A stretch of DNA of 64,000 nucleotides from positions 3,040,847-3,104,846 of the forward strand of contig CAWGOF010000003.1 in NCBI GenBank assembly GCA_963824225.1. The letters run 5' to 3'. Source of the DNA: an uncultured Acidobacteriota bacterium (GTDB lineage: Bacteria > Acidobacteriota > Polarisedimenticolia > Polarisedimenticolales > Polarisedimenticolaceae). This document shows positions 1 to 64,000 of the stretch, piece by piece; the first letter of the stretch is position 1; each line of letters starts with the position of its first letter. The translations under genes and the position numbers were made by a program. The notes under the pieces are model-generated. The model saw only the letters and a list, made by a program, of their open reading frames with translations. It was not told the DNA's origin and made no database searches.

Positions 1-932
1 GCCGCGATGCTCCACGCGGCGATCTCGCGGCCGATCGGGCGACGGCTTGAAGCGGGGGTCTCGGCCGCCGGTACCGGAGTTCCGCCCTCGGCGATCCAGC
101 GCAGATCGAGCAGCACGTCCTGCATCGTCTGGCGGCGCTTGTCGGGATCCTTCGCCAGGCACGTTCGAACGAGCCGGTCGAGGGCCGGCGGAGAAGCGGG
201 CGCAAGCGTCGTGATGGGCGGAGGCTCCCGCTCGAGGATCGCGGCCACGAGGGAGGCTTGTGTCTTCCCCTCGAACGCCCGTCGACCGGTCAACATCTCG
301 TACAGCACGAGGCCGAAGGCGAAGATGTCGCTGCGCGCGTCGGCCTCCTGCCCTTCGATCTGCTCGGGCGCCATGTAGTGAAACGTACCGATGATGGAAC
401 CCGCCGCGGTCAGGCTCGTCGCCGTGGCCAGGTGGGTCGACGGCCCTGCGTCTGCTCCCGTGCTCTTCGCCAGTCCGAAGTCCAGCAGCTTCGCACCTGT
501 CGGGGTGAGCATCACGTTGCCGGGCTTGATGTCGCGGTGGATCAGCCCTTGTCGGTGCGCCCGATCGAGCGCGTCCGCGATCTGTATCGCGAAACGCAAC
601 GCGTCGTCGAGCGGCAGCGCCCCGCGACCGAGCCTCGCCGACAGCGTGTCTCCCTCGAGATGCTCGAGGACGAGGTAGTCCACGCCGGCGTGCGAGCCCA
701 CGTCGTGCACGGTGCAGATGTGGGGGTGGTTGAGCTTGCTGGCCGCCCGGGCCTCCCGCTCGAACCGCTGGCGCAGCGCGGGGTCCGCGGACAGGTGTTG
801 CGGCAGCACCTTGATCGCCACCGTTCGCTCGAGCCGCGTGTCGCGCGCCCGGTACACCTCGCCCATCCCACCCGCGCCGAGCGGGGCCAGGATCTCGTAC
901 GGGCCGAGACGAGAGCCGACGGACAGCGGCAT
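1..932 (-). CDS. Ser/Thr protein kinase (partial; C-terminal part runs off window start)
   Basis: Reverse-strand translation from ATG at 930-932 gives MPLSVGSRLGPYEILAPLGAGGMGEVYRARD...HRDIKPGNVML...DFGLAK...APE: Hanks kinase subdomains I-VIII; reading frame continues to position 1. Confidence 0.8.
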   Translation of the reverse strand, partial: MPLSVGSRLGPYEILAPLGAGGMGEVYRARDTRLERTVAIKVLPQHLSADPALRQRFEREARAASKLNHPHICTVHDVGSHAGVDYLVLEHLEGDTLSARLGRGALPLDDALRFAIQIADALDRAHRQGLIHRDIKPGNVMLTPTGAKLLDFGLAKSTGADAGPSTHLATATSLTAAGSIIGTFHYMAPEQIEGQEADARSDIFAFGLVLYEMLTGRRAFEGKTQASLVAAILEREPPPITTLAPASPPALDRLVRTCLAKDPDKRRQTMQDVLLDLRWIAEGGTPVPAAETPASSRRPIGREIAAWSIA

Positions 933-988
933 GCTGCGATGAGACTACCAGAGCCGCCCGCACCCACACGAGCTATCGTGCCGGACGC

Positions 989-2386
989 ATGCCCAGGGGG
1001 AGCGAGATCACAGTTGTCGGCGGCGGGCTCGTGGGGTCGCTCCTCGCGATCCTGCTCGCCCGGCGGGGGCACCGGGTCGCGGTGCACGAGCGGCGGTCGG
1101 ACCTGCGGGAGGGGCCGGTCGAGGCGGGGCGGTCGATCAACCTCGTGGTCACCCGGCGCGGGATCCGGGGGCTCGAGCGGGTCGGCCTGGCCGAGCGCGC
1201 GCTCGAGCTGACCGTACCGGTCTACGGCCGGATGGTCCACGGGGGATCGGGCGCGCCCGTGTTCCAGCCCTACGGCCGAGACGAGAGCGAGTGCAACCAC
1301 TCGATCTCACGGTCGGCGCTCAACGAGTTCCTGATCCGCGAGGCCGCGGCGTGCGGCGTGCGGTTCCGGTTCGATTCGCGGCTCGTCGACGCCGATCTAC
1401 CGGCGGGCCGCCTGGTGTTCGAGGACCCGCGCGACGGGACGCGCCAGGAGGTCCGAGCCGACGTCGTCTTCGGCACGGATGGCGCGCGCTCGGCCGTCCG
1501 CACGGCGCTCACGCGCCTTCCCGGCTTCGACGAGCGGATCGAGCCGCTCGGCCACGGCTACAAGGAGCTCGACATCCCGGCGGCACCCGGCGACCGCCGC
1601 CGCGGCGGCGGCTTCCGGATCGAGAAGAACGCGCTCCACGTCTGGCCGCGGGGGGCGTTCATGCTGATGGCGCTGCCGAACCCCGGGGGCGACTTCACGG
1701 TCACGCTGTACCTGCCCGAGAGCGGCCCGTTCGGCTTCGATCGCCTGACTTCACCCGAGCAGGTGACGGCGCTGTTCCGCGAGCAGTTCGCCGACGCCGT
1801 TCCTTTGATCCCGGACCTCGAGGCCGCGTTCTTCGCTCGGCCGACGGGCGCGCTCGGCACCGTCCGCTGCCGCCCCTGGCACCTCGACGGCCGGCTGCTG
1901 CTCCTCGGGGATGCGGCCCACGCGATCGTCCCGTTCTTCGGTCAGGGCATGAACTGCGGCTTCGAAGACTGCACCGTCCTCAACGATCTGCTCGGCGAAA
2001 GCCGCGGCGATTGGAGCGCCGTGTTCGCCGAGCTCGAGCGCCAGCGCAAGCCCAACGCCGACGCGATCGCCAACATGGCCATCGAGAACTTCGTCGAGAT
2101 GCGCGACCGCATCGGCGACGCGCGGTTCCTGCTGCGCAAGGCGGTCGAGCACCGCCTGGAGGTCGAGTTCCCGCTCGAGTACCGCTCGCGCTACTCGATG
2201 GTCATGTACAGCCACATCCCGTATCGGACGGCGCAGGAGGCGGGCGAGGTCGAGCAATCGATCCTCGACGACCTGTGTCGCGATCTCCGCTCGGCCGACG
2301 AGCTCGACATCGATCGCGCGCGGCGGCTCGTGCACGAGCGCCTGACCCCGCTCCTGCGCGACCGCGGCGTCTCCCTCGAGTATTGA
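989..2386 (+). CDS. kmo: kynurenine 3-monooxygenase (FAD-dependent)
   Basis: 465 aa ORF; N-terminal GGGLVGS FAD-binding fold, internal GDAAHAIVPFFGQGMNCGFEDC motif and overall length typical of bacterial KMO. Confidence 0.75.
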   Translation: MPRGSEITVVGGGLVGSLLAILLARRGHRVAVHERRSDLREGPVEAGRSINLVVTRRGIRGLERVGLAERALELTVPVYGRMVHGGSGAPVFQPYGRDESECNHSISRSALNEFLIREAAACGVRFRFDSRLVDADLPAGRLVFEDPRDGTRQEVRADVVFGTDGARSAVRTALTRLPGFDERIEPLGHGYKELDIPAAPGDRRRGGGFRIEKNALHVWPRGAFMLMALPNPGGDFTVTLYLPESGPFGFDRLTSPEQVTALFREQFADAVPLIPDLEAAFFARPTGALGTVRCRPWHLDGRLLLLGDAAHAIVPFFGQGMNCGFEDCTVLNDLLGESRGDWSAVFAELERQRKPNADAIANMAIENFVEMRDRIGDARFLLRKAVEHRLEVEFPLEYRSRYSMVMYSHIPYRTAQEAGEVEQSILDDLCRDLRSADELDIDRARRLVHERLTPLLRDRGVSLEY

Positions 2387-2392
2387 TGATTG

Positions 2393-2446
2393 GGGGGTCA
2401 GGTCTCGGGGTCAGGTCTTAGGGTCAGACCCCGAGACCTGACCCCC
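2393..2446. repeat. palindromic repeat family 1 (GGGGTCAGGTCTC-based), copy 1, immediately after kmo stop
   Basis: gggggtcaggtctcggggtcaggtcttagggtcagaccccgagacctgaccccc; imperfect inverted repeat, same unit recurs at 11525, 12567, 18975, 21411. Confidence 0.85.
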
Positions 2447-2454
2447 AAAAAACG

Positions 2455-2964
2455 TCAGCGGCGGCGCAGGAGCCACAGCAGGCCGAGCCCCACGGCGAGC
2501 GCCCCCACGAGCAGGGCGATACGGCCCATCGCCGGCGCGCTGATCTGCATCACGCCCTCGGTCGTGACGAGGCGGATCTGGTCGCCGCCGCTCAAGTTGA
2601 ACGTGAAGGTGCCGCTGCTTATCGTCGTCAGCACGCCGCCGTCGAACCGGATCGTCTGCTGGATCAGCCCGCCGACGCACGCCAGGTTGTACTCGTACGT
2701 GTGGGACTGGCTCGTCTGGCCGCCACCCGAGAGCACGGTGGCGGAGAGCGACGCCTGGCGTCCGGCGCACGGTCCCGTGTTCTGCCACGCGTAGAGCGTC
2801 TGCGGCCGCTTGCTACAGAACCAGTCGGTGTTCCACGTGCCGGCGATCGCGTCCTCGACCTCGCTCCCGTCGCTTCCCGTCGGGATCGTGCCGTTACCCG
2901 CGACGACCGGGACCGCGGCGAAGACGGATGCCACCAAGCACAGCCCGATGCCCCAAGCTTTCAT
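2455..2964 (-). CDS. secreted hypothetical protein with C-terminal TM helix + RRR tail
   Basis: 169 aa; N-terminal signal peptide MKAWGIGLCLVASVFAAVPVVAGNG; C-terminus ...SAPAMGRIALLVGALAVGLGLLWLLRRR resembles exosortase/MYXO-type C-terminal sorting signals. Confidence 0.5.
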   Translation of the reverse strand: MKAWGIGLCLVASVFAAVPVVAGNGTIPTGSDGSEVEDAIAGTWNTDWFCSKRPQTLYAWQNTGPCAGRQASLSATVLSGGGQTSQSHTYEYNLACVGGLIQQTIRFDGGVLTTISSGTFTFNLSGGDQIRLVTTEGVMQISAPAMGRIALLVGALAVGLGLLWLLRRR

Positions 2965-3139
2965 GAGCCCCTCCAGCGGTCCCCGCCGCAGCGCGCGGCC
3001 GCCTCACCGCGACTGCCTGTTTAGTACCCGCAGCGGGCGCTCGAGGCAAGCGCGGGATTCGTCCGTGTGCTGCGGGCGATGCCGCAACCGGCGAGCAACC
3101 CGGGAAGTAGCTTAGGATTGAACCGCTTACGGGGGAAGC

Positions 3140-5416
3140 GTGGAAGACGACCGTCGAGAGTCGGCGCCGGCCGGAGACCGGACCTGGGTCCAGGGCTCGG
3201 GCGCGAGCGCCGCGCGCACGGACGAGACGATCGGCAACTACCGTGTGCTGCGCACGCTCGGCGAGGGCGGAATGGGCCTGGTCTACGAGGCCGAGCAGGT
3301 CCGCCCGGTCCGCCGGCGCGTGGCGCTGAAGGTCATCCGCACCGGGCTCGAGGGGGACGACATCCGCCTGCGCTTCGAGTCCGAGCGCCAGGCGCTGGCG
3401 CTGATGGATCACCCGGCGATCGCCCGCGTGTTCGACGCCGGGGTCACGGCCGAGGGTCGACCGTTCTTCGCCATGGAGCTGGTCGACGGCGTGCCGATCA
3501 CGGAGCTGTGCGACCGCGAGCGGCTCGACCTGAAGGAGCGGTTGCGCCTCTTCGCCCTGGTCTGCGACGGCGTCCAGCACGCGCACCAGAAGGGGATCAT
3601 CCACCGCGACATCAAGCCATCGAACGTCCTGGTCGCCGGGTCGGGCGCCGAGCGCTCGATCAAGATCATCGACTTCGGTGTGGCCAAGGCCACGACCGAG
3701 CGCCTGACCGACCGGACGTTCATGACCGAGATGGGCCAGCTCGTCGGCACGCCGCAGTACATGAGCCCCGAGCAGGCCGACATGCGCGGCCTGGACATCG
3801 ACACGCGGACCGACGTGTACCTGCTCGGCACGCTGCTCCACGAGCTGCTCACGGGCTGCCTGCCGTTCGACCCGCGGCTGCTCCACGAGCGCGGCCTGAC
3901 CGAGTACCGCCGGCAGGTGGTGGAGGTCGACCCGCTGCGCCCGAGCGAGCGGCTGGCCAAGCTCGAGCCCGCGGCGGCGCGCGAGGCCGCGCAGCTCCGC
4001 TCGACCGAGCCACTGGCGCTCGTGCGCGCGCTGCGCGGCGATCTCGACGCGATCACGGTCAAGGCGCTCGAGAAGGACCGGGCGCAGCGCTACGCCTCGG
4101 CGTCCGAGCTCGCCGCAGACGTCGGGCGGTTCCTGCGCAACGAGCCGGTGACGGCGACGCCGCCGAGCGGCCTGTACCAGCTGCGGAAGTTCGCCCGGCG
4201 CCATCGCGTGGGCGTCGCCTTCGCCTCGGTCGTGGTCGTGCTGCTCGCCGGTTTCGGCGTGTCGATGGCGGTCTACGCCTCGGCCCTCGCGCGGGCGCGC
4301 GATCGCGCGGAGAGCCAGACCCAGGCCGCGAACCAGGTGGCGGGCTACCTGGTCGACCTGTTCGACAGCAGCGATCCGGAGAAGGCGGACCGCTCGACCG
4401 TGACCGTCCTCCAGGTCCTGCACCAGGGCCGGGACCGGATCAAGGACCTCGCCGGGCAGCCGGTGCTCCAGGCCCGGATGCTGCGCACGATGGGCGAGGT
4501 GTACACGAGCGCCGGATTCCTCGAGGAAGCGCGCCCGCTCCTCGAGGATGCGCTGCGCATCAGGCGGGAGCAGCTAGAGCGCGAGCAACAGGGGGTCACC
4601 GCGCTCGACGTGGCGGAGGCCGAGACGAGCCTGGCCGGCCTGCTCGTGCAGCTCGGGGAATACGACCGCGTGCAGTCGCTCTACGCGGACGCGCTGGCCA
4701 CGCGCGAAGCCGAGCTCGGTCCGAACGACCTCGAGGTCGCGCGGAGCATGACCAACCTGGCGAACATCTTGGGCCTGACCGGCCGGGACGCAGAGGCGGA
4801 GGAGCTGCACCGGAAGGCGTTCGAGATCCGCGAGAGAACGCTCGAGCCGGACGACCCCGAGATCGCGACGAGCCGGGCGAACCAGGCGATGCACCTCGAG
4901 CGCGCGGGCAACTACGCCGAGGCGCGACCGCTCTACGAGCGAGCGCTGGCCACCTGGCGCCGGGTCGACCCGCCGAACGTCCCGCGGACGCTCGAGCGGC
5001 TCGGTTGCGTCGCCGAGGCCGAGGGCGACCTGCCGACCGCCGTTCGTTACCACGAGCAGGCGCTCGAGCTGCGCCGCTCGATCTACGGGAGCGATCACAG
5101 CGACGTGGCCAAGAGCCTGCTCGCGCTCGCGACGCTGAGCGCGCGGCAGGGCGACACGGCTCGGGCGACGGCGCTCCACGACGAGGCGCACGCGATCTAC
5201 GAGCGCGCGCACCAGCTCGACACGCCGATCGTCCAGTACCAGGAGGCGGGCTACCTGGCGACGGTCGGCCGCACGGCCGAGGCCGTGGAGCTTCTGCGCC
5301 TGGCGGTCGTCGACGGCGGCTACGCGAACGCGAACGAGCTCCTGCGCGACGTGCGCTTCCGCCCGCTCGCGGCAGATCCGGGGTTCCAGGCCATCGTCGC
5401 CGCCGCCAAGAAGTAA
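3140..5416 (+). CDS. Ser/Thr protein kinase with C-terminal TPR repeats
   Basis: 758 aa; GEGGMGLVYEA...ALKVI...HRDIKPSNVLV...DFGVAK...PQYMSPE kinase motifs, TM segment, then multiple TPR-like repeats (AEAEELHRKAFEIRE... etc.). Confidence 0.85.
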   Translation: MEDDRRESAPAGDRTWVQGSGASAARTDETIGNYRVLRTLGEGGMGLVYEAEQVRPVRRRVALKVIRTGLEGDDIRLRFESERQALALMDHPAIARVFDAGVTAEGRPFFAMELVDGVPITELCDRERLDLKERLRLFALVCDGVQHAHQKGIIHRDIKPSNVLVAGSGAERSIKIIDFGVAKATTERLTDRTFMTEMGQLVGTPQYMSPEQADMRGLDIDTRTDVYLLGTLLHELLTGCLPFDPRLLHERGLTEYRRQVVEVDPLRPSERLAKLEPAAAREAAQLRSTEPLALVRALRGDLDAITVKALEKDRAQRYASASELAADVGRFLRNEPVTATPPSGLYQLRKFARRHRVGVAFASVVVVLLAGFGVSMAVYASALARARDRAESQTQAANQVAGYLVDLFDSSDPEKADRSTVTVLQVLHQGRDRIKDLAGQPVLQARMLRTMGEVYTSAGFLEEARPLLEDALRIRREQLEREQQGVTALDVAEAETSLAGLLVQLGEYDRVQSLYADALATREAELGPNDLEVARSMTNLANILGLTGRDAEAEELHRKAFEIRERTLEPDDPEIATSRANQAMHLERAGNYAEARPLYERALATWRRVDPPNVPRTLERLGCVAEAEGDLPTAVRYHEQALELRRSIYGSDHSDVAKSLLALATLSARQGDTARATALHDEAHAIYERAHQLDTPIVQYQEAGYLATVGRTAEAVELLRLAVVDGGYANANELLRDVRFRPLAADPGFQAIVAAAKK

Positions 5417-5474
5417 AACGGGGACACTCTTCGTTTCCACCCCAAATGGGGCAGAAACCAAGAGTGTCCCCGCT
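5415..5474. repeat. palindromic repeat family 2 (GGGGACACTCT...AGAGTGTCCCC), copy A
   Basis: aaaacggggacactcttcgtttccaccccaaatggggcagaaaccaagagtgtccccgc; nested inverted repeats; related copies at 22385 and 24638. Confidence 0.8.
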
Positions 5475-5478
5475 TCCG

Positions 5479-7395
<1,917 letters not shown>

Positions 7396-7520
7396 GGGTC
7401 GGCAGCTCTCCCCTGCAGGTGGCGTCGGCGGAGCCAGCTTCCCGGGGCTGGTCCCGGCGTCCCCTAATCTACCGCGGTCGGGCGCGGGCGGCGGAACCGC
7501 GGGGTCGAGGACGCGAAAAA

Positions 7521-7569
7521 AGCGCGGAGGCGGATTCCCCCTGAGGTCACCGCCTCCGCGAACAGGGGA
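7521..7569 (-). terminator. intrinsic-terminator-like hairpin in leader between sigma54 promoter B and the activator gene
   Basis: minus-strand reading: GCGGAGGCGG-(16 nt loop)-CCGCCTCCGCG followed by CTTTTTTCGCG; same stem sequence as hairpin at 14712-14745. Confidence 0.55.
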
Positions 7570-7628
7570 GTGTGGATGAAGCGACGTCGATGGTTGCGGC
7601 ATTTCGAATTCCCTCGGCTCCTGGAAGC

Positions 7629-7644
7629 AGCAAGGCAAATGCCA
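7629..7644 (-). promoter_or_regulatory. sigma54 (-24/-12) promoter B
   Basis: minus-strand TGGCATTTGCCTTGCT = GG-N10-GC matching TGGCAC-N5-TTGCW consensus; ~235 nt upstream of activator start. Confidence 0.6.
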
Positions 7645-7695
7645 GAGCGCCACGCGCGCAAAACCCAGCGAATCCTTGGCTGCGGGGCGGGGAGC

Positions 7696-7711
7696 CTATC
7701 CGAACGGATAG
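7696..7711. promoter_or_regulatory. palindromic upstream-activator-site-like motif CTATCCG-AA-CGGATAG
   Basis: perfect palindrome 52 bp upstream of promoter B; same motif at 8541-8556 and 14576-14589. Confidence 0.5.
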
Positions 7712-7756
7712 TCGGGAGGCGGGGGGCTAACCGGTGAGATAGTCCAGAAAGGCGAA

Positions 7757-7790
7757 GGCGGGATCCTTACCGGGTCCCGCCTTCGCGCGC
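7757..7790 (-). terminator. hairpin terminator following the peptide array
   Basis: minus-strand GGCGGGACCCGGTAAGGATCCCGCC followed by TTCGCCTTTCTGG, ~25 nt after stop of peptide copy 1. Confidence 0.5.
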
Positions 7791-7813
7791 TCGAGAATCG
7801 ATGCTCGTCTCCA

Positions 7814-7888
7814 TCAGCGGATGTAGCTCTTGCGGGGCGGAAGGGCGACGGACTCGGCACCGGCTTTGATCTGGCTCTTGGTCTTCAT
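7814..7888 (-). CDS. 24-aa peptide, copy 1 of 6 (MKTKSQIKAGAESVALPPRKSYIR)
   Basis: ATG at 7886-7888 preceded by GGAGAGA; TGA stop; unit of a 100-bp tandem repeat. Confidence 0.6.
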   Translation of the reverse strand: MKTKSQIKAGAESVALPPRKSYIR

Positions 7889-7935
7889 GGCATCTCTCCG
7901 TTTTGCGTTCGGCGTTTGTGTTCGTTCGTTCCATC

Positions 7936-8010
7936 TCAGCGGATGTAGGTCTTGCGGGGCGGAAGGGAAACGGACTCGGCACCGGCTTTGATCTGGCTCT
8001 TGGTCTTCAT
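7936..8010 (-). CDS. 24-aa peptide, copy 2 (MKTKSQIKAGAESVSLPPRKTYIR)
   Basis: ATG 8008-8010 preceded by acGAGGAGaacgcc; TGA stop. Confidence 0.6.
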   Translation of the reverse strand: MKTKSQIKAGAESVSLPPRKTYIR

Positions 8011-8034
8011 GGCGTTCTCCTCGTCTGTTCGGCG

Positions 8035-8109
8035 TTAGCGGATGTAGCTCTTGCGGGGCGGAAGGGAAACGGACTCGGCACCGGCTTTGATCTGGCTCTT
8101 GGTCTTCAT
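8035..8109 (-). CDS. 24-aa peptide, copy 3 (MKTKSQIKAGAESVSLPPRKSYIR)
   Basis: ATG 8107-8109 preceded by GAGGAG 8 nt upstream; TAA stop. Confidence 0.6.
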   Translation of the reverse strand: MKTKSQIKAGAESVSLPPRKSYIR

Positions 8110-8134
8110 GGCGTTCTCCTCGTTTCGTTCGGCG

Positions 8135-8209
8135 TTAGCGGATGTAGGTCTTGCGGGGCGGAAGGGAAACGGACTCGGCACCGGCTTTGATCTGGCTCTT
8201 GGTCTTCAT
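8135..8209 (-). CDS. 24-aa peptide, copy 4 (…PPRKTYIR variant)
   Basis: ATG 8207-8209 preceded by GAGGAG; TAA stop. Confidence 0.6.
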   Translation of the reverse strand: MKTKSQIKAGAESVSLPPRKTYIR

Positions 8210-8234
8210 GGCGTTCTCCTCGTTTCGTTCAGCG

Positions 8235-8309
8235 TTAGCGGATGTAGCTCTTGCGGGGCGGAAGGGAAACGGACTCGGCACCGGCTCTGATCTGGCTCTT
8301 GGTCTTCAT
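8235..8309 (-). CDS. 24-aa peptide, copy 5 (MKTKSQIRAGAESVSLPPRKSYIR; K8R variant)
   Basis: ATG 8307-8309 preceded by GAGGAG; TAA stop; one substitution (ccggctctga) changes K to R. Confidence 0.6.
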   Translation of the reverse strand: MKTKSQIRAGAESVSLPPRKSYIR

Positions 8310-8334
8310 GGCATTCTCCTCGTTTCGTTCGGCG

Positions 8335-8409
8335 TTAGCGGATGTAGCTCTTGCGGGGCGGAAGGGAAACGGACTCGGCACCGGCTTTGATCTGGCTCTT
8401 GGTCTTCAT
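8335..8409 (-). CDS. 24-aa peptide, copy 6 (first transcribed; MKTKSQIKAGAESVSLPPRKSYIR)
   Basis: ATG 8407-8409 preceded by AGGAGGcccacg; TAA stop. Confidence 0.6.
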   Translation of the reverse strand: MKTKSQIKAGAESVSLPPRKSYIR

Positions 8410-8452
8410 CGTGGGCCTCCTTTCTTTCTTGTTTGGCCACGCCTCCTGATAG

Positions 8453-8468
8453 AGCAATGGCGATGCCA
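8453..8468 (-). promoter_or_regulatory. sigma54 (-24/-12) promoter C driving the six-peptide array
   Basis: minus-strand TGGCATCGCCATTGCT (GG-N10-GC), ~45 nt upstream of peptide copy 6 ATG; nearly identical to promoter A at 14620-14635. Confidence 0.65.
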
Positions 8469-8540
8469 GGCTCAGAAGCGGGAAAACCGCTCGATCGCTA
8501 TCCGTTAGGTTCTCGCGCGGGGGTCGCGCGGCGGTTCGAG

Positions 8541-8556
8541 CTATCCGAGCGGATAG
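8541..8556. promoter_or_regulatory. palindromic UAS-like motif CTATCCG-AG-CGGATAG (plus half-site CTATCCG at 8498-8504)
   Basis: perfect palindrome ~73 bp upstream of promoter C, position typical for bEBP binding. Confidence 0.5.
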
Positions 8557-8562
8557 CGCGAC

Positions 8563-10713
8563 CTACGGATGGGCGATCACGAGGAGCGTCGGCGCGCGCT
8601 CGAGCACGCAGGTCATGCAGCGGCGCAGGCTCTCGGGGTCGAGCGCGGCGAAGCTCTCGTCGAGCACGACGAGCTCGGCGCGCTGGAGCAGCGCGCGGGC
8701 GATGTACACGCGGCTGCGCTCGCCGTGCGAGAGCTGCCAGCCGGTCTCGCCGACCATCTGCAGCAGGCCCGCGGGCATGCGATCGAGGAGCGGGCCGAGG
8801 CCCAGCTCGCGGCACACCTTGTCCGCCTCGGCCAGGTCGTCGACGTGGGCCGGCCAGCCGCGGCCCATCAGCAGGTTGAACGCGAGCGTTCCTGTGAGCA
8901 CGTGGTTCTCGTGGAACTGCGGCGCCGTGGCGATGCGCGAGCGCCAGGCCGGGATGCCGAGCGTCGCCCGATCGAGGCCGCCGAGGAGCACGAGCCCCGA
9001 TCCGGGCTGGCGCAGGCCGGCGACGATCGAGGCCAGAGTCGACTTCCCGCCGCCCGATGGCCCCTCGAGCAGCACGCGGTCGCCGGGATCGATGCGCAGC
9101 GAGCAGCCGCGGAGCACGGGCTCGCCGCGGTCGACGTAGCGGAACACGACGTCCGACGCCGAGACGAGCGGCCCCGCCGCGTCCGCCGCGGCGGCGCCCT
9201 TCGCGCGCTCCGCGGCGGCGGTCGCCGCAGCGGCGGCGCGGGGCGGGCGGACGATCTGGGGTCGCGCGGCCGCGCGGAAGAGCGGGGCGATCGCGCGCCA
9301 GGCCACGATCGCCCCGGCGACGTGCCGCGCGCCGCCGGCGAGGCGCGAGAGCGCCTGGTGCGCCAGGAACACGCCGCCGAGCCCGATCGCGAGCTCCTCG
9401 ACCGACGCCGTGCCGCGCACGAACGCCGGCGCGAGGCCGGCGAGACCGACGGCGAGCCAGCCGGTCGGGATCGCGAGCGACAGCGTGGCGCCCGTGCGAT
9501 CGAGATGCCGCGACCGCGCGAGCAGCCGATCGAGCGCCTCGTCCTCGCCCGCATGCCAGCGCGAGCGCGACTCCTGGGCCAGGCGCGTGCGATGGCCGAC
9601 GAGCCGCTCGACGAGGTCGTGCGTCAGGCCGACGCGCGTCCCGGTCCAACCCTCGCGTGCCCCGAGGTAGCGCAGGCCGACGAGCAGGGTCAGCGCGACC
9701 CAAGAGAACAGCGCGAGGACGTGGAGCACGCCCCCGGCCCCGAACGCCAGGACCAACGCCGCGGCGAAGATCTCGATCCCGGCGAGGATGCCGACGAGAC
9801 CCCCGCTGATGGCGAGCGACTCGACCGCTTCGGACTCGATCACCTGGCCGAGGAGCTGGCCCACGCCGCGATGCCGGATCTCCTCGGGCTCGAGGCGCAG
9901 CGCGGCGGCGAGCAGCCGGCGCTTGATCAGACCGCCCGCGGCGAGGGCGACGAGGCCCTGGCACCAGCTCGCGAGCATGCCCAGCGGAACGAGCGTCAGG
10001 AGGATCAGGGCCCAGGCGACGAGCCAGCCCGCATCGAGCCGGCCCTCGAGCGCGCCGCGGCCGATCGTCCACCACGACAGGATCCACAGCGCGCAGCTCG
10101 ACGCGTAGGCCAGGACCAGGCCGCCGAGGGCGCGCGGGAGGCCGATCCCGCGCAGCTGGTCGAGGAAGTCGGCCGACGGCGGAAGCGCGATGCTCCACAC
10201 GCCGTCGATCGGCTCCGTGCCGAGCCGCTCGCCGAGAAGCGCGTTCACCGAGCGCGCGCGGCGACCGTGTGGCACCCCGGCGCTCTCGAGGAGCCGGGCG
10301 ATCTCCACGCGCGTCGAGGCTTCGAGCGCTGAGACCTTCTCGCCGAGGACGTCGTCGATCGCGACCCACACGCGCGATCCGTCGGGCGCGAGGAGCTCGA
10401 CGCGGCGGCGGCTCCCGCGCAGGACGACGAGAAGCGCGGCGACAGCAGCGCCGATGCGCACGAGCGCCGGTCCGCTCGTGCGGAGCCACCGCGCGAGCTC
10501 GGCGTGCGACAGGCCGAGCTCGTCGATCTCGATGCCGATCCAGGCCGCGGCCTCGTCGAGCCAGCGCTCGAGCGCTTTGCGGTCGCGCGGCGGAGGGCCC
10601 GCATCCCCGAGCGCCCGCGGCTCGAGACCGGCGTCCGCGGTGAGCGCCTCGAGCGCATCGCCCAGGCGGTCGAACGGCCAGGCGTACGCCGCGATCCCCG
10701 TCGCGCGGCTCAC
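8563..10713 (-). CDS. ABC transporter, fused permease/ATP-binding protein (no peptidase domain)
   Basis: six-TM region then ABC ATPase: GPSGGGKST Walker A, LSHGERSRVYIARAL signature, VLDESFAALD Walker B; probable GTG start overlapping stop of upstream PCAT gene (GTGA). Confidence 0.7.
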   Translation of the reverse strand: MSRATGIAAYAWPFDRLGDALEALTADAGLEPRALGDAGPPPRDRKALERWLDEAAAWIGIEIDELGLSHAELARWLRTSGPALVRIGAAVAALLVVLRGSRRRVELLAPDGSRVWVAIDDVLGEKVSALEASTRVEIARLLESAGVPHGRRARSVNALLGERLGTEPIDGVWSIALPPSADFLDQLRGIGLPRALGGLVLAYASSCALWILSWWTIGRGALEGRLDAGWLVAWALILLTLVPLGMLASWCQGLVALAAGGLIKRRLLAAALRLEPEEIRHRGVGQLLGQVIESEAVESLAISGGLVGILAGIEIFAAALVLAFGAGGVLHVLALFSWVALTLLVGLRYLGAREGWTGTRVGLTHDLVERLVGHRTRLAQESRSRWHAGEDEALDRLLARSRHLDRTGATLSLAIPTGWLAVGLAGLAPAFVRGTASVEELAIGLGGVFLAHQALSRLAGGARHVAGAIVAWRAIAPLFRAAARPQIVRPPRAAAAATAAAERAKGAAAADAAGPLVSASDVVFRYVDRGEPVLRGCSLRIDPGDRVLLEGPSGGGKSTLASIVAGLRQPGSGLVLLGGLDRATLGIPAWRSRIATAPQFHENHVLTGTLAFNLLMGRGWPAHVDDLAEADKVCRELGLGPLLDRMPAGLLQMVGETGWQLSHGERSRVYIARALLQRAELVVLDESFAALDPESLRRCMTCVLERAPTLLVIAHP

Positions 10714-13379
10714 GCGTTCTCTCGGACGCGCCCGTCGTCCAGGCGAAACCTGCGCCACGAGCGCGTGCTCTCGAGCCCGTCCCGCAGCTCGCGCTCGGTG
10801 TCGAGGAGCGCGCCGAGGCGCGAATCGGGCTTGCGTGTCAGCTCTGAGGGTGCTCCGTCCTCGACGATCCGTCCGTTCTCGACGACGAGGACGCGCTCGA
10901 AGGATGCGGCGTCCGAGACGTCGTGGGTGATGCACACGAGCGTCGCCGCGCGCCATTCCTTGCGCACGGCGGCGAGGAGCCTTGCGCGCTGCGCCCGATC
11001 GAGGCCGCGGAACGGCTCGTCGAGGATCGCCAAGCGCACGTCCTCGCGCAGGAGCGCGCGGCCGAGGCGCACGCGCTGGCCCTCACCGCCCGAGACGAGC
11101 GCCCCGCCTTCGCCGAGCGCGGTCTGCAGGCCGTCGGGCAGCCGCTCGACGAGCTTGCGCATCTCGGCCACCTCGAGCGCGCGGCCGACGGCGGTGCCGT
11201 CGGCGCCGGGCCCGCCGTACTGCAGGTTGTCGAGGAGCGAGCGGTTCCAGATCTGCACGGCGGGATCGACCCACGCGGTTCTCTCGCGGAGCCAGGCGAT
11301 GCGCGGGGCATCGAGCGGAGCGCCGTCGACCGTGATCGCACCTGAAGACGCCCGGTGCCAGCCGAGGAGCAGGCCGACGAGCGTCGACTTGCCGGCGCCC
11401 GACGGGCCGACGATCGCCACGTGTTCGCCGGCTCCGATGTCGAGCCGCACGTTGGTCAGGATCTCGTGGCCCGCAGCGCGCACGCTCACGCCGTCGAGCT
11501 CGATCCGTACGCCAGAAGAAGAAGTGGGGTCAGGTCTCGGGGTCAGGTCTTTCGACCTGACCCGCAGACCTGACCCCACCTCGTCCTCCATCTCCTCCGG
11601 CGCACCGAGCGGCTCGAGGAGGCGGAGCGTGAGGTTGCGCACCTCGGGGTACTGGCGCAGCGCGAGAGCCAAGCTCTGTCCGAGCGCCGGGAGGTGCAGG
11701 GCCCAGAAGACGAGGAGCAGGACGACCGACGCATCGCCGCCACGCGCGGCATGGGCCAGGACGATCCACGCCGCAAGTCCGAACCCGCACACGCCCCCGA
11801 GCGCCTCGACGCCGACGAGGGCGCTCTGAAGCGCGACGCCGGCGCGGGCCCACTTCGCGAGAAGCGACTCGTGCTCGCGCCTGACGGCGCGCTCGGCCCG
11901 ATGGCAGCGGATCGGGACGAGGCCGAGAAGGGCGTCGAAGTAGAACCGGCTCAGCGCGCCGACGTGCGTCCGCACGCGCATGTCGCGCTCGACGAGGAGC
12001 GGCTGCGCGCACAGGGGCAGCGCGACCGAGACGCTCGCCAGGATGCAGGCCAGGGGCGCGCTCGCCGGGTCGAGCCATGTGATCCCGGCGACGGTGAGCA
12101 CGAGGCCGAAGAGCGCATGGAGCGCCTGGCGTCCGATCTCGGGCAGCTCGCGAATCTGATGCAGGCTGTGGCTGCGCTCGGCCATGTCCGACGCGAGACG
12201 GCTGTGGAAGTACCGGTCGGGCAGACGCGGGATCTTGCGCAGGAACGCGACGCGCAGGCGCAGCTCGAGCTTGCGCCCAAGTCTCAGGACACCGGCGGCG
12301 AGCGGGATCTCGAGGAGCGCGAGCGCGGTAAGGAACAGCAGCACGGCCGCCGTCGCCGCGAGGCGCTGCCGCGCAAGCCCGAGGTCCGACCACACGTGCA
12401 GCAGGCCGCGAAACACGAGCGCCTCGACGAGCACGCCCGCGGCGGCGAGGCCGAGCGCGGAGACGAGGACCGTCGGCGCAAGGAGGCCGTCCGCGCGCAG
12501 CAGGCGCAGCAGCTCGCGGCCCGCTCGCGCGGGCCGCTCCTCGAGCGCCGAGGCGAGCTCCACGGAGGGGTCAGGTCTCGGGGTCAGGTCTTTCGACCTG
12601 ACCCCGTTCACCCTGACAAGCACGATGCCGCTCGCGGCGACCCGCTCCTGCCCCTCGGGCCCGGCCTCGGCTGGCTTGACCGACCAGCATCCGGCCGGGA
12701 TCGCCGCACCGTCGGCGTTCTCGACGAGCGCGTCGAGGACGCGCAGACACTCGGTCCCGCGCGCCAGCCCGCCCGACCGCACGATCGCGGTCACCGCCCG
12801 CGTCGCCGCGTCGAGCGTGGCGAGCTTGCGCCAGCCCTCGTCGGTCGACGCTGCGCCGATGCGCTCGGCGATCGTCGTGCGCTCGAGCCCCAGGGCCGAA
12901 AGCCTCGAGCCGAGCGGCTCGAGGAACGCAGGTGAGCCGGCCCACTCGCGCCAGTACGCCGCATCGACCACCGACTCGTGGATGTAGGCGTCGTCGAGGA
13001 GCCTCTCCCCCGAGATCCACTTGCGCCCTGTGGCGGGGTCCATCACCTGAACCAGGCCGCCGTGCTTGCGCCAGGCCACGACGAAATGCGTGGCTCCGCT
13101 CGGCGAGCGCACGACGAGCAGCGCCGGGAGCTGCGCCCGACCTGGGAGGAGCAGATGATCGGGCGGGATCAGGATCTGCTCGGCCTCGAGCCCCGCGCGC
13201 TGCGCGACCTCTTCGAGCGTGTCGATCGACGTCCCGTCGAGGTCGGTCTGGCACGCCTCGCGCAGCCGGCCGTAGCTCGCGTGGATCCCGAACCCCTGGA
13301 GCAGGCACGCCAGGGCCGCGGGCCCGCAATCCATCGCCGACGTCTGGACGATCTCGGGCGCGAAGTACCGCGGGATCAT
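10710..13379 (-). CDS. peptidase-containing ABC transporter (PCAT): N-terminal C39 peptidase + permease + ATPase
   Basis: 889 aa; N-terminal QTSAMDCGPAALACLLQGFGI C39 cysteine motif; TM domain; GPSGAGKST Walker A, LSGGEGQRVRLGRAL signature, ILDEPFRGLD Walker B; two in-frame palindromic repeat insertions. Confidence 0.8.
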   Translation of the reverse strand: MIPRYFAPEIVQTSAMDCGPAALACLLQGFGIHASYGRLREACQTDLDGTSIDTLEEVAQRAGLEAEQILIPPDHLLLPGRAQLPALLVVRSPSGATHFVVAWRKHGGLVQVMDPATGRKWISGERLLDDAYIHESVVDAAYWREWAGSPAFLEPLGSRLSALGLERTTIAERIGAASTDEGWRKLATLDAATRAVTAIVRSGGLARGTECLRVLDALVENADGAAIPAGCWSVKPAEAGPEGQERVAASGIVLVRVNGVRSKDLTPRPDPSVELASALEERPARAGRELLRLLRADGLLAPTVLVSALGLAAAGVLVEALVFRGLLHVWSDLGLARQRLAATAAVLLFLTALALLEIPLAAGVLRLGRKLELRLRVAFLRKIPRLPDRYFHSRLASDMAERSHSLHQIRELPEIGRQALHALFGLVLTVAGITWLDPASAPLACILASVSVALPLCAQPLLVERDMRVRTHVGALSRFYFDALLGLVPIRCHRAERAVRREHESLLAKWARAGVALQSALVGVEALGGVCGFGLAAWIVLAHAARGGDASVVLLLVFWALHLPALGQSLALALRQYPEVRNLTLRLLEPLGAPEEMEDEVGSGLRVRSKDLTPRPDPTSSSGVRIELDGVSVRAAGHEILTNVRLDIGAGEHVAIVGPSGAGKSTLVGLLLGWHRASSGAITVDGAPLDAPRIAWLRERTAWVDPAVQIWNRSLLDNLQYGGPGADGTAVGRALEVAEMRKLVERLPDGLQTALGEGGALVSGGEGQRVRLGRALLREDVRLAILDEPFRGLDRAQRARLLAAVRKEWRAATLVCITHDVSDAASFERVLVVENGRIVEDGAPSELTRKPDSRLGALLDTERELRDGLESTRSWRRFRLDDGRVRENA
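11525..11578. repeat. palindromic repeat family 1, copy 2, in-frame inside PCAT gene (encodes ...EVGSGLRVRSKDLTPRPDPTSSS...)
   Basis: ggggtcaggtctcggggtcaggtctttcgacctgacccgcagacctgacccca located between permease and ATPase domains without interrupting the ORF. Confidence 0.8.
12567..12605. repeat. palindromic repeat family 1, copy 3, in-frame inside PCAT gene (encodes ...GVRSKDLTPRPDP...)
   Basis: ggggtcaggtctcggggtcaggtctttcgacctgacccc between C39 peptidase and permease domains. Confidence 0.8.
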
Positions 13380-14521
13380 GGCGCAGCGCCGGCGGCGCGC
13401 AGGAGCAGCACGGCCGGTGAGACGCGCTCGACCTCGACCTCGATCGTGCCCGGAAGGCCGTGCTCGAGCGGCAGCTCGGGGTTCGATGCGCCGTCGACTT
13501 CGAGCTCGACGCGCACACGCCCGTCGCGCAGCTCGGTCGACATGTGCGCGACGCGCGCGCGCAGGCTCCCGTACTGGCTCGACGGGAAGCTCGAAAGCCT
13601 CAGCCGCGCCGGCTGTCCCGGGCGGATCCGGCCCAGCGCGGCCTCGGGCGCGAACTCGGCCACGACGTGCAGATCGCCCGAGCCGAGAACCACGCCGAGC
13701 CGGTCGCCGGCGTGCACGAACGCCCCGGCCTCGATCGGTGCGGCCTCGACGATCGTCCCGCGCACGGGCGCGCGGATCGACTTCTCCTCGGCCTCGCGCT
13801 CGAGACGGCCCGCAGCGACCTTCCCCGCACCGATCTCGCCCAGGACGCGCGATACCTCGCGGCGCAGCTGCTCGATCCGCGCCGCGCGGTCGCGCTCGCG
13901 CGTCTGGAGCTCGGGCTCGAGTCGCGCAGCCGCGAGGCGCAGGCTCTCGGCGCTGGCGTTGGCCCGCTCGGCCTCGGCCGCCGCGCGCTCGTACTCGGCG
14001 TCAGACAGGAGCCCCGTGTCGTGCAGCCGCTTCGCGCGATTCAGCGCCTGGGCCGCGGCGGTCGCGGTGACGCTCGCCTCCGTGTGCCGCGCTCGCGCCT
14101 CGGCCAACCCGGCGCGCGCGGCCTCGCGCTCCTGGCCGAGCGCCTGCTCCTGGATCCGGATCTCGCCCTCGAGCGCGCTGAGCTGCGGCGCGAGCGCCCC
14201 CGTGCGCGTCCGCGCCTCCTCGATCCCCAGCCGCTCGGGCTCGGTCGCCAGGGCCACGAGGACCTCGCCCTCCTCGACGGCGCGGCCGAGCGCGAGCGCG
14301 CTCGACACGACGCGCCCCGACACCGGGGCCTCGAGCGCGTGGGCCGCGCGGTCGAGCTCGACCCGCGCCGCCGTGCTCACCTCGTGCACGGCCACGCGGG
14401 CCAGGAACAACCAGGCGGTCCAGGCGGCCAGGAGCACGGCGCCCAGGCCGAGCGCGAGCACGGTTCGGCCGTGCCCGTCGCCCGCGAGACCCCGCATCGT
14501 GCGTGGGAACTCTTCGGACAC
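13376..14521 (-). CDS. HlyD-family membrane fusion/secretion protein
   Basis: 381 aa; N-terminal TM helix, long coiled-coil (AEYERAAAEAERANASAESLRLAAARLEPELQ...), C-terminal beta-barrel region; stop overlaps PCAT ATG (ATGA). Start GTG 14519-14521 or ATG ~14497. Confidence 0.75.
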   Translation of the reverse strand: MSEEFPRTMRGLAGDGHGRTVLALGLGAVLLAAWTAWLFLARVAVHEVSTAARVELDRAAHALEAPVSGRVVSSALALGRAVEEGEVLVALATEPERLGIEEARTRTGALAPQLSALEGEIRIQEQALGQEREAARAGLAEARARHTEASVTATAAAQALNRAKRLHDTGLLSDAEYERAAAEAERANASAESLRLAAARLEPELQTRERDRAARIEQLRREVSRVLGEIGAGKVAAGRLEREAEEKSIRAPVRGTIVEAAPIEAGAFVHAGDRLGVVLGSGDLHVVAEFAPEAALGRIRPGQPARLRLSSFPSSQYGSLRARVAHMSTELRDGRVRVELEVDGASNPELPLEHGLPGTIEVEVERVSPAVLLLRAAGAAP

Positions 14522-14545
14522 GGCCCGACTCTACCGCACTCGCCG

Positions 14546-14589
14546 ATCGGATAGTCGGGCGGCCTCGAGGCAATCCGATCGGATAGGCC
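14546..14589. promoter_or_regulatory. UAS-like palindromes (CCGATCGGATAG; ATCCGATCGGATAG) between HlyD operon start and sigma54 promoter A
   Basis: two copies of the TATCCG-N2-CGGATA-type palindrome, 30-75 bp upstream of promoter A. Confidence 0.45.
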
Positions 14590-14619
14590 GCGCCGGGGAG
14601 AGCCCCGTTTTTCGGCTGG

Positions 14620-14635
14620 CATCGCCGTTGCTATT
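14620..14635 (+). promoter_or_regulatory. sigma54 (-24/-12) promoter A
   Basis: TGGCATCGCCGTTGCT on plus strand; one mismatch from promoter C. Confidence 0.6.
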
Positions 14636-14646
14636 TCTCTTGGCCG

Positions 14647-14756
14647 AGGCCGAACGAGAAAGGACGCGAATCAGACCTACCCCCTGCGGCACAGCGAAAA
14701 CCCCCCTGCAGGCGGAGGCGGAGCGAGCAAGGTTCCGCCTCCGCGTCTTTTTGTTT
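14647..14756 (+). ncRNA. candidate sigma54-dependent small RNA or terminated leader (~110 nt)
   Basis: predicted TSS ~12 nt past promoter A; no ATG-initiated ORF; ends in perfect 10-bp stem GCGGAGGCGG/CCGCCTCCGC (14712-14745) + GTCTTTTTGTTT. Confidence 0.35.
14712..14756 (+). terminator. intrinsic terminator hairpin
   Basis: GCGGAGGCGG-agcgagcaaggtt-CCGCCTCCGC followed by GTCTTTTTGTTT. Confidence 0.6.
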
Positions 14757-14768
14757 AGACTCTCGCGC

Positions 14769-16451
14769 ATGATTCGCACCCTTATCCGCCTGACGATCGT
14801 TGCGCTCGCAGTTCCGGTCGCCGCCCAGCACGCGCACCACGCCGAGCTCGGCGACGATCGCGCGTTGCAGGACGACCCACGACTCGCCGAGGGCCAGATC
14901 GCGCCGCTCCTCGACGGCCTGGGGGAGCATCACCACAAGGTGACGACGACGTCCGAGCAGGCCCAGCGGTTCTTCGACCAGGGGCTCAAGCTGGCCTACG
15001 GGTTCAACCACCGGGAAGCCCTGCGCGCGTTCAAGGAAGCGGCGCGGCTCGATCCCGACTGCGCGATGGCGTACTGGGGCTGGGCCCTCGTCCTCGGCCC
15101 GAACATCAACCTGCCGATGCCGAAGGACGCGGTGCCCCAGGCGTGGGACGCGATGCAGCTCGCGCTCGCGAAGCGCGACCGCGCAAGCGAGCCCGAGCGC
15201 GCGTACATCGACGCCCTGGCCCAGCGCTACACGAAGGACCCCGACGCCGACCGACTGTCGCTCGATCGGGCGTACGCCGACGCGATGCGCGAGCTCCACA
15301 AGCGCTACCCCGAGGACACGGACGCGGCGACGCTCTTCGCCGAAGCGTTGATGGACGTGTCGCCGTGGAACTACTGGACGCGCGAGGGCAAGCCACGCGA
15401 GAGCACGCTCGAGCTCGTGGCCACGCTCGAGGACGTGCTACGGGCCGACCCGACGCACGAGGGGGCGCTGCACTACTACATCCACGCGGTCGAGGCGGTC
15501 GACGCGGCCCGCGGTGCGGCGGCGGCCGATCGCCTGCGCCCGCTCGCGCCGGGCGCGGGGCACCTGCTGCACATGCCGTCCCACCTGTACATCCAGCTCG
15601 GCCGCTACGCCGACGCGTTCGAGGCCAACGCCCTTGCCGCGCGCTCGGACGAGACCTACGTCACCCAGTGCCGGGCCCAGGGGATCTACCCCCTGAACTA
15701 CTTCCCGCACAACCTGCACTTCCTGGCCTGGGCCGCGTTCTACCAGGGTCGCGGCAAGGAGGCGCTCGAGGCGGCCAACAAGGTGCGCGCCGGCGTGCCC
15801 GCCGATCTCTCGGGGAACGACTGGGGGTTGTTCGAGACGTTCCTGAGCATGCCGCTCTACACGATGGTGCGCTTCGGGATGTGGAACGAGATCCTGGCCG
15901 AGCGCGAGCCGCCGAAGGAGCGGAAGCTCTCGACCGGCGTGTGGCACTACGCCCGGGGCCGCGCATACGCGGCGACGGGCCGCGCGTCCGAGGCCAAGCG
16001 CGAGCTCGCGCGCGTCGAGGCGCTGGCCGAGGACCCGGCGAGCGCCGACGCGCTCGTGGGCTACGCGAACGCGGCGCGCCTGCTCGACATCGCGCGCTAC
16101 GTGCTCGCGGGCGAGATCGCCTCGGCCGAGAAGCGCCACGCCGAGGCGGTCATGCATCTCGATCGCGCGACACGGCTCGAGGACAGCCTGGCCTACAACG
16201 AGCCGCCCGACTGGTACTACCCGGTGCGCCACTCGCTCGGCGCGGCGCTGCTCGAAGCGAAACGGCCGGTCGAGGCCGAGGTCGTGTACTGGCAGGACCT
16301 GCGCAAGTACCCCGAGAACGCCTACGCGCTCTACGGCCTGTGGCGCGCGGCCGAGGCCCAGGGCAAAACCGCGGACGCCGAGGAGTACGAGTCGCGCTAT
16401 CGCGCCGCGTGGTCCAAGGCCGACGCGCCGCTGAAGTCGTCGCGGTACTAA
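14769..16451 (+). CDS. secreted hypothetical protein, TPR-like helical repeats
   Basis: 561 aa; signal peptide MIRTLIRLTIVALAVPVAAQHAHHA; helical repeat-rich; no recognised catalytic motif. Confidence 0.5.
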   Translation: MIRTLIRLTIVALAVPVAAQHAHHAELGDDRALQDDPRLAEGQIAPLLDGLGEHHHKVTTTSEQAQRFFDQGLKLAYGFNHREALRAFKEAARLDPDCAMAYWGWALVLGPNINLPMPKDAVPQAWDAMQLALAKRDRASEPERAYIDALAQRYTKDPDADRLSLDRAYADAMRELHKRYPEDTDAATLFAEALMDVSPWNYWTREGKPRESTLELVATLEDVLRADPTHEGALHYYIHAVEAVDAARGAAAADRLRPLAPGAGHLLHMPSHLYIQLGRYADAFEANALAARSDETYVTQCRAQGIYPLNYFPHNLHFLAWAAFYQGRGKEALEAANKVRAGVPADLSGNDWGLFETFLSMPLYTMVRFGMWNEILAEREPPKERKLSTGVWHYARGRAYAATGRASEAKRELARVEALAEDPASADALVGYANAARLLDIARYVLAGEIASAEKRHAEAVMHLDRATRLEDSLAYNEPPDWYYPVRHSLGAALLEAKRPVEAEVVYWQDLRKYPENAYALYGLWRAAEAQGKTADAEEYESRYRAAWSKADAPLKSSRY

Positions 16452-17032
16452 CGCTTCCCCGACCTCGCACACTGGCGATAGCGGAAACAGTTGGTCAGGT
16501 GGTCGTTGACCATCCCCACCGCCTGCATGTGGGCGTACAGGATCGTCGAGCCGACGAACGAGAAGCCGCGCTTCTTCAAGTCTTTGCTCCACGCGTCCGA
16601 GATCTCGGTCCGCACCGGCACGTCCCCTCGCGCGGCGAAGCGGTTCTGCAGCGGGCGGCCGCCGACGAAGCCCCACTGGTAGGCGGCGAAGCTCCCGAAC
16701 TCCTTCTGCACGGCAAGGAACGCTCGCGCGTTTTTGACTGCGGACTCGACCTTCAGCCGGTTGCGCACGATCCCCGGATCCTCGAGCAGGCGCTCGACCT
16801 TGCGCGCATCGAACCGGGCGACCTTGGCCGGAACGAAGCCGGCGAACGCCCGGCGGTACGCGTCGCGCTTGCGCAGGATCGTGATCCACGAGAGCCCGGC
16901 CTGCGCGCCCTCGAGCACGAGGAACTCGAAGAGTGCGTTGTCGTCGTGGACCGGGACGCCCCACTCCTCGTCGTGGTACGTGACGTAGAGCGGGTCGGTG
17001 CCGGCCCAGTCGCAGCGCGTGCGGCGGCTCAT
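16448..17032 (-). CDS. tag: DNA-3-methyladenine glycosylase I
   Basis: ...YHDEEWGVPVHDDNALFEFLVLEGAQAGLSWITILRKRDAYRRAF... strongly Tag-like; start MSRRTRCDW chosen. Confidence 0.75.
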   Translation of the reverse strand: MSRRTRCDWAGTDPLYVTYHDEEWGVPVHDDNALFEFLVLEGAQAGLSWITILRKRDAYRRAFAGFVPAKVARFDARKVERLLEDPGIVRNRLKVESAVKNARAFLAVQKEFGSFAAYQWGFVGGRPLQNRFAARGDVPVRTEISDAWSKDLKKRGFSFVGSTILYAHMQAVGMVNDHLTNCFRYRQCARSGKR

Positions 17033-17778
17033 CCGGCCACCCGGTACCACGCGCGCCCGAGCCACTCGTGGAGCGCGAACGTGCTTTCCTGCAGCGCACT
17101 CGTGCGCGGGATGAAGTCGCCGAGGCGCACGTGGCCTTCGTGGGCGATCCCGGTTGGGGCGGGGATGACCTCGAGCCCCTGGGCCTCGAACGCCGCCTTC
17201 GCGCGCGGGATGTGCGTCGCGCTCGTGACGAGCAGGATCCGGCTCACGCCCGACTCGCGCAGGAGCCGGGCGCTATCCCGCGCGTTCGCCAGCGTGTTCC
17301 GCGACTCGGACTCGACCCAGCGGGCCTTGAGTGCGAACTCCTCCTCGAGCGTCTCGGCCATCATCTCTCCGAGCGGCCGGTACCCCTTCTGCAGTCGACC
17401 GCCGGTGACGAGCATCGGCAGACCGGTTTTCCTGTGGAGCCAGGCGCCGTAGCGCAGGCGCATCAGCGTGAGGAGGCCGATCGTGTCCTTGCCCCCGTAC
17501 TCCGGGGCCGAAGGGTACACATCGCCGCTGAGGATGACGATCGCTTCCGCTTTGGTGGCCGGGCCCAGGACGTCGACCGGCTTCGCGCGCTCGAGCGTCG
17601 AGGCGAGCCAGCTGCTGCACACGGGGATGCTCAGGAGGGCCAGGAGCACCCACGCCGCGACGAGGAGCGCCGTGCCGAGCCGCGGTCGCGCACGCCTCAG
17701 CGCGAGACCGATGGCGGCGAGAACCAGGATGCCTCCCGGCGGAAGCACCAGTGCCTTGATGATCGCGGGCAAGAGCAT
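17029..17778 (-). CDS. DUF218/YdcF (SanA/ElyC-like) family membrane protein
   Basis: N-terminal TM helices, AIVILSGDVYP...RLRYGAWLHRKTGLPMLVTGG...ILLVTSATHIPRA motifs typical of DUF218. Confidence 0.55.
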   Translation of the reverse strand: MLLPAIIKALVLPPGGILVLAAIGLALRRARPRLGTALLVAAWVLLALLSIPVCSSWLASTLERAKPVDVLGPATKAEAIVILSGDVYPSAPEYGGKDTIGLLTLMRLRYGAWLHRKTGLPMLVTGGRLQKGYRPLGEMMAETLEEEFALKARWVESESRNTLANARDSARLLRESGVSRILLVTSATHIPRAKAAFEAQGLEVIPAPTGIAHEGHVRLGDFIPRTSALQESTFALHEWLGRAWYRVAG

Positions 17779-17896
17779 GGGATCTCCATCGAGCACCGCC
17801 GCCTGGGGCGGCCGCCGCCCGGGGCGGCGCCCGGCGCATCATAATGCGACCGTGCTCGGGCTTGCCCACACGCGCGCTCGGCCCTAGCTTGGCCGC

Positions 17897-19015
17897 ATGC
17901 GTCGCGCCGCGCGCCCGCTCGTGTGCCTCGCGATCCTCGCCGGCGGGCTCGTCGTCGCCGAGATCGTCGCGCGGACGACCCACCCCGAGGCTCGGCCCCG
18001 CGCGATCGTCGAGCAGCTCGAGCGCGAGCGCAAGCGGTTGCGGACGCCCGACGCCGAGTTTCACCACGTCGGCGAGGGGATCTTCCACCTCGACTTCCCG
18101 CCCGCGGGTGCGGGACCGGCGCCGCGGGTCCTCGTCGTCGGCGACTCGTTCGCCATGGGCCACGGCGTGGGGATCGATGCGCGCTTCGGCGCGCGTCTCG
18201 GCCAGCGGATGCGGGGCATCGCCGAGGTCGACGTGCTCGCGGCGACGAGCTACTCGCCGATCGTGTACCGCAACATCGTGCGCAAGGCGGTGGGGCTGAA
18301 CCGCTACGCCTGTGTCGCCGTGTTCGTCGACCAAACCGACCCGGCGGACGACGTCGTCTATCGCAACGACCTCGTGGGGGAAGACGCGCACGGGTTCGAC
18401 GTGGCCATGATGCGCGAGCGCCTCGCCGTCCTCGGGGCGACGTACGACCGGATGGAGGCCGGCCTCACCGGCCTGCGCGGCCTCCCGCGGCAGCTGGCCC
18501 TGGTCAACGTAGTGTTCCCGCCGCCCTCGATCATCGGTGCGCTCGCGGCCGAGAGCCCGCACCGCCGGTACGTCGAGCTGTCCTACGCGCGGCTGCAACT
18601 GACGCGGACCTTCGACGAGGCGCCCGAGTCGAGCCTCGCTCGCACGATGACGGCGAGCGTGCTCCAGCACCTCGACGAGACGGTGTCGCTCGCACGGGCG
18701 AACGGGGCGCAGGTCATCCTCGCGGCCAACCCGTGGGAGGACCAGGTGTCGAAGTCTCCGCGCGTCCCGCGGGCCTCCTCGGGCCCGTACCCGCGGGAGA
18801 ACCAGCTCGAGCGGCTCCTCGTTGAGCGCTACGGCAAGCTCTCGGGCGTCGTCGTCCTCGAGCTGACCGCCGCGTTCCGCGCCGCGCCCGACCCGTCGCG
18901 CCTGTTCCTCGACGTTCCGGCACACGAGGTGCACTGGAACGCCGAAGGCCACGAGCTCGTCGCCGCCGTCCTGTGGGGTCAGGTCTCGGGGTCAGGTCTC
19001 AGGGTCAGGTCTTAG
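17897..19015 (+). CDS. SGNH/GDSL-type hydrolase family protein
   Basis: signal/TM N-terminus, RVLVVGDSFAMGHGV GDS(x) motif; last 12 codons and stop are supplied by palindromic repeat copy 4. Confidence 0.55.
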   Translation: MRRAARPLVCLAILAGGLVVAEIVARTTHPEARPRAIVEQLERERKRLRTPDAEFHHVGEGIFHLDFPPAGAGPAPRVLVVGDSFAMGHGVGIDARFGARLGQRMRGIAEVDVLAATSYSPIVYRNIVRKAVGLNRYACVAVFVDQTDPADDVVYRNDLVGEDAHGFDVAMMRERLAVLGATYDRMEAGLTGLRGLPRQLALVNVVFPPPSIIGALAAESPHRRYVELSYARLQLTRTFDEAPESSLARTMTASVLQHLDETVSLARANGAQVILAANPWEDQVSKSPRVPRASSGPYPRENQLERLLVERYGKLSGVVVLELTAAFRAAPDPSRLFLDVPAHEVHWNAEGHELVAAVLWGQVSGSGLRVRS

Positions 19016-19026
19016 GGTCTGACCCC
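18975..19026. repeat. palindromic repeat family 1, copy 4
   Basis: ggggtcaggtctcggggtcaggtctcagggtcaggtcttagggtctgacccca. Confidence 0.85.
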
Positions 19027-19049
19027 ATCAACGTTATCCTGGTCGAGCC

Positions 19050-21410
19050 GTGATCGGCCGGGAGCTCAACCAGTACCGGATCGTGGCCCAGCTCGGCAAG
19101 GGCGGGATGGGCGAGGTGTACCTGGCCCACGACACGCAGCTCGACCGCAAGGTCGCGCTGAAGATCCTTCCGCCCGAGATGGCCGCATCGCCCCAGCGCG
19201 TCGAGCGGTTCAAGCGCGAGGCCCGGGCCGTCGCTGCGCTGACCCACCCGAACATCGTCACGATCCACTCGGTCGAGGAGGCGCGGGGCCTGCACTTCCT
19301 GACGATGGAGCTCGTGACCGGGAAGACGCTCGACGCGCTGATCGCGCAGGACGGGCTGCCGCTCGAGCGGATCTTCGACGTCGCGATCCCGCTCGCCGAC
19401 GCGCTGAGCGAGGCCCACGCCAAGGGCATCACGCATCGCGACCTCAAGCCGGCGAACGTGATGGTCACGGACGACGGCCGCGTCAAGGTCCTCGACTTCG
19501 GCCTGGCCAAGTTCCACGAGTCTGCCGGCGCGGACGACGAGCGCGCCCCGACACGCACGCTGACCGAGGAAGGCGCGCTCGTCGGCACGATGCCCTACAT
19601 GTCGCCCGAGCAGGTCAAGGGCGCGCCGGTCGACCATCGGTCGGACATCTTCTCCCTGGGCGTGATCCTGTACGAGATGGCGACCGGCAAGCGCCCGTTC
19701 GGCGGGGCCTCGTCGGCCGAGCTGATCTCGGCGCTCCTGCGCGACGATCCGCCGGCGGTGAGCGACGTCAACGCGTCGGTCCCCCGGCACCTCGGGCGGA
19801 TCATCCGGATGTGCCTGGAGAAGGACCCGGCCCAGCGCTACCAGTCGGCCGCCGACGTGCGCAACGAGCTGCGAGCGCTGCGGATGGAAGTCGCCTCGGG
19901 CGTGACCGAGGCCCGGGCGCGGCCGCGCGTGTCCCGCACGCGCGCGTTACCCCTCGTCGTGCTCGGCGTCGTGGCCGTCGCCGTCCTCGCGGCGCTCGTG
20001 GCCTGGCAGCTCCGTGGGCAGCGCAAGATCGCCACACCCGAGCAGGCGCAGGTGTCGGTCGCCGTGCTCCCGTTCCGCAACATGAGCGGCGACGCGGCGC
20101 TCGCGTTCCTCGCGCTCGCGATCCCGGACGAGGTCACGACAGCGCTCAGCCGCACTCCCGGCCTGTCGCTGCGCCCCTTCTCGAGCACGACGCGGTACAC
20201 GGGAGACGATGTCGACGTCCGGGGGGCCGGTCGCGAGCTCGGCGCGTCGACCGTGGTCACCGGGCAGTTCTTCCGCCAGGGTCAAGATCTGCGTCTGACG
20301 CTCGAGGCGGTCGACGTCGAAAAGAACGAGGCGATCTGGCACGACGGGGTGACCGTCCGAGCCGACGACCTGCTCGCGCTCCGCAGCCAGGTGTCCGATC
20401 GAATCCGCTCCGGTCTCGTTCCCGACCTCGTCGGGACCGACGCGGGCGCCGCCGGGACCCAGCCGTCGAACCCCGAAGCCTACGATCTCTACTTGCGCAG
20501 CCTCGCCATCCCGAACGATCCGGAGCCTGGGCGCGAGACGATCCGGATGCTCGAGCGCGCCGTGGCGCTCGACCCCAAATACGCGCCGGCCTGGACCGAG
20601 CTCGGCGAGCGGTACAGCTTCGAGGCGGCCTATGGCGCGGGCGGCGAGGCGTTCTACCCCAAGGCTATCGACGCGCTGCGCCGGGCGATCGATCTCGACC
20701 CGAACCTGCCCGTGCCCGCGGGTCTTCTGCTGCAGATCGAGGTCGAGAGCGGACATCTCGAGCAGGGCTACGACACGGCCCGCGAGCTCCTCGAGCGGTT
20801 CCCGCGGAGCGCCGCTCTCCACTTCTCGATGTCCTACGTCCTGCGCTACGGCGGCTTGTTCGACGAAGCGGCGCGCGAGTGCAACACGGCCTATGGCCTC
20901 GATTCGACCGATCCGGGCTTTCGTTCGTGTGGCATCACGTTCTACATGCTCGGGGACTACGAGCGCGCCGAGGTGTTCTTCGAGCTCTCGGACTCGCAGT
21001 TCAGCGTGATCCAGCGCTGGAACAGCCTGATGAGGCAGCACAAGGACGCGGAGGCGCTCGTGATGCTCGATCGCCTACCAGCCTCGCCCATGCGCGAGTT
21101 CGGGCGAGCGTGCCTCAGCGGTGCCAAGCCCGCGGAGCTGGCTGTGCTCGCCGCAGATGTCGCGAAGCAGACGGCAGACCAACGCGACGGCGAATCCCAG
21201 TACATATACGGCACGATCTTCAGCCGCTGCGGCCAGCGACAGCTCGCGCTCGAGCGGCTCGCGCTCGCCGTCGAGCGCAACTACTGCGCCTATCCGCTGA
21301 TGGAGTCGGACCCGCTGCTCGAGAGCATGCGTGGCGATCCGGAGCTCGCCAAGATCGTCGTCGCCGGCCGCGCCTGCCGGCAAAGGTTCGAGAAGCATCG
21401 TCAAACGTAG
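19050..21410 (+). CDS. Ser/Thr protein kinase with TM segment and C-terminal TPR-like domain
   Basis: 786 aa; GKGGMGEVYLAHD...ALKIL...HRDLKPANVMV...DFGLAK...MPYMSPE. Confidence 0.85.
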   Translation: MIGRELNQYRIVAQLGKGGMGEVYLAHDTQLDRKVALKILPPEMAASPQRVERFKREARAVAALTHPNIVTIHSVEEARGLHFLTMELVTGKTLDALIAQDGLPLERIFDVAIPLADALSEAHAKGITHRDLKPANVMVTDDGRVKVLDFGLAKFHESAGADDERAPTRTLTEEGALVGTMPYMSPEQVKGAPVDHRSDIFSLGVILYEMATGKRPFGGASSAELISALLRDDPPAVSDVNASVPRHLGRIIRMCLEKDPAQRYQSAADVRNELRALRMEVASGVTEARARPRVSRTRALPLVVLGVVAVAVLAALVAWQLRGQRKIATPEQAQVSVAVLPFRNMSGDAALAFLALAIPDEVTTALSRTPGLSLRPFSSTTRYTGDDVDVRGAGRELGASTVVTGQFFRQGQDLRLTLEAVDVEKNEAIWHDGVTVRADDLLALRSQVSDRIRSGLVPDLVGTDAGAAGTQPSNPEAYDLYLRSLAIPNDPEPGRETIRMLERAVALDPKYAPAWTELGERYSFEAAYGAGGEAFYPKAIDALRRAIDLDPNLPVPAGLLLQIEVESGHLEQGYDTARELLERFPRSAALHFSMSYVLRYGGLFDEAARECNTAYGLDSTDPGFRSCGITFYMLGDYERAEVFFELSDSQFSVIQRWNSLMRQHKDAEALVMLDRLPASPMREFGRACLSGAKPAELAVLAADVAKQTADQRDGESQYIYGTIFSRCGQRQLALERLALAVERNYCAYPLMESDPLLESMRGDPELAKIVVAGRACRQRFEKHRQT

Positions 21411-21461
21411 GGGTCAGGTCTCGGGGTCTGACCCCGAGACCTGACCCCGAGACCTGACCCC
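21411..21461. repeat. palindromic repeat family 1, copy 5
   Basis: ggggtcaggtctcggggtctgaccccgagacctgaccccgagacctgacccc; overlaps stop codon of PP2C gene. Confidence 0.85.
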
Positions 21462-22369
21462 TAGCCTCGCTTGATGACGACGAAGCTGATGTCGTCCTTG
21501 GCCGGGGCGAAGGCGAGGATCGAGCGCTTGAGCGCTTCGGCGATCTCCCCGGCCGAGAGGTCGCGGGTCCGCGCCAGCTCCTGCTCGAGCAGGTCGGGGA
21601 CGTACTCATCGTCCCCGTGCTCGTACAGGCCGTCCGTCGCCAAGAGCAGGATGTCCCCCGCCCCGAGAAGCGACAGCTCGTTCACCGAGTAGCGCTCCTT
21701 GAACCGCGGGGGGTCGATCAGCCGCGCCCGGTCGACGTCATCGACCGAGGGCACGATCCCGATCGGGGGGTAGCGCTTCAAGCTCGCCTCGGCGATGTCG
21801 GCGATCCGGGCATACTTGCGGGAGAACACGATCGGCGGTGGATGGCCCGCCGAAATGAACCGGAACACGCCCGAGGTCGAGATCTCGCCGTAGATCATGG
21901 TGAAATACTTGTGGATCGCGGACGACTGGTAGAACCGCGTGTTGATGTGCTCGAAGAGCCGCGTCGTGATCTCCCCGTGCTGGTCCATCTCGTAGATCGC
22001 GCCGAGGAGGAACGCCTGGTGCAGCATCGCGCCGATCATCGCGTCGGTCATGCGGTGCCCCGAGACGTCGGCGACCAGGATCCCCGCGCGCTCGCGCGTC
22101 CGGTGGAGCATCTCGACGAGCGCGGCGTTGTTGTCCGCCTCGGCCCGCGCGATCCGCGCCTCGAGGTCGAAGCGCTTGCGGAAGTCGATGTAGATGATGT
22201 GGTCGCCGCCGATCCGGCCCCCGAGCGGTATCGACACCCCGGCGATGTCGAGCCCGTCGAGCTCGGGGATCTCGCCCGCCGAGGGGTTCAGGCAGCGCGC
22301 GATCTCCTCGAAGTTGTCGAGCTCCGAGACCAGCTCGCGCTGCGCCGCTCCGTCGATCTCGTGTTCCAT
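21461..22369 (-). CDS. PP2C-family Ser/Thr phosphatase (SpoIIE-like)
   Basis: start MEHEIDGAAQRE (ATG 22367-22369); ...GVSIPLGGRIGGDHIIYIDF...LVADVSGHRMTDAM...LLLATDGLYEHGDDE... PPM-type motifs; longer ORF-track start lies inside repeat family 2 and was rejected. Confidence 0.7.
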   Translation of the reverse strand: MEHEIDGAAQRELVSELDNFEEIARCLNPSAGEIPELDGLDIAGVSIPLGGRIGGDHIIYIDFRKRFDLEARIARAEADNNAALVEMLHRTRERAGILVADVSGHRMTDAMIGAMLHQAFLLGAIYEMDQHGEITTRLFEHINTRFYQSSAIHKYFTMIYGEISTSGVFRFISAGHPPPIVFSRKYARIADIAEASLKRYPPIGIVPSVDDVDRARLIDPPRFKERYSVNELSLLGAGDILLLATDGLYEHGDDEYVPDLLEQELARTRDLSAGEIAEALKRSILAFAPAKDDISFVVIKRG

Positions 22370-22384
22370 GACCACCTCAAGATA

Positions 22385-22476
22385 CCAAAACGGGGACACT
22401 CTCCGTTTCTGCCCCAAATGAGGCAACACGCCCTCTGCCCCAAATGGGGTGAAAAATGAGAGTGTCCCCGTTTCTG
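22385..22476. repeat. palindromic repeat family 2, copy B (partially duplicated internal unit)
   Basis: aaaacggggacactctccgtttctgccccaaatgaggcaacacgccctctgccccaaatggggtgaaaaatgagagtgtccccgtttctgc; its ATGAGAGTGTCCCCGTTTCTGC end provides the start codon of the VWA gene. Confidence 0.8.
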
Positions 22477-24684
22477 CTCGTGCTGCTCCTGGTCGGCAGC
22501 ACAGCGGACGCGCAGAGGAAGGAAGACTCGGGGATCGTCGAGACGACGCGGATCCGCCTCATGGCCGTGCGGTTCCGCGTCGCGCCGAAGGCCGAGGCGC
22601 CGCGCGACGCGTGCACGAAGCTCACGCGCGCCAACCTGTCGATCCGCGTGCGCGGCCAAGCGGTCGAGCCGAGCGCCATCGTCTCGCTCGCGAGGGACGA
22701 GCGCCCGATGCTCCACGCGTTCCTGATCGACCGCAGCGGCAGCATGGCCGACAAGCTCGACCTGACCCGCCGCGCGGTTCACACGTACATCCAAAGGCTG
22801 AGACCGGGCCTCGATCGCGGGATGGTCGTGTTCTTCGACGAGGACGTCATCCTCGCCTCTCCCGAAACCTCGGACCCCAAAGCGCTCGACCGGGCGGTCG
22901 ACAGCATCGTCCTGGGGTCGAGCACGGCGATCTTGGACGCGCTCTACGCGACGATCGGCGAGCTTCAGGCCCAGCTCGAGCGCCCGATCGTCCTCCTGCT
23001 CTCGGACGGCGTCGACACGGCGAGCATCGCGACCCAGGACGACGTCCTCGCCCGCGCGGCCGAGCGGCCCGACCTGGCCATCTTCCCGATCGGCGTCAAC
23101 CTCCCCGACATCTCCTCTCGCGGCCCGGGCCCGATCACGCCGAAGAAGTTCCTCGACAACCTGGCGCGCCACACGGACGGCGAGTTCCTCAACGTCCCGA
23201 CCGCCGGAGGCTTGGCCTCGGCCTACGACCGCGTGCGCGACCTCCTCGACTCCGAGTGGGAGGTCGTCGTCGCCGATCCCGACCCCAACCTCGACCCCGA
23301 GGACCCCAAGGTGCGCATCACGGGCAAGCCGTGCTCGATCCGGATCCTCGGCCAGGGCGGCGACGAGCCGCGGGAAAGCAAGAAGGAAACCGAGAAGCCC
23401 AACCTGGCCCCGCCGAACCCGCGGTGTGAGGCGAGCATCCACTGGCTCCCGCGCCAGTCGGCGCGCCTCGGCCCGCGCCTCGGTGCGGACTGGGCTGCGG
23501 AGACCACGACGACGGGCATCCGCGGCTGCGTCGTCGATCTCACCACGGACGACGGCCAGCTCTACGACAGCCAGGAGGTCGAGGGCGCCTGGTTCAACGG
23601 CTGGCGCGAGATCGGGAGCCGCCCGTTCGAGATCGATGCGCCCGCGATCGTCGACCTCCCGACGCGTCCCGAGAGCGCGCTCGACACGATCGCGCGCGAG
23701 CTGCTGAAACACACGGGACCGGTGCCCGACCCCGGCCCGCGCCAGATCCCGATCGAGCGCCACGCCCGGCCGTTCAAGGACCTGCCGTTCCTGTGGAACG
23801 GGCGCACCGCGTTCGCCGCACGGTCAGACCTGGCGCTCGCGCTCGCAGAGATCCCCGAGTACGCGGCGTACACCCGCACCCGCACGGAAAAGGAGGTCAA
23901 CCGCCTCCTCGACGATGAAGCTGCGCGCATCGTCCGCACGAGCAAGGGAATGGCACGCGACCGCATGCGCGACGCCCTCGCCGCCTCGCCCGAGGGCCAG
24001 GCGCTCCTCGCGCGGGCCGAGAACCCGGGGCCGCGCGAGCTCGAGCGGCACCTCGCGGCGTGGATCGGGGACATACCGGTTGCCGACGTGTTCCGAGACT
24101 GGGAGCTCCAGGCGATCGCAAGGGTCCTCGACGGCACAGCCGACCCGGATCCGCCGTTCGACGACGCCTATCGAGCCGCGTACGGCGTGTTCTTCGTCCC
24201 GTCCTATGCCCGGCTCCTCGCGCCGCTCGTCCTGGGCAAGGACCCCAAGACCGGCGCGATCGGCATGTGGCGCTTCGTGCTCCCGCGCACGGTGTGGATC
24301 GGCCCGCGCAAGAGGGACTTCGACGACCCCGAGTCCCGCCGCGTGCCGATGGACCTCGTGCCCGACCGCCCGCTCGGCCTGCTGCTCGCGCGCAAGATCG
24401 CCGAAGAAACGCGCGGAACAGGGCTCGCACCCAGGCGGCTGACCTACGAGCCCCTGGTAAAACCGAAGCAGTTCGATCCGGGGCGAGCGTTCACCGACGT
24501 GCGCGTGAGCCTGTACCTCGTCGATCCGAAGGGCCGCGACCTCCTCGTTATTGCGGATCTGGTTCGCGACGACGACCACCCGGTGGTGCGCGCCGCGGAC
24601 GTCCAATCCCCGAGCTTGAAGGACCTGTCCGCGGCAATAAAGGGGACACTCTTGGTTTCTGCCCCAAATGAGGCAGGAAACTAG
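22456..24684 (+). CDS. secreted von Willebrand factor A (VWA) domain protein
   Basis: 742 aa; signal peptide MRVSPFLLVLLLVGSTADA; MIDAS motif LIDRSGSMADKL...LLSDGVDT; first 7 and last 14 codons derive from repeat family 2 copies. Confidence 0.7.
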   Translation: MRVSPFLLVLLLVGSTADAQRKEDSGIVETTRIRLMAVRFRVAPKAEAPRDACTKLTRANLSIRVRGQAVEPSAIVSLARDERPMLHAFLIDRSGSMADKLDLTRRAVHTYIQRLRPGLDRGMVVFFDEDVILASPETSDPKALDRAVDSIVLGSSTAILDALYATIGELQAQLERPIVLLLSDGVDTASIATQDDVLARAAERPDLAIFPIGVNLPDISSRGPGPITPKKFLDNLARHTDGEFLNVPTAGGLASAYDRVRDLLDSEWEVVVADPDPNLDPEDPKVRITGKPCSIRILGQGGDEPRESKKETEKPNLAPPNPRCEASIHWLPRQSARLGPRLGADWAAETTTTGIRGCVVDLTTDDGQLYDSQEVEGAWFNGWREIGSRPFEIDAPAIVDLPTRPESALDTIARELLKHTGPVPDPGPRQIPIERHARPFKDLPFLWNGRTAFAARSDLALALAEIPEYAAYTRTRTEKEVNRLLDDEAARIVRTSKGMARDRMRDALAASPEGQALLARAENPGPRELERHLAAWIGDIPVADVFRDWELQAIARVLDGTADPDPPFDDAYRAAYGVFFVPSYARLLAPLVLGKDPKTGAIGMWRFVLPRTVWIGPRKRDFDDPESRRVPMDLVPDRPLGLLLARKIAEETRGTGLAPRRLTYEPLVKPKQFDPGRAFTDVRVSLYLVDPKGRDLLVIADLVRDDDHPVVRAADVQSPSLKDLSAAIKGTLLVSAPNEAGN

Positions 24685-24702
24685 GAGTGTCCCCGTTTCT
24701 GC
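24638..24702. repeat. palindromic repeat family 2, copy C
   Basis: ataaaggggacactcttggtttctgccccaaatgaggcaggaaactaggagtgtccccgtttctgc; contains stop of VWA gene. Confidence 0.8.
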
Positions 24703-24715
24703 TAGGCTCGGAAAC

Positions 24716-26734
24716 GTGGACACGAAGAAGCGCCGGCGCTGGCCGTGGATCGTCGCCGGGGTGCTCGTCGTGCTCGTCGCGACCGCAGCCCTGGCGCTCC
24801 CGCCGCTCCTCGACGTCGAGCGCTATCGCGGGCGCATCGAAGCCGCGCTGACCCAGGCGACGGGCTGGAACGCCGAGCTGGGCCAGATCGGCTTCTCCGT
24901 CTGGCGCGGCCTCGTGCTGACGGTGAGCCCGGTGCGCCTTGCCGCTCCAGGCGACACGTCCAGAGTCGACGTCGAGACGCTCGAGATCAGGGCCCGGGTC
25001 TGGCCGCTCCTGCGCGGCCGGCTCGAGGTTCAGAGCATCGACCTCGTCCGACCGAAGATCGCGCTCGTGCGCCAGACGCGACAGGCCGGCTGGATCCTCC
25101 CCGGCCGCGGCCGCCCCAAGCAACCGCCCCCGAGCCCGAAGCCCGAGCAAACGCAAGAAGAAGGAGCGCCCGCCAACGTCACGATCGGCCGCGTCCGCAT
25201 CAAGGACGGCACGCTCGCGCTCCACGACCGGGCGAACGAGCCGCCGTTCAAGCTCGGGCTCGACGGCGTCGGCCTCGACATCTCCCCGAGCTCGTACACG
25301 ATCGACGGCAGCGCCCGGCTCGCGCCCGGCGGCGGCCTGTTCGAGATCTCGGGTGGCGTCGACCGCGGCTTCGAGATCAAGGTGACCGACCTCCCGACCG
25401 AGTCGCTCCATCCGTTCCTCGGAAGCGAAATGATCCACGCCGGGGGCACGCTCTCGGGCCAGGCCAAGGTGACGCTCCCGCCGGCGATCCACGGCACGAT
25501 CGCCGGCCGCTCGATCACGCTCCTGGCGGGCGAGAAGCCGATGGATCAGATGCGCGCCGAGTTCGATGTCCGCGGCGCGGGCAAGGCCTGGCGCCTCGAA
25601 AGCCTGGCCCTCGACGCCCAGGGGCTGCGGGTGACCGGGCAGGGGCCGATCCTCCCCGCCGCCGACATGCGCTTCACCCTCGCCGCCCCGCTCGAAGACG
25701 TGCTCGCCGCAGCACCCTCGATCCTCCCGCTCCCGCTCGACCTCAGGCCCCCAGGCTCGGTCTCGGCCGACCTACGCATCCAAGGCAAAGAAGGTCAGCC
25801 GCTCGAAACGACCGCCACGGGCAAGCTCAGCGCGGCCGAGTTCATCGTCGCCGAAGCGGTCCCACCGGCGAAGGACGTGCAGGCCGAGTTCGAGCTCGAC
25901 CGCTACGGCGCGCTCGAGGTGCGCATCCTCGGCGGCACGATCGCCGGCGGCCCCGCGCGCGGCACGGCACGGCTCGAATCGATCGACCCACCGGGCACGC
26001 TGACCTTCGACGGCGGCCTGAAGGACGCCGCCTTCGGCGCGCTCCTCAAGGGCTTCGTCGCCAAGGCCGAGTCGATCACCGGCCCCACGGGCCTCAACGT
26101 CAAGGTCGGCCTCGACCTGACCCGCGAGACGATCGACGCCCGCGCGCTCTCGGGCCGCCTCGACCTCGACTCGAAGAACGTCCGCTTCCCGGGCTTCGAC
26201 CTCGACCAGGCCGTGCAGAAGAAGCTCGAGGAGAAGCTCGGCCCCCTCGCCGCGCTAGCCGCACTGACCGGAAGAACCGACGCAGCAACCAGCGCAGCGG
26301 AATCGAACCCCAAGGCCGACCGCGACCTACTCAAGGAGCTGACCGCGAGCGTCGACTTCGATCAATGGCCCTGGGGCCTCGACCGCCTGGGCTTCGACGC
26401 CGACGGCCTCGCCGCCGAGGGCACCGGCACCTTCGACCCCGAAGCGGGCGCAGTCAACCTCGACCTCACCGCGCGCCTGTCCCCCGAGCGCACCCGCCGC
26501 CTCGTCGAGAAGACGAAGCAGCTCTCCCGCCTCGTCGGCCCCGACGGCCGCCTCGCCCTCCCGCTGAAAGTGAAGGGCGCGCTCATGTCTCCGTCGGTCG
26601 AGGTCGACCTGGGCAAGGCGCTCACCTCGGGCGGCGAGACCAAGGAGCAGGCGATCCAGGGCCTGCTCGAAGGCCTGCTCGACCGCCGGAACAAGAAGAA
26701 GAACCCCCAGCCCACGCCGCAGCCGACGCCGTAG
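24716..26734 (+). CDS. AsmA-family protein
   Basis: GTG start chosen (VDTKKRRRWPWIVAGVLVVLVATAALALPPLL), N-terminal TM anchor then long beta-rich region with AsmA-like N-terminus (RYRGRIEAALTQATGWNAELGQIGFSVWRGLVL); the ORF-track ATG at 24668 lies inside the repeat. Confidence 0.55.
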   Translation: MDTKKRRRWPWIVAGVLVVLVATAALALPPLLDVERYRGRIEAALTQATGWNAELGQIGFSVWRGLVLTVSPVRLAAPGDTSRVDVETLEIRARVWPLLRGRLEVQSIDLVRPKIALVRQTRQAGWILPGRGRPKQPPPSPKPEQTQEEGAPANVTIGRVRIKDGTLALHDRANEPPFKLGLDGVGLDISPSSYTIDGSARLAPGGGLFEISGGVDRGFEIKVTDLPTESLHPFLGSEMIHAGGTLSGQAKVTLPPAIHGTIAGRSITLLAGEKPMDQMRAEFDVRGAGKAWRLESLALDAQGLRVTGQGPILPAADMRFTLAAPLEDVLAAAPSILPLPLDLRPPGSVSADLRIQGKEGQPLETTATGKLSAAEFIVAEAVPPAKDVQAEFELDRYGALEVRILGGTIAGGPARGTARLESIDPPGTLTFDGGLKDAAFGALLKGFVAKAESITGPTGLNVKVGLDLTRETIDARALSGRLDLDSKNVRFPGFDLDQAVQKKLEEKLGPLAALAALTGRTDAATSAAESNPKADRDLLKELTASVDFDQWPWGLDRLGFDADGLAAEGTGTFDPEAGAVNLDLTARLSPERTRRLVEKTKQLSRLVGPDGRLALPLKVKGALMSPSVEVDLGKALTSGGETKEQAIQGLLEGLLDRRNKKKNPQPTPQPTP

Positions 26735-26786
26735 CCAACCGCGGATTTCCAAGTGGCCGGCGCAGCCCTTGACGTCCGCCTTGGCA

Positions 26787-26802
26787 TACCATATTTGGTA
26801 TA
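26787..26802. promoter_or_regulatory. operator-like palindrome ATACCATATTTGGTAT overlapping putative -10 of higBA promoter (-35 TTGACG at 26769-26774)
   Basis: perfect 16-bp palindrome 14 bp upstream of higB ATG; typical TA autoregulation architecture. Confidence 0.45.
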
Positions 26803-26815
26803 GTACCTTCTGGTC

Positions 26816-27097
26816 ATGTGGGAGGTGTACGAGCACCGGCGGATCGGCCGCCGTGTTCAGCGTGTCCCAGTCGAGATCGTCAAGCGGTACGAGAAATGGA
26901 AGGACATAGTCCGAATCTCCGGTCCGGCCGGACTTCGTTTGATCAAGGGCTTCCACGATGAGTCGCTTCGTGGCGAATGGAGCGGGCACCGTTCTTCACG
27001 GCTTGGACTCCAGTACCGGGTGATCTACCGGATCGTTGGCCAAGACGTTCTGGTTGAGGTGATCGACATTACGGCTCACGACTACCGGAGAAGGTGA
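26816..27097 (+). CDS. higB: HigB-like RelE/ParE-superfamily toxin
   Basis: 93 aa; ...KRYEKWKDIVRISGPAGLRLIKGFHDESLRGEWSGHRSSRLGLQYRVIYRIVGQDVLVEVIDITAHDY matches HigB/killer-protein family pattern. Confidence 0.6.
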   Translation: MWEVYEHRRIGRRVQRVPVEIVKRYEKWKDIVRISGPAGLRLIKGFHDESLRGEWSGHRSSRLGLQYRVIYRIVGQDVLVEVIDITAHDYRRR

Positions 27098-27100
27098 ACG

Positions 27101-27367
27101 ATGGCACCGAAGGCATATCGAAAGGCCCGGCGACATATTGATGTCTCGGTTGGCGAGTCGGTTCGAATCATGCGGGAACTCCAGGAGCTGAGCCAGAACG
27201 AGCTGTCTGAGCAGACGGGGATTCCGCAGTCGACGCTATCGGCTATCGAGAATGATCGGGTGAACCTTGGTGTCGAGCGTGCGAAGGTGCTGGCGCGAGC
27301 ATTGAGGTGCCATCCGGCAGTGCTGGTCTTTCCGGGTTGGGTGGTTGGCGATGAATCGGCGGCATAA
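27101..27367 (+). CDS. higA: HigA-like XRE-family HTH antitoxin
   Basis: 88 aa; HTH ...MRELQELSQNELSEQTGIPQSTLSAIENDRVNLGVERAKVLARAL; 3 bp after higB stop. Confidence 0.65.
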   Translation: MAPKAYRKARRHIDVSVGESVRIMRELQELSQNELSEQTGIPQSTLSAIENDRVNLGVERAKVLARALRCHPAVLVFPGWVVGDESAA

Positions 27368-27488
27368 CAATCGGACGCAGCGTTCCGATCAAGGCCAACT
27401 CGGCCGTCAAGCGGATGCTCGACAGGTCGAAGCAAGGCCCGTCGTAGCCGTTTCGAAACCCCGGTTCCTGGACTTTCCTGCCGCGCGA

Positions 27489-27755
27489 ATGGATACTCCG
27501 ATCATGCGCGTGCCGCCAGACCTCGTCGAACTCGCGAAAAGCTACTCCGGAAAGTGGGTCGCTCTGCATCCGGACGATGGGTCTGTCGTGGCAGCGGGGC
27601 AATCGCCTCGGGAAGTCATGGAAGTCGCGGAGGCCGATGGGATCGACGAACCGTTCGTGCTTCACGTCTTCGATGACTACGGCCAGCTTGCTCGACCCCG
27701 GCCCCAGTTGGACGGCGAAAGCCTAGTCCCAGCCCCACCCGTGTGCCGAGGGTAG
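27489..27755 (+). CDS. hypothetical small protein
   Basis: 89 aa from ATG 27489 (MDTPIMRVPPDLVELAKSYSGKWVALHPDDGSVVAAGQSP...); start uncertain. Confidence 0.3.
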   Translation: MDTPIMRVPPDLVELAKSYSGKWVALHPDDGSVVAAGQSPREVMEVAEADGIDEPFVLHVFDDYGQLARPRPQLDGESLVPAPPVCRG

Positions 27756-27765
27756 GATACCGAGC

Positions 27766-27990
27766 ATGAGCATCGAAGAAATCGAGGCCGAAGCGCTCAA
27801 GCTGGATCCCAAGGCACGAGCACGGTTGGCCGAGAGGCTCCTCGAGAGCCTGGAGACGCTCTCCGATCAAGAGGCGGAACGCCTGTGGGCAGAGGAGGCC
27901 GCTCGGCGCGACGCCGACCTGGACGCGGCGCCGGAGACGGCACGCCCTGCCGCTACCGTCCTGCGTGAGGCTCGGGCCCGGCTGAAGTGA
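27766..27990 (+). CDS. putative addiction-module antitoxin (ParD/Phd-like small acidic helical protein)
   Basis: 74 aa; MSIEEIEAEALKLDPKARARLAERLLESLE... ; stop overlaps start of downstream toxin (TGAATG). Confidence 0.5.
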   Translation: MSIEEIEAEALKLDPKARARLAERLLESLETLSDQEAERLWAEEAARRDADLDAAPETARPAATVLREARARLK

Positions 27991-28284
27991 ATGGCCCGAC
28001 ACGAGTTTCACCAACTCGCCGAACGCGAACTGCACGACGCTACCCGATACTACGAGCTCGAGAGTCCAAGGTTGGGGCGCTCCTTCCTCAATGAGATCGA
28101 GCGGTGTCTGCGGGCGATTGTGGAACATCCCGAAGCGGGGAGGATCCTGCTCGGCTCCGTGCGTCGTCGCCTTCTGTGGCGCTTCCCTTATGCGCTCCTG
28201 TACAAGATCACGCCGGATAGCATCCGAATTCTGGCGGTCATGAACCTGAAGAGGCGTCCGACCTACTGGGTCGGGCGTGAGTGA
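27991..28284 (+). CDS. ParE/RelE-family toxin
   Basis: 97 aa; ...RYYELESPRLGRSFLNEIERCLRAIVEHPEAGRILLGSVRRRLLWRFPYALLYKITPDSIRILAVMNLKRRP typical ParE pattern. Confidence 0.6.
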   Translation: MARHEFHQLAERELHDATRYYELESPRLGRSFLNEIERCLRAIVEHPEAGRILLGSVRRRLLWRFPYALLYKITPDSIRILAVMNLKRRPTYWVGRE

Positions 28285-28308
28285 CGGAGCTGCAGCCGCC
28301 GGATCGCT

Positions 28309-28333
28309 CCACGTTGACCCGCGCTCGACCAGC
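28309..28333. repeat. 25-bp direct repeat, copy 1 (CCACGTTGACCCGCGCTCGACCAGC)
   Basis: identical copy at 29644-29668. Confidence 0.85.
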
Positions 28334-28414
28334 AAGGCTTGCTCGAAGACCTCCTCGAGAGCCCGCGCCATCGCCCACGCCCTGAGGATCCAAGCGATCG
28401 CGACGACCGCAACG

Positions 28415-28888
28415 ATGGCGGTCGTGCTCTCCCTCTGTCTCTCCTGCTCGAAGCCGACCCGCGTCGTGGTCGACATGTACGACGGCTTCGAGTTCGCGGA
28501 GCAAAGGCTCGCCCGCGTCCGAGCGACGACGTTCGTGATTGCGCTCATCGAGCCCGACGAATCGAAGGTCCTGTTCGAGTTCACGATCCCCGACGACCAG
28601 GTGCGCCCGCTGCCGCTGACCGTGCCCGAGATCTCGGGGATCCGCACGACGATCAGGCCCCCACCGCAGGCCCGCTCCCCGTTCCACGGCGGGACGTTCA
28701 CCGTGACCCGGGCGATCCGGGGCAGCGCGTTCGAGGTCGAGTTCGACCTCGGATCTGGCGCCGATCGCGTGGTCGGTCGCGGCGTCGCTCGCCCCGCGAG
28801 TCAGACTCGCCCCGCCGTGTGGCCGTACGATCCGCGCCCGCCGAAGCCGAGCGTCTGGGCTCGGATCATGGATGCCTTGGGCGAGTAG
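28415..28888 (+). CDS. hypothetical lipoprotein
   Basis: MAVVLSLCLSCSKPT lipobox-like N-terminus; start uncertain. Confidence 0.35.
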   Translation: MAVVLSLCLSCSKPTRVVVDMYDGFEFAEQRLARVRATTFVIALIEPDESKVLFEFTIPDDQVRPLPLTVPEISGIRTTIRPPPQARSPFHGGTFTVTRAIRGSAFEVEFDLGSGADRVVGRGVARPASQTRPAVWPYDPRPPKPSVWARIMDALGE

Positions 28889-28959
28889 GGGGACTCAGCG
28901 TTCTCGCCGTGCAACCCAGTGCTCCTGGCTTCGGGGGTCTGCTCGCGTATACTCACCTC

Positions 28960-29400
28960 ATGCCCCCGAAAAGCCGCGCAAAGAGGCGCACGAATGCCCG
29001 TGGCCATCGTGCCGCGCGCACCCGCAACGACGCAATGGTCGATGCTTTCGTCCGCGTGCTCGGGTTCCCGGAGGAGGACGGCGACGGATGGGTCGCCGTG
29101 GCTCTGGAGATGGACCTTTGGGGCCACGGTCGAAACTTCCGCGCCGCGTTCGCCGACCTCAAAGACCTCGTCCAGATGCAGCTCAGCTTTGCCTATCAGC
29201 AGCAGCGGCCGGAGATGATCTACCGCCCAGCCGACCCCCGGCTGTTCGACATCTTCCATCACGTCCACACGGCACGACTCAGGCAGGCCGGTTCACGCCG
29301 AAAGCCCGAAGAGGGTGACTACAAGGCGGTCGGCCTGGAGGTTCCTCCGCCCGAGGTCATCAGCAAGCTGGAGCCCAAGTACGCCCTAGCAGATGCCTAG
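28960..29400 (+). CDS. HicB-like antitoxin (UPF0150/RNase H-like fold) candidate
   Basis: 147 aa; ...VRVLGFPEEDGDGWVAVALEMDLWGHGRNFRAAFADLKDLVQMQL resembles HicB N-terminal domain; overlaps start of hicA-like ORF. Confidence 0.45.
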   Translation: MPPKSRAKRRTNARGHRAARTRNDAMVDAFVRVLGFPEEDGDGWVAVALEMDLWGHGRNFRAAFADLKDLVQMQLSFAYQQQRPEMIYRPADPRLFDIFHHVHTARLRQAGSRRKPEEGDYKAVGLEVPPPEVISKLEPKYALADA

Positions 29401-29653
29401 AGCGCTCCGGTACCGCGAGGTAGTTCGACGCCTCCGGGACCATGACGGGCGGTTCCAGGTCTGGGAGCGCCGGGGCAAGGGCAGCGAGCGGATGCTCTCC
29501 ACCCGGACGTCAACGGGCGATCCGCCAGCTACCCCGTCAAATGTCACGGGGAAGGGACCGAGCTCGGCAAGGGAACGCTGAAGGCGATCATCCGGCGCTT
29601 CGACCTCCCGGCCGACATCTTCGACGAGGCGACCTGTCCGCCCCCACGTTGAC
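29393..29653 (+). pseudogene. HicA-like toxin with single-nt frameshift (~29487)
   Basis: frame 1: MPRALRYREVVRRLRDHDGRFQVWERRGKGSERMLS; +1 frame continues HPDVNGRSASYPVKCHGEGTELGKGTLKAIIRRFDL (HicA-like double-stranded RNA-binding fold); an extra C in the run ctctccaccc would restore the frame. Confidence 0.45.
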
Positions 29654-29668
29654 CCGCGCTCGACCAGC
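29644..29668. repeat. 25-bp direct repeat, copy 2
   Basis: CCACGTTGACCCGCGCTCGACCAGC; contains hicA stop codon. Confidence 0.85.
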
Positions 29669-29710
29669 GTGGTAGCGTCGCCACCCATTGAGGGCCGGGC
29701 GGGGCCGATC

Positions 29711-30715
29711 GTGAGCGGCACATTCCTCGACGCGATCGTCGAGCGGAACAAAGCGTTCGTTGCCAGGCGCGCAGCGCAGCCGCTGGCTGCGCTCGAGCCG
29801 TTGCACCTGGCCGTCGTCGCCTGCTACGACCCGCGCCTCGACGCCCTGTTCCAGCCCGCCCTGGGCTACGAGCCGGGGAAGACGTTCCTCTTCCGCACCG
29901 CGGGTGCCCTCGTCCAGCCCACGGGGGCGACCCTGCGCTCGCTGTCGATGGCCGTCTACATGTTCGGCGTGACCGAGGTCCTCGTCGTCGGCCACACGAG
30001 CTGCCGCATGGCCCAGTTCCAGGCGAACCAGTTCGTCGAGACGTTCCGCCGCCGCGGCGTGACACGCGAGGCCTTCGGGGAGAAGGACCTGCGCGAGTGG
30101 GCCGGCGCGATCCCGAGCCCCAGGCGCGGCGTCGAGATCTCGGTCGCCAACATCGTCGCCGCACCGTTCCTGCCGAAGGACCTGGCCGTTGCCGGCGCCG
30201 TGCTCGACGACGAGACGGGCGCGCTCGAGATCGTCGTGCGGCCGGGCGAAACCGTGGCGCCGCCGCAGACGCGAGAGCAAGAGTTCGCGCAACCCGTGCC
30301 GCAGACGCCAGCGCCGGAAGCAGCGACCGCTGCCGCAGCGGCCGCTGCGGCAAAGACCGCAGCCGCAGCAGCAGCTTCGACTGCGCCACCGACCGCCAGC
30401 GCCGCGCCCGCGCCGGGGGAAGACGGCGCCGCCGCCGCGCTGACCCACGACGTCACCGAGTTCGCCCGCCTCCTCGGCTCGAAGCAGCGCTGGCGCGACG
30501 ACCTGAAGACGCTCCAGGGCGAGCTCGACCGGCCGCACCACCCGCTCGTCAAGTACCGGATGCTCGAGAGCATCGCCCGCCGCGCCGGTGCCGAATCAAG
30601 AGAGGTCCTCGACGCCTTCGAGCGCGTCAAGCGCTCCGTGATCGCGGCCCGGCAGAGCCTCGAGACCGAGGACCTGTATCGTCTGTTCCTGCAGGTCGTG
30701 GGGAAGCAAAAGTGA
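29711..30715 (+). CDS. beta-carbonic-anhydrase-like domain protein with Ala/Pro-rich linker and C-terminal helical domain
   Basis: VVACYDPRLD and VVGHTSCRMAQ resemble beta-CA CxDxR / HxxC zinc-ligand motifs (divergent); GTG start at 29711 chosen. Confidence 0.4.
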   Translation: MSGTFLDAIVERNKAFVARRAAQPLAALEPLHLAVVACYDPRLDALFQPALGYEPGKTFLFRTAGALVQPTGATLRSLSMAVYMFGVTEVLVVGHTSCRMAQFQANQFVETFRRRGVTREAFGEKDLREWAGAIPSPRRGVEISVANIVAAPFLPKDLAVAGAVLDDETGALEIVVRPGETVAPPQTREQEFAQPVPQTPAPEAATAAAAAAAAKTAAAAAASTAPPTASAAPAPGEDGAAAALTHDVTEFARLLGSKQRWRDDLKTLQGELDRPHHPLVKYRMLESIARRAGAESREVLDAFERVKRSVIAARQSLETEDLYRLFLQVVGKQK

Positions 30716-31254
30716 GCATCGGCGTCGTCTACGTCGGCCTCCTCGTGCTGGGCCTGTCCTACGCCATCATCTCGGGCGCCCTGGGCTGGCTCGCAGACCT
30801 GGGCGACGCCGACGTCCACGTCGACGCCGGTGGCCACATCGACGCCGGCCACGCCCACCCGGTCTCGGGCACCACGGTCGCCACGTTCATCACGGGGTTC
30901 GGGGGCGGGGGCGCCGTCGCCCACTACCTGATGCGCTGGCCGCTCCTCGGGAGCCTGGGGACGGCCCTGCTCATAGGCTTGGCTGTCGCCGGCGCCGCCT
31001 TCGCCGTGCTCGAGCTGATCTTCAAGCAGACCCACGGCGGCGGCGAGTTCGCAATCGAACAAGCGGTAGGCCGCGAGGCCGAGGTGATCACGGGGATCCC
31101 GAAGGACGGCGCGGGCGAGATCGCCTTCGTCGTCAAGGGCCAGCGCGAGCAGGCAACTGCGAGAGCCACAGACGGCCAGGAGATCGCCCGCGGCCGCCTC
31201 GTCGTCGTCGAGCGCGTCATGGGCTCCACGTTCTACGTACGGAGGAAAGACTGA
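30712..31254 (+). CDS. NfeD-like membrane protein (partner of SPFH/flotillin)
   Basis: GTG start overlapping upstream stop; TM helices then C-terminal OB-fold-like region (GEIAFVVKGQREQATARATDGQEIARGRLVVVERVMGSTFYV); immediately precedes flotillin gene with TGATG overlap. Confidence 0.6.
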   Translation: MSIGVVYVGLLVLGLSYAIISGALGWLADLGDADVHVDAGGHIDAGHAHPVSGTTVATFITGFGGGGAVAHYLMRWPLLGSLGTALLIGLAVAGAAFAVLELIFKQTHGGGEFAIEQAVGREAEVITGIPKDGAGEIAFVVKGQREQATARATDGQEIARGRLVVVERVMGSTFYVRRKD

Positions 31255-32747
31255 TGGAACCGGGAGGCTCCCTGTTCGGCTTCGGCGCGCTCGTCACGGT
31301 TCTGGCTTTCATCATCGTCCCGATCGTCTTCTTCCTGCTGATCCTCACGGTCGCACGAAGGTACAAGAAGGTCGGCCCGAACCACGTGATGATCATCTCC
31401 GGTCGACGACACAAGGTGCAGATCAAGGACGGCGGCACCGACGTCACCGGCTACCGCGTGCGTAAAGGCGGCGGCGCGTTCATCTTCCCGCTCCTCGAGC
31501 GCGTCGACGTGCTGTCGCTCGAGGTGATGACGCTCGACATCACGACCCCCGAGGTCTACACGAAGCCCGGCGTCCCGCTCGTCGTCGACGGCGTGGCCCA
31601 GGTCAAGATCAGGGGCGACGAATCGAGCATCAGAACGGCGGCCGAGCAGTTCCTGGGCAAGACGGTCGAGCAGATCCAGGAGGTGGCACGACAGACGGTC
31701 GAGGGCCACCTGCGGGCGATCATCGGCACGCTGACAGTCGAGGAGATCTACCGAAACCGCGACCAGTTCGCGAGCTCAGTCCAAGAGGTGGCGGTCTCGG
31801 ACATGGCCAACATGGGCCTGCAGATCGTCAGCTTCACGCTCAGAGACATCCGGGACGGCCACGGCTACCTCGACGCCCTGGGCAAGCCCAAGACGGCAGA
31901 GGTCAAAAGAGACGCCACGATCGCCCAGGCCGAGGCCGACCGCGACGCGAACATCAAGTCGGCCCAGGCAAGACAGGCCGGCGAGACGGCCAAGTTCCAG
32001 GCCGAGACGCTCATCGCCCAGGCCCAGCGCGACTTCCAGATGAACAAGGCCCAGTTCGACGCCGCCGTCAACCTCAAGCGCGCCGACGCCGACCTGGCCT
32101 ACGACATCCAGCGCAACCGCACCTCGCAGGAGCTGAAGAAGGAAGAAGTCCAGATCGAGATCATCGCCAAGGAGCAGCAGATCATCGTCCAGGAGCGCGA
32201 GATTCAGAGAAGAGAAAAGGAGCTCGAGGCGACCGTCAAGCGCCTGGCCGACGCCGAGCGCTACCGCGTCGAAACCGAAGCCGCGGCGCACCGACAGAGA
32301 GCCGAGCAAATTGCCAAGGGCGAAGCAGAAGCGAGGCGCCAGAAGGGTATGGCCGAAGCCGACGTCATCCGCGCCACGGGCACTTCAGAAGCCGAGATCA
32401 TCGCCCTCAAGGGCGCATCCGAAGCTGACGCCATGCGCAAGAAGGCCGACTCGTTCAAGGAGTACAACCAGGCCGCCGTCCTCCAGATCCTCGTCGCCGC
32501 CCTCCCCGAGATCGCCCGCGCCGTCGCCGAGCCCCTGTCGAAAACGGACCGGATCACTCTCGTGTCGACGGGCGGAGATGGCATCGGTGCGTCGAAGCTG
32601 ACGGGGGACATCGCGAAGGCGATGGCGGAGATCCCTGCCGTCGTCGAGTCGCTCTCGGGCATCGAGCTACGCAAGCTCGTCGAGGCGATTCCGGCACTGA
32701 AGTCGGCGATGAGCGATACGAAGAGGGAGGAGAAGGGGAAGGGGTGA
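31254..32747 (+). CDS. flotillin-like SPFH/Band-7 domain protein
   Basis: 497 aa; N-terminal TM, SPFH domain, long EA-rich coiled coil (AEADRDANIKSAQARQAGETAKFQAETLIAQAQRDFQ...), typical FloT/YuaG organisation. Confidence 0.8.
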   Translation: MEPGGSLFGFGALVTVLAFIIVPIVFFLLILTVARRYKKVGPNHVMIISGRRHKVQIKDGGTDVTGYRVRKGGGAFIFPLLERVDVLSLEVMTLDITTPEVYTKPGVPLVVDGVAQVKIRGDESSIRTAAEQFLGKTVEQIQEVARQTVEGHLRAIIGTLTVEEIYRNRDQFASSVQEVAVSDMANMGLQIVSFTLRDIRDGHGYLDALGKPKTAEVKRDATIAQAEADRDANIKSAQARQAGETAKFQAETLIAQAQRDFQMNKAQFDAAVNLKRADADLAYDIQRNRTSQELKKEEVQIEIIAKEQQIIVQEREIQRREKELEATVKRLADAERYRVETEAAAHRQRAEQIAKGEAEARRQKGMAEADVIRATGTSEAEIIALKGASEADAMRKKADSFKEYNQAAVLQILVAALPEIARAVAEPLSKTDRITLVSTGGDGIGASKLTGDIAKAMAEIPAVVESLSGIELRKLVEAIPALKSAMSDTKREEKGKG

Positions 32748-32970
32748 GGGGGGCCTGGTGGGCGGCCGCGTCGAGCTGGGGTGCGAAACTGTCCTGGTCG
32801 TCGCCGTTACCGCGTTACGCAGGTCCGGAGTTGCGCGGTTACGCAGTTCTGCAGATGTCTTGTTGAACTAAGCCGCCTGCGGCGGGGTTCAAGACTGCTG
32901 GTTTCCTTCGATCTCGTTCCGGTGCAGCGTCGACCTCACGAGCCCACTTCAGGCTCGATGGAGGTGTGCG

Positions 32971-33819
32971 ATGACCGAGCTGCGCCGTCGGATGATTCAG
33001 GCCATGACCGTTCGGGGATTCTCTCCAAGCACGCACGAGTCCTACTTGGGTGCCGTGCGGCGGTTGGCCAAGCACTACCGTCGTTCGCCGGATGCGTTGA
33101 CGGTGGAGCAGGTGCAGGCCTACCTGGCACACATGGTGACGCAGCAGAAGCTGTCGTGGAGCACGTGCAACATCGCGGCGCAGGCGTTCCGCTTTCTGTA
33201 CCACGTGACATTGGGGCGCGATGTTGCTGCATTCGAGATTCCGTCGGCCAAGCAACCGCAGCGACTGCCCGAGATCCTGAGCCGTGAGGAGGTAGCGCGG
33301 CTGATCGAGGCGCCGCCGAACCCGAAGCACCGGTTGTTGTTGGCGACGGTCTATGCCGGGGGCTTGCGCGTGAGCGAAGCCGTGCGGCTGAAGGTCAGCG
33401 ACGTCGACCGCGGGCGGATGACTTTGCGCATCGAGCAGGGCAAGGGGAAGAAGGACCGCGTGGTCCCGCTGTCTGCGAGACTCGTCGGCCAGATCGAAGC
33501 GTTGTGGCAGACCGAGCCGCCTCGCCATTGGCTGTTTCCCAACCGCAGTGGCAGGCGACCGATCGACATCACGGTTGCACAGAAGGTGTTCACGATGGCC
33601 AAGCTTCGGGCCGGGATCACGAAGCGCGGCGGGATTCACTCGCTGCGCCACGCCTTCGCCACCCACCTGATCGAGGCGGGAGGGGACGTACCCACAATCC
33701 AGCGTCTGCTGGGACATCGTTGTGTGTCGACGACGATGCGCTACTTCCATCTCAGCCAGGGGCGGCTGGCAACCCTGCGGTCGCCACTCGATCTACTCGA
33801 GACGATTCCCCGGACGTAG
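32971..33819 (+). CDS. tyrosine recombinase/integrase-family protein associated with IS91-family element
   Basis: 282 aa; ...LATVYAGGLRVSEAVRLKVSDVD...HSLRHAFATHLIEAGGDVPTIQRLLGHRCVSTTMRYFH conserved R..H-R-Y catalytic box. Confidence 0.7.
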   Translation: MTELRRRMIQAMTVRGFSPSTHESYLGAVRRLAKHYRRSPDALTVEQVQAYLAHMVTQQKLSWSTCNIAAQAFRFLYHVTLGRDVAAFEIPSAKQPQRLPEILSREEVARLIEAPPNPKHRLLLATVYAGGLRVSEAVRLKVSDVDRGRMTLRIEQGKGKKDRVVPLSARLVGQIEALWQTEPPRHWLFPNRSGRRPIDITVAQKVFTMAKLRAGITKRGGIHSLRHAFATHLIEAGGDVPTIQRLLGHRCVSTTMRYFHLSQGRLATLRSPLDLLETIPRT

Positions 33820-33822
33820 CCG

Positions 33823-35013
33823 TTGCCAGGCGAGCCGACCTGCGCGCATCGCAGGCGGCCGCAGCGCCGACTCGAGCTTGCCGACCTCGTCCGTGGCTAC
33901 GGCGATCGTCTACGCTCTATCCGGCGCCTGAGCGGCGAGCAGCTTGCGGCCCTGCGCGCCATCGAGCGCTGTCGTACCCCGGCCCTCGGGGGCAGCCGCG
34001 AAGTCTGCACCAACTGCGGTGCCCAGCGCATCCTGTGGCACTCGTGTCGCAACCGCCACTGCCCGAAGTGCCAGACGACGGCCAAGGAGCGCTGGCTCGA
34101 AGCGCGCCTCGAGGAGTTGTTGCCCGTCGACTACGTGCATGTGGTCTTCACGCTGCCGCACGAGTTGAACGCCTTGGCTCTTGCCTGTCCCCGACTCGTC
34201 TATGGGCTCCTGTTTCAAACCGCCGCAGCGACGCTGCTTGCATTCGCACGCGACGGCCGGCATCTGGGCGCCGAGCCCGGAATCGTCGCCGTCCTGCACA
34301 CCTGGGGCCAGAATCTCTCCCTGCACATCCACCTGCACTGCATCGTCACCGCGGGTGGTCTCGACCCGACGCAACGCCGGTGGATCCGCCGGCCGGGGGG
34401 CTACCTGTTTCCGGTCCACGCCCTGTCCCGCGTGTTTCGCGGCAAGTACCTTGACGCTCTGCGCCACGCGCTCCGCGATTCTCCGGATCTCGCGCGCAGC
34501 GTTTCCATCCAGCAGCTTTGGCAGCACGACTGGGTCGTCTACGCCAAGAAGCCCTTCGGTGGCCCACGCCAAGTCCTGGACTACCTGGCTCGCTACACAC
34601 ACCGCGTCGCGCTGACCAACGATCGATTGCTCGAGTTGCACGAGGGGATCATCGGGGTCCGTTGGCGTGACTACGCACACGGCGGCAAGCGCAAGGTCCT
34701 CCGACTCCACGCCGCAGACCTGCTCGGACGCTTCGTGCTCCACGTTCTCCCGCGCGGCTTCCGACGCGTGCGCCACTACGGGTTGCTCGGCAATCGTCAC
34801 AGGTCCGCCAAGCTCGCCGCGTGTCGGCGCTACTTCGGCATCGCCTCGATCGATCGGTCCACATCGACCGATACTGCATCGTCTCCCTTGCGTCGGCTTG
34901 GCATCGATCCTCGTCGCTGCCCGGCCTGCGGTGCAAGCCAACTCCAACATGAACCCGTCCTACCACAGCCTCCCGTAGCTCGCGCCCGCGCGCCCACTGG
35001 CACCGCATGCTGA
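33823..35013 (+). CDS. IS91-family transposase
   Basis: 396 aa; N-terminal zinc-binding CTNCGAQRILWHSCRNRHCPKCQ, HTW and HxH motifs (AVLHTWGQNLSLHIHLHCIV), C-terminal Y-containing region. Confidence 0.7.
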   Translation: MPGEPTCAHRRRPQRRLELADLVRGYGDRLRSIRRLSGEQLAALRAIERCRTPALGGSREVCTNCGAQRILWHSCRNRHCPKCQTTAKERWLEARLEELLPVDYVHVVFTLPHELNALALACPRLVYGLLFQTAAATLLAFARDGRHLGAEPGIVAVLHTWGQNLSLHIHLHCIVTAGGLDPTQRRWIRRPGGYLFPVHALSRVFRGKYLDALRHALRDSPDLARSVSIQQLWQHDWVVYAKKPFGGPRQVLDYLARYTHRVALTNDRLLELHEGIIGVRWRDYAHGGKRKVLRLHAADLLGRFVLHVLPRGFRRVRHYGLLGNRHRSAKLAACRRYFGIASIDRSTSTDTASSPLRRLGIDPRRCPACGASQLQHEPVLPQPPVARARAPTGTAC

Positions 35014-35318
35014 TTCACGTCGGCCCGCCGCTCGCCACCGACGCCTGTACGCGCGTCCGGTCAGTGTCTGCCCGGCCCCTCAATCTCGAACGGCCGTGGG
35101 CGCTCGGAGAGAATCAGGACACCCGGCACCGTCGCCCTTCCACGTACGCCCAGATCTCAACGGCACCGCGCGACTCCAGTGCCGCCTTCCCGCTCCGCCT
35201 GCCCCAAGCGTAGAATCCCCAGGGGAGAACATGGTGCGGCTTAGTCCAACCGGCTTTATCCGGAATGCGCAGACGCACTCCGGATAAAGCCTCTTCGTTA
35301 TGCGGACAGATCCTGAGC

Positions 35319-35918
35319 ATGGCGGTCTACCTACGAACTGACGAACAGGTTGAAGCGGCCGCGGCGCTTGAGACGGGTGGCCACGCCGCGGCTCGTGTGG
35401 CACTCGATGTGTATGACTGGCGCTGGGTAGTACTCGCGCTCCACAACGCTCTTCAGGGGTTCATGGTCATAGCCCTTCGTGGGAGCGATGGGTTGGCCCC
35501 GCTCCGAGACAAGATCGCCGCGGCGTGGTTGAAGGCCTACCGATCAAACCAACCTCCCCCCAACGAGGAATTGGACTCCTTCCTCAACCTGTACTCCAAG
35601 ATCAAAGGGCCACGGATGCGGCAGTACATCCACAGCGCCATCTTCCAGGCAAAGGGATCCGAGGACTGGAGCGTGAGGAAGCTGAACGTTCTACGGAATC
35701 AGTTCGTGCACTTCCTGCCTCGTAGCTGGTCGTTAGAGGTCTCCGGCCTGCCCAGGATATGCTTGGACTGCGTCGACGTCATCGAATTCCTCGGCTGGAA
35801 GTGTGGCAACGTTCGGTGGAGTGAGTCATCGGTGGAGCAGCGCGCAGTCGCGGCCGTTCGTGAGCTGCGCGCCGAACTCAGCAAGTTGGCGTCGAAGTAT
35901 GGGGGCACGGCCGCATGA
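35319..35918 (+). CDS. hypothetical protein (lower GC than surroundings)
   Basis: ~200 aa from ATG 35319 (MAVYLRTDEQ...); no recognised domain; GC visibly reduced. Confidence 0.35.
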   Translation: MAVYLRTDEQVEAAAALETGGHAAARVALDVYDWRWVVLALHNALQGFMVIALRGSDGLAPLRDKIAAAWLKAYRSNQPPPNEELDSFLNLYSKIKGPRMRQYIHSAIFQAKGSEDWSVRKLNVLRNQFVHFLPRSWSLEVSGLPRICLDCVDVIEFLGWKCGNVRWSESSVEQRAVAAVRELRAELSKLASKYGGTAA

Positions 35919-36006
35919 CGTCCGGTTGAGCCCGCGGGTTAGCCGTGCGTTAGACAGCCGCCAGTATCACAGCCGCCGACACGCACCGGGACGGAGACCG
36001 AACTCA

Positions 36007-38135
36007 GTGAACCATAGCGAAATCGTCAGCTTTCTCTGGGGCGTCGCGGACCTCATCCGCGACACCTTCAAGCGCGGCAAGTACCAGGACGTCATCCTGC
36101 CGCTCACCGTCCTGCGCCGCCTCGACTGCGTGCTCGCCGGCACCAAGGAGAAGGTGCTCGGCGAAGCAGGCCGAGCTGAGGGGCAAGAAGCTCGAGAACC
36201 TCGACCCGCAGCTGCGCAAGGCCTCCGGCTTCGCCTTCTACAACACCTCCCGCTACGACTTCGAGAAGCTCCTGGCCGACGCGCCGCACCTCGCCGCCAA
36301 CCTGCGCAACTACATCGCCGGGCTTCAGCCCCAACATGCGCGAGGTGCTGGAGAAGTTCGACTTCGACAACACCATCAGCAAGCTCGACGAGGCGGGGCT
36401 TCTCTTCCAGGTGCTCGAGCGCTTCAAGAACGTCGACCTGCACCCCGACAGGATCGACAACCCGACGATGGGCACGATCTTCGAGGAGCTGATCCGGAAG
36501 TTCAACGAAGCGCTGAACGAGAATCCCGGCGAGCACTTCACGCCGCGCGACGTCGTGCACCTGATGGTGGATCTGATGCTCGCCGGCGACGAGACGCGCG
36601 ATCCGCGCCAAGAGGGCGATCGTCGCACGGTCTACGACCCCTGCTGCGGCTCGGGCGGCATGCTGATGATCACCAAGGAGCACATCACGGTCGGCCTGCG
36701 GAAGAACGGCGAGCTGCTCCGGCCCGCGATCAACCCGGACGCCGAGATCCATCTGTTCGGCCAGGAGGTGAACCCCGAGACCTGGGCGGTCTCGAAGTCC
36801 GACCTGTTCATGAAGGACCCGACCGGCCGCGACGCCGACAACATCGCCTTCGGCAGCACGCTCTCCAACGACCGCCACGCCGGCCAGACCTTCGACTACC
36901 TGATCGCCAATCCGCCCTACGGCAAGGACTGGAAGCGCGACGAGGACGCCGTGCGCGCCGAGCACGAGCGCGGCGCCGCGGGCCGGTTCGGCCCGGGCCT
37001 GCCGCGGATCAGCGACGGCCAGCTCCTGTTCCTGCTGCACATGCTGGCCCACGCGAAGGACCCCGAAGGAAGGCGGCTCGCGCATCGCCATCATCATGAA
37101 CGGCTCGCCGCTCTTCACCGGCGACGCCGGCAGCGGCGAGAGCGAGATCCGCCGCTTCATCCTGGAGAACGACCTGCTCGAGGCGCTGATCGCGCTCCCC
37201 GAGCAGCTCTTCTACAACACCGGCATCGCGACCTACGTGTGGGTGGTGACGAACCGCAAGGCGCCGGCGCGCAAGGGCAAGGTGCAGCTCATCGACGCCA
37301 CCTCGTTCTGGGTGCCGATGCGCAAGAGCCTCGGCGACAAGCGCCGCGAGATCCCGCTCGAGCGCGCGCAGGACATCCTGAAGATCCTCGTCCGACTTCC
37401 AGGACGGCGAGACGCGGAAGGTGGCGAAGGACGGCAAGGAAGAGGACGTCGTCGTCAGCCGCATCTTCCCGACCACCCACTTCGGCTTCCGCAAGATCAC
37501 CGTCGAGCGCCCGCTCCGGCTCAACTTCCAGGCGAGCGCCGGAGCGCATCGCCCGCCTCGAGGAGGAGAAGGGCTTCCAGGCGCTGGCGCAGTCGAAGAA
37601 GAAGGGCGCCGCGGGCGCGAAGGAGCAGGCCGAAGGGCGCGCGCTGCAGGAGGCGATCCGCAAACTCGTGCGGGCGCTCCCCGGCACGCTCTTCAAGGAC
37701 CGCGACGAGTTCGAGCGCTTGCTCGACGCCGCCGCGAAGAAGGCCGGCATCAAGCTCCCGGCCGCCGGTCACGCAAGGCCATCCTCTCCGCGCTCTCCGA
37801 GCGCGACGAGACGGCCGCGATCTGCCGCGACAAGGACGGCGATCCCGAGCCCGACCCCGAGCTGCGCGACACCGAGAGCGTGCCGCTCGCCGAGAGCGTC
37901 GAGGCGTTCTTCGAGCGCGAGGTCAGGCCCCACGTCCCGGACGCCTGGATCGACACGTCCAGGCGCGACCCGAAGGACGGCCAGGTCGGCTTCGTCGGCT
38001 ACGAGATCAACTTCAACCGCTACTTCTACCGCTACACCCCGCCGCGCCCGCTCGAGGAGATCGAGGGCGAGATTCGGCGGCATCGAGCAGGACATCCTGC
38101 GGATGCTGGCCGAGGTGACGGGAGGGTCTGTCTGA
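36007..38135 (+). pseudogene. hsdM: Type I restriction-modification system methyltransferase subunit (HsdM), disrupted by at least 7 frameshifts
   Basis: GTG start; HsdM N-terminus NHSEIVSFLWGVADLIRDTFKRGKYQDVILPLTVLRRLD, catalytic NPPYG ([13 protein letters not shown]), HsdM C-terminal region; coding sense hops between frames near 36165, 36325, 37060, 37395, 37540, 37765, 38075. Confidence 0.7.
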
Positions 38136-38203
38136 GGTCTGAGTGGCAGGTGCCGGCACTTGGTCGGATCTGCCGACGTTCTCTGCCGAAAGGTTGGAAT
38201 CAA

Positions 38204-38233
38204 ATGTCGGCACTTGCGATTATGTGCCGACAT
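38204..38233. promoter_or_regulatory. operator-like inverted repeat ATGTCGGCAC-N10-GTGCCGACAT upstream of abiEi (plus related direct repeats at 38151-38180)
   Basis: perfect 10-bp arms, 16 bp upstream of abiEi ATG; AbiEi antitoxins are known autorepressors binding inverted repeats. Confidence 0.45.
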
Positions 38234-38249
38234 CGACTACCATTCCGCC

Positions 38250-38858
38250 ATGGACAAGCCGCGCCTGACCAGGGCACGTCTGAACGCCGCGGGGGTGGGA
38301 GCCTTCTTCCGGCCGCGTGACGTGCTGCCGCTCGGGGTGTCGTTCCGCCAGCTCCAGCGCCTCGTCGCCGAAGGCACGGTCGAGAAGCTCGGGGGCGGTG
38401 TGTATCGGCTCTCCGAAGTCGAGCCGAACGAGCTCGAGACCATAGCGATGGTGGCCTCGGCCGCACCCAACGCGATCGTCTGCCTGCTCACCGCGCTGCG
38501 CGTCCACGGGATTGGAACCCAGGCACCGCACCAGGTGTGGCTGGCGATCGACCGCAAGGCACGCATCCCGAGACGGCTCCCGGCCAAGGTCCGCATCGTC
38601 CGCTTCTCCGGCCAGATGCTGACCTACGGCGTCGTCACGCAGTCCATGCAGGGGGTCAGGGTCCGCCTCACCAATCCTGCCCGCACCGTCGTCGACTGCT
38701 TCCGCTACCGGAACAAGATCGGCCTCGACGTCGGCATGGAGGCGCTGCGCGACGCGGTGCGCTCGCGCAAGGCGATGGTCGGTGAGATCGACCGCGCGGC
38801 CGAGGTGTGTCGCATCCGCACGGTCATCGGACCCTACCTGGAGGCGCTGTCGGCATGA
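38250..38858 (+). CDS. abiEi: AbiEi-family antitoxin/transcriptional regulator
   Basis: ~200 aa; N-terminal winged-helix region (…[46 protein letters not shown]...) typical of AbiEi; stop overlaps abiEii ATG (ATGA). Confidence 0.55.
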
Positions 38859-39799
38859 GCGGGCGGGAGGTCGAAGGCCGGGCGGAATCAATCCGGCAAC
38901 GCCTACGGAACGAGCTTCGCGCCCGCGGCGAGGACGTGACGCTCGGGCTGCCGCGCTACGCGGTCGAGCGGTTCCTGTACCGGCTCGGCCGGTCGCGTCA
39001 CCGTGAGCGCTTCGTGCTGAAGGGAGCGACGCTCTTCGCGATCTGGGGTACGGCCTACCGGCCGACACGCGATGTCGACTTCACGGGCTACGGCAGCCCG
39101 GACGCGCAGGACGTGATCACTGCCTTCCGCGAGATCTGCAACACCCCGGACGACGTCGATCAGCTCGTGTTCGACACGGACTCGATCACGGCGGAGCCGA
39201 TCCGGGACGGCTCGGAGTACGACGGCCTTCGCATCCGGATCCGGGCGCGGCTGGGAGCATCCGACATCCCGATTCAAGCGGACGTCGGATTCGGCAATGC
39301 GATCGTTCCCGGCCCGGAAGAGCAGGAGTATCGAACGATTCTGGGCGATCCGCCGCCGCGAATCCTGGCCTACCCGCCCGAGTCCGTCGTGGCCGAGAAG
39401 CTGCACGCGATGGTGATGCTGGGCGAGCGGAACAGCCGCTACAAGGACTTCTACGACCTCTACGCGATGGCAGGCGCCTTCCATTTTGAGCGGCCCACGC
39501 TCGTGCAGGCGGTGAGGGCAACTTTCGAGCGCAGGAGCACACCGGTGGAGGCAGCGCTCCCCGCGGCGCTCGCGGCTCCCTTCTACGCCAAAGAAGCCCG
39601 TGCGGCGCAGTGGCGCGCGTACGTGGACCGCAACCACCTCACCGAAGCTCCCGCCGACTTCGGTCGCGTAGGCGATCGGCTCACCGCCTTCCTGCAACCC
39701 GTCTGGGCCGACGTCGCCTCCGGCACCGCGACGGCCGGCGACTGGCAAGGCGGGGGACCGTGGTCGCGGGGATCCTCGAGCGGGAGTCCGCCGCCATGA
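38855..39799 (+). CDS. abiEii: AbiEii-family nucleotidyltransferase toxin (DUF1814)
   Basis: 314 aa; ...RFVLKGATLFAIWGTAYRPTRDVDFTGYG... nucleotidyltransferase-fold G-S/D-xD region; pairing with AbiEi. Confidence 0.6.
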   Translation: MSGREVEGRAESIRQRLRNELRARGEDVTLGLPRYAVERFLYRLGRSRHRERFVLKGATLFAIWGTAYRPTRDVDFTGYGSPDAQDVITAFREICNTPDDVDQLVFDTDSITAEPIRDGSEYDGLRIRIRARLGASDIPIQADVGFGNAIVPGPEEQEYRTILGDPPPRILAYPPESVVAEKLHAMVMLGERNSRYKDFYDLYAMAGAFHFERPTLVQAVRATFERRSTPVEAALPAALAAPFYAKEARAAQWRAYVDRNHLTEAPADFGRVGDRLTAFLQPVWADVASGTATAGDWQGGGPWSRGSSSGSPPP

Positions 39800-41651
39800 C
39801 CATCCATCCCCGCCCACCCCGCGAGATCGACGGCAAGGGCCGCACCGTCCGCGAGCTGCTCGCCGGCCGAAAGTACTCGATCGACTACTACCAGCGCGAG
39901 TACAAGTGGCAGCAGAAGCAGGTCGCCGAGCTGATCGACGACCTCGCGGCCAAGTTCCTGGAGAGCCATGAGGACGGCAACGAGCGCAGCGCCGTCGCCG
40001 ACTACGGCCACTACTTCCTCGGCTCGATCATCATCAGCGACAAGGACGGCCAGAAGTTCATCATCGACGGCCAGCAGCGCCTCACCACGCTGACGCTGCT
40101 CCTGATCTTTCTCCACCACAAGCTCGGGGACGCCGAGCAGAAGGGGCAGATCGCCGATCTCATCTTCTCGCAGAAGTTCGGCAAGCGCTCGTTCAACCTC
40201 GACATCCCCGAGCGCACCGCCTGCATGGAGGCGCTCTACAAGGGCGAGGAGTTCGCCGACGCCGACGCGCCCGAGTCCATCGCCAACATCCTGGCCCGCT
40301 ACGCGGACCTCGAGGACCTGTTCCCCGAAGAGCTCGCCGGCGCCGGCGCTGCCGTACTTCGTGGACTGGCTGGTCGAGAACGTGCACCTGGTCGAGATCA
40401 CCGCCTACTCCGACGGCGACGCCTACACGATCTTCGAGACGATGAACGACCGCGGGCTCTCGCTCACCCCCGCGGACATGCTCAAGGGCTACCTGCTCGG
40501 CGAACATCACCGACGCCGACAAGCGCACCCGCGCGAGCCGCATCTGGAAGGAGCGGGTGCAGGCGCTGGCCGAGCTCGGCAAGGACGAGGACGCCGACGG
40601 CATCAAGTCGTGGCTGCGCAGCCAGTACGCCGAGAGCATCCGCGAGCGCAAGCGCGGCGCAGCGCCGCAGGACTTCGACCTGATCGGCACCGAGTTCCAC
40701 CGCTGGGTGCGCGACCACGACGGACCGCCTCGGTCTCACGGCCAGCGCCGAGTTCGCTCGCTTCATCGAGCGCGACTTCGCGTTCTACGGCCGCTGGTAC
40801 GAGCGCCTGCGGCGCGCGGCCGAGGCGCTCGCGCCCGGGCTCGAGTGCGTCCACTTCAACGCCCAGCACAACTTCACGCTCCAGTACCCGGTGCTGCTTG
40901 GCGCCGCTCCGCGTGGAGGACGACGAGGCCGGCGTGCTGCGCAAGCTCCGCGTCGTGGCCGCTTACCTCGACATCCTGATCCACCGCCGCATCTGGAACT
41001 GGCGCGCGATCGACTACTCGACGATGCAGTACGCGATGTTCCTCGTGATGCGCGACATCCGCGGCAAGGGCGTCGCCTGAGCTGGCCGCGCTGCTGCGCG
41101 AGCGCCTCGACGCCGAGACCGAGACCTTCGCGAGCAACGACCGCTTCCGGCTGCACGGCATGAACGGCCGCCAGATCCACCGGCTGCTGGCGCGCATGAC
41201 GGACTACGTGGAGACGCGCTCCGGCATGGCCTCGCGCTACCCCGAGTATGCCCAGCGCGGCCGGAAGGGCTACGAGATCGAGCACATCTGGGCCGACCAC
41301 CCCGAGCGGCACACCGACGAGTTCGCGCACCCGAGCGAGTTCCAGGAGTACCGGAACCGCATCGGCGGCCTGCTGCTCCTGCCGAAGAGCTTCAACGCCA
41401 GCTACGGCGATCTGCCCTACGCCGAGAAGCGCGAGCACTACGTCGGCCAGAACCTGCTCGCGCGGAGCCTCCACGAGCGCGCGTACGACCACAACCCGGG
41501 CTTCCGGCGCTTCATCGAGGAGAGCGGCCTGCCGTTCCGCGCGCACGCCGAGTTCAGGAAGGCCGATCTCGACGCGCGGCAGGTGCTCTACCAGCGACTG
41601 GCCGAGCGGATCTGGAGCCCGGAGCGGCTGGGACAGGAGGCGGCGTCGTGA
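39796..41651 (+). pseudogene. GmrSD-like (DUF262 + DUF1524) modification-dependent type IV restriction endonuclease, multiply frameshifted
   Basis: N-terminal DUF262 with FIIDGQQRLTTL motif; C-terminal DUF1524 HNH-like region GYEIEHIWADHPERH...; sense switches frames near 40345, 40500, 40725, 41085. Confidence 0.55.
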
Positions 41652-43015
41652 GCGGGGCGACGTACAGCGAGCGTGCGGGAGCGCTGCGGCGGTACAAGCC
41701 ATACCCGGCCTACAAGGACTCCGGCGTCGAGTGGCTGGGGGAGATTCCGGCGCATTGGGATCTGCGCCGGCTCAAGACCAGCGCTGCTGTTCAGCTCAGC
41801 AACGTCGACAAGAAGTCGGTTGAAGGCCAGGAAGCAGTGCGGCTCTGCAACTACACCGACGTCTACTACCACGAGCGCATCTCAGCAAACCTGGACTTCA
41901 TGGCAGCCACGGCGACATCGGACCAAGTGCGCCGCTTTGCACTACGCAAGGGCGATGTGCTCATCACCAAGGACTCGGAGTCTTGGACCGACATCGCGGT
42001 GCCCACGGTCGTAGCGGAAGATCTGCCCGGAGTGTTGTGCGGCTATCACCTCGCCCACATCAGACCCACTCACGTTTGCCACGGACCCTTTCTCGCGCGG
42101 GCCTTCAGCGCGATTGGCCCTCGGGATCAGTTTCAAGTCGCGGCCAACGGCATCACTCGTTTCGGGCTTGGCGGCGATGCGATTGCAACCGGGCTGTTCG
42201 CAATGCCCCCCGAGCCCGAGCAACGCGCCATCGCCGCCTTCCTCGACCGGGAGACGGCGCGGATCGATGCGCTGGTGGCGAAGAAGGAGCGGCTGATCGA
42301 GTTGCTCCAGGAGCAGCGCACCGCCCTCATCACCCGCGCCGTCACCAAGGGCCTCGACGCGAATGCCCCGATCTCAGGCACGGGCTCTACCGTCTTTCCT
42401 CCGGTCCCGTCGGGGTGGGAGTTGCGGAAGCTGCGGCGTCTCCTCACGCGGGTGAAACGACCCGTCAAAGTTGACCCTGACTCTGAGTACCGGGAGATCG
42501 GCATCCGCTCGTGGGGCAAAGGCATCTTTCACAAGGAACCCGTGCGCGGGGTTCTGCTCGAGGACAAGAGTGTGTTCGGTATCGAGCCGGGCGACTTCGT
42601 GCTCAACATCGTCTTCGCATGGGAAGGCGCAGTCGCCGTTGCTGCCGAACCGGAGCGTGGAATGGTCGGCTCGCACCGTTTTCCCACGTTTCGCACCTCC
42701 GAGGAAGTTGATCTGGACTACCTCTTGATGGTTTTTCAGACCAAGCATGGCCGTGCGTTGATGGAGGTGAACTCGCCAGGTGCTGCGGGTCGCAACAAGA
42801 CGATCAGGGTAGACCAGTTTCTCGATGAGCTGGTGCCGCTGCCTCCGGTCGCGGAACAGAAGGAGATTGTCCGACGGTTTAGGAGCGATGAAGTGCGGCT
42901 CGGCGGACTCGTCGGGCGGCTTTGCGAGGCCATCGACCGCCTCAAGGAGCTGCGCACTGCCCTCATTTCCGCCGCGGTGACGGGCAAGATCGACGTGCGG
43001 GAGGTCGAGGCATGA
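41648..43015 (+). CDS. hsdS: Type I R-M specificity subunit (HsdS), two target-recognition domains
   Basis: 455 aa; GTG start overlapping upstream stop; two TRD halves separated by conserved coiled-coil repeats (…LQEQRTALITRAVTKGLD… and …LKELRTALISAAVTGKIDVRE). Confidence 0.75.
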   Translation: MSGATYSERAGALRRYKPYPAYKDSGVEWLGEIPAHWDLRRLKTSAAVQLSNVDKKSVEGQEAVRLCNYTDVYYHERISANLDFMAATATSDQVRRFALRKGDVLITKDSESWTDIAVPTVVAEDLPGVLCGYHLAHIRPTHVCHGPFLARAFSAIGPRDQFQVAANGITRFGLGGDAIATGLFAMPPEPEQRAIAAFLDRETARIDALVAKKERLIELLQEQRTALITRAVTKGLDANAPISGTGSTVFPPVPSGWELRKLRRLLTRVKRPVKVDPDSEYREIGIRSWGKGIFHKEPVRGVLLEDKSVFGIEPGDFVLNIVFAWEGAVAVAAEPERGMVGSHRFPTFRTSEEVDLDYLLMVFQTKHGRALMEVNSPGAAGRNKTIRVDQFLDELVPLPPVAEQKEIVRRFRSDEVRLGGLVGRLCEAIDRLKELRTALISAAVTGKIDVREVEA

Positions 43016-44700
43016 GGGTCACCAAGGCGCGCATCCGGAACTTCCGTGGCCTGAAGGACGTCGGGTTGGAACTCGGTTCGACCACGGTGCTGATCGGCGA
43101 GAACAACTCCGGCAAGACGTCGGTGCTGGACGCCCTCCGGCTCTGCCTCAGGGAGTTGGGACCCCGGCGCCGGGTGGTCTTCGACAGCTTCGACTTCCAT
43201 CTGAAGGACGGAGCGGCGGAGCCGCAGTCGGCAGACCCTATCGAGATCGAGATCAGGTTCTCGGAGACTTCCAAGGGAGAATGGAACGACGCGCTGGTTG
43301 GTCGCCTGAATCGCCAGAAGATCCTGCAGGTCGACGGCGACGATCTGAACCACGTCATGCTCCGCGTCACCTGCACCTACGACCCGACGAACCGAGACTT
43401 TGCTCAGGACTGGGCCTTCCTGAACCTCGAGGGGAAGCCGTTGACCGCAGTGTCCGAAACGGCACTGGGAACCCTGCAACGCGAGGTCGCCTTCTACTAC
43501 CTGAGCGCGCTCCGCGATGCCGCGTGGCACTTCGATGCCAAGGGGCCCTTCTGGAGGCCGTTCCTCAAAGACAGCCAGCTCACGGAGGCCAGGAAGGCTG
43601 AGGTCGTGGAGAAGCTCCGGGAGATCAATGAGCTGGTCGTCGCCTCCCACACCAGCTTCGAGCACGCCATAGAACGGCTCGGCCGAGTGCGGGACGTGGT
43701 GCCGATGGCGGGCGGAGACATGGTGTCCATCGAGGCCGTACCGGGGCGGATGTTCGACATGCTGGCCAAGGCGCAGGTGCACTTGGGCGCGTCGACCGGA
43801 GCGAGAATCCCGATCGGGAGACACGGCGAGGGAACCCAGAGCCTTTCCGTCCTGATGCTCTTCTCCGCGTTTCTGAGTACGAAGCCGGAGGGCAGCCCCG
43901 TGGTGGCGCTCGAGGAGCCGGAAGCGCACTTGCATCCATCGGCGGTCCGGGCCCTCTGGGACATCCTCCGCTTGATCGACGGCCAGAAGTTGATCTCGAC
44001 CCACAGCGGCGATCTACTCTCTGAGGTGGATGTTCTCAATGTGCGTCGTCTCGCCATGGCGGAGGACGGCATTCGAGCCTATCGCGTCCCCTCCACGCTC
44101 CTGTCTGCGGAGGAGACGCGAAAGTTCAACTACCACATCCGCAGATCACGGGGCGAGCTCCTCTTCGCTCGCTGCTGGCTCCTAGTCGAGGGGGAGACCG
44201 AAGCCTGGGTTTATCCTGCGGCCGCTCGTGCTCTTGGGATGAAGCTCCACCGTGATGGCGTGCGGATCGTTGAGTACAGCCAGTCCGACGTAGGACTCCT
44301 GGCCAAGGTCGCGAACTCGCTGGGTCTCCTGTGGTTCTGTGTCATCGACGATGACTCGGGTAGAAGCGAGTACGAACGGAACGTGCAGGACAACCTCGCG
44401 GGGGCATCTGAGAGCGACCGACTCCGCTTTCCGTACAGGAACATAGAAACGCACCTGCTCGAGAGTGGCTACGACGCGATCTATGACCCGTACATGCCGG
44501 AGCAGAAGCGCGCCCTACTGACGAAGCACCCGGGCGATGACGGCTACTGGGCCGACTTCGCAGACCAGCTACCGAAACGACGCAAGACCCGAGCAGCGGC
44601 CGATGTAGCCGCTGCGATGGAGGCGAAGGGCAAGGAGGGGGTGACGGACGAGCTCCGCGGCATCCTCGAGAAGGTCGTGGCTCTGGCGCGAGGTGAGTGA
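43012..44700 (+). CDS. gajA: OLD-family ATPase/Toprim endonuclease, GajA-like
   Basis: 562 aa from ATG overlapping hsdS stop; Walker A GENNSGKTS, ABC-type ATPase region, C-terminal Toprim LLVEGETEAWVYP; partner UvrD-like helicase immediately downstream = Gabija-type architecture. Confidence 0.65.
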   Translation: MRVTKARIRNFRGLKDVGLELGSTTVLIGENNSGKTSVLDALRLCLRELGPRRRVVFDSFDFHLKDGAAEPQSADPIEIEIRFSETSKGEWNDALVGRLNRQKILQVDGDDLNHVMLRVTCTYDPTNRDFAQDWAFLNLEGKPLTAVSETALGTLQREVAFYYLSALRDAAWHFDAKGPFWRPFLKDSQLTEARKAEVVEKLREINELVVASHTSFEHAIERLGRVRDVVPMAGGDMVSIEAVPGRMFDMLAKAQVHLGASTGARIPIGRHGEGTQSLSVLMLFSAFLSTKPEGSPVVALEEPEAHLHPSAVRALWDILRLIDGQKLISTHSGDLLSEVDVLNVRRLAMAEDGIRAYRVPSTLLSAEETRKFNYHIRRSRGELLFARCWLLVEGETEAWVYPAAARALGMKLHRDGVRIVEYSQSDVGLLAKVANSLGLLWFCVIDDDSGRSEYERNVQDNLAGASESDRLRFPYRNIETHLLESGYDAIYDPYMPEQKRALLTKHPGDDGYWADFADQLPKRRKTRAAADVAAAMEAKGKEGVTDELRGILEKVVALARGE

Positions 44701-46584
44701 TGACTTTGAACCTGGACTCATTGAACGAGAACCAGCGCAAGGCCGTCGAATGGCAGGATGGTCCCCTGCTCGTCCTCGCTGGTCCGGGGTCTGGAAAGAC
44801 TCTGGTCTTGACTCTGCGCGTGGCGCGTCTACTGGAGGAGCACGAGGACGCCGCGGTGCTCGCCCTCGCTTTCACGAGCAAGGCGGCCGCGGAGATGCGC
44901 GAGCGAGTCGATCGCCTTCTGGGGCAACACGGCGACCGTGCGCAGCTCTGCACCTTCCATGCGTTCGCTACCGACGTGCTGCGGCAGCATGGTAGCCATG
45001 TGGGGATTCAGCCCGACTTCTCTGCTGATCCAGGAGGAGGATCGGGTGGCCTTGGTGCAAGAGATCGTCGAGGATCTGACGGAGAATGGCCACGTCTTCC
45101 CGACCGATCACCGGAACACCCTCGCGCTCGTGGATCGCCTGTTCGCCTCCTCCTACGACGGTGCTCGAGAGGCTTCTTCCCTCGTGCACACTCCTGCGTG
45201 GGTACCGGACTTGTTTGCGACTTACTGCCAGCGGCTTGTCGCCGCGAACCGGTTGGATTTCGGTGCCCTGCTCCACTTCGCCCGCAAGCTCCTGTCAGAG
45301 CAAGGCGGTGTGACTCGCGTGTTGCGGGCGGGCTGGAGCTACGTGTGCGTCGACGAGTTCCAGGACACGAACAAGGCGCAGTACGACCTGCTGAGACTGC
45401 TCGTGCCACCAAGTGCACCGAATCTCTTCGTGGTCGCGGACGATGATCAGATCATCTACCAGTGGAACGGCGCGAGCCCCGAGCGTTTGCAAGCCCTGCA
45501 GCAGGATCACGGGATGGAAGTCGTTCAGCTCCCGGAGAACTTCCGGTGTCCGAAGGAGATCATCGATCTGGCGAACCGACTCATCGCTCACAACCGACTC
45601 CGGGCCGCGGACAAGAAGCCGCTGACCACCAGTCGGCGTGCCGCGTCGAGCGATGACCTCGTCCGGGTGCGTGCGTACTGCACACCCGAGGAGGAAGCGG
45701 CGGGCATCGCCGCCGACATTCGCGATCGCGGGCTGGCGCCTGTAGACGTGGCCGTTCTCGCCCGGACGACGAAGCTGCTCAATGGAGCGGCCGAGGCGCT
45801 AGGAGCCGCAGGTCTCGACGCTCATGTTACCCAGCGCAAGGCGGAGTTCGAGACTCCTTTGGTGCGCGTGGTCTTCCACGCGCTTCGGCTCGCGAATTCC
45901 CGGCACGACCGCGATGTGCTGCGACGTCTGTGCGTCGCTTGGGGCGCCCTCACGGACCACGATCTGGAACTCGGAGACGTGATCGCCGGGGCCACACTTG
46001 CCGGGGGGGACTTCCTGCGCGCGTGGGCTGATGCCGCGGCGGCTGGTGCGGAGGGAAGTCATGCGGATCTACTCGGCCGCCTTCGGTCATCGCTGGTGGA
46101 TCGCCTCGACTTCCCGGGCGTTGTCGATTGGTTTCTGTCCGATGGCGCGACGACGCCGGCGGACGTCGACGACCCGGCGCTGGCGACCGAGCTCGAGACC
46201 TGGCAAGAGCTGCACGGCGAGCTGGTGCGAGAGCACGGCGAGGATGCACTGACCTTGAACGTCTACCTGCAGCACATGGACCTGGCACCGAAGGGTCCCC
46301 GGCCGGGCCCGAACGCCGTCCGTTGCATGACGATGCATGGAGCGAAGGGGCTCGAGTTCCGGCACGTGTACCTGATCGGAATGGCGCAGGAGGTCTTCCC
46401 CTCCTTTCAGGCGCTTCGCAAAGGGGCGAACAGCCGGGAAGTCGAAGAAGAGCGCAGGAACTGCTTCGTCGCGATCACACGGGTTCAGGAAACGCTGACG
46501 TTGACATATGCGCGTCAGTACTACGGCTACCGCAAGAATCGCTCGCAGTTCCTCGAGGAGCTGGGGCTCTCGGAGGGCTCGTGA
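44700..46584 (+). pseudogene. gajB: UvrD/PcrA-like superfamily-1 helicase, GajB-like, with one frameshift near 45025
   Basis: LVLAGPGSGKT Walker A, VCVDEFQDTN (Walker B/DEAD-like), ...; frame A ends ...GIQPDFS, frame B continues LLIQEEDRVALVQEIVE; start overlaps gajA stop (TGATG). Confidence 0.55.
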
Positions 46585-46637
46585 TTCTTCATCCGGGTTA
46601 CCGCTCCAGATGCCCTTTCTCGACCGAGACACCGCCA

Positions 46638-46741
46638 TTGTCGCCAAGGCCTGCGAGGCCATCGAGCGCCTCAAGGAACTCCGCACCGCCCTCATCTCCG
46701 CCGCGGTGACGGGCAAGATCGACGTGCGGGAGGAGGTCGCA
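46638..46741 (+). repeat. duplicated 3' end of hsdS (~90% identical to 42918-43015) forming direct repeats around the gajAB insertion
   Basis: encodes ...AKACEAIERLKELRTALISAAVTGKIDVREEVA* versus hsdS end ...CEAIDRLKELRTALISAAVTGKIDVREVEA*; stop overlaps hsdR ATG exactly as at the hsdS-gajA junction. Confidence 0.8.
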
Positions 46742-49700
46742 TGAGCCCCGAGATCTCCGAGCGCTCCTTCGAGGAGGCGATCGAGTGCGCGCTGCTCCAG
46801 CACGGCCCCGACGCCTGCGCCGAGCGACGCGACGGCTGTCCGCGAGACGCCGCCGCCGTACGGCGACACGCCGCCGGGCGGCTATCGCAAGCGCAAGCCC
46901 GAGGACTACGACCGCACGCTCTGCCTGCTGCCGCGCGACGTGGTGGACTTCGTCCTCGCCACGCAGCCCAAGGAGTGGAAGAAGCTCGAGCAGCACCACG
47001 GCGCGGCGGTCCAGCGAGCAGTTCCTGAAGCGCCTCGCCGCCGAGATCGAGCGGCGCGGCGCGCTCGACGTGCTGCGCAACGGCATCAAGGACTCCGGCT
47101 GCAAGTTCCGGCTCGCCTACTTCCGCCCCGCGAGCGGGCTCAACGAGGAGACGCGGCGGCTGCACGCGGCGAACCTCTTCGCCGTGGTGCGCCAGCTCCG
47201 CTACAGCACGAAGAACGAGAAGAGCCTCGACCTGGTGCTGTTCCTGAACGGCATCCCGATCTTCACCGCCGAGCTCAAGAACCCGCTCAACGGCCAGGAC
47301 GTCGAGGACGCGATCCGCCAGTACAAGACCGACCGCGACCCGCGCGAGCCGCTGCTCGCCTACGGCCGCTGCCTCGCGCACTTCGCGGTGGACCCGGACC
47401 TGGTCTACGTCACCACGCAGCTCGCCGGGCCGAGGACGCGCTTCCTGCCCTTCAACCAGGGCAAGTTCGGCGGCGCCGGCAACCCGCCCGTGCCGCCCAC
47501 GCGCAAGCGGCTACGCGACCGCCTACCTCTGGGAGGAGACCTGGGCGCGCGACAGCGTGCTCGACCTCGTGCGCCAGTTCATCCACGAGGTCGAGGAGGA
47601 GGACGACAAGGGGCGCAAGACCGGCAAGCGCTTCCTGATCTTCCCGCGCTACCAGCAGCTCGACTGCGTGCGCAGGCTCGTGACCGACGCGCGCGCGAGC
47701 GGGCGCGGGGCAGCGCTACCTGATCCAGCACTCGGCCGGCAGCGGCAAGAGCTTCACCATCGCCTGGCTCGCCCACCAGCTCTCGACGCTCCACGACGCG
47801 AGCGACCGGCGCGTCTTCGACTCGATCGTCGTCATCACCGACCGGCGCGTGCTCGACCGCCAGCTCCAGACGACGATGCGCCAGTTCGAGCAGACGCTCG
47901 GCGTGGTGGAGAACATCGACACCACCTCGCGCCAGCTCAAGGAGGCGCTCGAGTCGGGCAAGACGATCATCGTCACCACGCTGCAGAAGTTCCCGGTGAT
48001 CGCGAAGGAGATCGGCGAGCTGCCGGGCAAGCGCTTCGCCGTGATCGTGGACGAGGCGCACTCGTCGCAGTCGGGCGAGAGCACGAAGAGCCTCGAAGGC
48101 GGTGCTCGCGTCGGGGTCGCTCGAGGAGGCCGAAGCCGAGGAGAGACGGAGGCAGGACGCCGGAGGAGGAGCTCGAGAGCTACGCTCCTGGCCGAGATGG
48201 AGAAGCGCGGGCACGCTCCCGAACCTCTCGACGTTCGCCTTCACCGCCACGCCGAAGCCGAAGACGCTGGAGCTGTTCGGCACGAAGCGCGCCGACGGGA
48301 AGTTCGCGCCCTTCCACCTCTACAGCATGCGCCAGGCGATCGAGGAGGGGTTCATCCTCGACGTGCTGGCGAACTACACGACCTACAAGGCCTACTGGCG
48401 GCTGCTCAAGAAGGTCGAGGACGACCCGCGCTACGACAAGAAGAAGGCCGAGTACCTGCTCAAGTCGTTCGTCGAGCTGCACCCGCACGCGATCGGCGAG
48501 AAGGTGCGGATCATGCGTCGAGCACTTCGCCGCGCAGGTGCAGGGCGAGATCGGCGGCAAGGCCAAGGCGATGATCGTCACGCGCTCGCGCCTGCACGCG
48601 GTGCGCTACAAGCTGGCGGTGGACGAGTACCTCGCCGAGCGCGGCTATCCGTTCAAGGCGCTGGTGGCGTTCTCCGGCACGGTCCAGGACGGCGGGCAGT
48701 CCTACACCGAGTCCGAGCATGAACGGCTTCCCGGAGGCGCAGACCGCCAAGACCTTCGAGCGGCCCGAGTACCGGTTCCTGATCGTCGCCAACAAGTTCC
48801 AGACCGGCTTCGACCAGCCGCTGCTGCACACGATGTACGTGGACAAGAAGCTCGGCGGCGTGAACGCGGTGCAGACGCTCTCGCGGCTCAACCGCACGCT
48901 ACCCCGGAGAAGAAGGGCACGATGGTGCTCGACTTCGCCAACGAGGCCGACGAGATCAAGGCCGCCTTCGAGCCCTACTACGAGACGACGCTGCTCTCCG
49001 AGGCGACCGACCCGAACCTGCTCTACGAGATCCAGACCCGCCTCGCCGCCTTCCCGGTCTACACCGAGGCCGACGTGGACGCCTTCGCCAAGGTCTACTT
49101 CGACCCCAAGGCGACGCAGGACCGGCTCTACGCCGTGCTCGCGCCCGTGGTCGAGCGCTTCCAGGCAGCTCTCGCGCCGAGGAGCAGCACGACTTCCGCG
49201 GCCAGCTCACCGACTACGTGCGGCTCTACGCCTTCCTCGCCCAGGTGCTGACCTTCGCCGACGCCGACCTCGAGAAGCTCTACGTCTTCGCGCGGCACCT
49301 GCGGCGGCTGCTGCCCGCCGACCGCGCCGAGCTGCCGCGCGAGGTGCAGCAGAACATCGACATGGAGTCGTACCGGATCCAGCAGACCGGCAGCGGCAAG
49401 ATCGCGCTGGAGCGCAGGCCCGGCGTGCTCGAACCCGTGAGCACCAAGCAGCGGCCACGGCGTCGACGCCGGAGGAGCTGGAGACGCTCTCGCGCATCAT
49501 CGCCGAGCTGAACGAGCGCTTCGGACTCAACCTCGGCCCCGAGCACCGCGTGACGCTCGGCCAGATGATGGAGAAGCTCGACGACGACGCGGCGCTCGAC
49601 GCGGCGGCGCGGGTCAACACGCGCGAGAACGTGCGGCTCACCTTCGACCAGAAGGTCGAGCACGTGATCCAGGAGATCGTCGACTCGAACTTCGAGCTCT

Positions 49701-50336
49701 ACAAGCGCATCACCGACGACCGCGCCTTCGGCGAGGCGATCAAGAACTTCCTGTTCGACCAGTACCTGCGCGCTCACCGCAACGCCGAGGAGCTGATCAA
49801 GCGCGGCGAGTCGAAGACGCTGGAGTTCAAGTCCACCCTGCGCTGGAGCCTCAAGGAGGACCGGCAGGACGACAAGGGCGTGACGCACGCCGTCCTGAAG
49901 ACGATCGCCGCGTTCCTGAACACCGAGGGCGGCGATCTCCTGATCGGCGTGGCGGACGACGGCGCGATCGTCGGCATCGAGCACGACCAGCTCGAGAACG
50001 ACGACAAGTTCATGCGCCACCTCGCCCAGGTCGTGCGCAACGGTCTCGGCGACCGTGCCGGTACCTGCATCGATCCGAAGACCCAGATCGTGCAGGGCAA
50101 GACGGTCTGCGTCGTGAGCTGCCAGCGGAGCCCTGAGCCGGTGTTCCTGAAGTGGAAGGGGATGGAAGACGCGCCGGACGGCGACTTCTTCGTCAGGAGC
50201 GGCCCCGGGACCGTGAAGCTCCCTCCCGAGAGCGCGCGTCGAGTACATTCGAACGCGGTTCGCCGGGTTCCTAGTCGAAGAGAAACCAGACGCACCATCA
50301 AGGGGAGCGACAACGGGTCCCGGCGCGGACACCGCA
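46741..50336 (+). pseudogene. hsdR: Type I restriction enzyme R subunit (HsdR), multiply frameshifted, with in-frame C-terminal AlbA_2/Schlafen-like (divergent AAA_4) domain
   Basis: HsdR N-terminal nuclease region, SF2 helicase motifs (QHSAGSGKSFT, DEAHSSQ, ...), C-terminal ...[20 protein letters not shown]...; at least 8 frame switches between 46990 and 49460; 49790-50235 encodes [13 protein letters not shown]...[18 protein letters not shown] AlbA_2-like domain. Confidence 0.65.
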
Positions 50337-51436
50337 TGAGCTACTTCATGGATTTGTTTTCGCCCGAAACATATGAGGCGTTTGCCAAGTCAGACAGGAC
50401 CATTTCGGGGTTTCGCCCCCGGCAGCGAAACATCGCCCAACGCATCAGGCCGGGGGACAAACTCGTCTGCTATATGACTCGGCTGTCGCGCTGGATCGGC
50501 ATTCTCGAGGTGGAGAATGGGCCTTTCAACGACGCGACGCCGATCTTCTATCCGGAGGCAGATCCTTTTACGGTCCGGTTTCGCGTTAGAGCGAAGGTCT
50601 GGCTGCCGTTGGAGAAGACGGTGCCAATCCACGCCTCAACGGTCTGGGGCAGTCTGTCCTTCACTAGCAAGCTTCCCCACTCCTCTACTGCTTGGACTGG
50701 AAAGGTCCGAGGCAGCCTGGTGGCTCTATCGGACGCCGACGGCGAATTCCTAGAGTCGCTGCTGGCCCGGCAAGCTACGGCTGGTCAGGAATACGCCCTG
50801 GATTCAGATGAGCAGAAGAAGCTCCGGGCAACGAAGATCAGGCGTCTCGAGAAGGACGTCACGGTTACCGTTCCAGAAGACGCCGAGCCCGCCGCACCGC
50901 CTGTAGTCGTCGGTGAAGTGCGAGAGTCCATTCGCATCCAGGCGCTTCTCGCCGAAGTCGGTAGCCGAATGGGGCTACAGATTTGGATTCCTCGATCTGA
51001 CCGCGCCGCCGTGGAAACTGAATGGCGGAGAGACCACCCGCCAATCCTCGACCGCCTACCCCTCAACTACGATGACACGACCCTCAGGACTATCGAGCAG
51101 ATCGATGTGCTGTGGCTAAAAGGCCGCTCCATCAAGCGGGCCTTCGAGGTTGAGCATACGACGTCCGTGTACTCGGGAATTTTGCGGATGGCCGACCTGC
51201 TTGCGCTCCAGCCAAACATGGATATCCGGCTCCATATCGTCGCGCCGCCCGCTAGGCGCGAGAAAGTCTTCCAGGAGATCCTGCGGCCAGTCTTCTCTCT
51301 CCTAGATCGGGGCCCTCTCTCCGAAAGCTGCACCTTCGTGTCCTATGAGAGCGTTCGTGAGCTCGCCGATCAGCAGCATTTGGAACACCTATCGGATACA
51401 GTCCTCGATGAATACGAGGAGCAAGCCGGGGATTAG
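50337..51436 (+). CDS. PUA-like (EVE/ASCH-type) domain fused to putative PD-(D/E)xK-like nuclease domain; candidate modification-dependent restriction enzyme
   Basis: no stop separates it from hsdR frame, but GC drops to ~58% from 50337 and codon usage changes; N-terminal [18 protein letters not shown]...[25 protein letters not shown]-like pattern; C-terminal ...[19 protein letters not shown]... nuclease-like motif. Confidence 0.4.
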
Positions 51437-51581
51437 GACCGCCATCCAACCGAGGCGGGCGTTCCGACGGCGCCCCCGCGCGGCGACAAGCCCACGGCAT
51501 CGCGCTTGAGCTCGAGAGGCGGAGGATCGGTGTCCCGGGCGAAGCAGGCATGCTTCCCTGACGTTAGCCTATCCTCGTCCG

Positions 51582-52094
51582 GTGCTGAACGGCGACGCGG
51601 ATGACGAAGCGCTCGTTGCTGCCGCCAACAACGGACACGTTCAGGCCTACGAGCAGCTGTACCGTCGCCACTGCGGCTGGGTCACGTCTGTCGCCCGGAG
51701 ACTGACCGGCAGCGAGCAGGACGCGCTCGACGTTCTTCAGGAGACGTTCGAGTACCTGTGGGCCAAGCTGCCGGGCCTTCGCCTGACTTCGACAATCCGG
51801 GCGCTCCTCTACCCCGTGATCAAGCACAAGAGCGTCGATGTGCTGCGACGACGTCGGCGGGAAGCGCCGCTGGACGACGAGGAGCTCGTGGCGCGGGCCC
51901 CGGGGCAGCCCGTCGAGTTCGTCGACGCGCTCAAGAACCTTCCCGCAGAGCAGCGTGAGGTGGTGGTCTTGCGCTTCGCCTACGATTTCCGCTTGGCCGA
52001 GATCGCCGAAGCTTTGGGAATCCCGGTGGGCACGGTCAAGTCGCGCCTCCACAACGCCTTAGCGGATCTGCGGCGGTCCTACCCGAAGAAATAG
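51582..52094 (+). CDS. ECF-family RNA polymerase sigma factor
   Basis: 170 aa; region 2 (…YEQLYRRHCGWVTSVARRLTG…DVLQETFEYLW) and region 4 HTH (EQREVVVLRFAYDFRLAEIAEALGIPVGTVKSRL). Confidence 0.8.
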   Translation: MLNGDADDEALVAAANNGHVQAYEQLYRRHCGWVTSVARRLTGSEQDALDVLQETFEYLWAKLPGLRLTSTIRALLYPVIKHKSVDVLRRRRREAPLDDEELVARAPGQPVEFVDALKNLPAEQREVVVLRFAYDFRLAEIAEALGIPVGTVKSRLHNALADLRRSYPKK

Positions 52095-52149
52095 CTCCCG
52101 GAATGAACCTTTTCCGGCTGTCCTCCGCTTACGAGCTGAGGCCAGAGGA

Positions 52150-52680
52150 ATGGAATCGACGGTTCAGCACCCATCCGACCTCGAGCTGGAGCTCGCCAGA
52201 ACCGGCGAGGCGGATGACGATGTGCGCTCGCACATCACAGCTTGCCCGGCATGCTCCGAAAGAGCGGCGATGCTGTACGAGCTCTCGGAGTCGCTTCGGC
52301 AGGCGTCGCCGTCGGTCCAGATCCCGGAGCTGATCGACGCGCGGATTCTTCGCCAGGCCAGACGCGCGGCAGGTCGCCGGCCAGGTATTCGTCGCTGGCG
52401 CTGGGCGGCGGGCGCAGCAGCTGCGGCTGTAGCCACGGCGGCGGTGCTTCTGCTTGCGCTCCCGTGGATCCAGCGTTCTCGCGACGGCGACGCGCTGTCC
52501 GCCGATCTCAACGGCGATGGGGTCACCGACATCCTCGACGCGTACACGCTCGCGAGGCGCGTCGAAGCAGGTGGCACCGTCGATGCGGGTTGGGACATCG
52601 ACGCGAATGGCCGGATCGATCGCCGAGATGCCGCCTCGCTCGCCATGGCGATCGTCCAGCCCGATTCAGAGATCCGCTGA
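52150..52680 (+). CDS. zinc-binding anti-sigma factor (ZAS-type) with TM helix and C-terminal dockerin-like repeats
   Basis: HITACPACSE H-x3-C-x2-C motif; TM (WAAGAAAAAVATAAVLLLALPW); C-terminal DLNGDGVTDILD and DIDANGRIDRRD calcium-binding dockerin/EF-hand-like repeats. Confidence 0.55.
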   Translation: MESTVQHPSDLELELARTGEADDDVRSHITACPACSERAAMLYELSESLRQASPSVQIPELIDARILRQARRAAGRRPGIRRWRWAAGAAAAAVATAAVLLLALPWIQRSRDGDALSADLNGDGVTDILDAYTLARRVEAGGTVDAGWDIDANGRIDRRDAASLAMAIVQPDSEIR

Positions 52681-53123
52681 TGCGCCGTCGGCTGATCTTG
52701 GCGCTGGTCCTGATGGCGGCGGCGCCGGGGCTCTTGGCCCAGGAAGGCTCGGAGCCGCGCTTCACGACGATCGCCGTGTGCGTCGACTCCGGACCTGAGG
52801 CGCTCGCGGCCTGGCAGATCGAGCTGTCGCCGACCGGCGGTGCTGAGATCGTCGGGATCGAGGGCGGGGAAGCGCCGTTTCAGGAGCCTCCGTACTACGA
52901 CGCAGCGGCGTTTCGGAGCGGCCGAGTCGTTTTGGCCGCGTTCAGCACCGACCGGAATCTCCGCCACGGCGTTCAGCGCGTCGCCACGGTGCACGCCATG
53001 GAGACCGGAAGCCAGGTCACGTATTCGTTGGTTCTCAAGGCGGCTGGGAACGAGGCCGGCTCACGTATCGTTGCGCAGGTTTGGTCGTCGCGAGACGATT
53101 GCAAGCCGAGGGGAAGGCCATGA
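52680..53123 (+). CDS. hypothetical secreted protein
   Basis: ATG overlapping upstream stop (TGATG); signal peptide MRRRLILALVLMAAAPGLLAQ. Confidence 0.4.
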   Translation: MRRRLILALVLMAAAPGLLAQEGSEPRFTTIAVCVDSGPEALAAWQIELSPTGGAEIVGIEGGEAPFQEPPYYDAAAFRSGRVVLAAFSTDRNLRHGVQRVATVHAMETGSQVTYSLVLKAAGNEAGSRIVAQVWSSRDDCKPRGRP

Positions 53124-55168
53124 CGCACGGTCCACGGAAGATCGCTCTCACCTTGGTCACCGTGGTTCTCGCGGTGGGTTTGCTGATCTGTCTGTCCTGC
53201 GCCAAGAAGTCGTACTTGCCGGAGAGCGAAGGCGCTCACAGCGAGCGGCTCTTCGACTCCATGGCCCAGGGCGGCGCCGACGAGCTGTGGGTCCTGGTTC
53301 GCCCGGAGCGTTCGGACACCGCCGGGGAAGATCGCCCACGCTCCGGCGCACTCCGGATGCTCGATCCGGAAAGCGGCGAAGTGTTGGCCGTGCCGCTCCG
53401 GCACACCGATGTCCGGGCATCCGTTGCGGGCTCGATCGCGACGGTCCTGGTCGAGCAGCAGTTCCACAACCCGTTCGATCGTACGATCGAGGCCGAGTAC
53501 GTGTTTCCTCTCCCCGACGACGCTGCCGTGAGCGACTTCGTGATGGTGATCGGGGAACGGCGTATTCGCGGTGTGATCCGCGAGCGCGAAGAGGCAGAGC
53601 AGATCTATCGCGAAGCCCGGCGGCAGGGGTATCGCGCATCGCTCCTGACGCAAGAGCGGGAGAACGTCTTCACCCAGCGCGTTGCGAACATCGAGCCCGG
53701 GAAGGAGATCGACGTTCAGCTCACGTACTTCAACCGGCTGCCGTTCACCGACGGGGCGTACGAGTTCGTGTTCCCCATGGTCGTCGGCCCGCGCTACAAC
53801 CCGGCCGGGTCCAGAGACGGCATCGGCGCCGTATCGCGCGAGAAGGTGGGTACCAGCGGACAGTCGACCGAGGTTCCCTATCTTCGTCCCGGGGAACGGA
53901 GCGGGCACGACATCTCGCTGACGGTCGATCTGGACGCCGGGGTTGCCCTCGAGACCGTGGAGAGCAGCACCCACGCCGTCGACGTCGAGCGGGATGGGCC
54001 GGAGAGGGCCACGGTCCGCCTGACGGACCGGGCGGCGATTCCCGATCGCGATTTCGTGTTGCGCTACGAAATCGCGGGTTCGGGCGTCGCCTCCACACTC
54101 TTCCAGCACGAGGACGAGACGGGTCGCTACTTCTCCCTCGAGCTACACCCGCCCGCTCAGCTCGAGCGGCTGGGACGCTCTCCCCGGGAGCTGATCTTCG
54201 TGATCGACACGTCGGGCAGCATGGCGGGCGCGCCTCTCGGCATCGCCAAGCGCGCGGTCGCGAGCGTGCTCGGCCGGATGACGCCCGAGGACACGTTCCA
54301 GATCATCCGCTTCTCCGATAGCACCTCGAGCTTCGGGGGGTCTCCGGTTCGGGCTACGGAAGAGAACGTCCGAGCGGGGCTCGGGTACCTCGACCGTCTC
54401 GAGAGCGGCGGCGGGACGCAGATGCTACGGGGCATTCAGGAAGCGCTCGGGTTCCCGCACGAGCCGGAGCGGCTTCGTCTCATCACGTTCCTGACCGACG
54501 GGTTCATCGGCAACGAGACGGAGATCCTGGCGGAGATCCAGCGGGGCCTGGGATCGTCTCGGATCTTCTCCTTCGGCATCGGCTCCTCGCCGAATCGGTA
54601 CCTGATGGACCGCATGGCGTTCCTCGGCCGCGGCGCGGTGGCCTACGTCGGCGAGGATCGGAAGCTGGCGGAGGAGGTCGTGGACTCGCTCTTTGAGAGG
54701 ATCGCCCATCCGGCTCTGGCGGAGATCGAGATCGACTGGCAGGGGATGGGCGTCGAGGAAGTCTATCCGGCGCGGGTGCCCGATCTGTTCCCCGGACGCC
54801 CCGTCGTCCTGACGGGTCGTTATCGCGGCGCGCTGCCGTCGGCGATCCGTGTGTCCGGACGGGCCGAGGGGCGCGAGATCGTCGTCGACGTTCCGGTCGA
54901 CGGGCGATCGGCCGAGAACCATCCGGCGCTGCGCAACCTGTGGGCTCGGCGAAAGATCTCCGAGCTGGCAATGCAGTCGCTGCTGAGCTCGGGTACGGAT
55001 GCTCCCGAAGCGATCAAGGGCGTCGCGCTCGATCACGGCCTCATGTCGGCGTACACCGCCTTCGTCGCCGTCGACGCGTCGGGCAAGGTGCGGGAGCCGT
55101 CCGCCGTGACGGTGCCGGTTGCCGTACCGGTTCCGCATGGGGTGAATCACGACACGACGGTAGATTGA
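53120..55168 (+). CDS. VIT + VWA domain lipoprotein
   Basis: 683 aa; ATG overlaps upstream stop; lipobox LICLSCAK; VIT-like N-terminal region; VWA MIDAS DTSGSMAG...FLTDGFIGNE. Confidence 0.65.
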   Translation: MTHGPRKIALTLVTVVLAVGLLICLSCAKKSYLPESEGAHSERLFDSMAQGGADELWVLVRPERSDTAGEDRPRSGALRMLDPESGEVLAVPLRHTDVRASVAGSIATVLVEQQFHNPFDRTIEAEYVFPLPDDAAVSDFVMVIGERRIRGVIREREEAEQIYREARRQGYRASLLTQERENVFTQRVANIEPGKEIDVQLTYFNRLPFTDGAYEFVFPMVVGPRYNPAGSRDGIGAVSREKVGTSGQSTEVPYLRPGERSGHDISLTVDLDAGVALETVESSTHAVDVERDGPERATVRLTDRAAIPDRDFVLRYEIAGSGVASTLFQHEDETGRYFSLELHPPAQLERLGRSPRELIFVIDTSGSMAGAPLGIAKRAVASVLGRMTPEDTFQIIRFSDSTSSFGGSPVRATEENVRAGLGYLDRLESGGGTQMLRGIQEALGFPHEPERLRLITFLTDGFIGNETEILAEIQRGLGSSRIFSFGIGSSPNRYLMDRMAFLGRGAVAYVGEDRKLAEEVVDSLFERIAHPALAEIEIDWQGMGVEEVYPARVPDLFPGRPVVLTGRYRGALPSAIRVSGRAEGREIVVDVPVDGRSAENHPALRNLWARRKISELAMQSLLSSGTDAPEAIKGVALDHGLMSAYTAFVAVDASGKVREPSAVTVPVAVPVPHGVNHDTTVD

Positions 55169-55253
55169 CGCTCGACGCGGTCATGGGCTGGGATACGTTG
55201 GTTTCGATGAGCGCGCTCGCAGCCAGAAGCCGCGTCGCCGCCCTGTGAGAGCG

Positions 55254-55751
55254 ATGACGAAGATCGCGATCTTGGTCCTCGGCAGCGCACTCGCCCTGGG
55301 CCTGTGGTGGGCGGTGGCTGAGGGACCGCTCCGTGACCCCGATGATGCGCTTCGCGACTTCTACGAAGCTCGAGGACGAACGGAAGATCAACTCATGGAT
55401 CCGCTGATTCTCAGCGGCCGCCGCGTTGTCCCCCTCGTGATCGCCGCAGTGCCGAATAAGGAGATGAGACGCCGGCGCTACGCCATCGCGTTTCTCGGGA
55501 ATGGGCGATACCGCGATGCGCTGCCGGTGCTGGAGCAGGTTCTTGCGGATGAGTCCGAGGTGTTCTACTTCCGAGCGGACGCGCTCGAGGCGATCTTTCG
55601 CATCTCAGTCGAGCGCGCGCGCGAGGTCGCGCCGCGACACGTGAATGGCAAGGATCTCCTTGGTCAAGTCGCCCAAGAAATCGTCTCGGGGCGCAGCCCC
55701 GTGCGTCGGACCCGTTCGTACTGGCAGGCGTTTCTGCATGCTCACGAATGA
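55254..55751 (+). CDS. hypothetical protein with N-terminal TM helix
   Basis: MTKIAILVLGSALALGLWWAVA...; no recognised domain. Confidence 0.35.
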   Translation: MTKIAILVLGSALALGLWWAVAEGPLRDPDDALRDFYEARGRTEDQLMDPLILSGRRVVPLVIAAVPNKEMRRRRYAIAFLGNGRYRDALPVLEQVLADESEVFYFRADALEAIFRISVERAREVAPRHVNGKDLLGQVAQEIVSGRSPVRRTRSYWQAFLHAHE

Positions 55752-56077
55752 AGCCGCGGCGCGGCGGTCGAGTCCTCGGCGGGATCGCTACGGCGATGTG
55801 CTGCTCCAATGCGGCCAGCAAGACCGCGGCGTAACCGTGGCCGTTCTTCTGACCGTGGTCCTGTTGATCGCTCCGGTCATGAGTTCGTGCACGCGACACG
55901 TCAGGATCGAGGCGATCGGCTACGAGATCGTCGATACGTACCCGCGTACAGGGAGTTGCGTACGAGCTGTATCCGTCGGACACGTCGGGCGCGCCCCCGA
56001 GCGGGGAAGCTGGCCCATGGCTCGTCGGGTTCTTCACGTCGGAATCCGATCTTCGGTCGATCGCGAGGCGATCGGAG

Positions 56078-56452
56078 ATGCACCACCTCTACTACGACGT
56101 CTTCCAATGCCCGGCACCGGCGCCCCGCGACTCCGCGTTTCACGGCGGTCGGGTGTTCGACCTCTCGGCGGAGGATCTGGCTCGTGGGGGGCGACTCGCA
56201 CAGGAAGATGCGTACAAGGTGTACATGCCGATCAACCTACAAGAGGCGATCGAGCGCTCAGGGGTCTTGTACTGGCCGGAGGACCGAGCGCTGGTATCGT
56301 CGAGCATTCGCGAGCGCGGCCTCTGCCTCAGCTTCGGTGCGGGAGCGATGACGGGGTTCTCCCTTCGATCCAACACCGTCACGCTTCCCGTGATCATCGA
56401 GGACTCGCCGTTGAGGATTGGAGATATCCTGCGCGGCGCCGAGGTTCATTGA
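56078..56452 (+). CDS. hypothetical protein (possibly 3' part of a frameshifted gene starting ~55880)
   Basis: 124 aa MHHLYYDVFQCPAPAPRDSAFHGGRVFDL...; an upstream protein-like segment MSSCTRHVRIEAIGYEIVDTYPR lies in another frame. Confidence 0.25.
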   Translation: MHHLYYDVFQCPAPAPRDSAFHGGRVFDLSAEDLARGGRLAQEDAYKVYMPINLQEAIERSGVLYWPEDRALVSSSIRERGLCLSFGAGAMTGFSLRSNTVTLPVIIEDSPLRIGDILRGAEVH

Positions 56453-56453
56453 A

Positions 56454-57188
56454 ATGAAGAGGGCAGGGGCGGTGAGAAGCACGGCTCGGCTGGGTCTTGG
56501 CGCTGTTCTCCTTGCCGGCGCAGGCGCGGTGTCGGCAGCCGAGCTGGACGACCGAGTGCAGGAGGCGAGTCGGCTACGCCAGGCCGGGAACGCGGGCGCG
56601 GCGACCTCGGCGTACCGTGCGGTTATCGAGCTCGCCGCTGATCACGCCGACAGCTGGCTGGCGCTGGGCGAGATCCACGACGCGGGCCACGATCGGCTCG
56701 GCGCCTTCCTCTGCTACGCGCGGTTCCTGAGCCTGGAGCCAGAGTCGGCTCGTTCCACGAAGCCCGCTCAACGGCTGTGGGAGCTGTTGTTCCAAGGGGT
56801 TACCCGGAAGGGCATGTCCATTACTCCTCCCGACGACGCCGAGGATCCGTGGTGGCAGGCCAACTTCATGATGTCCTTGATCGCTTCCATGCGTGACCGG
56901 GGCCCCAAGACCGACGCCGCCTTCTTCGCGACCGCACTCGAGGGCGTGACGCTCGTGGTCGAGGGGTATCTCGAAAACGATCGTGTCGAGCTCTTCTGGA
57001 AGGCAGACGTCATCCCGTACTTCTATGCGGCGCGAGAGGCCGGCCACCTCGAGGCCATGGCCTACGATATCCGGCGGTCGACGAGCGACAAGAACACTCA
57101 GAAGTGGCTCGCCAAGCACCCTGCGGAGATCGACCGGTTTCGTGCGTGGTCGCGGCAATGGCGACCTGGCGGCGTCAGCGGTCCTTGA
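56454..57188 (+). CDS. secreted hypothetical protein with TPR-like N-terminal region
   Basis: MKRAGAVRSTARLGLGAVLLAGAGAVSAAE signal peptide; ...AYRAVIELAADHADSWLALGEIHDAGHDRLGAFLCYARFLSLEPES TPR-like. Confidence 0.4.
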   Translation: MKRAGAVRSTARLGLGAVLLAGAGAVSAAELDDRVQEASRLRQAGNAGAATSAYRAVIELAADHADSWLALGEIHDAGHDRLGAFLCYARFLSLEPESARSTKPAQRLWELLFQGVTRKGMSITPPDDAEDPWWQANFMMSLIASMRDRGPKTDAAFFATALEGVTLVVEGYLENDRVELFWKADVIPYFYAAREAGHLEAMAYDIRRSTSDKNTQKWLAKHPAEIDRFRAWSRQWRPGGVSGP

Positions 57189-57357
57189 CGACCGCCTGCT
57201 GTCGCCAGCACCTCTCAGCCTCTATCCTCCGCGGCAGCTCATGGAGCGTAGCGGAGAACATCGTCCGTAATCCGTCGGGGTTGACGCTCCTGCTCGTGAT
57301 CGTGCTGCTCGCGCTGCTGCCGATCTCTCGGGCGCTCCGCTGAGCGCCTCGCGCCGT

Positions 57358-58659
57358 TCAGACGCCCTCTTCTTCCGGCTCGGGACGGCGCACGTAGCTT
57401 GCCCAGCGGTCCTGGAACTCCTCCGTGTAGTCGCCGGCCCGGCGCTGCGTGATCGCGACGACGTAGCCGTTGCGCTCCCAGCTCGGGCTGCCGCCGTAAC
57501 GGCCGAGCGCACCGCGCCACTCGTCGGGCGACATCTCGAGCAGGAAGCGCACGCGGCCGTCGCGAATCAGGCGGTAGCGCATCTTCGCCCCGGGGTGGCG
57601 CTCGAGCCACGCGAGATCCTCGGGACGCTGCACCGGTCGCCAGCCATAGGGCTCGCGCCAGTCGGTGTCGCGCACGAGGAAGTCGCCCTCGACGCGGACG
57701 GAGCGGCCCGATGGGCGACGCTCCGCCATGGGTTGCCTCCCGCCGCCCACGTGCGCATGCATGCGCAGCGTGGCCACGACGACGCCGGCGAGGCGCTCGC
57801 GCAGCTCGTGCTCGTCGCGGCACTCGATCGATGCGGGTCGGCCCCACTCGTCCGATGGCAAGAGCAGCAGGATCGAGCCGTGCGGGACGACGCGCGACAG
57901 CACGACCCGGTCCTCGTGGCGCACGGCGTACACCCGCGCGGGATCGATCGTGCCGTCGAAGGCTGTGAGGACGACGACGTCGCCCGGCTGGATCGAGCTC
58001 CGCACGCGCTCGATCATCGCTTCGCCCGGTCGAAACGCGAAGGGCAGCTCCGCGTCGGCCGGAAGCAGCCGCCGGTCGAGCCAGATCGTCTCGGCAGCGC
58101 CGTCCGCGAGCCACGGATCCTCGCCTGGATCGACGCCGTCGGGCAGCACCGGGATCTCGATCGCATCGCTCTCCGACTCGAGCGGCTCGTAGGGTACGGC
58201 GGCCTCTTCCATCACGAGCCGGTCGGTCGGTTCGGCGCGTCGCTGCAGGAACCGCATGCGATGCATGGCGCTGCGTAGAAGCGACGGGGTCGACTCCTGC
58301 GCTTTCAGGTCTGAGTCCTCGAGCAGCACGCGTTCGCCCCGGCGGAGCCGACCGCGCAGCTCGGGTGAGCTGCGGAACGCCTGGACCTGCATCAGCCGAT
58401 CCACGTGCTGGCGCAAGTCGGGATGGCGGCTCGCCTGGGTCCAGGCGCGGTAGAGCTCGGGATCGTCGTCCAGGGCCTCGGCGAGGCGGATCGCGATCTC
58501 CTCGGACGGGACCTTGGTCCCGCCCTCGATCAGCGACAGGTAGGACGGCGAGATGCGAACCTGCTCAGCCAGGGCGTAGGCGGCCAGGTTCCGCGCCTCC
58601 CTCCTGTTCCGGATGCGCTGCCCCAGCAGGTTCTCGTCAGAGGGTGGCTTCGACGTCAT
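57358..58659 (-). CDS. XRE-family HTH + LexA/S24-peptidase-like domain transcriptional regulator with extra C-terminal domain
   Basis: N-terminal HTH (LLGQRIRNRREARNLAAYALAEQVRISPSYLSLIEGG), central ...FRPGEAMIERVRSSIQPGDVVVLTAFDGTIDPARVYAVRHEDRVVLSRV S24-like beta-strand region. Confidence 0.55.
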   Translation of the reverse strand: MTSKPPSDENLLGQRIRNRREARNLAAYALAEQVRISPSYLSLIEGGTKVPSEEIAIRLAEALDDDPELYRAWTQASRHPDLRQHVDRLMQVQAFRSSPELRGRLRRGERVLLEDSDLKAQESTPSLLRSAMHRMRFLQRRAEPTDRLVMEEAAVPYEPLESESDAIEIPVLPDGVDPGEDPWLADGAAETIWLDRRLLPADAELPFAFRPGEAMIERVRSSIQPGDVVVLTAFDGTIDPARVYAVRHEDRVVLSRVVPHGSILLLLPSDEWGRPASIECRDEHELRERLAGVVVATLRMHAHVGGGRQPMAERRPSGRSVRVEGDFLVRDTDWREPYGWRPVQRPEDLAWLERHPGAKMRYRLIRDGRVRFLLEMSPDEWRGALGRYGGSPSWERNGYVVAITQRRAGDYTEEFQDRWASYVRRPEPEEEGV

Positions 58660-58739
58660 GGCGCCCCGATCTTTTCTGGCCAGTGAACATTTATGCTATA
58701 CTCTCCGCAGCCAGGGGACAACCGAAATCCCAAGGAACC

Positions 58740-59801
58740 ATGGCCGAGACTGGATTCTTCCGGCTCGGCGTGTTTCGGGACGGTTTCCTGGGAAGTAAAC
58801 CCCCTGCCGCGGAGGATACGCTCATGGACATTCTGGCACGCTGGCTCTCGGAGCTGAAGCCCCGGCCGCCCTGCTCGTACGCGGGGTTGACGATGGTGCC
58901 CCTGACCGGGACGAACGGCTCGGCCCCAGTCTATCTCACGCTCGACGAGGCGCTCGCGAGCGGCAGCGCTCGCGTCACCGAGGTCAGCGCGGCGGGGCAC
59001 GTGCCCGAGCTGCGCTTCTCGAACCTCGGCGAGCGCCCGATTCTCCTGATCGACGGCGAGGTGCTCGCCGGCGCCAAGCAGAACCGCGTGCTGAACCTCA
59101 CGATCCTCGCTCCGGCCAAGCAAGACCTCGTGATTCCCGTCTCGTGTGTCGAGGCCGGGCGCTGGGCGGGCGCGGGCGAGTTCCGCTCGGCGCCGCACGT
59201 GATGTATGCGACGGGGCGCGGCGAGAAGGCCGGCTGGGTCAGCCACTCGATGTCGACCGGTGGGTCACGGATGTCGAACCAGAGTGCCACGTGGGATTCC
59301 ATCGCTCGCCTCTCCGCGCGTGAAGGCGTCCACAGCCCAACGTCGCGCCTCGATGACGTGTACCTCGCCCGCGGCGACAAGATTGCCGCCTACGTCGAGA
59401 AGCTCCCACCCGTCGACGGCCAGGTCGGCGCGGTGTTCGCGCTCGGCGGCCGGATCCGCGGGATCGAGGCGTTCGATCATCCCGAGACGCTGCGCAAGGT
59501 GCTGCCGAAGCTCGTGCGCAGCTGGGCCATGGACGCGCTCGCCGTCGAGCACCAGAGCGAGGTGCCGTCGGACGCAGAGGTCGAGCGCCGGCTTCGCGAG
59601 CTCGTGGCGCTCTCGATTTCCGAGCATCCCGCGGTCGGTCTCGGGCGCGAGCTGCGCTTCGAGTCGGCGCAGGTCACGGGCGGCGCGCTCCTGCACGACG
59701 ACCGTCTCGTGCACCTGTGCGCCTTCTGGGTCGAAGAGGCGGGGTCGAACGGCTTCGGCGGACGGATGCTGTCGGCATCGCATCGCGCGAGGCGGCGCTA
59801 A
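58740..59801 (+). CDS. hypothetical protein, divergently transcribed from XRE-S24 regulator
   Basis: 353 aa; no recognised motif; AT-richer intergenic region with TATACT -10-like hexamer at 58697-58702. Confidence 0.4.
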   Translation: MAETGFFRLGVFRDGFLGSKPPAAEDTLMDILARWLSELKPRPPCSYAGLTMVPLTGTNGSAPVYLTLDEALASGSARVTEVSAAGHVPELRFSNLGERPILLIDGEVLAGAKQNRVLNLTILAPAKQDLVIPVSCVEAGRWAGAGEFRSAPHVMYATGRGEKAGWVSHSMSTGGSRMSNQSATWDSIARLSAREGVHSPTSRLDDVYLARGDKIAAYVEKLPPVDGQVGAVFALGGRIRGIEAFDHPETLRKVLPKLVRSWAMDALAVEHQSEVPSDAEVERRLRELVALSISEHPAVGLGRELRFESAQVTGGALLHDDRLVHLCAFWVEEAGSNGFGGRMLSASHRARRR

Positions 59802-59963
59802 TGGTGAGCGCGGGTCCCTGTATGCACTTCGCCACATGCCTGCCGCAGATTCCACCCGCTCGATCCTGCGCCAGTATCTGGCGACTCTGAACGAGGGCAC
59901 GGAAGCACCCTAGCCCGAGCGCCACGTGCCTGGACCGGCGGTCGTCATCGGCTACACTGACCC

Positions 59964-62033
59964 GTGGTGGCCGACCGGATCGAGCCGTTCCCGCCTTCTC
60001 GGCGACACCGCCGTCGCGGCGCCGGAGGACGCGGTCAAGCCGCGGACCTGAGGGCATTCCTCGACCGGGCGTCGAGGCCCACGGACGGGCTGAGCTACCA
60101 CGAGGCTCAGGGGTTCCTGTTCACCGTCGCGGCGGCTCCCGACCTCGTCGAGCCGTCCGAGTGGGTGCCGATGATCCTCGGTGCCAAGGAGCCCGCATTC
60201 AGCGCGGGGGCTGAGGCGCAGCGGATCCTCGGCGAGCTGATCCGCTCGTACAACGAGCTGGTCGACCAGGTGGCGACGAACCGGGTCGAGCTACCCGGCG
60301 ACTGTCGATTCCGAGACGATATCCTGTCCAACCTGTCGGAAGACGCTCCGGTCAGCCAGTGGTGCAGGGGCTTCATGCAAGGGCATTCGTGGCTCGAGGA
60401 GAGCTGGCCCGACGACTTGCCCGATGCGGTAGAAGAGGAGTTGGGCTTCGCGCTCCTGACGCTGGGCTTCTTCGCGTCACGGCGGCTCGCCGAGCGGCTC
60501 CTCGCCGAGTGTGCCGGCGGCAAGATGTCGCTGGTCGAGATGGCCGAGACCTGTCGGAGCACCTTCCCCGGCGCGATGGCGAGCTACGTCCAGGTGAGCG
60601 AGGCCATCCGGCAGGCGATGGTCAGCCAGGAGCATCCCCGCGCCGAGAAGACCGGCCGCAACGACCCGTGTCCTTGCGGCAGCGGCAAGAAGTTCAAGCG
60701 GTGCTGTCTTGGCGCGACCGGCGATCTCATGGAGCAGGCTGCGAGGCGCGTCAGGCGCGTCCAGGACGAGATCGAGCCGCGCCTCGTGGCTTTCGGGCGC
60801 TCGACCTTTGGGCCGGACGCGCTCGATCGGGCCCGCAGGGAGTTCGCCTGCGGTCACGAGAATCTCGGGGACGCGGAAGACCAGCTCTTCCACCCCTGGG
60901 TCCTCTACCAGTGGACCCCGCGCGGCAGCACGATGCCTGTCGCGCAGCTCTACCTGGATCGGCACGGTGACCGTTTGAGCCCCGACGAAGTGGTGTTTCT
61001 CCGGACGACGTGCCTCACCCCGACGAGCTTCCACGAAGTGGTCGAGGTCGAGCCCGGCCGTCGACTGCGCCTGCGGGACATCCTGCTGCAGGTAGAGCAC
61101 GACGTGTTCGAGCAGGCGGGTTCGGAGACGCTGCGCGTCGGCGATGCGGTCTACGGTCGCGTCGTGCCCTACGACGGCGTCGCGTTGATCATCGGCACGG
61201 GAGGGATCGTGCTGCCGCCGATCGAGAAGCGCGGCGCAATCCAGATGCGGGCCCATCTGCGCGAGCGGTTCGGGGAGCCGACGCCCCAGGCGCTCCTGGC
61301 GAGCGACGAGGAGCTACGCCGGCTGTACCTCGGCGTGCGCGACAGGCTGATGAACCCGGCGCCTCCCGTCTTGACCAATACCGACGGCGAGCCGCTCGAG
61401 CTCCACACGATCACGTGCAACGTGGAGTCGATCGAGTCCGCGTTCGAGGCGCTCGCGCCTCTGGCCCGGGGGGAGGCGAGGGATGAGCTGCTCCGTCAGG
61501 CGGGCCGCGACACCCAGGGCCGGCTGACGAGGGTCGAGCTCCCGTGGCTCAAGAAGAACACCGTGCTCGGGCACCTCGTGCTCGAGGGCGCCGGCCTGAC
61601 GGTCGAGATCAACTCGGCGGCGCGGGCGCGCCGGATCCAGCGCGAGCTGCGCAAGCGTCTGGGCCAGACGATGCGCAACCTCACCGTCCGCATCAAGCCG
61701 ATCGGCGAGGCTCTCGCCGACTACGATCGGATCCGCGACACGCCCGAGGAGCGCAAGCGGCTGGAAGAGGAGCGGTCGTTCCGAGCGAGCCCCGAGGTCC
61801 GCGAGGCGATGAGCCGGATCATCGAGCGTCAGTGGGACGGTTGGATCGACGAGAAGATCCCGGCCCTCGACGGGTTGACGCCGCGCCAAGCGGTGCGCCG
61901 GCCCGATGGGCGCGAGATGGTCGAGGCGCTCCTCATGCAGTTCGAGCGAAGCCCATGCGAAGGCGGCGAGGGCTACGACTTCAACCGGCTGCGGCGAGAG
62001 CTCGGGTTGCCGGCACGCGCGCGAACCCTCTGA
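59964..62033 (+). CDS. UPF0149(YecA-like) + SEC-C metal-binding motif protein with long C-terminal extension
   Basis: 689 aa; SEC-C motif NDPCPCGSGKKFKRCC at ~residue 230; N-terminal region resembles YecA/UPF0149. Confidence 0.5.
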   Translation: MVADRIEPFPPSRRHRRRGAGGRGQAADLRAFLDRASRPTDGLSYHEAQGFLFTVAAAPDLVEPSEWVPMILGAKEPAFSAGAEAQRILGELIRSYNELVDQVATNRVELPGDCRFRDDILSNLSEDAPVSQWCRGFMQGHSWLEESWPDDLPDAVEEELGFALLTLGFFASRRLAERLLAECAGGKMSLVEMAETCRSTFPGAMASYVQVSEAIRQAMVSQEHPRAEKTGRNDPCPCGSGKKFKRCCLGATGDLMEQAARRVRRVQDEIEPRLVAFGRSTFGPDALDRARREFACGHENLGDAEDQLFHPWVLYQWTPRGSTMPVAQLYLDRHGDRLSPDEVVFLRTTCLTPTSFHEVVEVEPGRRLRLRDILLQVEHDVFEQAGSETLRVGDAVYGRVVPYDGVALIIGTGGIVLPPIEKRGAIQMRAHLRERFGEPTPQALLASDEELRRLYLGVRDRLMNPAPPVLTNTDGEPLELHTITCNVESIESAFEALAPLARGEARDELLRQAGRDTQGRLTRVELPWLKKNTVLGHLVLEGAGLTVEINSAARARRIQRELRKRLGQTMRNLTVRIKPIGEALADYDRIRDTPEERKRLEEERSFRASPEVREAMSRIIERQWDGWIDEKIPALDGLTPRQAVRRPDGREMVEALLMQFERSPCEGGEGYDFNRLRRELGLPARARTL

Positions 62034-62053
62034 TGGTTGGCCGGCCGCTGCCG

Positions 62054-62074
62054 TTGTCCTTTTCTAAAGGACAA
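62054..62074. promoter_or_regulatory. palindrome TTGTCCTTT-TCT-AAAGGACAA (terminator-like or operator), followed by AGCTTTTCGG
   Basis: perfect 9-bp arms; sits 20 bp after stop of SEC-C gene. Confidence 0.45.
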
Positions 62075-62160
62075 GCTTTTCGGCTGTAGACTTCGCCTAA
62101 GTCCAACGAAATCTGTGATTTGTGCATGTGGCCTTCCTGGAGGTTCTGATGCAAGCGAAT

Positions 62161-62181
62161 GTGTCCTTGACAGAAGGACAC
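62161..62181. promoter_or_regulatory. palindrome GTGTCCTT-GACAG-AAGGACAC, same arm sequence as 62054 element, 20 bp upstream of DUF4143 ATPase gene
   Basis: shared half-site TGTCCTT suggests a common DNA-binding protein. Confidence 0.4.
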
Positions 62182-62201
62182 ATTTTCGCGACCTTTGACG
62201 G

Positions 62202-63530
62202 GTGCCACTGCACCCGGTACTGGCGGACAAGCTAACCACGGCGCTCCAGCCGGCGGGGTCAACGCCACTGACGCGGCGCGACGTGCGACTTCCCGCGCTC
62301 CCCGGAAAGGCCCACGCCGTGATCGGGATGCGCCGGGCGGGTAAGACCACGTTTCTGCGACAGCTCCTCGACGACCGACGGGCGGAGCTGCCTCTCGAGC
62401 GCGCGATTTACATCGGCTTCGACGACGATCGACTGGCGCAGCTCGAGCTCGAGCAGCTCGGCTTCCTGCTCGAGGAGTACTACAGACGCCATCCCCACCT
62501 TCGCGAGCGGGAGACCGTCCACTGGTTCCTCGACGAGATCCAGCTCGTGGACGGCTGGGAGCGTTTCGTCCGCCGGATGCTCGACACGGAGAAGATCGAG
62601 ATAGTCGTGTCGGGCTCTTCGGCCCGGATGCTGTCGCGCGAAATCCACACGTCCCTGCGCGGTCGGGCGATGGCGACCCAGATCCGGCCGTTCAGCTTTC
62701 GCGAGTTCCTGCGTCACCGTGGCGACGCGCCGTCGTCCGACTCGACGAGCTGGTCGCCCGCGGACCGGTCGCTCCTCGAGAAGCGCTTCCGCGAATACCT
62801 GGTCGAGGGCGGCTTCCCCGAAGCGCAGGGCTTGTCCGCGGCGCTGCGGGTCGAACTGCTCCAGAGCTACGTCGACACCGTGCTCTTCCGCGATGTGGTC
62901 GAGCGGCACGGCGTGACGCAAGTCTCGGCGCTGCGCTGGCTCGTCCGGCACTGCCTGCGCAACCCGGCCGGCAGCTTCAGCGTCCACAGGCTCCACCGAG
63001 ACCTGAAGGCCCAGGGCCACGGTGTCGCGAAGGACTCCGTGCACGCGATGCTCGGCCACTTGGTGGATGCGTTCCTCGTGAGCGCGGTATCGCTCGACAC
63101 CGAGTCGGAGCGCAAGCGCAACTCGAATCCGCGGAAGCTCTACCCCGCGGATCCGGCGTTGATCCAGGCGTTCGATGCGAGCGGTCGGACGAATCTCGGA
63201 CACGCGCTCGAGACGGTGGTGCTGAACGAGCTCGAGCGCCGCGGCGCCGAGGTGGCCTATGTGAAGACGGAGGACGGCCACGAGGTCGATTTCCTCGCGC
63301 GCTACCGGGCGGCCGGGGCCGAGCTACTCCAGGTGTGCGCCGACGTGTCGCCTCCGGGTACGCTCGAACGGGAGCTACGGGCGCTCGAGTCGGCGTCGAA
63401 GGAGCAGCGGCGAGCGACGCGTCGGCTGCTCGTTCTCGACCGCGACGCATTGCCGCTCGCAAGGGTCCCGGATGGGATCGAGGTGCAGCCTGTTGGTGAA
63501 TGGCTGCTCGCGCCGACCCCTGACCGCTGA
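62202..63530 (+). CDS. AAA+ ATPase of the DUF4143 (COG1373) family
   Basis: 442 aa; Walker A GMRRAGKTTFL, Walker B HWFLDEIQ, C-terminal DUF4143-like region. Confidence 0.7.
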   Translation: MPLHPVLADKLTTALQPAGSTPLTRRDVRLPALPGKAHAVIGMRRAGKTTFLRQLLDDRRAELPLERAIYIGFDDDRLAQLELEQLGFLLEEYYRRHPHLRERETVHWFLDEIQLVDGWERFVRRMLDTEKIEIVVSGSSARMLSREIHTSLRGRAMATQIRPFSFREFLRHRGDAPSSDSTSWSPADRSLLEKRFREYLVEGGFPEAQGLSAALRVELLQSYVDTVLFRDVVERHGVTQVSALRWLVRHCLRNPAGSFSVHRLHRDLKAQGHGVAKDSVHAMLGHLVDAFLVSAVSLDTESERKRNSNPRKLYPADPALIQAFDASGRTNLGHALETVVLNELERRGAEVAYVKTEDGHEVDFLARYRAAGAELLQVCADVSPPGTLERELRALESASKEQRRATRRLLVLDRDALPLARVPDGIEVQPVGEWLLAPTPDR

Positions 63531-63685
63531 GCCGCTCGCCCGGGGTCCCGTGGCGCGCGTTCCAACATGTTTGGCGCAACGGGTAGCCCAGGAAGGGCCG
63601 GCGGCGGTCAAGTGTGCACCGCGAGGTGGTTCGCGTATATTCTCGAAATGTCAGGTGAGGGGCGATGTCGATGAAAACCCGTTGT

Positions 63686-63889
63686 TCACTCCGATCCGGA
63701 AGTCCTGGGGGGTGTCCCGGTGTTCGTCGGCACACGGGTTCCGGTTCAGAATCTCTTCGACTACCTAGAAGCCGGCGATCGGCTCGACGATTTCATCAAC
63801 GACTTTCCTGCAGTGACGCGCGAACAAGCGATCGCGGTCCTAGAGAGTGCACGGGACGCGTTGGTGGATCGTGCGGGTTCTGCTCGATG
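63686..63889 (+). CDS. DUF433-family protein (putative antitoxin), no in-frame ATG (possible 5' frameshift)
   Basis: ...SDPEVLGGVPVFVGTRVPVQNLFDYLEAGDRLDDFINDFPAVTREQAIAVLE matches DUF433 core; an ATG (63663) is in a different frame. Confidence 0.4.
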
Positions 63890-63999
63890 AGTGTCTGCCC
63901 CGGTCGCTCGGTCGAACGGTACCCGACGCCGGGTGGTCGGGGGCGAAGAATGGCGAGCTCCTTCAACGAGCCGCCGGCCGGTACGAGGTCTTTATCACC
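63872..63999 (+). CDS. DUF5615/PIN-like (Mut7-C-type) putative toxin, partial at window end
   Basis: GTG start overlapping DUF433 stop; VRVLLDECLPRSLGRTVPDAGWSGAKNGELLQRAAGRYEVFIT typical DUF5615 N-terminus. Confidence 0.45.
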
Positions 64000-64000
64000 A

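Follow-up and report, generated by a model that had tools for sequence, protein, structure and literature searches.

A family of short palindromic repeats with tandem 13-nt heads at gene ends and within a transporter gene of an uncultured Acidobacteriota bacterium

Known palindromic repeats and the family in the window

Among the closest described systems to the repeats studied here are the REP, BIME and REPIN elements of E. coli and Pseudomonas, short hairpin repeats that are mobilised by RAYT enzymes, often occur as inverted pairs and leave no target duplication; work on E. coli REP/BIME elements reported that REPs stabilise upstream mRNA. REPs lie mainly downstream of open reading frames (ORFs), their termini can provide TAG stops, some are found inside ORFs, and the mRNA-stabilisation hypothesis is restated in the same paper (PMC3733652). 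The inverted repeats around RAYT-like 'TIRYT' tyrosine transposase genes share the sequence GGGGWSAS (Di Nocera, De Gregorio and Rocco 2013, PMC3733652), and the best-defined TIRYT group is that of the Acidobacteria (PMC3733652). A further precedent is provided by the Rickettsia palindromic elements, which are inserted in frame in unrelated genes and translated at tolerant surface or linker positions (PMC10969869).

The sequence analysed, referred to as the window, is a stretch of 64,000 nt from a host with a GC content of about 70%. Scanning for the 13-mer GGGGTCAGGTCTC, in both orientations and with up to two mismatches, gave 15 unit matches against 2.77 +/- 1.63 expected, a number reached in none of 100 shuffles, and all matches fell within five elements of 39-52 nt each, E1 to E5. 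The five-copy family proposed in a first-pass annotation is thus real, and the positions given there were right to within 1 nt. Exact copies of the 13-mer number nine, distributed over five separate and unrelated sequence contexts, and a 13-nt period was detected at each element by Tandem Repeats Finder. All five copies lie within 21 kb of the window, with none in the remaining 43 kb, and further members of the family were found in the related contigs L039, L042 and L045.

Units in all five elements start with GGGGTCAG. The single 13-nt unit is not a palindrome and not itself a stem-loop, so a hairpin arises only from units in opposite orientation. Forward units are stop-free in every frame and encode a Gly/Ser/Arg/Val-rich peptide, while reverse units carry one TGA apiece and, as 13 equals 1 mod 3, each further reverse unit closes the next frame. 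An ORF that enters an element therefore either stops after a few codons or is read through in the single open frame.

The family shares with REPs, BIMEs and REPINs the short hairpin repeats, the inverted pairing and the lack of target duplication, as well as a position that is usually just past the stops of convergent or co-directional genes (three of the five window copies and most related copies), termini that sometimes form TAG stops, occasional intragenic copies and, for the head in one distant contig (L025), a link to an IS200/IS605-type Y1 enzyme. It differs in having no consistent GTAG/CGTC tag (the left flanks of E1 to E5 read ..TTGG, ..GTGG, ..GGAG, ..GTGG and ..GTAG, with the canonical GTAG at E5 only), in a 13-nt unit that does not fold by itself where a REP unit is an imperfect palindrome of 20-40 nt, and in the prominence of direct tandem repetition. 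The TIR repeats of TIRtrons (PMC3733652) offer a further likeness, since both the head GGGGTCAG and a palindrome of a second family, GGGGACAC, match GGGGWSAS, and dimers and clusters occur in both; however, the window copies consist almost wholly of heads, arranged as tandem 13-nt units.

Copies at gene ends and inside a transporter gene

The first-pass annotation described all five copies as gene-end elements, which holds for E1, E4 and E5 but not for E2 and E3. E1 and E5 each occupy the gap between two convergent stops. E1 (2394..2445, no strand assigned; 52 nt) is composed of two forward units that the fused centre AGGGTCAGACCCC connects to a single reverse unit. It begins 7 nt past the TGA (2384-2386) of a KMO-like FAD monooxygenase ORF (989..2386, + strand), in agreement with the copy proposed directly after the kmo stop, and ends 9 nt short of the stop of the convergent ORF 2455..2964 (- strand). 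E5 (21410..21461, likewise without assigned strand; 52 nt) joins one forward unit through the centre GGGGTCTGACCCC to two reverse units, and fits exactly between the TAG (21408-21410) of a Ser/Thr kinase-TPR ORF (19050..21410, + strand) and that of a SpoIIE/PP2C phosphatase ORF (21461..22429, - strand; CTA at 21461-21463) at its opposite end. Both stops share their G with the element, and the perfect palindrome TAGGGG...CCCCTA includes the two of them, so that not only the PP2C stop, as had been proposed, but also the kinase stop lies in this palindrome.

E4 (18975..19026, + strand; 52 nt) comprises three forward units and a fused centre. It encodes GQVSGSGLRVRS followed by TAG (19013-19015), and so supplies the final 12 codons and the stop of a GDSL/SGNH-like hydrolase ORF (17897..19015, + strand), confirming the earlier description; the native C-terminal tail of this protein has been replaced. 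The peptide INVILVEP* encoded after E4 was considered as the displaced old C-terminus and rejected, because L042 shows a conserved spacer there before the kinase start. The repeats do donate stop codons, but this appears to follow from where insertions are tolerated and not to be their purpose.

The two remaining copies are carried in frame by a single C39-peptidase/ABC-transporter ORF (10710..13379, - strand; 889 aa, with Peptidase_C39 and ABC_tran domains). E2 (11526..11577, - strand; 52 nt), in which a GAAA/TTTC centre is flanked by two forward and two reverse units, is read as GSGLRVRSKDLTPRPDP in the linker that joins the membrane domain to the ATPase domain, and E3 (12567..12605, - strand; 39 nt), with two forward units and one reverse unit as written on the + strand, is read as GVRSKDLTPRPDP in the linker that follows the C39 peptidase domain. 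Each occupies the sole stop-free frame on the coding strand, the C39 and ABC domains lie on either side within the ORF, and the GC3 phase is unbroken across both. In a comparison of 12 homologues the two insertions coincided with the two variable linkers. One public gene call, for the ABC homologue P0007, begins just past the element.

In-frame, translated palindromic repeats in protein-coding genes are a likeness to the Rickettsia palindromic elements, but those are about 100-150 nt long as against 39-52 nt here, are restricted to Rickettsia, have no sequence in common with the present family and are mostly intragenic, whereas the window family is found mostly at gene ends.

The distribution of E2 among homologues is irregular. 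It is missing in L039, L042 and L040 and present in P0003, a homologue of 78% identity, yet a homologue of 89% identity lacks it, a pattern that requires loss, re-insertion or gene conversion. Of the 17 residues of the E2 peptide only 2 differ in P0003, against an identity of 78% for the proteins as a whole and a much stronger divergence in the neighbouring part of the linker. Together with the placement of both insertions exactly at domain boundaries, this could be taken to mean that the intragenic copies have been domesticated and serve as flexible modules of linkers or tails, or else as RNA hairpins at which translation pauses between domains. Such a role seems very improbable, as L039, the closest relative, has an ordinary linker and no E2 at the site, the remaining homologues carry unrelated linkers of similar length, and recent re-insertion, or gene conversion by other copies, would explain the conservation equally well.

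Hairpin strength and transcription termination

The copies had been described as uniformly strong hairpins, a statement that fits E1, E2 and E5 only. These three fold at -47 to -61 kcal/mol with z of -6.5 to -9.5 (E1 at -50/-47 and E2 at -55/-61 kcal/mol on their two strands), while E3 is moderate (about -33 kcal/mol, z about -4) and E4 is weak (-27.1/-22.9 kcal/mol, z -1.6/-3.4). In four of the five copies, then, inverted units pair into hairpins with energies of -33 to -61 kcal/mol.

The GC-rich stem-loops directly past a stop at E1 and E5 resemble intrinsic (rho-independent) terminators. However, no T/U-run follows any of the five elements, the sequences after the stems being CAAAAAAC, ACCTCG, GTTCAC, ATCAAC and TAGCCT for E1 to E5, and a terminator scan of 2000-21999 called 11 sites, none of them at E1 to E5. 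The canonical terminators of this genome look different: hairpins with T-runs are present elsewhere in the region, at 14594-14607 and 14712-14744. Furthermore, E2 lies upstream of the ATPase domain of a long ORF, where an efficient terminator would destroy the gene. The terminator role suggested in the first-pass annotation is therefore unsupported, given the lack of a U-tract, one copy that barely folds and stable copies that are tolerated inside an ORF. A search of the entire window against Rfam at the gathering score gave no matches.

More generally, the elements might be functional RNA hairpins, whether factor-independent terminators or 3'-end stabilisers, that selection holds at gene ends. 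The strength of three of the hairpins, the position of three of five window copies and most related-contig copies at or just past stops, and the precedent of REP-mediated stabilisation of upstream mRNA are all in keeping with this, and mRNA stabilisation by the 3'-end copies E1, E4 and E5 is possible. As an account of the whole family it is nevertheless unlikely, since it fits neither the weak fold of E4, nor the two copies within a long ORF, nor the lack of T-runs and terminator calls in a region that does have canonical terminators, nor the orthologous junctions in L042, which work without any element.

Orthologous sites, a linked transposase and the origin of the family

The orthologous sites in relatives show gain, loss and change of length. 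Contig L042 (about 77% nucleotide identity, syntenic over about 24 kb) has an empty E5 site, TAG-atc-TCA, and the native SGNH tail at the E4 site, where 67 nt in L042 correspond to 59 nt in the window. L042 has a copy of its own that includes the TGA of its VWA gene, and at this junction the window carries the different palindrome mentioned above, GGGGACAC... In L039 (85% nucleotide identity) the E3 site is occupied by a 51-nt version (12+13+13+13) that is still in frame, because one unit has lost one base. In L045 (91-93% nucleotide identity) a 119-nt form with the same heads lies at the orthologous E1 site, and a perfect 62-nt palindrome, again with the same heads and with a perfect stem of 29 bp, lies over the 3' end of a radical-SAM gene. 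The empty sites and the variation in unit number indicate that the elements were gained and are fast-changing. The insertions are not clean, in that the net gain at E2 relative to L039 is 33 nt and not 52, and at E4 67 nt have been replaced by 59, so that secondary indels must be assumed.

A purely local, non-mobile origin, in which replication slipped and switched template at a small GGGGTC/GACCCC palindrome, would account for the differing unit numbers at orthologous sites (39 against 51 nt at E3, 52 against 119 nt at E1) and for tandem head arrays in unrelated genomes, and slippage surely has a part in setting the number of units. As the sole process it is hard to credit, in view of nine exact 13-mers over five unrelated contexts, orthologous sites that are empty, and a head that occurs with extended similarity in other genomes and around a transposase gene.

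Copies in more distant genomes were sought by the two-unit pattern, an ascertainment by which some of the low-GC matches may be chance 13-nt tandem repeats. In a scan of GTDB representatives, a set that apparently does not include the source species, the exact pattern was found in two MAGs only, one from Nitrospirales and one from Acidobacteriota (L002). Tandem heads nevertheless recur in unrelated genomes, with seven units in the Nitrospirales MAG and others in L003, L005 and L025, and the same head was found at GC contents from 0.45 to 0.72. In soil metagenome contigs the copies adjoin unrelated housekeeping genes, mainly at their 3' ends, and give repeat-derived tails such as GQVSGSGL*, RGQV* and DLTPRPDP*; the neighbours at ten metagenome loci included genes for aconitase, glycogen phosphorylase, a sigma factor and a T2SS ATPase, and no transposase lay beside a copy at any of the ten. 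The two-unit pattern did not occur in viral contigs, and a distant blastn search of 72,556 plasmids with the L002 composite and E2 gave no match. The 33-aa E2 peptide, a query too short for power, returned nothing at E <= 0.001 from 1.84 billion representatives, a synthetic 40-aa repeat peptide gave no candidates among 5.8 billion proteins on account of the word index, and 12-mers searched in the literature matched only unrelated eukaryotic or viral primers.

One copy of the head was linked to a transposase gene. In L025, an unrelated contig from a distant organism (GC 0.45), a 291-aa ORF scored 50.5 bits to Y1_Tnp and 84.1 bits, against a cutoff of 80, to the NCBIfam REP-associated tyrosine transposase NF047646. 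This ORF is flanked by inverted copies of GGGTCAGGTCTTGAATCGTGAATT (24 nt), which begin with GGGTCAGGTCTTGA, an arrangement like that of the TIR repeats of TIRtrons, and at a distance of 4.3 kb the same contig has a copy with no transposase and with 4-5 tandem 13-nt heads. The inner sequence of the inverted repeats differs from that of the window family, and 21 nt of head are common to L025 and L022 (GC 0.71). No other transposase-linked copy was observed, and neither Pfam searches of 38 ORFs nor a motif screen found a Y1 transposase gene in the window. The REP/BIME-like character suggested in the first-pass annotation is borne out by the frequent location at gene 3' ends, the supply of tail codons and stops, and this link between the head and a REP-associated tyrosine transposase.

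Variable cores bounded by terminal inverted repeats were seen in L042, L045 and L002, and in relatives the same heads enclose an inner core of 30-90 nt. This architecture would also suit classical MITEs moved by cut-and-paste, which would derive by deletion from an insertion sequence, for example Tn3-like or TA-targeting, with a DDE transposase and GGGG... inverted repeats. Inverted repeats of the Tn3 family start with GGGG(TC). A TA target-site duplication was considered and rejected, as TA stands on both sides of E5 only, while E1 to E4, the L042 copy and both L045 copies have no target-site duplication. With no DDE transposase adjoining any copy, a Y1/RAYT gene in the only autonomous-looking copy (L025) and no match among the plasmids, a MITE origin appears quite improbable.

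The best-supported explanation, to which a rough probability of 0.65 is assigned, is that the five elements belong to a RAYT-spread family of the REP/REPIN or 'TIR-repeat' kind, short, non-autonomous and palindromic, and placed by tolerance. The functional core would be a head of 13-16 nt, GGGGTCAGGTCTYGA, a copy would consist of one to three tandem heads facing zero to two inverted heads, and the window copies would have lost the inner core. A putative RAYT-like HUH/Y1 tyrosine transposase, encoded in the source genome outside the window, presumably recognises the head and would have spread the elements via single-stranded hairpin intermediates without target-site duplication, after which unit number may have been altered by slippage or by repeated head joining. 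Position would reflect tolerance and not function, copies surviving only where the harm is small: in the few nucleotides that separate convergent stops, over C-terminal tails that the protein can spare, or in frame within variable inter-domain linkers. The cognate RAYT-like gene would be expected to carry inverted GGGGTCAGGTCTCGA on its flanks.

A more speculative version, which is distinctly unlikely, takes the tandem head arrays as the product of a separate RAYT-like mode, for example iterative cleavage and joining that adds one head per cycle, in a family shaped to be insertion-tolerant. The period of 1 mod 3 and the flexible Gly/Ser/Arg forward peptide would then have let the family colonise coding sequence, and the tandem heads in unrelated genomes, the GC range of 0.45-0.72 and the conservation of E2 above its flanking linker can be cited in its favour. 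Simple slippage plus selection is compatible with all of these observations. If true, this version would make the family a portable 'linker-or-stop' cassette, able to remodel the C-termini of proteins and the linkers between their domains across phyla.

On the preferred reading, the repeats look like ordinary selfish elements of the REP type, in a group so far undescribed, and not like dedicated terminators. The general picture is unchanged: earlier work has documented REPs at gene ends, as sources of stops and within genes. In annotation, repeats of this sort will lead gene callers to misplace stops or to split genes, and several protein C-terminal tails here are repeat-derived and not native. 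The window provides a compact case, outside Rickettsia, of palindromic repeats that lie in frame within a functional gene and rewrite tails and linkers. The GGGGWSAS class linked to RAYT-like transposases, which has been little studied, also gains a concrete sequence family, and with a head of 13-16 nt conserved across very different genomes, the recognition rules of these enzymes would become testable if the cognate gene is found.

Architecture and folding of the elements

The 13-mer GGGGTCAGGTCTC has 15 matches in the window at up to two mismatches, against 2.77 +/- 1.63 expected, a count attained in none of 100 shuffles. All 15 units are confined to five short elements: E1 (2394-2445), E2 (11526-11577), E4 (18975-19026) and E5 (21410-21461), each of 52 nt, and E3 (12567-12605), of 39 nt. 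Tandem Repeats Finder returned a 13-nt period at each, and the layout is one to three forward units, then none to two reverse units. The centre of E1, E4 and E5 is a fused half-unit, GGGGTC[A/T]GACCCC, and that of E2 and E3 is GGTC-TTTC-GACC. The first-pass annotation had all five forming strong hairpins, which is too general: predicted folding is -47 to -61 kcal/mol for E1, E2 and E5 (z -6.5 to -9.5) and about -33 kcal/mol for E3 (z about -4), while E4, in which a full reverse unit is absent, folds weakly, at only -27.1/-22.9 kcal/mol (z -1.6/-3.4).

Gene ends and in-frame linkers

The window genome is about 70% GC, so the true reading frames can be told from GC at third codon positions. E1 lies between convergent genes: it starts 7 nt past the stop (TGA) of a KMO-like FAD monooxygenase gene and ends 9 nt short of the stop of ORF 2455..2964(-). 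A GDSL/SGNH-like ORF takes 12 codons (GQVSGSGLRVRS) and its TAG from E4. E5 exactly fills the space between the TAGs of two genes, one for a Ser/Thr kinase-TPR protein and one for a SpoIIE/PP2C protein, the G of each stop being common to stop and element. These three placements are as originally described, but a gene-end role does not hold for E2 and E3, both of which lie inside ORF 10710..13379(-) and are read through. The third-position phase is constant over 10760-13400, in agreement with this single minus-strand ORF, whose 889-aa product begins with a C39 peptidase domain and has an ABC ATPase domain towards its C-terminus (best named homologues 57-58% identical, from Acidobacteriota). E3 is translated in frame as GVRSKDLTPRPDP, past the peptidase domain, and E2 as GSGLRVRSKDLTPRPDP, between the membrane and ATPase domains. 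Each has a single stop-free frame on the coding strand, the one used by the ABC ORF, and in an alignment with 12 homologues the two insertions lie within the two length-variable, unalignable linkers.

The E2 palindrome also reaches 11 nt into both flanks (11515-11588; GAAGAAGAAGT / ACCTCGTCCTC, 8/11 complementary). The TSSS codons beside it are ACT TCT TCT TCT, T-ending and unusual in this genome, and those of the related metagenome contig L039 are ACG TCG AGC TCG; the flank may have been remodelled along with the element.

Judged from its sequence, the unit itself explains the donation of stops. Forward arrays have no stop in any of three frames and encode the cyclic peptide GVRSRGQVSGSGL, and each reverse unit carries one TGA. 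Since 13 = 1 mod 3, the frames are closed one after another by consecutive reverse units; an extra TAG comes with the variant CTTAGGG. Copies in soil metagenomes adjoin unrelated housekeeping genes, mostly at 3' ends, with terminal residues such as GQVSGSGL (a phosphorylase) and DLTPRPDP (a convergent ORF) before the stop; an aconitase ends in RGQV in two relatives, and one copy contains the ends of both an RlaP gene and a sigma-factor gene. Metagenome matches were ascertained by a two-unit pattern, and some low-GC matches may be chance tandem repeats. Pure tandem arrays of 4-7 copies of the same 13-nt unit, with no inverted partner, were seen in L001 (2540-2630; Nitrospirales MAG OY820905.2), L003, L005 and L018, genomes of 39-53% GC; they may be either family-1 homologues or chance 13-nt minisatellites.

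Orthologous sites in relatives

Comparison with related metagenome contigs provides sequence evidence of gain and rapid turnover of the elements. Synteny between L042 and the window extends for about 24 kb, with a nucleotide identity of about 77%, and L042 is without E2 and E3. Its E5 site reads TAG-atc-TCA between kinase and phosphatase, and its E4 site has a native SGNH tail (EQAVARLPDAGLVIAAER and stop), the conserved anchors being 67 nt apart there, against 59 nt in the window. L042 has a copy of its own, GGGGTCAGGTCTCG, a 32-nt core and CGAGACCTGACCCC, which holds the TGA of its VWA gene. L039 (85% nucleotide identity; 89% amino acid identity in the ABC protein) is without E2, and its E3 is 51 nt (12+13+13+13), the frame being kept because the extra unit lost one base. 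In a protein comparison, the ABC homologue P0003 (78% identical) has GSGLGVRSRDLTPRPDP where the window has E2, and GVASKDVTREP, a decayed form, where the window has E3. At the E1 site of L045 (91-93% nucleotide identity) the same heads surround a 92-nt core, 119 nt in total. A second L045 copy, 62 nt long and perfectly palindromic (GGGGTCAGGTCTCGAATCTTAGTGTCAGC-TCTC-reverse complement; predicted folding -60.5 kcal/mol, z -13), lies between convergent genes, one of them a radical-SAM gene whose 3' end it covers. Both unit-number change and core loss occur at orthologous sites.

These sites also bear on the earlier suggestion that the elements double as transcription terminators or mRNA stabilisers. 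The orthologous L042 junctions function without any element, and E2, whose hairpin is one of the most stable, precedes the ATPase domain of the transporter. No T-run follows any of E1-E5, and a scan of 2000-21999 gave 11 terminator-like sites, none at an element, with canonical hairpin and T-run sites at 14594-14607 and 14712-14744. These points argue against termination; E1, E4 and E5 may stabilise upstream mRNA.

The public JGI gene call for P0007, the L039 homologue of the ABC protein (L039 79-1899), starts at a GTG just past the element, and the ABC frame runs on upstream through the element to the contig edge, an instance of repeats upsetting automatic annotation.

The palindromes GGGGACACTC...GAGTGTCCCC form a second family, with copies between convergent ORFs 3140..5416 and 5479..7653 (5420-5471), between the starts of the divergent PP2C and VWA genes (22392-22469), and holding the TAG of the window VWA ORF (24642-24694); the family-1 copy of L042 occupies the exact junction of the last. 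At 7814-8409(-), a unit of about 100 bp is repeated six times in tandem (97% matches), each repeat encoding the 24-aa peptide MKTKSQIKAGAESVSLPPRKSYIR. The array is directly upstream of three genes (an ABC gene, the C39-peptidase ABC gene and an HlyD gene), and L042 has three 24-aa genes at this position; from sequence, the array resembles a multi-copy set of precursors of an exported bacteriocin/RiPP-like peptide. The stretch at about 32800-57000 (GC 0.65 vs 0.70-0.73) is probably an integrated defence island, with a tyrosine integrase (32872-33819), an AbiEi antitoxin (38136-38858), GmrSD N- and C-terminal domains (39490-41651) and type I restriction-enzyme helicase parts (46710-48574), and it holds no copy of either family. 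About 2.6 kb at 26703-29642 is without counterpart in L042, which is syntenic elsewhere: matches, at 92-94%, are limited to two short blocks (27729-27999), and the ORFs of this stretch gave no Pfam matches.

The conserved head and a proposed mechanism

RAYT-like tyrosine transposase genes with long flanking inverted repeats, termed TIRYT, form their clearest group in Acidobacteria, and GGGGWSAS is common to some of the flanking repeats, which make up repeat families of moderate abundance (Di Nocera et al. 2013, PMC3733652). This motif is matched by GGGGTCAG of family 1 and likewise by the head of the second family, GGGGACAC. A motif screen of 418 kb of sequence found one RAYT-like ORF, in contig L025 (GC 0.45; Pfam Y1_Tnp, 50.5 bits; NCBIfam "REP-associated tyrosine transposase", 84.1 bits, cutoff 80), with inverted GGGTCAGGTCTTGAATCGTGAATT, 24 nt, on both sides. 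A transposase-less copy 4.3 kb off has 4-5 tandem 13-nt heads at one end, L022 (GC 0.71) has 21 nt of this head in common, and the Acidobacteriota MAG L002 carries a nested composite, about 160 nt long, whose inverted repeats read GGGGTCAGGTCTCGAAAyCCGACCTTTCG. Pfam on window ORFs and the motif screen found no Y1 gene within the window. The conserved part is a 13-16-nt head, GGGGTCAGGTCTYGA, with an interior that differs by lineage, which is how a transposase recognition end would look.

Family 1 carries GGGGWSAS, and its elements show neither a consistent GTAG tag nor a consistent target duplication; on sequence, we file it with the REP/REPIN/TIR-repeat kind. Gene-end location, TAG donation and intragenic copies have all been reported for REP families, and palindromes inserted in frame are a classic feature of Rickettsia. 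Two details are unusual: the elements consist of heads alone, as tandem 13-nt units, and a single orthologous junction is held by two different families. The family is dispersed, and its sites are those where it is tolerated, between convergent stops, over dispensable tails and, in frame, within linkers. The elements would be mobilised in trans by a RAYT-like Y1 enzyme via single-stranded hairpins, with tandem units arising from slippage or repeated head joining, and purifying selection, rather than function, would set their positions.

Follow-up and report, generated by a model that had tools for sequence, protein, structure and literature searches.

Hairpin repeats of probable REP/REPIN type at the ends of VWA-domain protein and Ser/Thr kinase genes

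The window analysed here (the whole stretch of 64,000 nucleotides) contains three copies of a short inverted repeat, and predicted start and stop codons of the neighbouring genes fall into these copies. This raises the question to which class the repeat belongs and whether it in fact determines the ends of the neighbouring proteins. A preliminary description saw in the copies MITE-like elements that carry ready-made translation starts and ends and could drive rapid remodelling of the termini of secreted proteins. The reading that we favour, with a probability of roughly 0.6, is that the copies are a non-autonomous repeat of the REP/REPIN type, the class with GGGG[AT][CG]A[CG] arms, and that the remodelling of protein ends is a by-product of their insertion.

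Three hairpin repeats at gene boundaries

Each copy possesses two inverted 11-bp boxes, GGGGACACTCT / AGAGTGTCCCC, in a hairpin of ~60 bases, and all three share one orientation. Copy A (5415..5476, + strand) consists of AAAAC, the left box (5420-5430), the inner stem-loop GTTTCCACCCC-AAAT-GGGGCAGAAAC, the right box (5461-5471) and GCTTC. Copy B (22387..22477, + strand) consists of AAAAC, the left box (22392-22402), a duplicated interior, the right box (22459-22469) and GTTTCTGC, and copy C (24637..24702, + strand) of ATAAA, the left box (24642-24652), an inner stem-loop, the right box (24684-24694, one mismatch) and the same GTTTCTGC. That these are three real copies, as first proposed from inspection, is borne out by box enrichment, alignment and folding. 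With at most one mismatch allowed, the 11-mer box occurs 6 times in the window (1.22 expected; 0 of 100 shuffles reached 6), and the copies are 76-83% identical across 46 nt. Every copy folds into a hairpin with a ΔG of -38 to -58 kcal/mol and a z of -6.9 to -9.6 (both strands; for copy A, -39.8 on the + strand and -52.5 on the - strand). The partial duplication reported for copy B was likewise found: it comprises 26 nt (GCCCCAAATGRGG at 22411 and again at 22437), the inner segment CTGCCCCAAATGRGG being present at 22409-22423 and 22435-22449. Copy B of L001 has the same structure (L numbers designate loci from other assemblies).

The three copies occupy three kinds of gene boundary, i.e. a convergent (A), a divergent (B) and a tandem one (C). 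Copy A is the whole 62-nt gap between the convergent genes for a Ser/Thr kinase and a sigma-54 activator, copy B makes up nearly all of the 86-nt gap between the divergent SpoIIE and VWA genes, and copy C separates the VWA gene from the AsmA gene. All 3 copies per 64 kb are located in the first 25 kb, and a metagenome scan revealed just 7 further copies of the window subfamily; single units (half-elements) are present in L002, L123, L124 and L126.

Comparison with relatives revealed filled as well as empty sites. Filled orthologous sites are present in L001 (B and C), in L133 (A) and, with degenerate copies at both B and C, in L002; protein identity to relatives that retain copies is 69-86%. 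Site A is empty in L134, site B in L005 and in L132, and site C in L132, and the proteins encoded there end differently. The remodelling can hardly be called rapid, as a relative with 85% identity in the VWA protein has copies B and C in identical places, and the tail from copy C recurs even at 69%. Direct repeats flanking copies A, B and C, i.e. a target-site duplication, were not found.

Such retention, together with the exact placement at gene boundaries and the high stability of the hairpins, can also be read as the mark of host-selected signals (bidirectional terminators, mRNA-stabilising hairpins or protein-binding sites), in which the overlaps with ORFs are incidental and mobility is currently irrelevant. 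Published REPs have been proposed to act in this way (in passages of PMC3733652), and the minus strand of copy A runs into the terminator-like GTTTTACTTCTT. As an alternative to a REP/REPIN-type repeat this is unlikely, although the two are compatible. The consensus terminator scan flags 0 of the 3 copies; a GC-rich stem with a U-tract, as in Rho-independent terminators, was not found, and the T-rich tail is present on the minus strand of copy A only. Copy B is upstream of both its neighbours, which leaves no place for a terminator, and relatives manage without elements at all three sites, L134 and L135 having no copies in ~40 kb. Furthermore, the box is multi-copy in unrelated phyla, with interiors that are not related to one another, and a transposase gene is bracketed by it (see below), which argues for spread by an enzyme rather than for independent selection. 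No Rfam family reached the gathering score in the whole window, and a consensus scan of the region gave no match to a sigma-70-like promoter.

Ends of the VWA, AsmA and kinase genes

The gene for the VWA-domain protein (22456..24684, + strand; 742 aa; PF00092, PF13519) is divergent from the SpoIIE gene, whose ATG is at 22369 on the minus strand. The VWA ATG (22456..22458, + strand) belongs to copy B, in whose right arm it precedes the box by one base, the first codons, M-R-V-S-P, being provided by AAATG-AGAGTGTCCCC. A longer N-terminus is barred by an in-frame TGA (22450-22452) inside copy B, and the only other possible starts are GTG 22462 and GTG 22480. Since residues are conserved from about position 27 (GIVETTRIRL), the start is limited to 22456, 22462 or 22480, all of which are inside the right box of copy B or at most 11 nt away from it. 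Only 22456 and 22462 leave the signal peptide its charged n-region, as in the orthologs; the ATG at 22456 gives a normal-looking signal peptide, MRVSPFLLVLLLVGSTADA|Q (judged by eye), and is conserved with its surroundings in L001. The last 14 codons (GTLLVSAPNEAGN following K) and the TAG stop (24682..24684, + strand), which falls where the inner stem meets the right box, are inside copy C, as the preliminary description had stated; the predicted C-terminal peptide is ...AAIKGTLLVSAPNEAGN. In L001, a TAA is found at the position of this stop.

The orthologs at empty sites end differently. The VWA proteins of L005 and L132, which are element-free at site B, have a different, longer N-terminal region, and their start overlaps the divergent SpoIIE gene. 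Without an element at site C, the L132 protein ends with ..AIERALAE* instead; the L005 tail is supplied by another repeat. We predict that both the start and the C-terminal tail of the VWA protein are defined by the element, i.e. that the ATG is used and the tail translated. The predicted start codon does lie in the repeat; however, it is not ready-made, as the consensus at this spot is C-TA(A/G)-GAGTG, i.e. a stop triplet (TAA/TAG), and A-ATG-AGAGTG occurs in copy B only (in the window and in L001). Judged from the sequence, the ATG is a variant that the element has at this locus only.

Could the donated start be an annotation artefact, with the VWA protein starting elsewhere and the element serving as an untranslated leader? 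Many REPs that seem to be "inside" the N-terminal part of genes are really extragenic owing to misannotation (a point made in part of PMC3733652), and the window has such a case in the AsmA-family gene (24716..26734, + strand). The longest mechanical ORF of this gene begins within the loop of copy C, at ATG 24668, and it is for this ORF only that the copy overlaps the 5' end "in the same way" as at the VWA gene, as had been claimed. According to the gene caller and to two orthologs, the gene starts with GTG 24716, 21 nt past the right box of copy C (VDTKKRRRWPW vs MERKRRRWPW and MEKKRRRWPW), which leaves the gene clear of the element; in L001 an in-frame TAG stops any extension into it. For the VWA gene an artefact is quite improbable, as the TGA at 22450 and the conservation from about residue 27 leave only starts in or near the right box, the charged n-region needs 22456 or 22462, and the ATG is conserved in L001.

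The Ser/Thr kinase gene (3140..5416) ends with a TAA (5414..5416, + strand) 3 nt before the left box of copy A, overlapping the AAAAC flank, so that the protein terminates with ..AAAKK*. In the 86% identical ortholog of L133, the bases at this position are GCGAAAC and the ORF continues to a TAG just past the box, ending with ..SEAKRGHS* within the element. In the element-free L134, the kinase ends with ..AAARAREDRR* and there is a 4-nt overlap between the convergent genes; the ancestral kinase stop at this empty site is ~7 codons farther on. On the other side of copy A, the sigma-54 activator gene stops with a TGA (5479..5481, - strand; 7 nt past the right box) that appears to be ancestral by comparison with the empty site (CCGTCAG vs CCGTTAG). 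Between filled and empty site A, ~20 nt are replaced and none duplicated. As the cytoplasmic kinase is affected too, remodelling is not confined to secreted proteins, to which it had initially been tied.

Stop codons of upstream ORFs directly precede (A)AAC-GGGG in 5 of ~10 subfamily copies. Across all phyla with the box, stops cluster within 30 nt of it with no single preferred distance, and we therefore claim no fixed built-in stop for the whole superfamily. This suggests that insertion at gene ends is tolerable owing to the stop triplets that the repeat contains.

The box in other phyla and a Y1 transposase gene

The box pair was detected at more than 116 loci and, among the matches listed, in 43 assemblies with labels from at least seven phyla (Verrucomicrobiota, Acidobacteriota, Bacillota, Actinomycetota, Pseudomonadota, Planctomycetota, Desulfobacterota, others). 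The interiors of these elements are lineage-specific and have the base composition of the host. In many lineages the palindrome runs past the boxes, which are there internal to the stem rather than terminal. In two loci of Verrucomicrobia-type MAGs, L117 (872-1604) and L097 (2122-2854), inverted box units bracket a gene for a protein of ~210 aa. The L117 gene matches Y1_Tnp of Pfam (PF01797; E 1.9e-7, residues 108-184), the NCBIfam "REP-associated tyrosine transposase" (E 2e-19; 69.8 bits, below the curated cut-off of 80) and the E. coli TnpA-REP 4ER8; homologs of the protein are annotated as RayT in their source. The L117 protein gave no match to a C-terminal HTH in Pfam, and the partner in the genome of the window may differ; neither the window nor the lineage loci L001-L005 and L122-L135 yielded a Y1 transposase gene. 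RAYT homologs 47-50% identical to the L117 protein, e.g. those of Chthoniobacter and Kiritimatiellia, are flanked by unrelated repeats. The box is therefore specific to a subclade, and its link to the transposase comes from the two related Verrucomicrobia-type loci and the literature.

All six arms in the window contain GGGGACAC, which fits GGGG[AT][CG]A[CG]. At the position of the GTAG foot known from REPs, the window has GTAAAAC (A), CCAAAAC (B) and CAATAAA (C); the foot is present in 2 of the 7 metagenomic subfamily copies (L124, L127), and in Verrucomicrobia-type copies GTGA, GTAA or GTAG adjoins the box. GGGGTCAG of the other repeat family in the window also fits GGGG[AT][CG]A[CG].

A classical MITE, i.e. 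an internally deleted IS of a DDE transposase with GGGGACACTCT terminal inverted repeats that moves by double-stranded cut-and-paste, would account for the perfect 11-bp inverted repeats, the small size and the half-elements; the GGGG-initial repeats presumably also recall the ends of the Tn3 family. This is nevertheless very improbable. Target-site duplications are absent at all three copies and in the filled/empty comparisons, in ~0.9 Mb of box-bearing loci no DDE gene was seen within a longer element bounded by such ends, the sole gene that boxes bracket in these loci encodes a Y1 (HUH) transposase, and the boxes are often internal to the stem. An all-against-all comparison of the ORFs from 116 box-bearing loci gave the Y1 gene as the only shared transposase. 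The label "MITE-like" thus probably names the wrong class, given the missing target-site duplication, the DDE parent not found and the RAYT-type Y1 gene flanked by the box elsewhere. The large protein clusters shared beside the box were rejected as mobility genes, being either paralogs of the PSCyt/PSD/DUF1501 type, which are widespread in PVC bacteria and Acidobacteria, or artefactual "ORFs" that translate the repeat itself.

Further searches gave little. BLAST of copy A against a plasmid collection gave no match, the box matched mammalian PCR primers only in the full text of the literature, and it is not in the text or supplements of the published REP catalogues examined. An origin from the Illumina adapter ACACTCTTTCCCT, which some Deltaproteobacteria/UBA2219-type copies seem to match in part, was dismissed, as the match is limited to one subfamily and the repeats are in normal genomic context. 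Integron attC sites were rejected as well, since they are flanked by RYYYAAC/GTTRRRY, which the flanks of the window repeats do not fit.

A broader reading would unite all GGGGACACTCT hairpins in one pan-bacterial family with a single 11-bp recognition box, constant in at least seven phyla although the remaining sequence varies freely, spread horizontally by one RAYT-like clade and tending to occupy gene-end codons. We regard it as doubtful. If true, the family would be more than an extragenic repeat, namely a general agent of protein-terminus turnover that supplies stops and, after small mutations, starts.

Proposed mechanism and relation to known repeats

For the REP/REPIN-type repeat that we favour, the following course can be proposed. 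Each copy would be a head-to-head dimer of the unit (A)AAAC-GGGGACACTCT-nn-GTTTC..., excised and transferred in trans, as a single-stranded hairpin, by the Y1 transposase of a single-copy gene, which we infer for this genome. Gene boundaries, which tolerate such elements, would be where they settle, and here they would have hit the last codons of the kinase and VWA genes and the first codons of the VWA gene. Interrupted ORFs would then read into the repeat up to a stop present by chance (TAG directly following the left box, TA(A/G) ahead of the right box, or T[AG][AG] immediately ahead of AAAC). The ATG of copy B would result from two point deviations from the consensus and would have restored the start and the short n-region (M-R) of the truncated VWA protein. 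Seen as insertion of a hairpin repeat followed by mutation, the remodelling of protein ends would be a passive by-product and not a cargo of the element. The hairpins probably also affect expression: that of copy B (~-49 kcal/mol) may sequester the ribosome-binding region and AUG of the VWA gene, and copy C puts the VWA stop within a hairpin just upstream of AsmA, with a possible effect on expression.

REP and REPIN elements are reportedly mobilised by RAYTs in E. coli and Pseudomonas (Nunvar 2010; Bertels & Rainey 2011; Messing 2012). The window copies resemble them as short hairpin repeats that form larger hairpins as inverted dimers, lack a target duplication, lie mostly at gene 3' ends and persist at orthologous sites, and in the repeat-bracketed single-copy Y1 gene (here of L117/L097). 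They differ in the weak or absent GTAG foot (GTAA, none, none), in another stem box and in a unit longer than the classic REPs of 20-40 nt. Small size, terminal inverted repeats, location at gene boundaries and the ability to alter expression of neighbours are shared with bacterial MITEs such as the Correia elements of Neisseria; in contrast to these, the window element is a single hairpin of ~60 nt, without target-site duplication or a DDE parent found.

A close published counterpart is provided by the "TIRtrons", in which inverted repeats of the type GGGGWSAS / GGGG[AT][CG]A[CG] flank TIRYT genes (according to portions of Di Nocera et al. 2013, PMC3733652, and Quentin et al. 2018, PMC6006769); TIRYT corresponds to TnpA-REP subclass 2.1 and to RAYT group 1 (same portions of PMC6006769). 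Besides the fit of GGGGACAC to this motif, the likeness comprises units that occur as singles, inverted dimers and clusters, their inverted arrangement around the RAYT-like Y1 gene in L117 and L097, and a wide taxonomic spread as in the published outline of subclass 2.1. However, those portions of PMC3733652 and PMC6006769 describe neither an exact 11-mer common to at least seven phyla nor dimers that are abundant and dispersed in many genomes. The L117 transposase is short (~210 aa) and without an HTH in Pfam, whereas a C-terminal HTH-like extension is typical of subclass 2.1, and no TIRYT was found in the window or the examined lineage loci.

Palindromic elements of Rickettsia overlap coding regions. 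Furthermore, GTAG REPs give TAG stops to neighbouring ORFs and intragenic REPs exist (reported in part of PMC3733652), and enterobacterial RU/ERIC elements carry ORFs (Delihas 2007, PMC2759123). Change of protein ends by such repeats is already described, and the window copies add another case, with stops from repeat ends and repeat-encoded residues at the termini of conserved proteins. It differs from the earlier cases in that both ends of one gene are hit, that filled and empty orthologous sites are available, and that the start codon arose by mutation within the repeat, rebuilding the n-region of a signal peptide. The locus can serve as a clean filled/empty example of hairpin repeats that give one protein a new signal-peptide n-region and several proteins new C-terminal tails, with the genes surviving the change.

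RAYT-type transposases are poorly understood, and the exact 11-bp box in many phyla, together with the RAYT-type gene at two loci, provides a handle on the recognition sequence of such a transposase. For annotation, it should be noted that gene callers will put starts and stops in these repeats, rightly for the VWA gene and wrongly for the long AsmA ORF, and that element-free orthologs separate the right calls from the wrong ones.

A hairpin repeat in three co-oriented copies

The 11-mer GGGGACACTCT, with one mismatch allowed, occurs six times in the window (1.22 occurrences expected; none of the shuffles reached six), and these occurrences form three inverted pairs at 5420/5461, 22392/22459 and 24642/24684. 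Each pair of boxes belongs to one copy of a repeat, designated here copy A (5415-5476), copy B (22387-22477) and copy C (24637-24702). The copies are co-oriented, can be aligned over their full length and share the loop CCCC-AAAT-GRGG, their architecture being (A)AAAC - GGGGACACTCT - nn - GTTTC(T/C)(G/A)CCCC - AAAT - GRGGCAGRAAC - nn - AGAGTGTCCCC - G(T/C)TTC. A preliminary description of this DNA had proposed such a three-copy family and a partial internal duplication in copy B, and both are confirmed; the duplication comprises 26 nt of the loop-proximal segment and is old, as it is also present in the related locus L001.

According to fold prediction, either strand of every copy forms a single long hairpin (-38 to -58 kcal/mol, z -6.9 to -9.6); an Rfam scan of the window gave no family matches. 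The copies could represent a structural signal maintained by the host, which is compatible with the explanation that we favour, i.e., a REP/REPIN-type repeat of the kind flanking genes for RAYT-like Y1 (HUH) transposases. For this favoured explanation, a Y1 transposase of the RAYT kind in the same genome would have moved copies A-C as single-stranded hairpins, and the hairpins may influence the expression of neighbouring genes.

Gene ends at filled and empty sites

The genes next to the repeats (Pfam assignments) encode a Ser/Thr kinase with TPR repeats (3140..5416, plus strand) and a sigma-54 activator (minus strand, stop at 5479) at site A, a SpoIIE/PP2C phosphatase (21461..22369, minus strand) and a VWA-domain protein (22456..24684, plus strand) at site B, and an AsmA-family protein (start GTG 24716) downstream of site C. 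At the level of sequence, both the kinase and the VWA protein demonstrably have tails written by the repeats, and the VWA protein has a start of this origin as well.

The kinase in the window ends with ...AAAKK*, its TAA being fused with the AAAAC flank of copy A. In the orthologous locus L133 (86% identical), the kinase ORF crosses the left box and ends with ...SEAKRGHS*, the TAG following directly after the box. No repeat is present at site A of L134 (78% identical), where the kinase gene shares 4 nt with the sigma-54 activator gene and its product ends with ...AAARAREDRR*. The sigma-54 activator likewise has different tails at filled and empty sites, but its stop codon looks ancestral.

An in-frame TGA (22450-22452) sits within copy B; therefore, the VWA ORF can start no further upstream than ATG 22456, and the only other in-frame starts ahead of the conserved part are GTG 22462 and GTG 22480. 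Translation from ATG 22456 gives MRVSPFLLVLLLVGSTADA|Q, a normal Sec signal peptide, whereas GTG 22480 leaves no n-region (signal peptides and ribosome-binding sites were assessed by eye); ATG 22456 was also chosen in an independent gene call for a second assembly with the same sequence. Within these limits, the VWA start codon and the first 4-5 codons lie in the right half of copy B, together with GGGGTGA, the presumptive ribosome-binding stretch. A simple misannotation of the VWA start is unlikely in view of the same limits, and ATG 22456 is probably the start used in the cell. Fold prediction for copy B puts the GGGGUGA stretch in a paired region and the AUG at the base of the outer stem, so that either transcription would begin inside the element or translation would be damped.

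The comparison of orthologs bears on this start as well. At site B of L001 (VWA 85% identical) the element and its ATG are likewise present, whereas L005 and L132 (VWA 59-60% identical) lack the element, and CTCAAGATACC, which abuts it in the window, continues there directly into coding sequence. At these two loci, the VWA frame is open across the divergent SpoIIE start (L005 1623-1700, L132 1006-1090), and the only plausible VWA starts are a conserved TTG or, in L005, a GTG, which are likely the ones used. The resulting N-terminus, ...KIPRS(R/G)R(P/S)V(S/P)FALA..., has a longer n-region, and the 5' ends of the divergent VWA and SpoIIE genes overlap by 10-25 nt. Note that the public VWA gene calls for both loci begin too far downstream. 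In the window, the corresponding upstream frame stops within copy B; the insertion thus appears to have removed the ancestral VWA start, and the ATG of the repeat took over. The earlier proposal that the repeat supplies the ATG and the first residues of the VWA protein is therefore upheld by the TGA-limited ORF and by the different starts of element-free orthologs.

At its other end, the VWA ORF runs into copy C from codon 729 onward, and its stop, TAG 24682-24684, lies on the margin of the right box, i.e., its C-terminal codons and stop come from the repeat, as had been suggested. The same element is found at site C of L001, with TAA at the stop position, and a degenerate copy in L002 (69% identical) still encodes the tail KRTLSFSAPKEVGAAE; in L132, without the element, the protein ends with ...AIERALAE. 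L005 (59% VWA ortholog) possesses a different, family-1-like repeat (GGGGTCAGGTCTCG...CGAGACCTGACCCC, 3870-3940) in place of copy C, followed by the same right flank as in the window (GTTCTGCTACGCTC). Its VWA protein ends within this repeat (...ALGSGLEN*), which supplies the tail GSGLEN*. Hairpin repeats thus seem to have landed more than once at the VWA/AsmA junction. Substitutions among the VWA tails of the window, L001 and L002 fall at all codon positions, and no sign of selection on the repeat-encoded peptide was seen in this comparison.

The longest AsmA ORF starts at ATG 24668 in the loop of copy C, and the repeat had accordingly been thought to overlap the 5' end of this gene. This part of the preliminary description does not stand: the gene call (672 aa) starts at GTG 24716, the N-terminus from there (VDTKKRRRWPW) corresponds to MERKRRRWPW and MEKKRRRWPW in orthologs, and an in-frame TAG prevents an extension into the repeat in L001. 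In L002, the copies flanking the VWA gene (9942-10003 and 12110-12165) share one diverged right arm (GGCGCCG-GGGATAGAATC-CCGCC), and both end directly at an ATG, one being the VWA start and the other a remnant of the AsmA start; the AsmA gene itself is deleted. The shared arm and the ATG ends suggest that these two copies, 2.2 kb apart, have been homogenised.

Between GAAAC and the right box, copy A has CA, copy C TA(G), copy C of L001 TA(A), and a further copy of this subfamily (L122) CTA; an ATG is found at this position only in copy B of the window and of L001. The consensus thus carries a stop, the ATG being a locus-specific derivative rather than the ready-made start codon proposed before. 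On the left side, the stop (TAA/TAG/TGA) of a long upstream ORF immediately precedes (A)AAC-GGGG in 5 of ~10 subfamily copies; for the superfamily as a whole, the distance from stop to box has no one preferred value. Lineages with VWA proteins 15-31% diverged have copies B and C in common, which speaks for slow turnover and against the rapid remodelling of termini envisaged earlier.

Distribution of the box and link to RAYT-like transposases

When one genome per species was scanned for box pairs with a spacing of 28-58 nt, at least 116 loci from 43 assemblies were found to have one, with ~2 matches expected in random sequence by a rough estimate. The assemblies, one of which is an isolate (Lipingzhangella rawalii), are labelled as Verrucomicrobiota, Acidobacteriota, Clostridia, Coriobacteriales, other Actinomycetota, Alpha-, Gamma- and 'Delta'-proteobacteria, Deferrimicrobiaceae and Phycisphaerae, the labels of MAGs depending on binning quality. 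Two MAGs titled 'uncultured Klebsiella sp.' (L098, L106, L117) carry Verrucomicrobia-type genes (PSCyt/DUF1553 families) together with the repeats; these labels are evidently wrong. Between the boxes, each lineage has its own sequence, which tracks host base composition (AT-rich in Clostridia, GC-rich elsewhere). Among the loci listed, the palindrome is extended inward by at least 5 bp in ~40% of elements and outward in ~30%; beyond the box, conservation is weak and limited to a T that follows it and a purine-rich stretch that precedes it. Some genomes contain dense arrays of box units (L053 2420-2900; L042; L117 1594-1880), one example being four box pairs with a 133-bp period in a Clostridium MAG.

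In two Verrucomicrobia-type loci, L117 and L097, a gene for a ~210-aa protein lies between inverted single units, GT(G/A)A(A)-GGGGACACTCTTGTCCCC ... GGGGACAAGAGTGTCCCC-TT(C/T)AC, and in L117 runs of single box units adjoin it. The two proteins are 79% identical and carry an HUH motif (MPNHVHLL) and a tyrosine motif (YIRENP). For the L117 protein, matches were obtained to Pfam Y1_Tnp, to the E. coli TnpA-REP structure 4ER8 and, with a score below the curated cut-off, to NCBIfam 'REP-associated tyrosine transposase'; its relatives in the databases have been given the name RayT by the sources of these entries. REP-RAYT systems are defined by this arrangement, a transposase gene bracketed by an inverted repeat. 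Other repeats accompany homologs with 47-50% identity, as expected if repeat and enzyme co-evolve.

The repeats resemble those of TIRYT (RAYT-like) genes, whose flanking inverted repeats share GGGGWSAS and are reported to occur, in moderate abundance, as families comprising single units, dimers and clusters (Di Nocera et al. 2013, PMC3733652). The consensus, restated as GGGG[AT][CG]A[CG] by Quentin et al. (2018, PMC6006769), who place most TIRYTs in subclass 2.1 (RAYT group 1), taxonomically the least confined, is fitted by GGGGACAC of copies A-C and by GGGGTCAG of a second family in the window, family 1. The copies had been described as MITE-like, but a classical, DDE-type MITE is disfavoured, since neither copies A-C nor the filled and empty sites reveal a visible target-site duplication and a DDE-transposase parent element was not found among the box-bearing loci compared.

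The element class and the phenomenon are already published: REPs are found at ORF termini, and ORFs next to a GTAG REP often obtain their TAG stop from its end (Di Nocera et al. 2013, PMC3733652). Three points go modestly beyond the accessible literature, namely the exact 11-bp box common to many phyla, the orthologous filled and empty sites recording remodelling at both ends of one gene, and the mutation inside a repeat that made a start codon and rebuilt a signal-peptide n-region.

Second repeat family and other features of the window

Family 1 (2394-2445, 11513-11577, 12554-12618, 18975-19039 and 21397-21461) is palindromic and consists of stacked 13-nt units GGGGTCAGGTCTC and their complements, with GTAG, GTGG or GGAG at the feet. 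The TAG of acGTAGGGGTCAGG at 21408-21410 is the stop of ORF 19050..21410, the SpoIIE stop (21461-21463) adjoins the opposite end of the same copy, and ORF 17897..19015 terminates within the copy at 18975. The 8 palindromic repeats, taking both families together, are confined to the first 25 kb (GC ~0.71). The region 25000-64000 (39 kb, GC 0.64-0.69) contains none of either family; toxin-antitoxin pairs are located here, as is a 94-nt segment in duplicate (42923/46652), and the region resembles DNA that was acquired more recently and lacks the repeats of the host. Furthermore, six tandem copies of a 24-aa ORF (MKTKSQIKAGAESVSLPPRKSYIR; 100-bp period, 97% identical) are located at 7814-8457 on the minus strand, upstream of large minus-strand ORFs. 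In the orthologous L134, three such genes are found beside ABC transporter, C39 peptidase and HlyD-like genes, and the array resembles a tandem set of precursor-peptide genes from a cluster for an exported peptide.

Follow-up and report, generated by a model that had tools for sequence, protein, structure and literature searches.

A conserved terminator-like hairpin between a sigma54 promoter and the gene of a predicted FHA-GAF activator in an uncultured acidobacterium

The window, which is the whole 64-kb stretch of DNA analysed here from an uncultured Acidobacteriota bacterium, carries a locus with genes for a HlyD-type adaptor, an ABC exporter with an N-terminal C39 peptidase domain, a second ABC protein, six tandem 24-aa peptides and a sigma54 activator, all on the minus strand (Table 1). 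A Ser/Thr kinase with TPR repeats is encoded convergently to the activator. The domain search of the activator gave FHA, GAF, the sigma54-interaction domain with GAFTGA (Sigma54_activat) and a lid domain. An exact look-up of the activator protein returned no record, and its nearest named homologues are acidobacterial. A secreted TPR protein is encoded on the plus strand downstream of a short unit, here called module A. The unit between the peptide array and the activator gene is called module B.

Table 1. Positions of the features discussed in the text, numbered from the first letter of the window.
Feature	Position	Strand	Basis
Sigma54 activator gene, FHA-GAF-AAA+ with GAFTGA, 638 aa	5479..7395	-	domain search
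CAGGGGAG in the ribosome-binding region of the activator, perfect complement of CUCCCCUG in the C-rich block	7408..7415	-	complementarity
Conserved box GGTAGATTAGGGG (TAGATT 7471-7466), candidate -10 of the activator's own promoter	7461..7473	-	alignment
GC + U6 tract completing the predicted intrinsic terminator	7516..7523	-	direct reading; 6-7 U in every lineage
Predicted terminator hairpin T2, arms GCGGAGGCGG / CCGCCTCCGC, 16-nt loop	7524..7559	-	direct reading, folds, invariant arms
Conserved C-rich block CCACACTCCCCTGTTC, directly 5' of the hairpin	7560..7575	-	11/16 columns invariant
Variable body of the promoter-B transcript, putative relic of the 3' end of a peptide gene; includes ATG 7602	7576..7618	-	alignment
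Promoter B, TGGCATTTGCCTTGCT, in front of the activator gene; predicted +1 at 7618	7629..7644	-	perfect consensus match
Palindrome CTATCCGAACGGATAG, presumed activator binding site (UAS) of promoter B	7696..7711	.	palindrome scan
T1, predicted terminator of the peptide array, GCGAAGGCGGGA...TCCCGCCTTCGC, poor U tract; paralogue of T2	7752..7786	-
Six tandem 24-aa genes (MKTKSQIKAG-AESVSLPPRKSYIR), putative source of the cassette family	7814..8409	-	100-nt period
Sigma54 promoter of the peptide array; UAS 8541-8556, half-site 8498-8504	8453..8468	-	consensus and palindrome match
ABC exporter with N-terminal C39 peptidase domain	13379-10710	-
HlyD-type adaptor	14521-13376	-
Two UAS-like palindromes of module A	14539..14586	.	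palindrome scan
Promoter A, in front of the TPR-protein gene; predicted +1 at 14643	14617..14632	+	perfect consensus match
Module A: C-rich block, hairpin 14712-14744 (13 bp, 7-nt loop), GUCUUUUUGUUU tail	14696..14756	+	fold, covariance model

Only three perfect TGGCAY-N5-TTGCW sites were found in the window, against 0.01 expected. They are the promoters of the peptide array, of the activator gene (promoter B) and of the TPR-protein gene (promoter A). The start of the promoter-B transcript was predicted from the -12 C at 7630. The palindrome CTATCCG-N2-CGGATAG, which reads CTATCCGTTCGGATAG at 7711-7696 on the minus strand, has four matches in 64 kb where 0.13 would be expected, and every one of these is located ahead of one of the three sigma54 promoters. 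In the metagenome L008, the palindrome again stands in front of a sigma54 promoter, whose neighbour there is the gene of an activator with 61% identity. Because of its location at sigma54 promoters both here and in L008, the palindrome fits as the binding site of the activator.

On the minus strand, the palindrome is followed by promoter B, a hairpin (T2), a U tract and the activator ATG, in this order. The preliminary description had pointed out a minus-strand hairpin with a T run between promoter B and the ATG, and direct reading of the sequence confirmed it. The 5' arm occupies 7559-7550, the 16-nt loop TGACCTCAGGGGGAAT occupies 7549-7534 and the 3' arm occupies 7533-7524, followed by G, C and six T at 7521-7516. 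The stem of 10 bp becomes 11 bp with the additional pair C7560-G7523. The distances needed small corrections. The hairpin starts about 58 nt past the predicted +1 and 70 nt past the -12 C, not 50 nt after the promoter, and 120 nt rather than about 125 nt separate the end of the U tract from the ATG (7395-7393). The predicted RNA from promoter B to the end of T2 is therefore short, with about 103 nt in the window and 74-169 nt in the relatives described below. The loop of 16 nt exceeds the typical loop size of terminators.

The fold of leader B keeps T2 at -27.7 kcal/mol, and the minimum free energy and centroid folds both contain the terminator alone as structure. As a whole, the leader is not unusually structured (z = -0.63). 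In all lineages, the hairpin with its 6-7 U was predicted at -27 to -35 kcal/mol. T2 has the sequence features of an intrinsic terminator, namely a G+C-rich stem-loop and a U tract directly 3' on the transcribed strand, and the opposite strand has no T run. It also stands where an attenuator would, between promoter B and the activator ORF on the same strand. A scan of the 64 kb for a stem with a T run found only four hairpins. T2 and the hairpin of module A have the longest perfect G-C-rich stems among them, and the other two lie at 31.9 and 35.6 kb.

The stem of T2 had been said to recur at 14712-14745, and its arms are indeed found again at 14712-14744 on the plus strand behind promoter A, followed by GTCTTTTTGTTT. 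The arm 10-mer has four exact copies in 64 kb, each of them an arm of one of the two hairpins. The expectation is 1.58 and four copies were reached in 4 of 100 shuffles, thus the count alone is weak evidence. Both hairpins lie 70-80 nt behind a perfect sigma54 site and each is followed by a T run. Module A folds at -29.5 kcal/mol with its hairpin dominant. This hairpin ends 24 nt, and the module 12 nt, before the ATG of the TPR-protein gene (14769).

A homology search with the activator followed by contig look-ups gave five related metagenomic lineages, so that conservation was assessed over six lineages including the window. The identities of their activators to that of the window are 96% (L007), 84% (L001), 79% (L023, value from the homology search), 78% (L004) and 69% (L006). 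Wherever the contig reaches, the five relatives keep the order of array promoter, 2-3 peptide genes, T1, palindrome, promoter B, T2, spacer and activator. A conserved box sits between T2 and the activator in this common layout (window, L007, L001, L004, L006 and L023). In all five relatives the -24 and -12 elements of promoter B are invariant and the spacer between them is variable. T2 is likewise present in the orthologous leaders of all five. In a five-way alignment, 20 of the 20 arm positions are invariant, and the same arms are found in L023. In the same alignment, 43 of the 60 columns in the T2 block never change, against 22% for the remaining intergenic DNA. Identity at four-fold synonymous sites between the window and L004 or L006 is 0.60-0.62, where about 0.5 is expected from composition. 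Since the arms are invariant while synonymous sites are near saturation, the T2 element is under purifying selection. Judged from these comparisons, the hairpin is a real, selected element. Related activators without T2 were also seen (P0007/L022 and P0006/L008-L013). When the GTDB representative genomes were scanned with a 21-mer of the peptide gene, two chance matches and no relatives were obtained, and the same scan of metagenomes gave only contigs of the lineages already found and L017.

The rest of the promoter-B transcript is less constant. Depending on the lineage, the body from promoter to terminator is 17-125 nt long, and only 2 of its 17 fully aligned columns are invariant. Besides the hairpin, the C-rich block is the sole conserved part of the RNA, with the consensus (C)CA(C/A)A(C)GCUCCCCUG(C/U)UC, and it is unpaired or weakly paired in the folds. 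The highly variable body, the lost or degenerate ORF and the lineage-specific module A would suit a decaying, functionless pseudogene of the peptide cassette whose hairpin is kept by descent only. We regard this as very unlikely, because the -24/-12 elements, the palindrome, the arms and the U tract do not vary among the six lineages, against nearly saturated synonymous sites and the much lower invariance of neighbouring intergenic DNA.

The conservation of the stem is one of sequence. Compensatory base changes had been proposed as a check of the two modules across related genomes. The comparison found none because the arms never vary. In the covariation analysis, 8 of 13 pairs never vary and the score was not above that of shuffles (53/500). 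Pair 20-51 alone switches across the family, between G-C, G-U and A-U from T2 to T1. At such divergence, compensatory change would be expected in a purely structural element; the arms are held constant in sequence and not in pairing only. Conservation of this kind, together with the position just past the promoter, is what a DNA operator for a dimeric repressor or a roadblock protein would show. However, the half-site spacing differs between the copies, with 16 nt in T2, 13 nt in module A (7 nt between the extended 13-bp arms) and 11-14 nt in T1. A U tract also follows every copy on the transcribed strand only, and the locus is without a candidate gene for a binding protein. An operator is thus highly improbable.

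T1, T2 and the hairpin of module A align with their flanks as one family, in which the U tract of T1 has 3-4 U versus 6-7 U in T2. A covariance model built from the three found only those copies in 181 kb (window and loci), which rules out a dispersed REP-like repeat. Module B shares with the peptide cassette the enhancer palindrome, the sigma54 promoter, the 5'UTR and the terminator family. In L004, the interval from promoter B to T2 contains a small degenerate peptide-like ORF, MKFKSRMAQPLPYSKRSIPR, and this second cassette is homologous to the peptide-gene unit (score 42; null distribution 18.8 +/- 3.2; reached by 0 of 500 shuffles). The module-B body of the window aligns to the 3' end of the L004 cassette (about 1% of shuffles), and the body of module A aligns to its 5'UTR (about 2% of shuffles). 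The promoter and 5' part of module A resemble the array promoter. An intact 24-aa ORF with the MKTKSQIKAG leader is absent between promoter B and T2 in the window; a degenerate one is seen in L004 only, and the promoter-B unit has no ORF in five of six lineages. The homology to the peptide-gene unit, the array promoter and the terminator family indicates that modules A and B are truncated peptide-gene cassettes which kept the enhancer site, the promoter and the terminator.

These results bear on the proposal of a duplicated, dedicated sRNA or attenuator family. The paralogy of the two promoter-plus-terminator modules is well supported by the alignments and by the common upstream palindrome, which the array promoter has as well. 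The dedicated family gives way to truncated copies of the 24-aa peptide-gene unit, with T1 as the third member. The duplicated pair holds in part: module B is kept in five of five relatives, and module A is missing at the orthologous spot in L001, where the TPR gene follows a stretch of 37 nt that contains a TAGAAT box and the Shine-Dalgarno sequence GGAGG. Therefore, the pair is lineage-specific. L001 is the sole relative where this spot can be compared; the contig of the closest relative, L007, is too short. No copy of module A was seen in L004 and L006, whose gene content differs there, so that these are not strict comparisons.

We give roughly an even chance to the reading that T2 is an intrinsic terminator acting as an attenuator or insulator in the autoregulation of the activator. 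We infer termination, read-through, promoter use and a separate promoter from the sequence as follows. The FHA-GAF activator would switch on promoter B via the palindrome, and T2, as a Rho-independent terminator, would end the short promoter-B transcript. Since T2 lies directly upstream of the activator gene in the same direction, it would halt most activator-driven transcription ahead of that gene. It would also block read-through from the induced peptide array, where the U tract of T1 is poor. Only the fraction that reads through would boost the expression of the activator, and the outcome would be positive autoregulation of low gain. Basal expression would probably come from a separate promoter at the TAGATT box. 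The box, in the form GGTAGATTAGGGG or GGTATAGAGTA, is 78 nt ahead of the start codon in the window, L001, L023 and L004, and could be the activator gene's own promoter. A scan of 5-17 kb with an E. coli-type consensus found no sigma70 promoter of that type.

The suggestion that the module could set the expression of the regulator is thus retained as far as position is concerned, since module B is placed to control transcription into the activator gene. The search for a switch gave nothing further, as neither an antiterminator nor an Rfam family was found. Folds and alignment of the leader revealed no antiterminator pairing with the 5' arm of T2 and no conserved sensor domain. A sensing attenuator or riboswitch is unlikely because the body is conserved neither in length nor in sequence, the leader is not unusually structured and antiterminator pairing is missing; with a body that is unconserved and unstructured, we ruled out a riboswitch or sensing leader, and the variable body speaks for a plain terminator. 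Only a short complementarity, CCCC/GGGG, was seen between the upstream block and the loop of T2. An H-type pseudoknot of the upstream UCCCCU with the loop GGGGGA was considered, and its complementarity is present in all lineages. However, the connecting loop would have 2 nt, thus this pairing alongside the 10-bp stem is sterically unlikely. It is possible that UCCCCU and GGGGGA form a transient alternative pairing. A candidate CsrA-type GGA-loop site was considered as well.

Translation offers another way through a terminator. In pyrBI attenuation, read-through of the terminator is coupled to translation. The arrangement of T2 resembles the trp and pyrBI attenuators in that a terminator stands between a promoter and the regulated ORF and a possible leader ORF overlaps it. 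It differs from them in the body of the leader, which is unconserved, and in the mutually exclusive antiterminator, which was not found here. If a leader ORF, mostly as an in-frame extended activator, were translated across T2, the trailing ribosome would block the hairpin and allow read-through. All six lineages have a frame that begins with ATG and runs across T2. The ATGs upstream of T2 in the promoter-B transcripts are in one frame (window 7602; L001 9842; L023 54 and 69; L006 9714; L004 10001), except for two of the L004 peptide-like ORF. A Shine-Dalgarno sequence, GAGGGA, lies 7 nt ahead of the ATG of the window. In five of the six lineages the frame contains no stop and reaches the activator start in register, across spacers of 128, 104, 98, 104 and 134 nt. 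In the T2 loop, 5 of the 6 third positions of codons are variable, against 4 of the 12 remaining positions.

On the other hand, each of the three frames is closed by a stop between T2 and the activator start in L006. The G+C content of the spacer at the three codon positions is flat (0.80/0.75/0.78) in comparison with that of the gene (0.73/0.43/0.96), and its third-position values of 0.65-0.84 are like those of intergenic DNA. Homologues of the activator are mostly 620-650 aa long, and the FHA domain begins at residue 7 of the short form. A search of 5.8 billion proteins with the extension and the FHA domain gave FHA matches only, with none over the extension and no new lineages. An open frame of 40 codons is expected about 2 times in 3 at 78% GC. 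Indels in multiples of three may come from slippage in CCG-rich DNA, and by our own estimate the frame would be preserved by chance at about 0.05. Translation-coupled read-through is therefore improbable, and a leader ORF across the terminator or an occasional extended isoform is unlikely. The 69-codon N-terminal extension in the ORF 5479-7653 looks non-coding. The preliminary view that it is probably not translated agrees with its non-coding composition and its interruption in L006, while the frame is preserved more than expected. The 'long' activator ORFs of 710-724 aa called in such GC-rich DNA are probably artefacts.

A terminator which merely damps a promoter seems a roundabout design, and the strict retention of promoter B suggests that the RNA itself may matter. 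The promoter-B transcript, with its promoter-A paralogue, might be a trans-acting small RNA that base-pairs through CUCCCCUG with the activator mRNA at its ribosome-binding region, although we consider this rather unlikely. The activator would then induce its own translational repressor, a negative feedback like that of Qrr on luxO, which we hold to be just as doubtful. The Vibrio Qrr sRNAs are several paralogous RNAs of about 100 nt with sigma54 promoters and terminators; they act in cell-cell signalling, are transcribed from LuxO/sigma54 promoters and feed back on luxO mRNA by repressing its translation (PMC3730234). The unit found here is similarly a sigma54 unit of about 100 nt with a terminator and paralogous copies. 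Unlike Qrr, its feedback is a computed complementarity, no homology is seen and only one copy is conserved across lineages. The anatomy of module B is also that of a sigma54-dependent sRNA, with the promoter and its UAS, no ORF in most lineages, a conserved and mostly unpaired block and a strong terminator with U6-7. The predicted duplex of the C-rich block with the activator start in the window is -18.1 kcal/mol, in the top 0.6% of local windows. The corresponding values are -18.5 kcal/mol in L001 (1.9%; first of 18 local gene starts), -20.5 kcal/mol in L004 (2.6%; second of 12) and -16.0 kcal/mol in L006 (4.9%; first of 19). For the block of module A and the same activator site, -19.4 kcal/mol was computed, which ranks in the top 0.4% among 5116 windows.

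However, in the closest relative, L007, a 24-nt deletion removes the complement and leaves -11.2 kcal/mol at the 18th percentile. The margins over other gene-start regions are small, C-rich blocks in general pair with G-rich Shine-Dalgarno regions, and the blocks of modules A and B are related and thus not independent evidence. The pairing of the block with the ribosome site could equally act in cis on read-through transcripts. Module A, moreover, is absent in L001, and no Rfam family was matched: the whole window at the gathering threshold and the two leaders at E <= 10 yielded chance miRNA and snoRNA matches only. The fuller proposal, in which a peptide-gene cassette was converted to non-coding sigma54-dependent sRNAs (one conserved and a second copy here) whose C-rich block base-pairs with the ribosome-binding site of their own activator, is unlikely in our estimation. 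If it is true, a secreted-peptide circuit of an uncultured high-GC bacterium, with a C39-ABC exporter, a Ser/Thr kinase and an FHA-sigma54 activator, would contain a negative feedback like that of Qrr and LuxO.

For the terminator reading, the closest analogue of the T2 arrangement appears to be glmY upstream of glrK-glrR. The GlrR-dependent sigma54 gene glmY of E. coli has a Rho-independent terminator at its end, and glrK-glrR directly downstream is transcribed independently, whereas in Proteus glmY and glrK-glrR are co-transcribed (PMC3045617, PMC8745638). Like glmY/glrK-yfhG-glrR (qseE-G-F), module B is a short non-coding unit with a predicted sigma54 promoter, presumed sites for the enhancer-binding protein upstream and the gene of that protein directly downstream in the same orientation. 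A homologous second copy of glmY, glmZ, lies elsewhere in the Enterobacteriaceae genome, and here a second module is present too. Unlike glmY, the unit here has no sequence or Rfam similarity, appears to derive from a peptide gene and precedes an FHA-GAF activator instead of a response regulator. Also, neither an overlapping sigma70 promoter nor a known RapZ-type partner or target was seen. In the autoinduced operons of class II bacteriocins, a gene of an inducing peptide of the double-glycine type lies upstream of its regulator genes (PMC3546714). The present locus is like them in the peptide gene directly upstream of the activating regulator and in the C39-ABC exporter with an accessory protein. 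It is different in that an FHA sigma54 activator with a Ser/Thr kinase takes the place of a histidine kinase and a response regulator, five of six lineages have lost the peptide ORF before the regulator and a strong predicted terminator lies between them.

The element itself would be an ordinary intrinsic terminator, and its design has a precedent in glmY-glrKR. The locus flags an uncharacterised secreted-peptide system in uncultured bacteria, probably under the control of sigma54, an FHA-domain protein and a Ser/Thr kinase. If the attenuator or insulator reading of T2 is true, a regulatory module was born here by the gutting of a structural gene, of which the promoter, the enhancer site and the terminator were kept and the ORF was discarded. 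The resulting short unit would gate the expression of the regulator itself.

The reading frame that crosses T2, the terminator hairpin between sigma54 promoter B and the gene of the FHA-GAF-AAA+ activator, begins at an ATG in each of the six lineages (the window and five related metagenomic lineages), and in five of them it is uninterrupted and keeps phase with the activator start. Between T2 and the conserved box GGTAGATTAGGGG/GGTATAGAGTA lie 50, 20, 26 and 56 nt, and each of these distances equals 2 modulo 6. Despite this preservation of phase, the composition of the frame is non-coding. For the activator orthologue in lineage L004 (10001-12133; protein P0004, 710 aa), the public gene call takes in the extension across the hairpin of the terminator. 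Its start call is probably over-long, as is typical of high-GC DNA. In four lineages, the box is located at a constant 78 nt upstream of the start codon of the activator gene, and a small conserved hairpin, CCGGG-N6-CCCGG, comes after the box in four lineages. The coordinates of the features are collected in the table.

Features of the activator locus in the window and in related metagenomic lineages
Feature	Window	Strand	Other lineages	Remark
Ser/Thr protein kinase with long TPR region	3140-5416	+		convergent with FHA-domain activator gene
Frame crossing T2	7396-7602	-	L001 9842-10000; L004 10001-10198; L023 54-236	
Box GGTAGATTAGGGG	7461-7473	-		GGTATAGAGTA in L004 and L006
TGATG sites	7814-7822		L001 ~9647; L004 9667-9672, 10001-10004; L006 9483-9492, 9714-9717	
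Six tandem 24-aa genes, nearly identical	7814-8409	-		MKTKSQIKAG-AESVSLPPRKSYIR, 100-nt period
Exporter genes adjoining peptide array	8563-14521	-		C39-peptidase ABC exporter, second ABC protein, HlyD adaptor
Palindrome CTATCCG-N2-CGGATAG	7696-7711, 8541-8556, 14539-14586		L008 7295-7310	
Module A	14540-14768	+	L001 3151-3190	in L001, a 37-nt region in its place

The array of 24-aa peptide genes is preceded by a sigma54 promoter in the window. The short leader of the peptide ends in AG, which resembles a double-glycine cleavage site, and the predicted mature part varies among the lineages (VTSVALPPRKNYIK, STAVRLPSRKNYV, VTSVRLPKPKF). The peptide has no match to any family model. After the last peptide gene and before the array terminator T1, a stop codon overlaps an ATG (TGATG); it also precedes T2 as a relic in most lineages. 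The short ORF opened by TGATG reaches into the terminator or passes through it. Stems rich in G+C with a T run behind them were very rare in our own scan of the whole window, with only four in 64 kb. Two of them belong to the cassette family of the peptide-gene unit and its truncated copies, and the others lie at 31.9 kb and 35.6 kb.

In lineage L001, the place of module A is taken by a short region holding a box, TAGAAT, and the Shine-Dalgarno sequence GGAGG. The TPR gene of the window has no Shine-Dalgarno sequence, and a TAGACT hexamer lies 7 nt upstream of its ATG. With this arrangement, the TPR gene could have a leaderless mRNA or could depend on terminator read-through.

In the window, the palindrome is found only in front of the sigma54 promoters of the locus. 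In another metagenome, L008, the same palindrome adjoins an activator of 61% identity controlling another operon, which is composed of a 61-aa protein and three unknown proteins. The palindrome probably serves this subfamily of activators as enhancer site. The synteny of the kinase and the activator is retained in three lineages (L001, L006 and L007). This retained convergent arrangement of a Ser/Thr kinase and an FHA activator suggests that the sigma54 activator receives phospho-threonine input.
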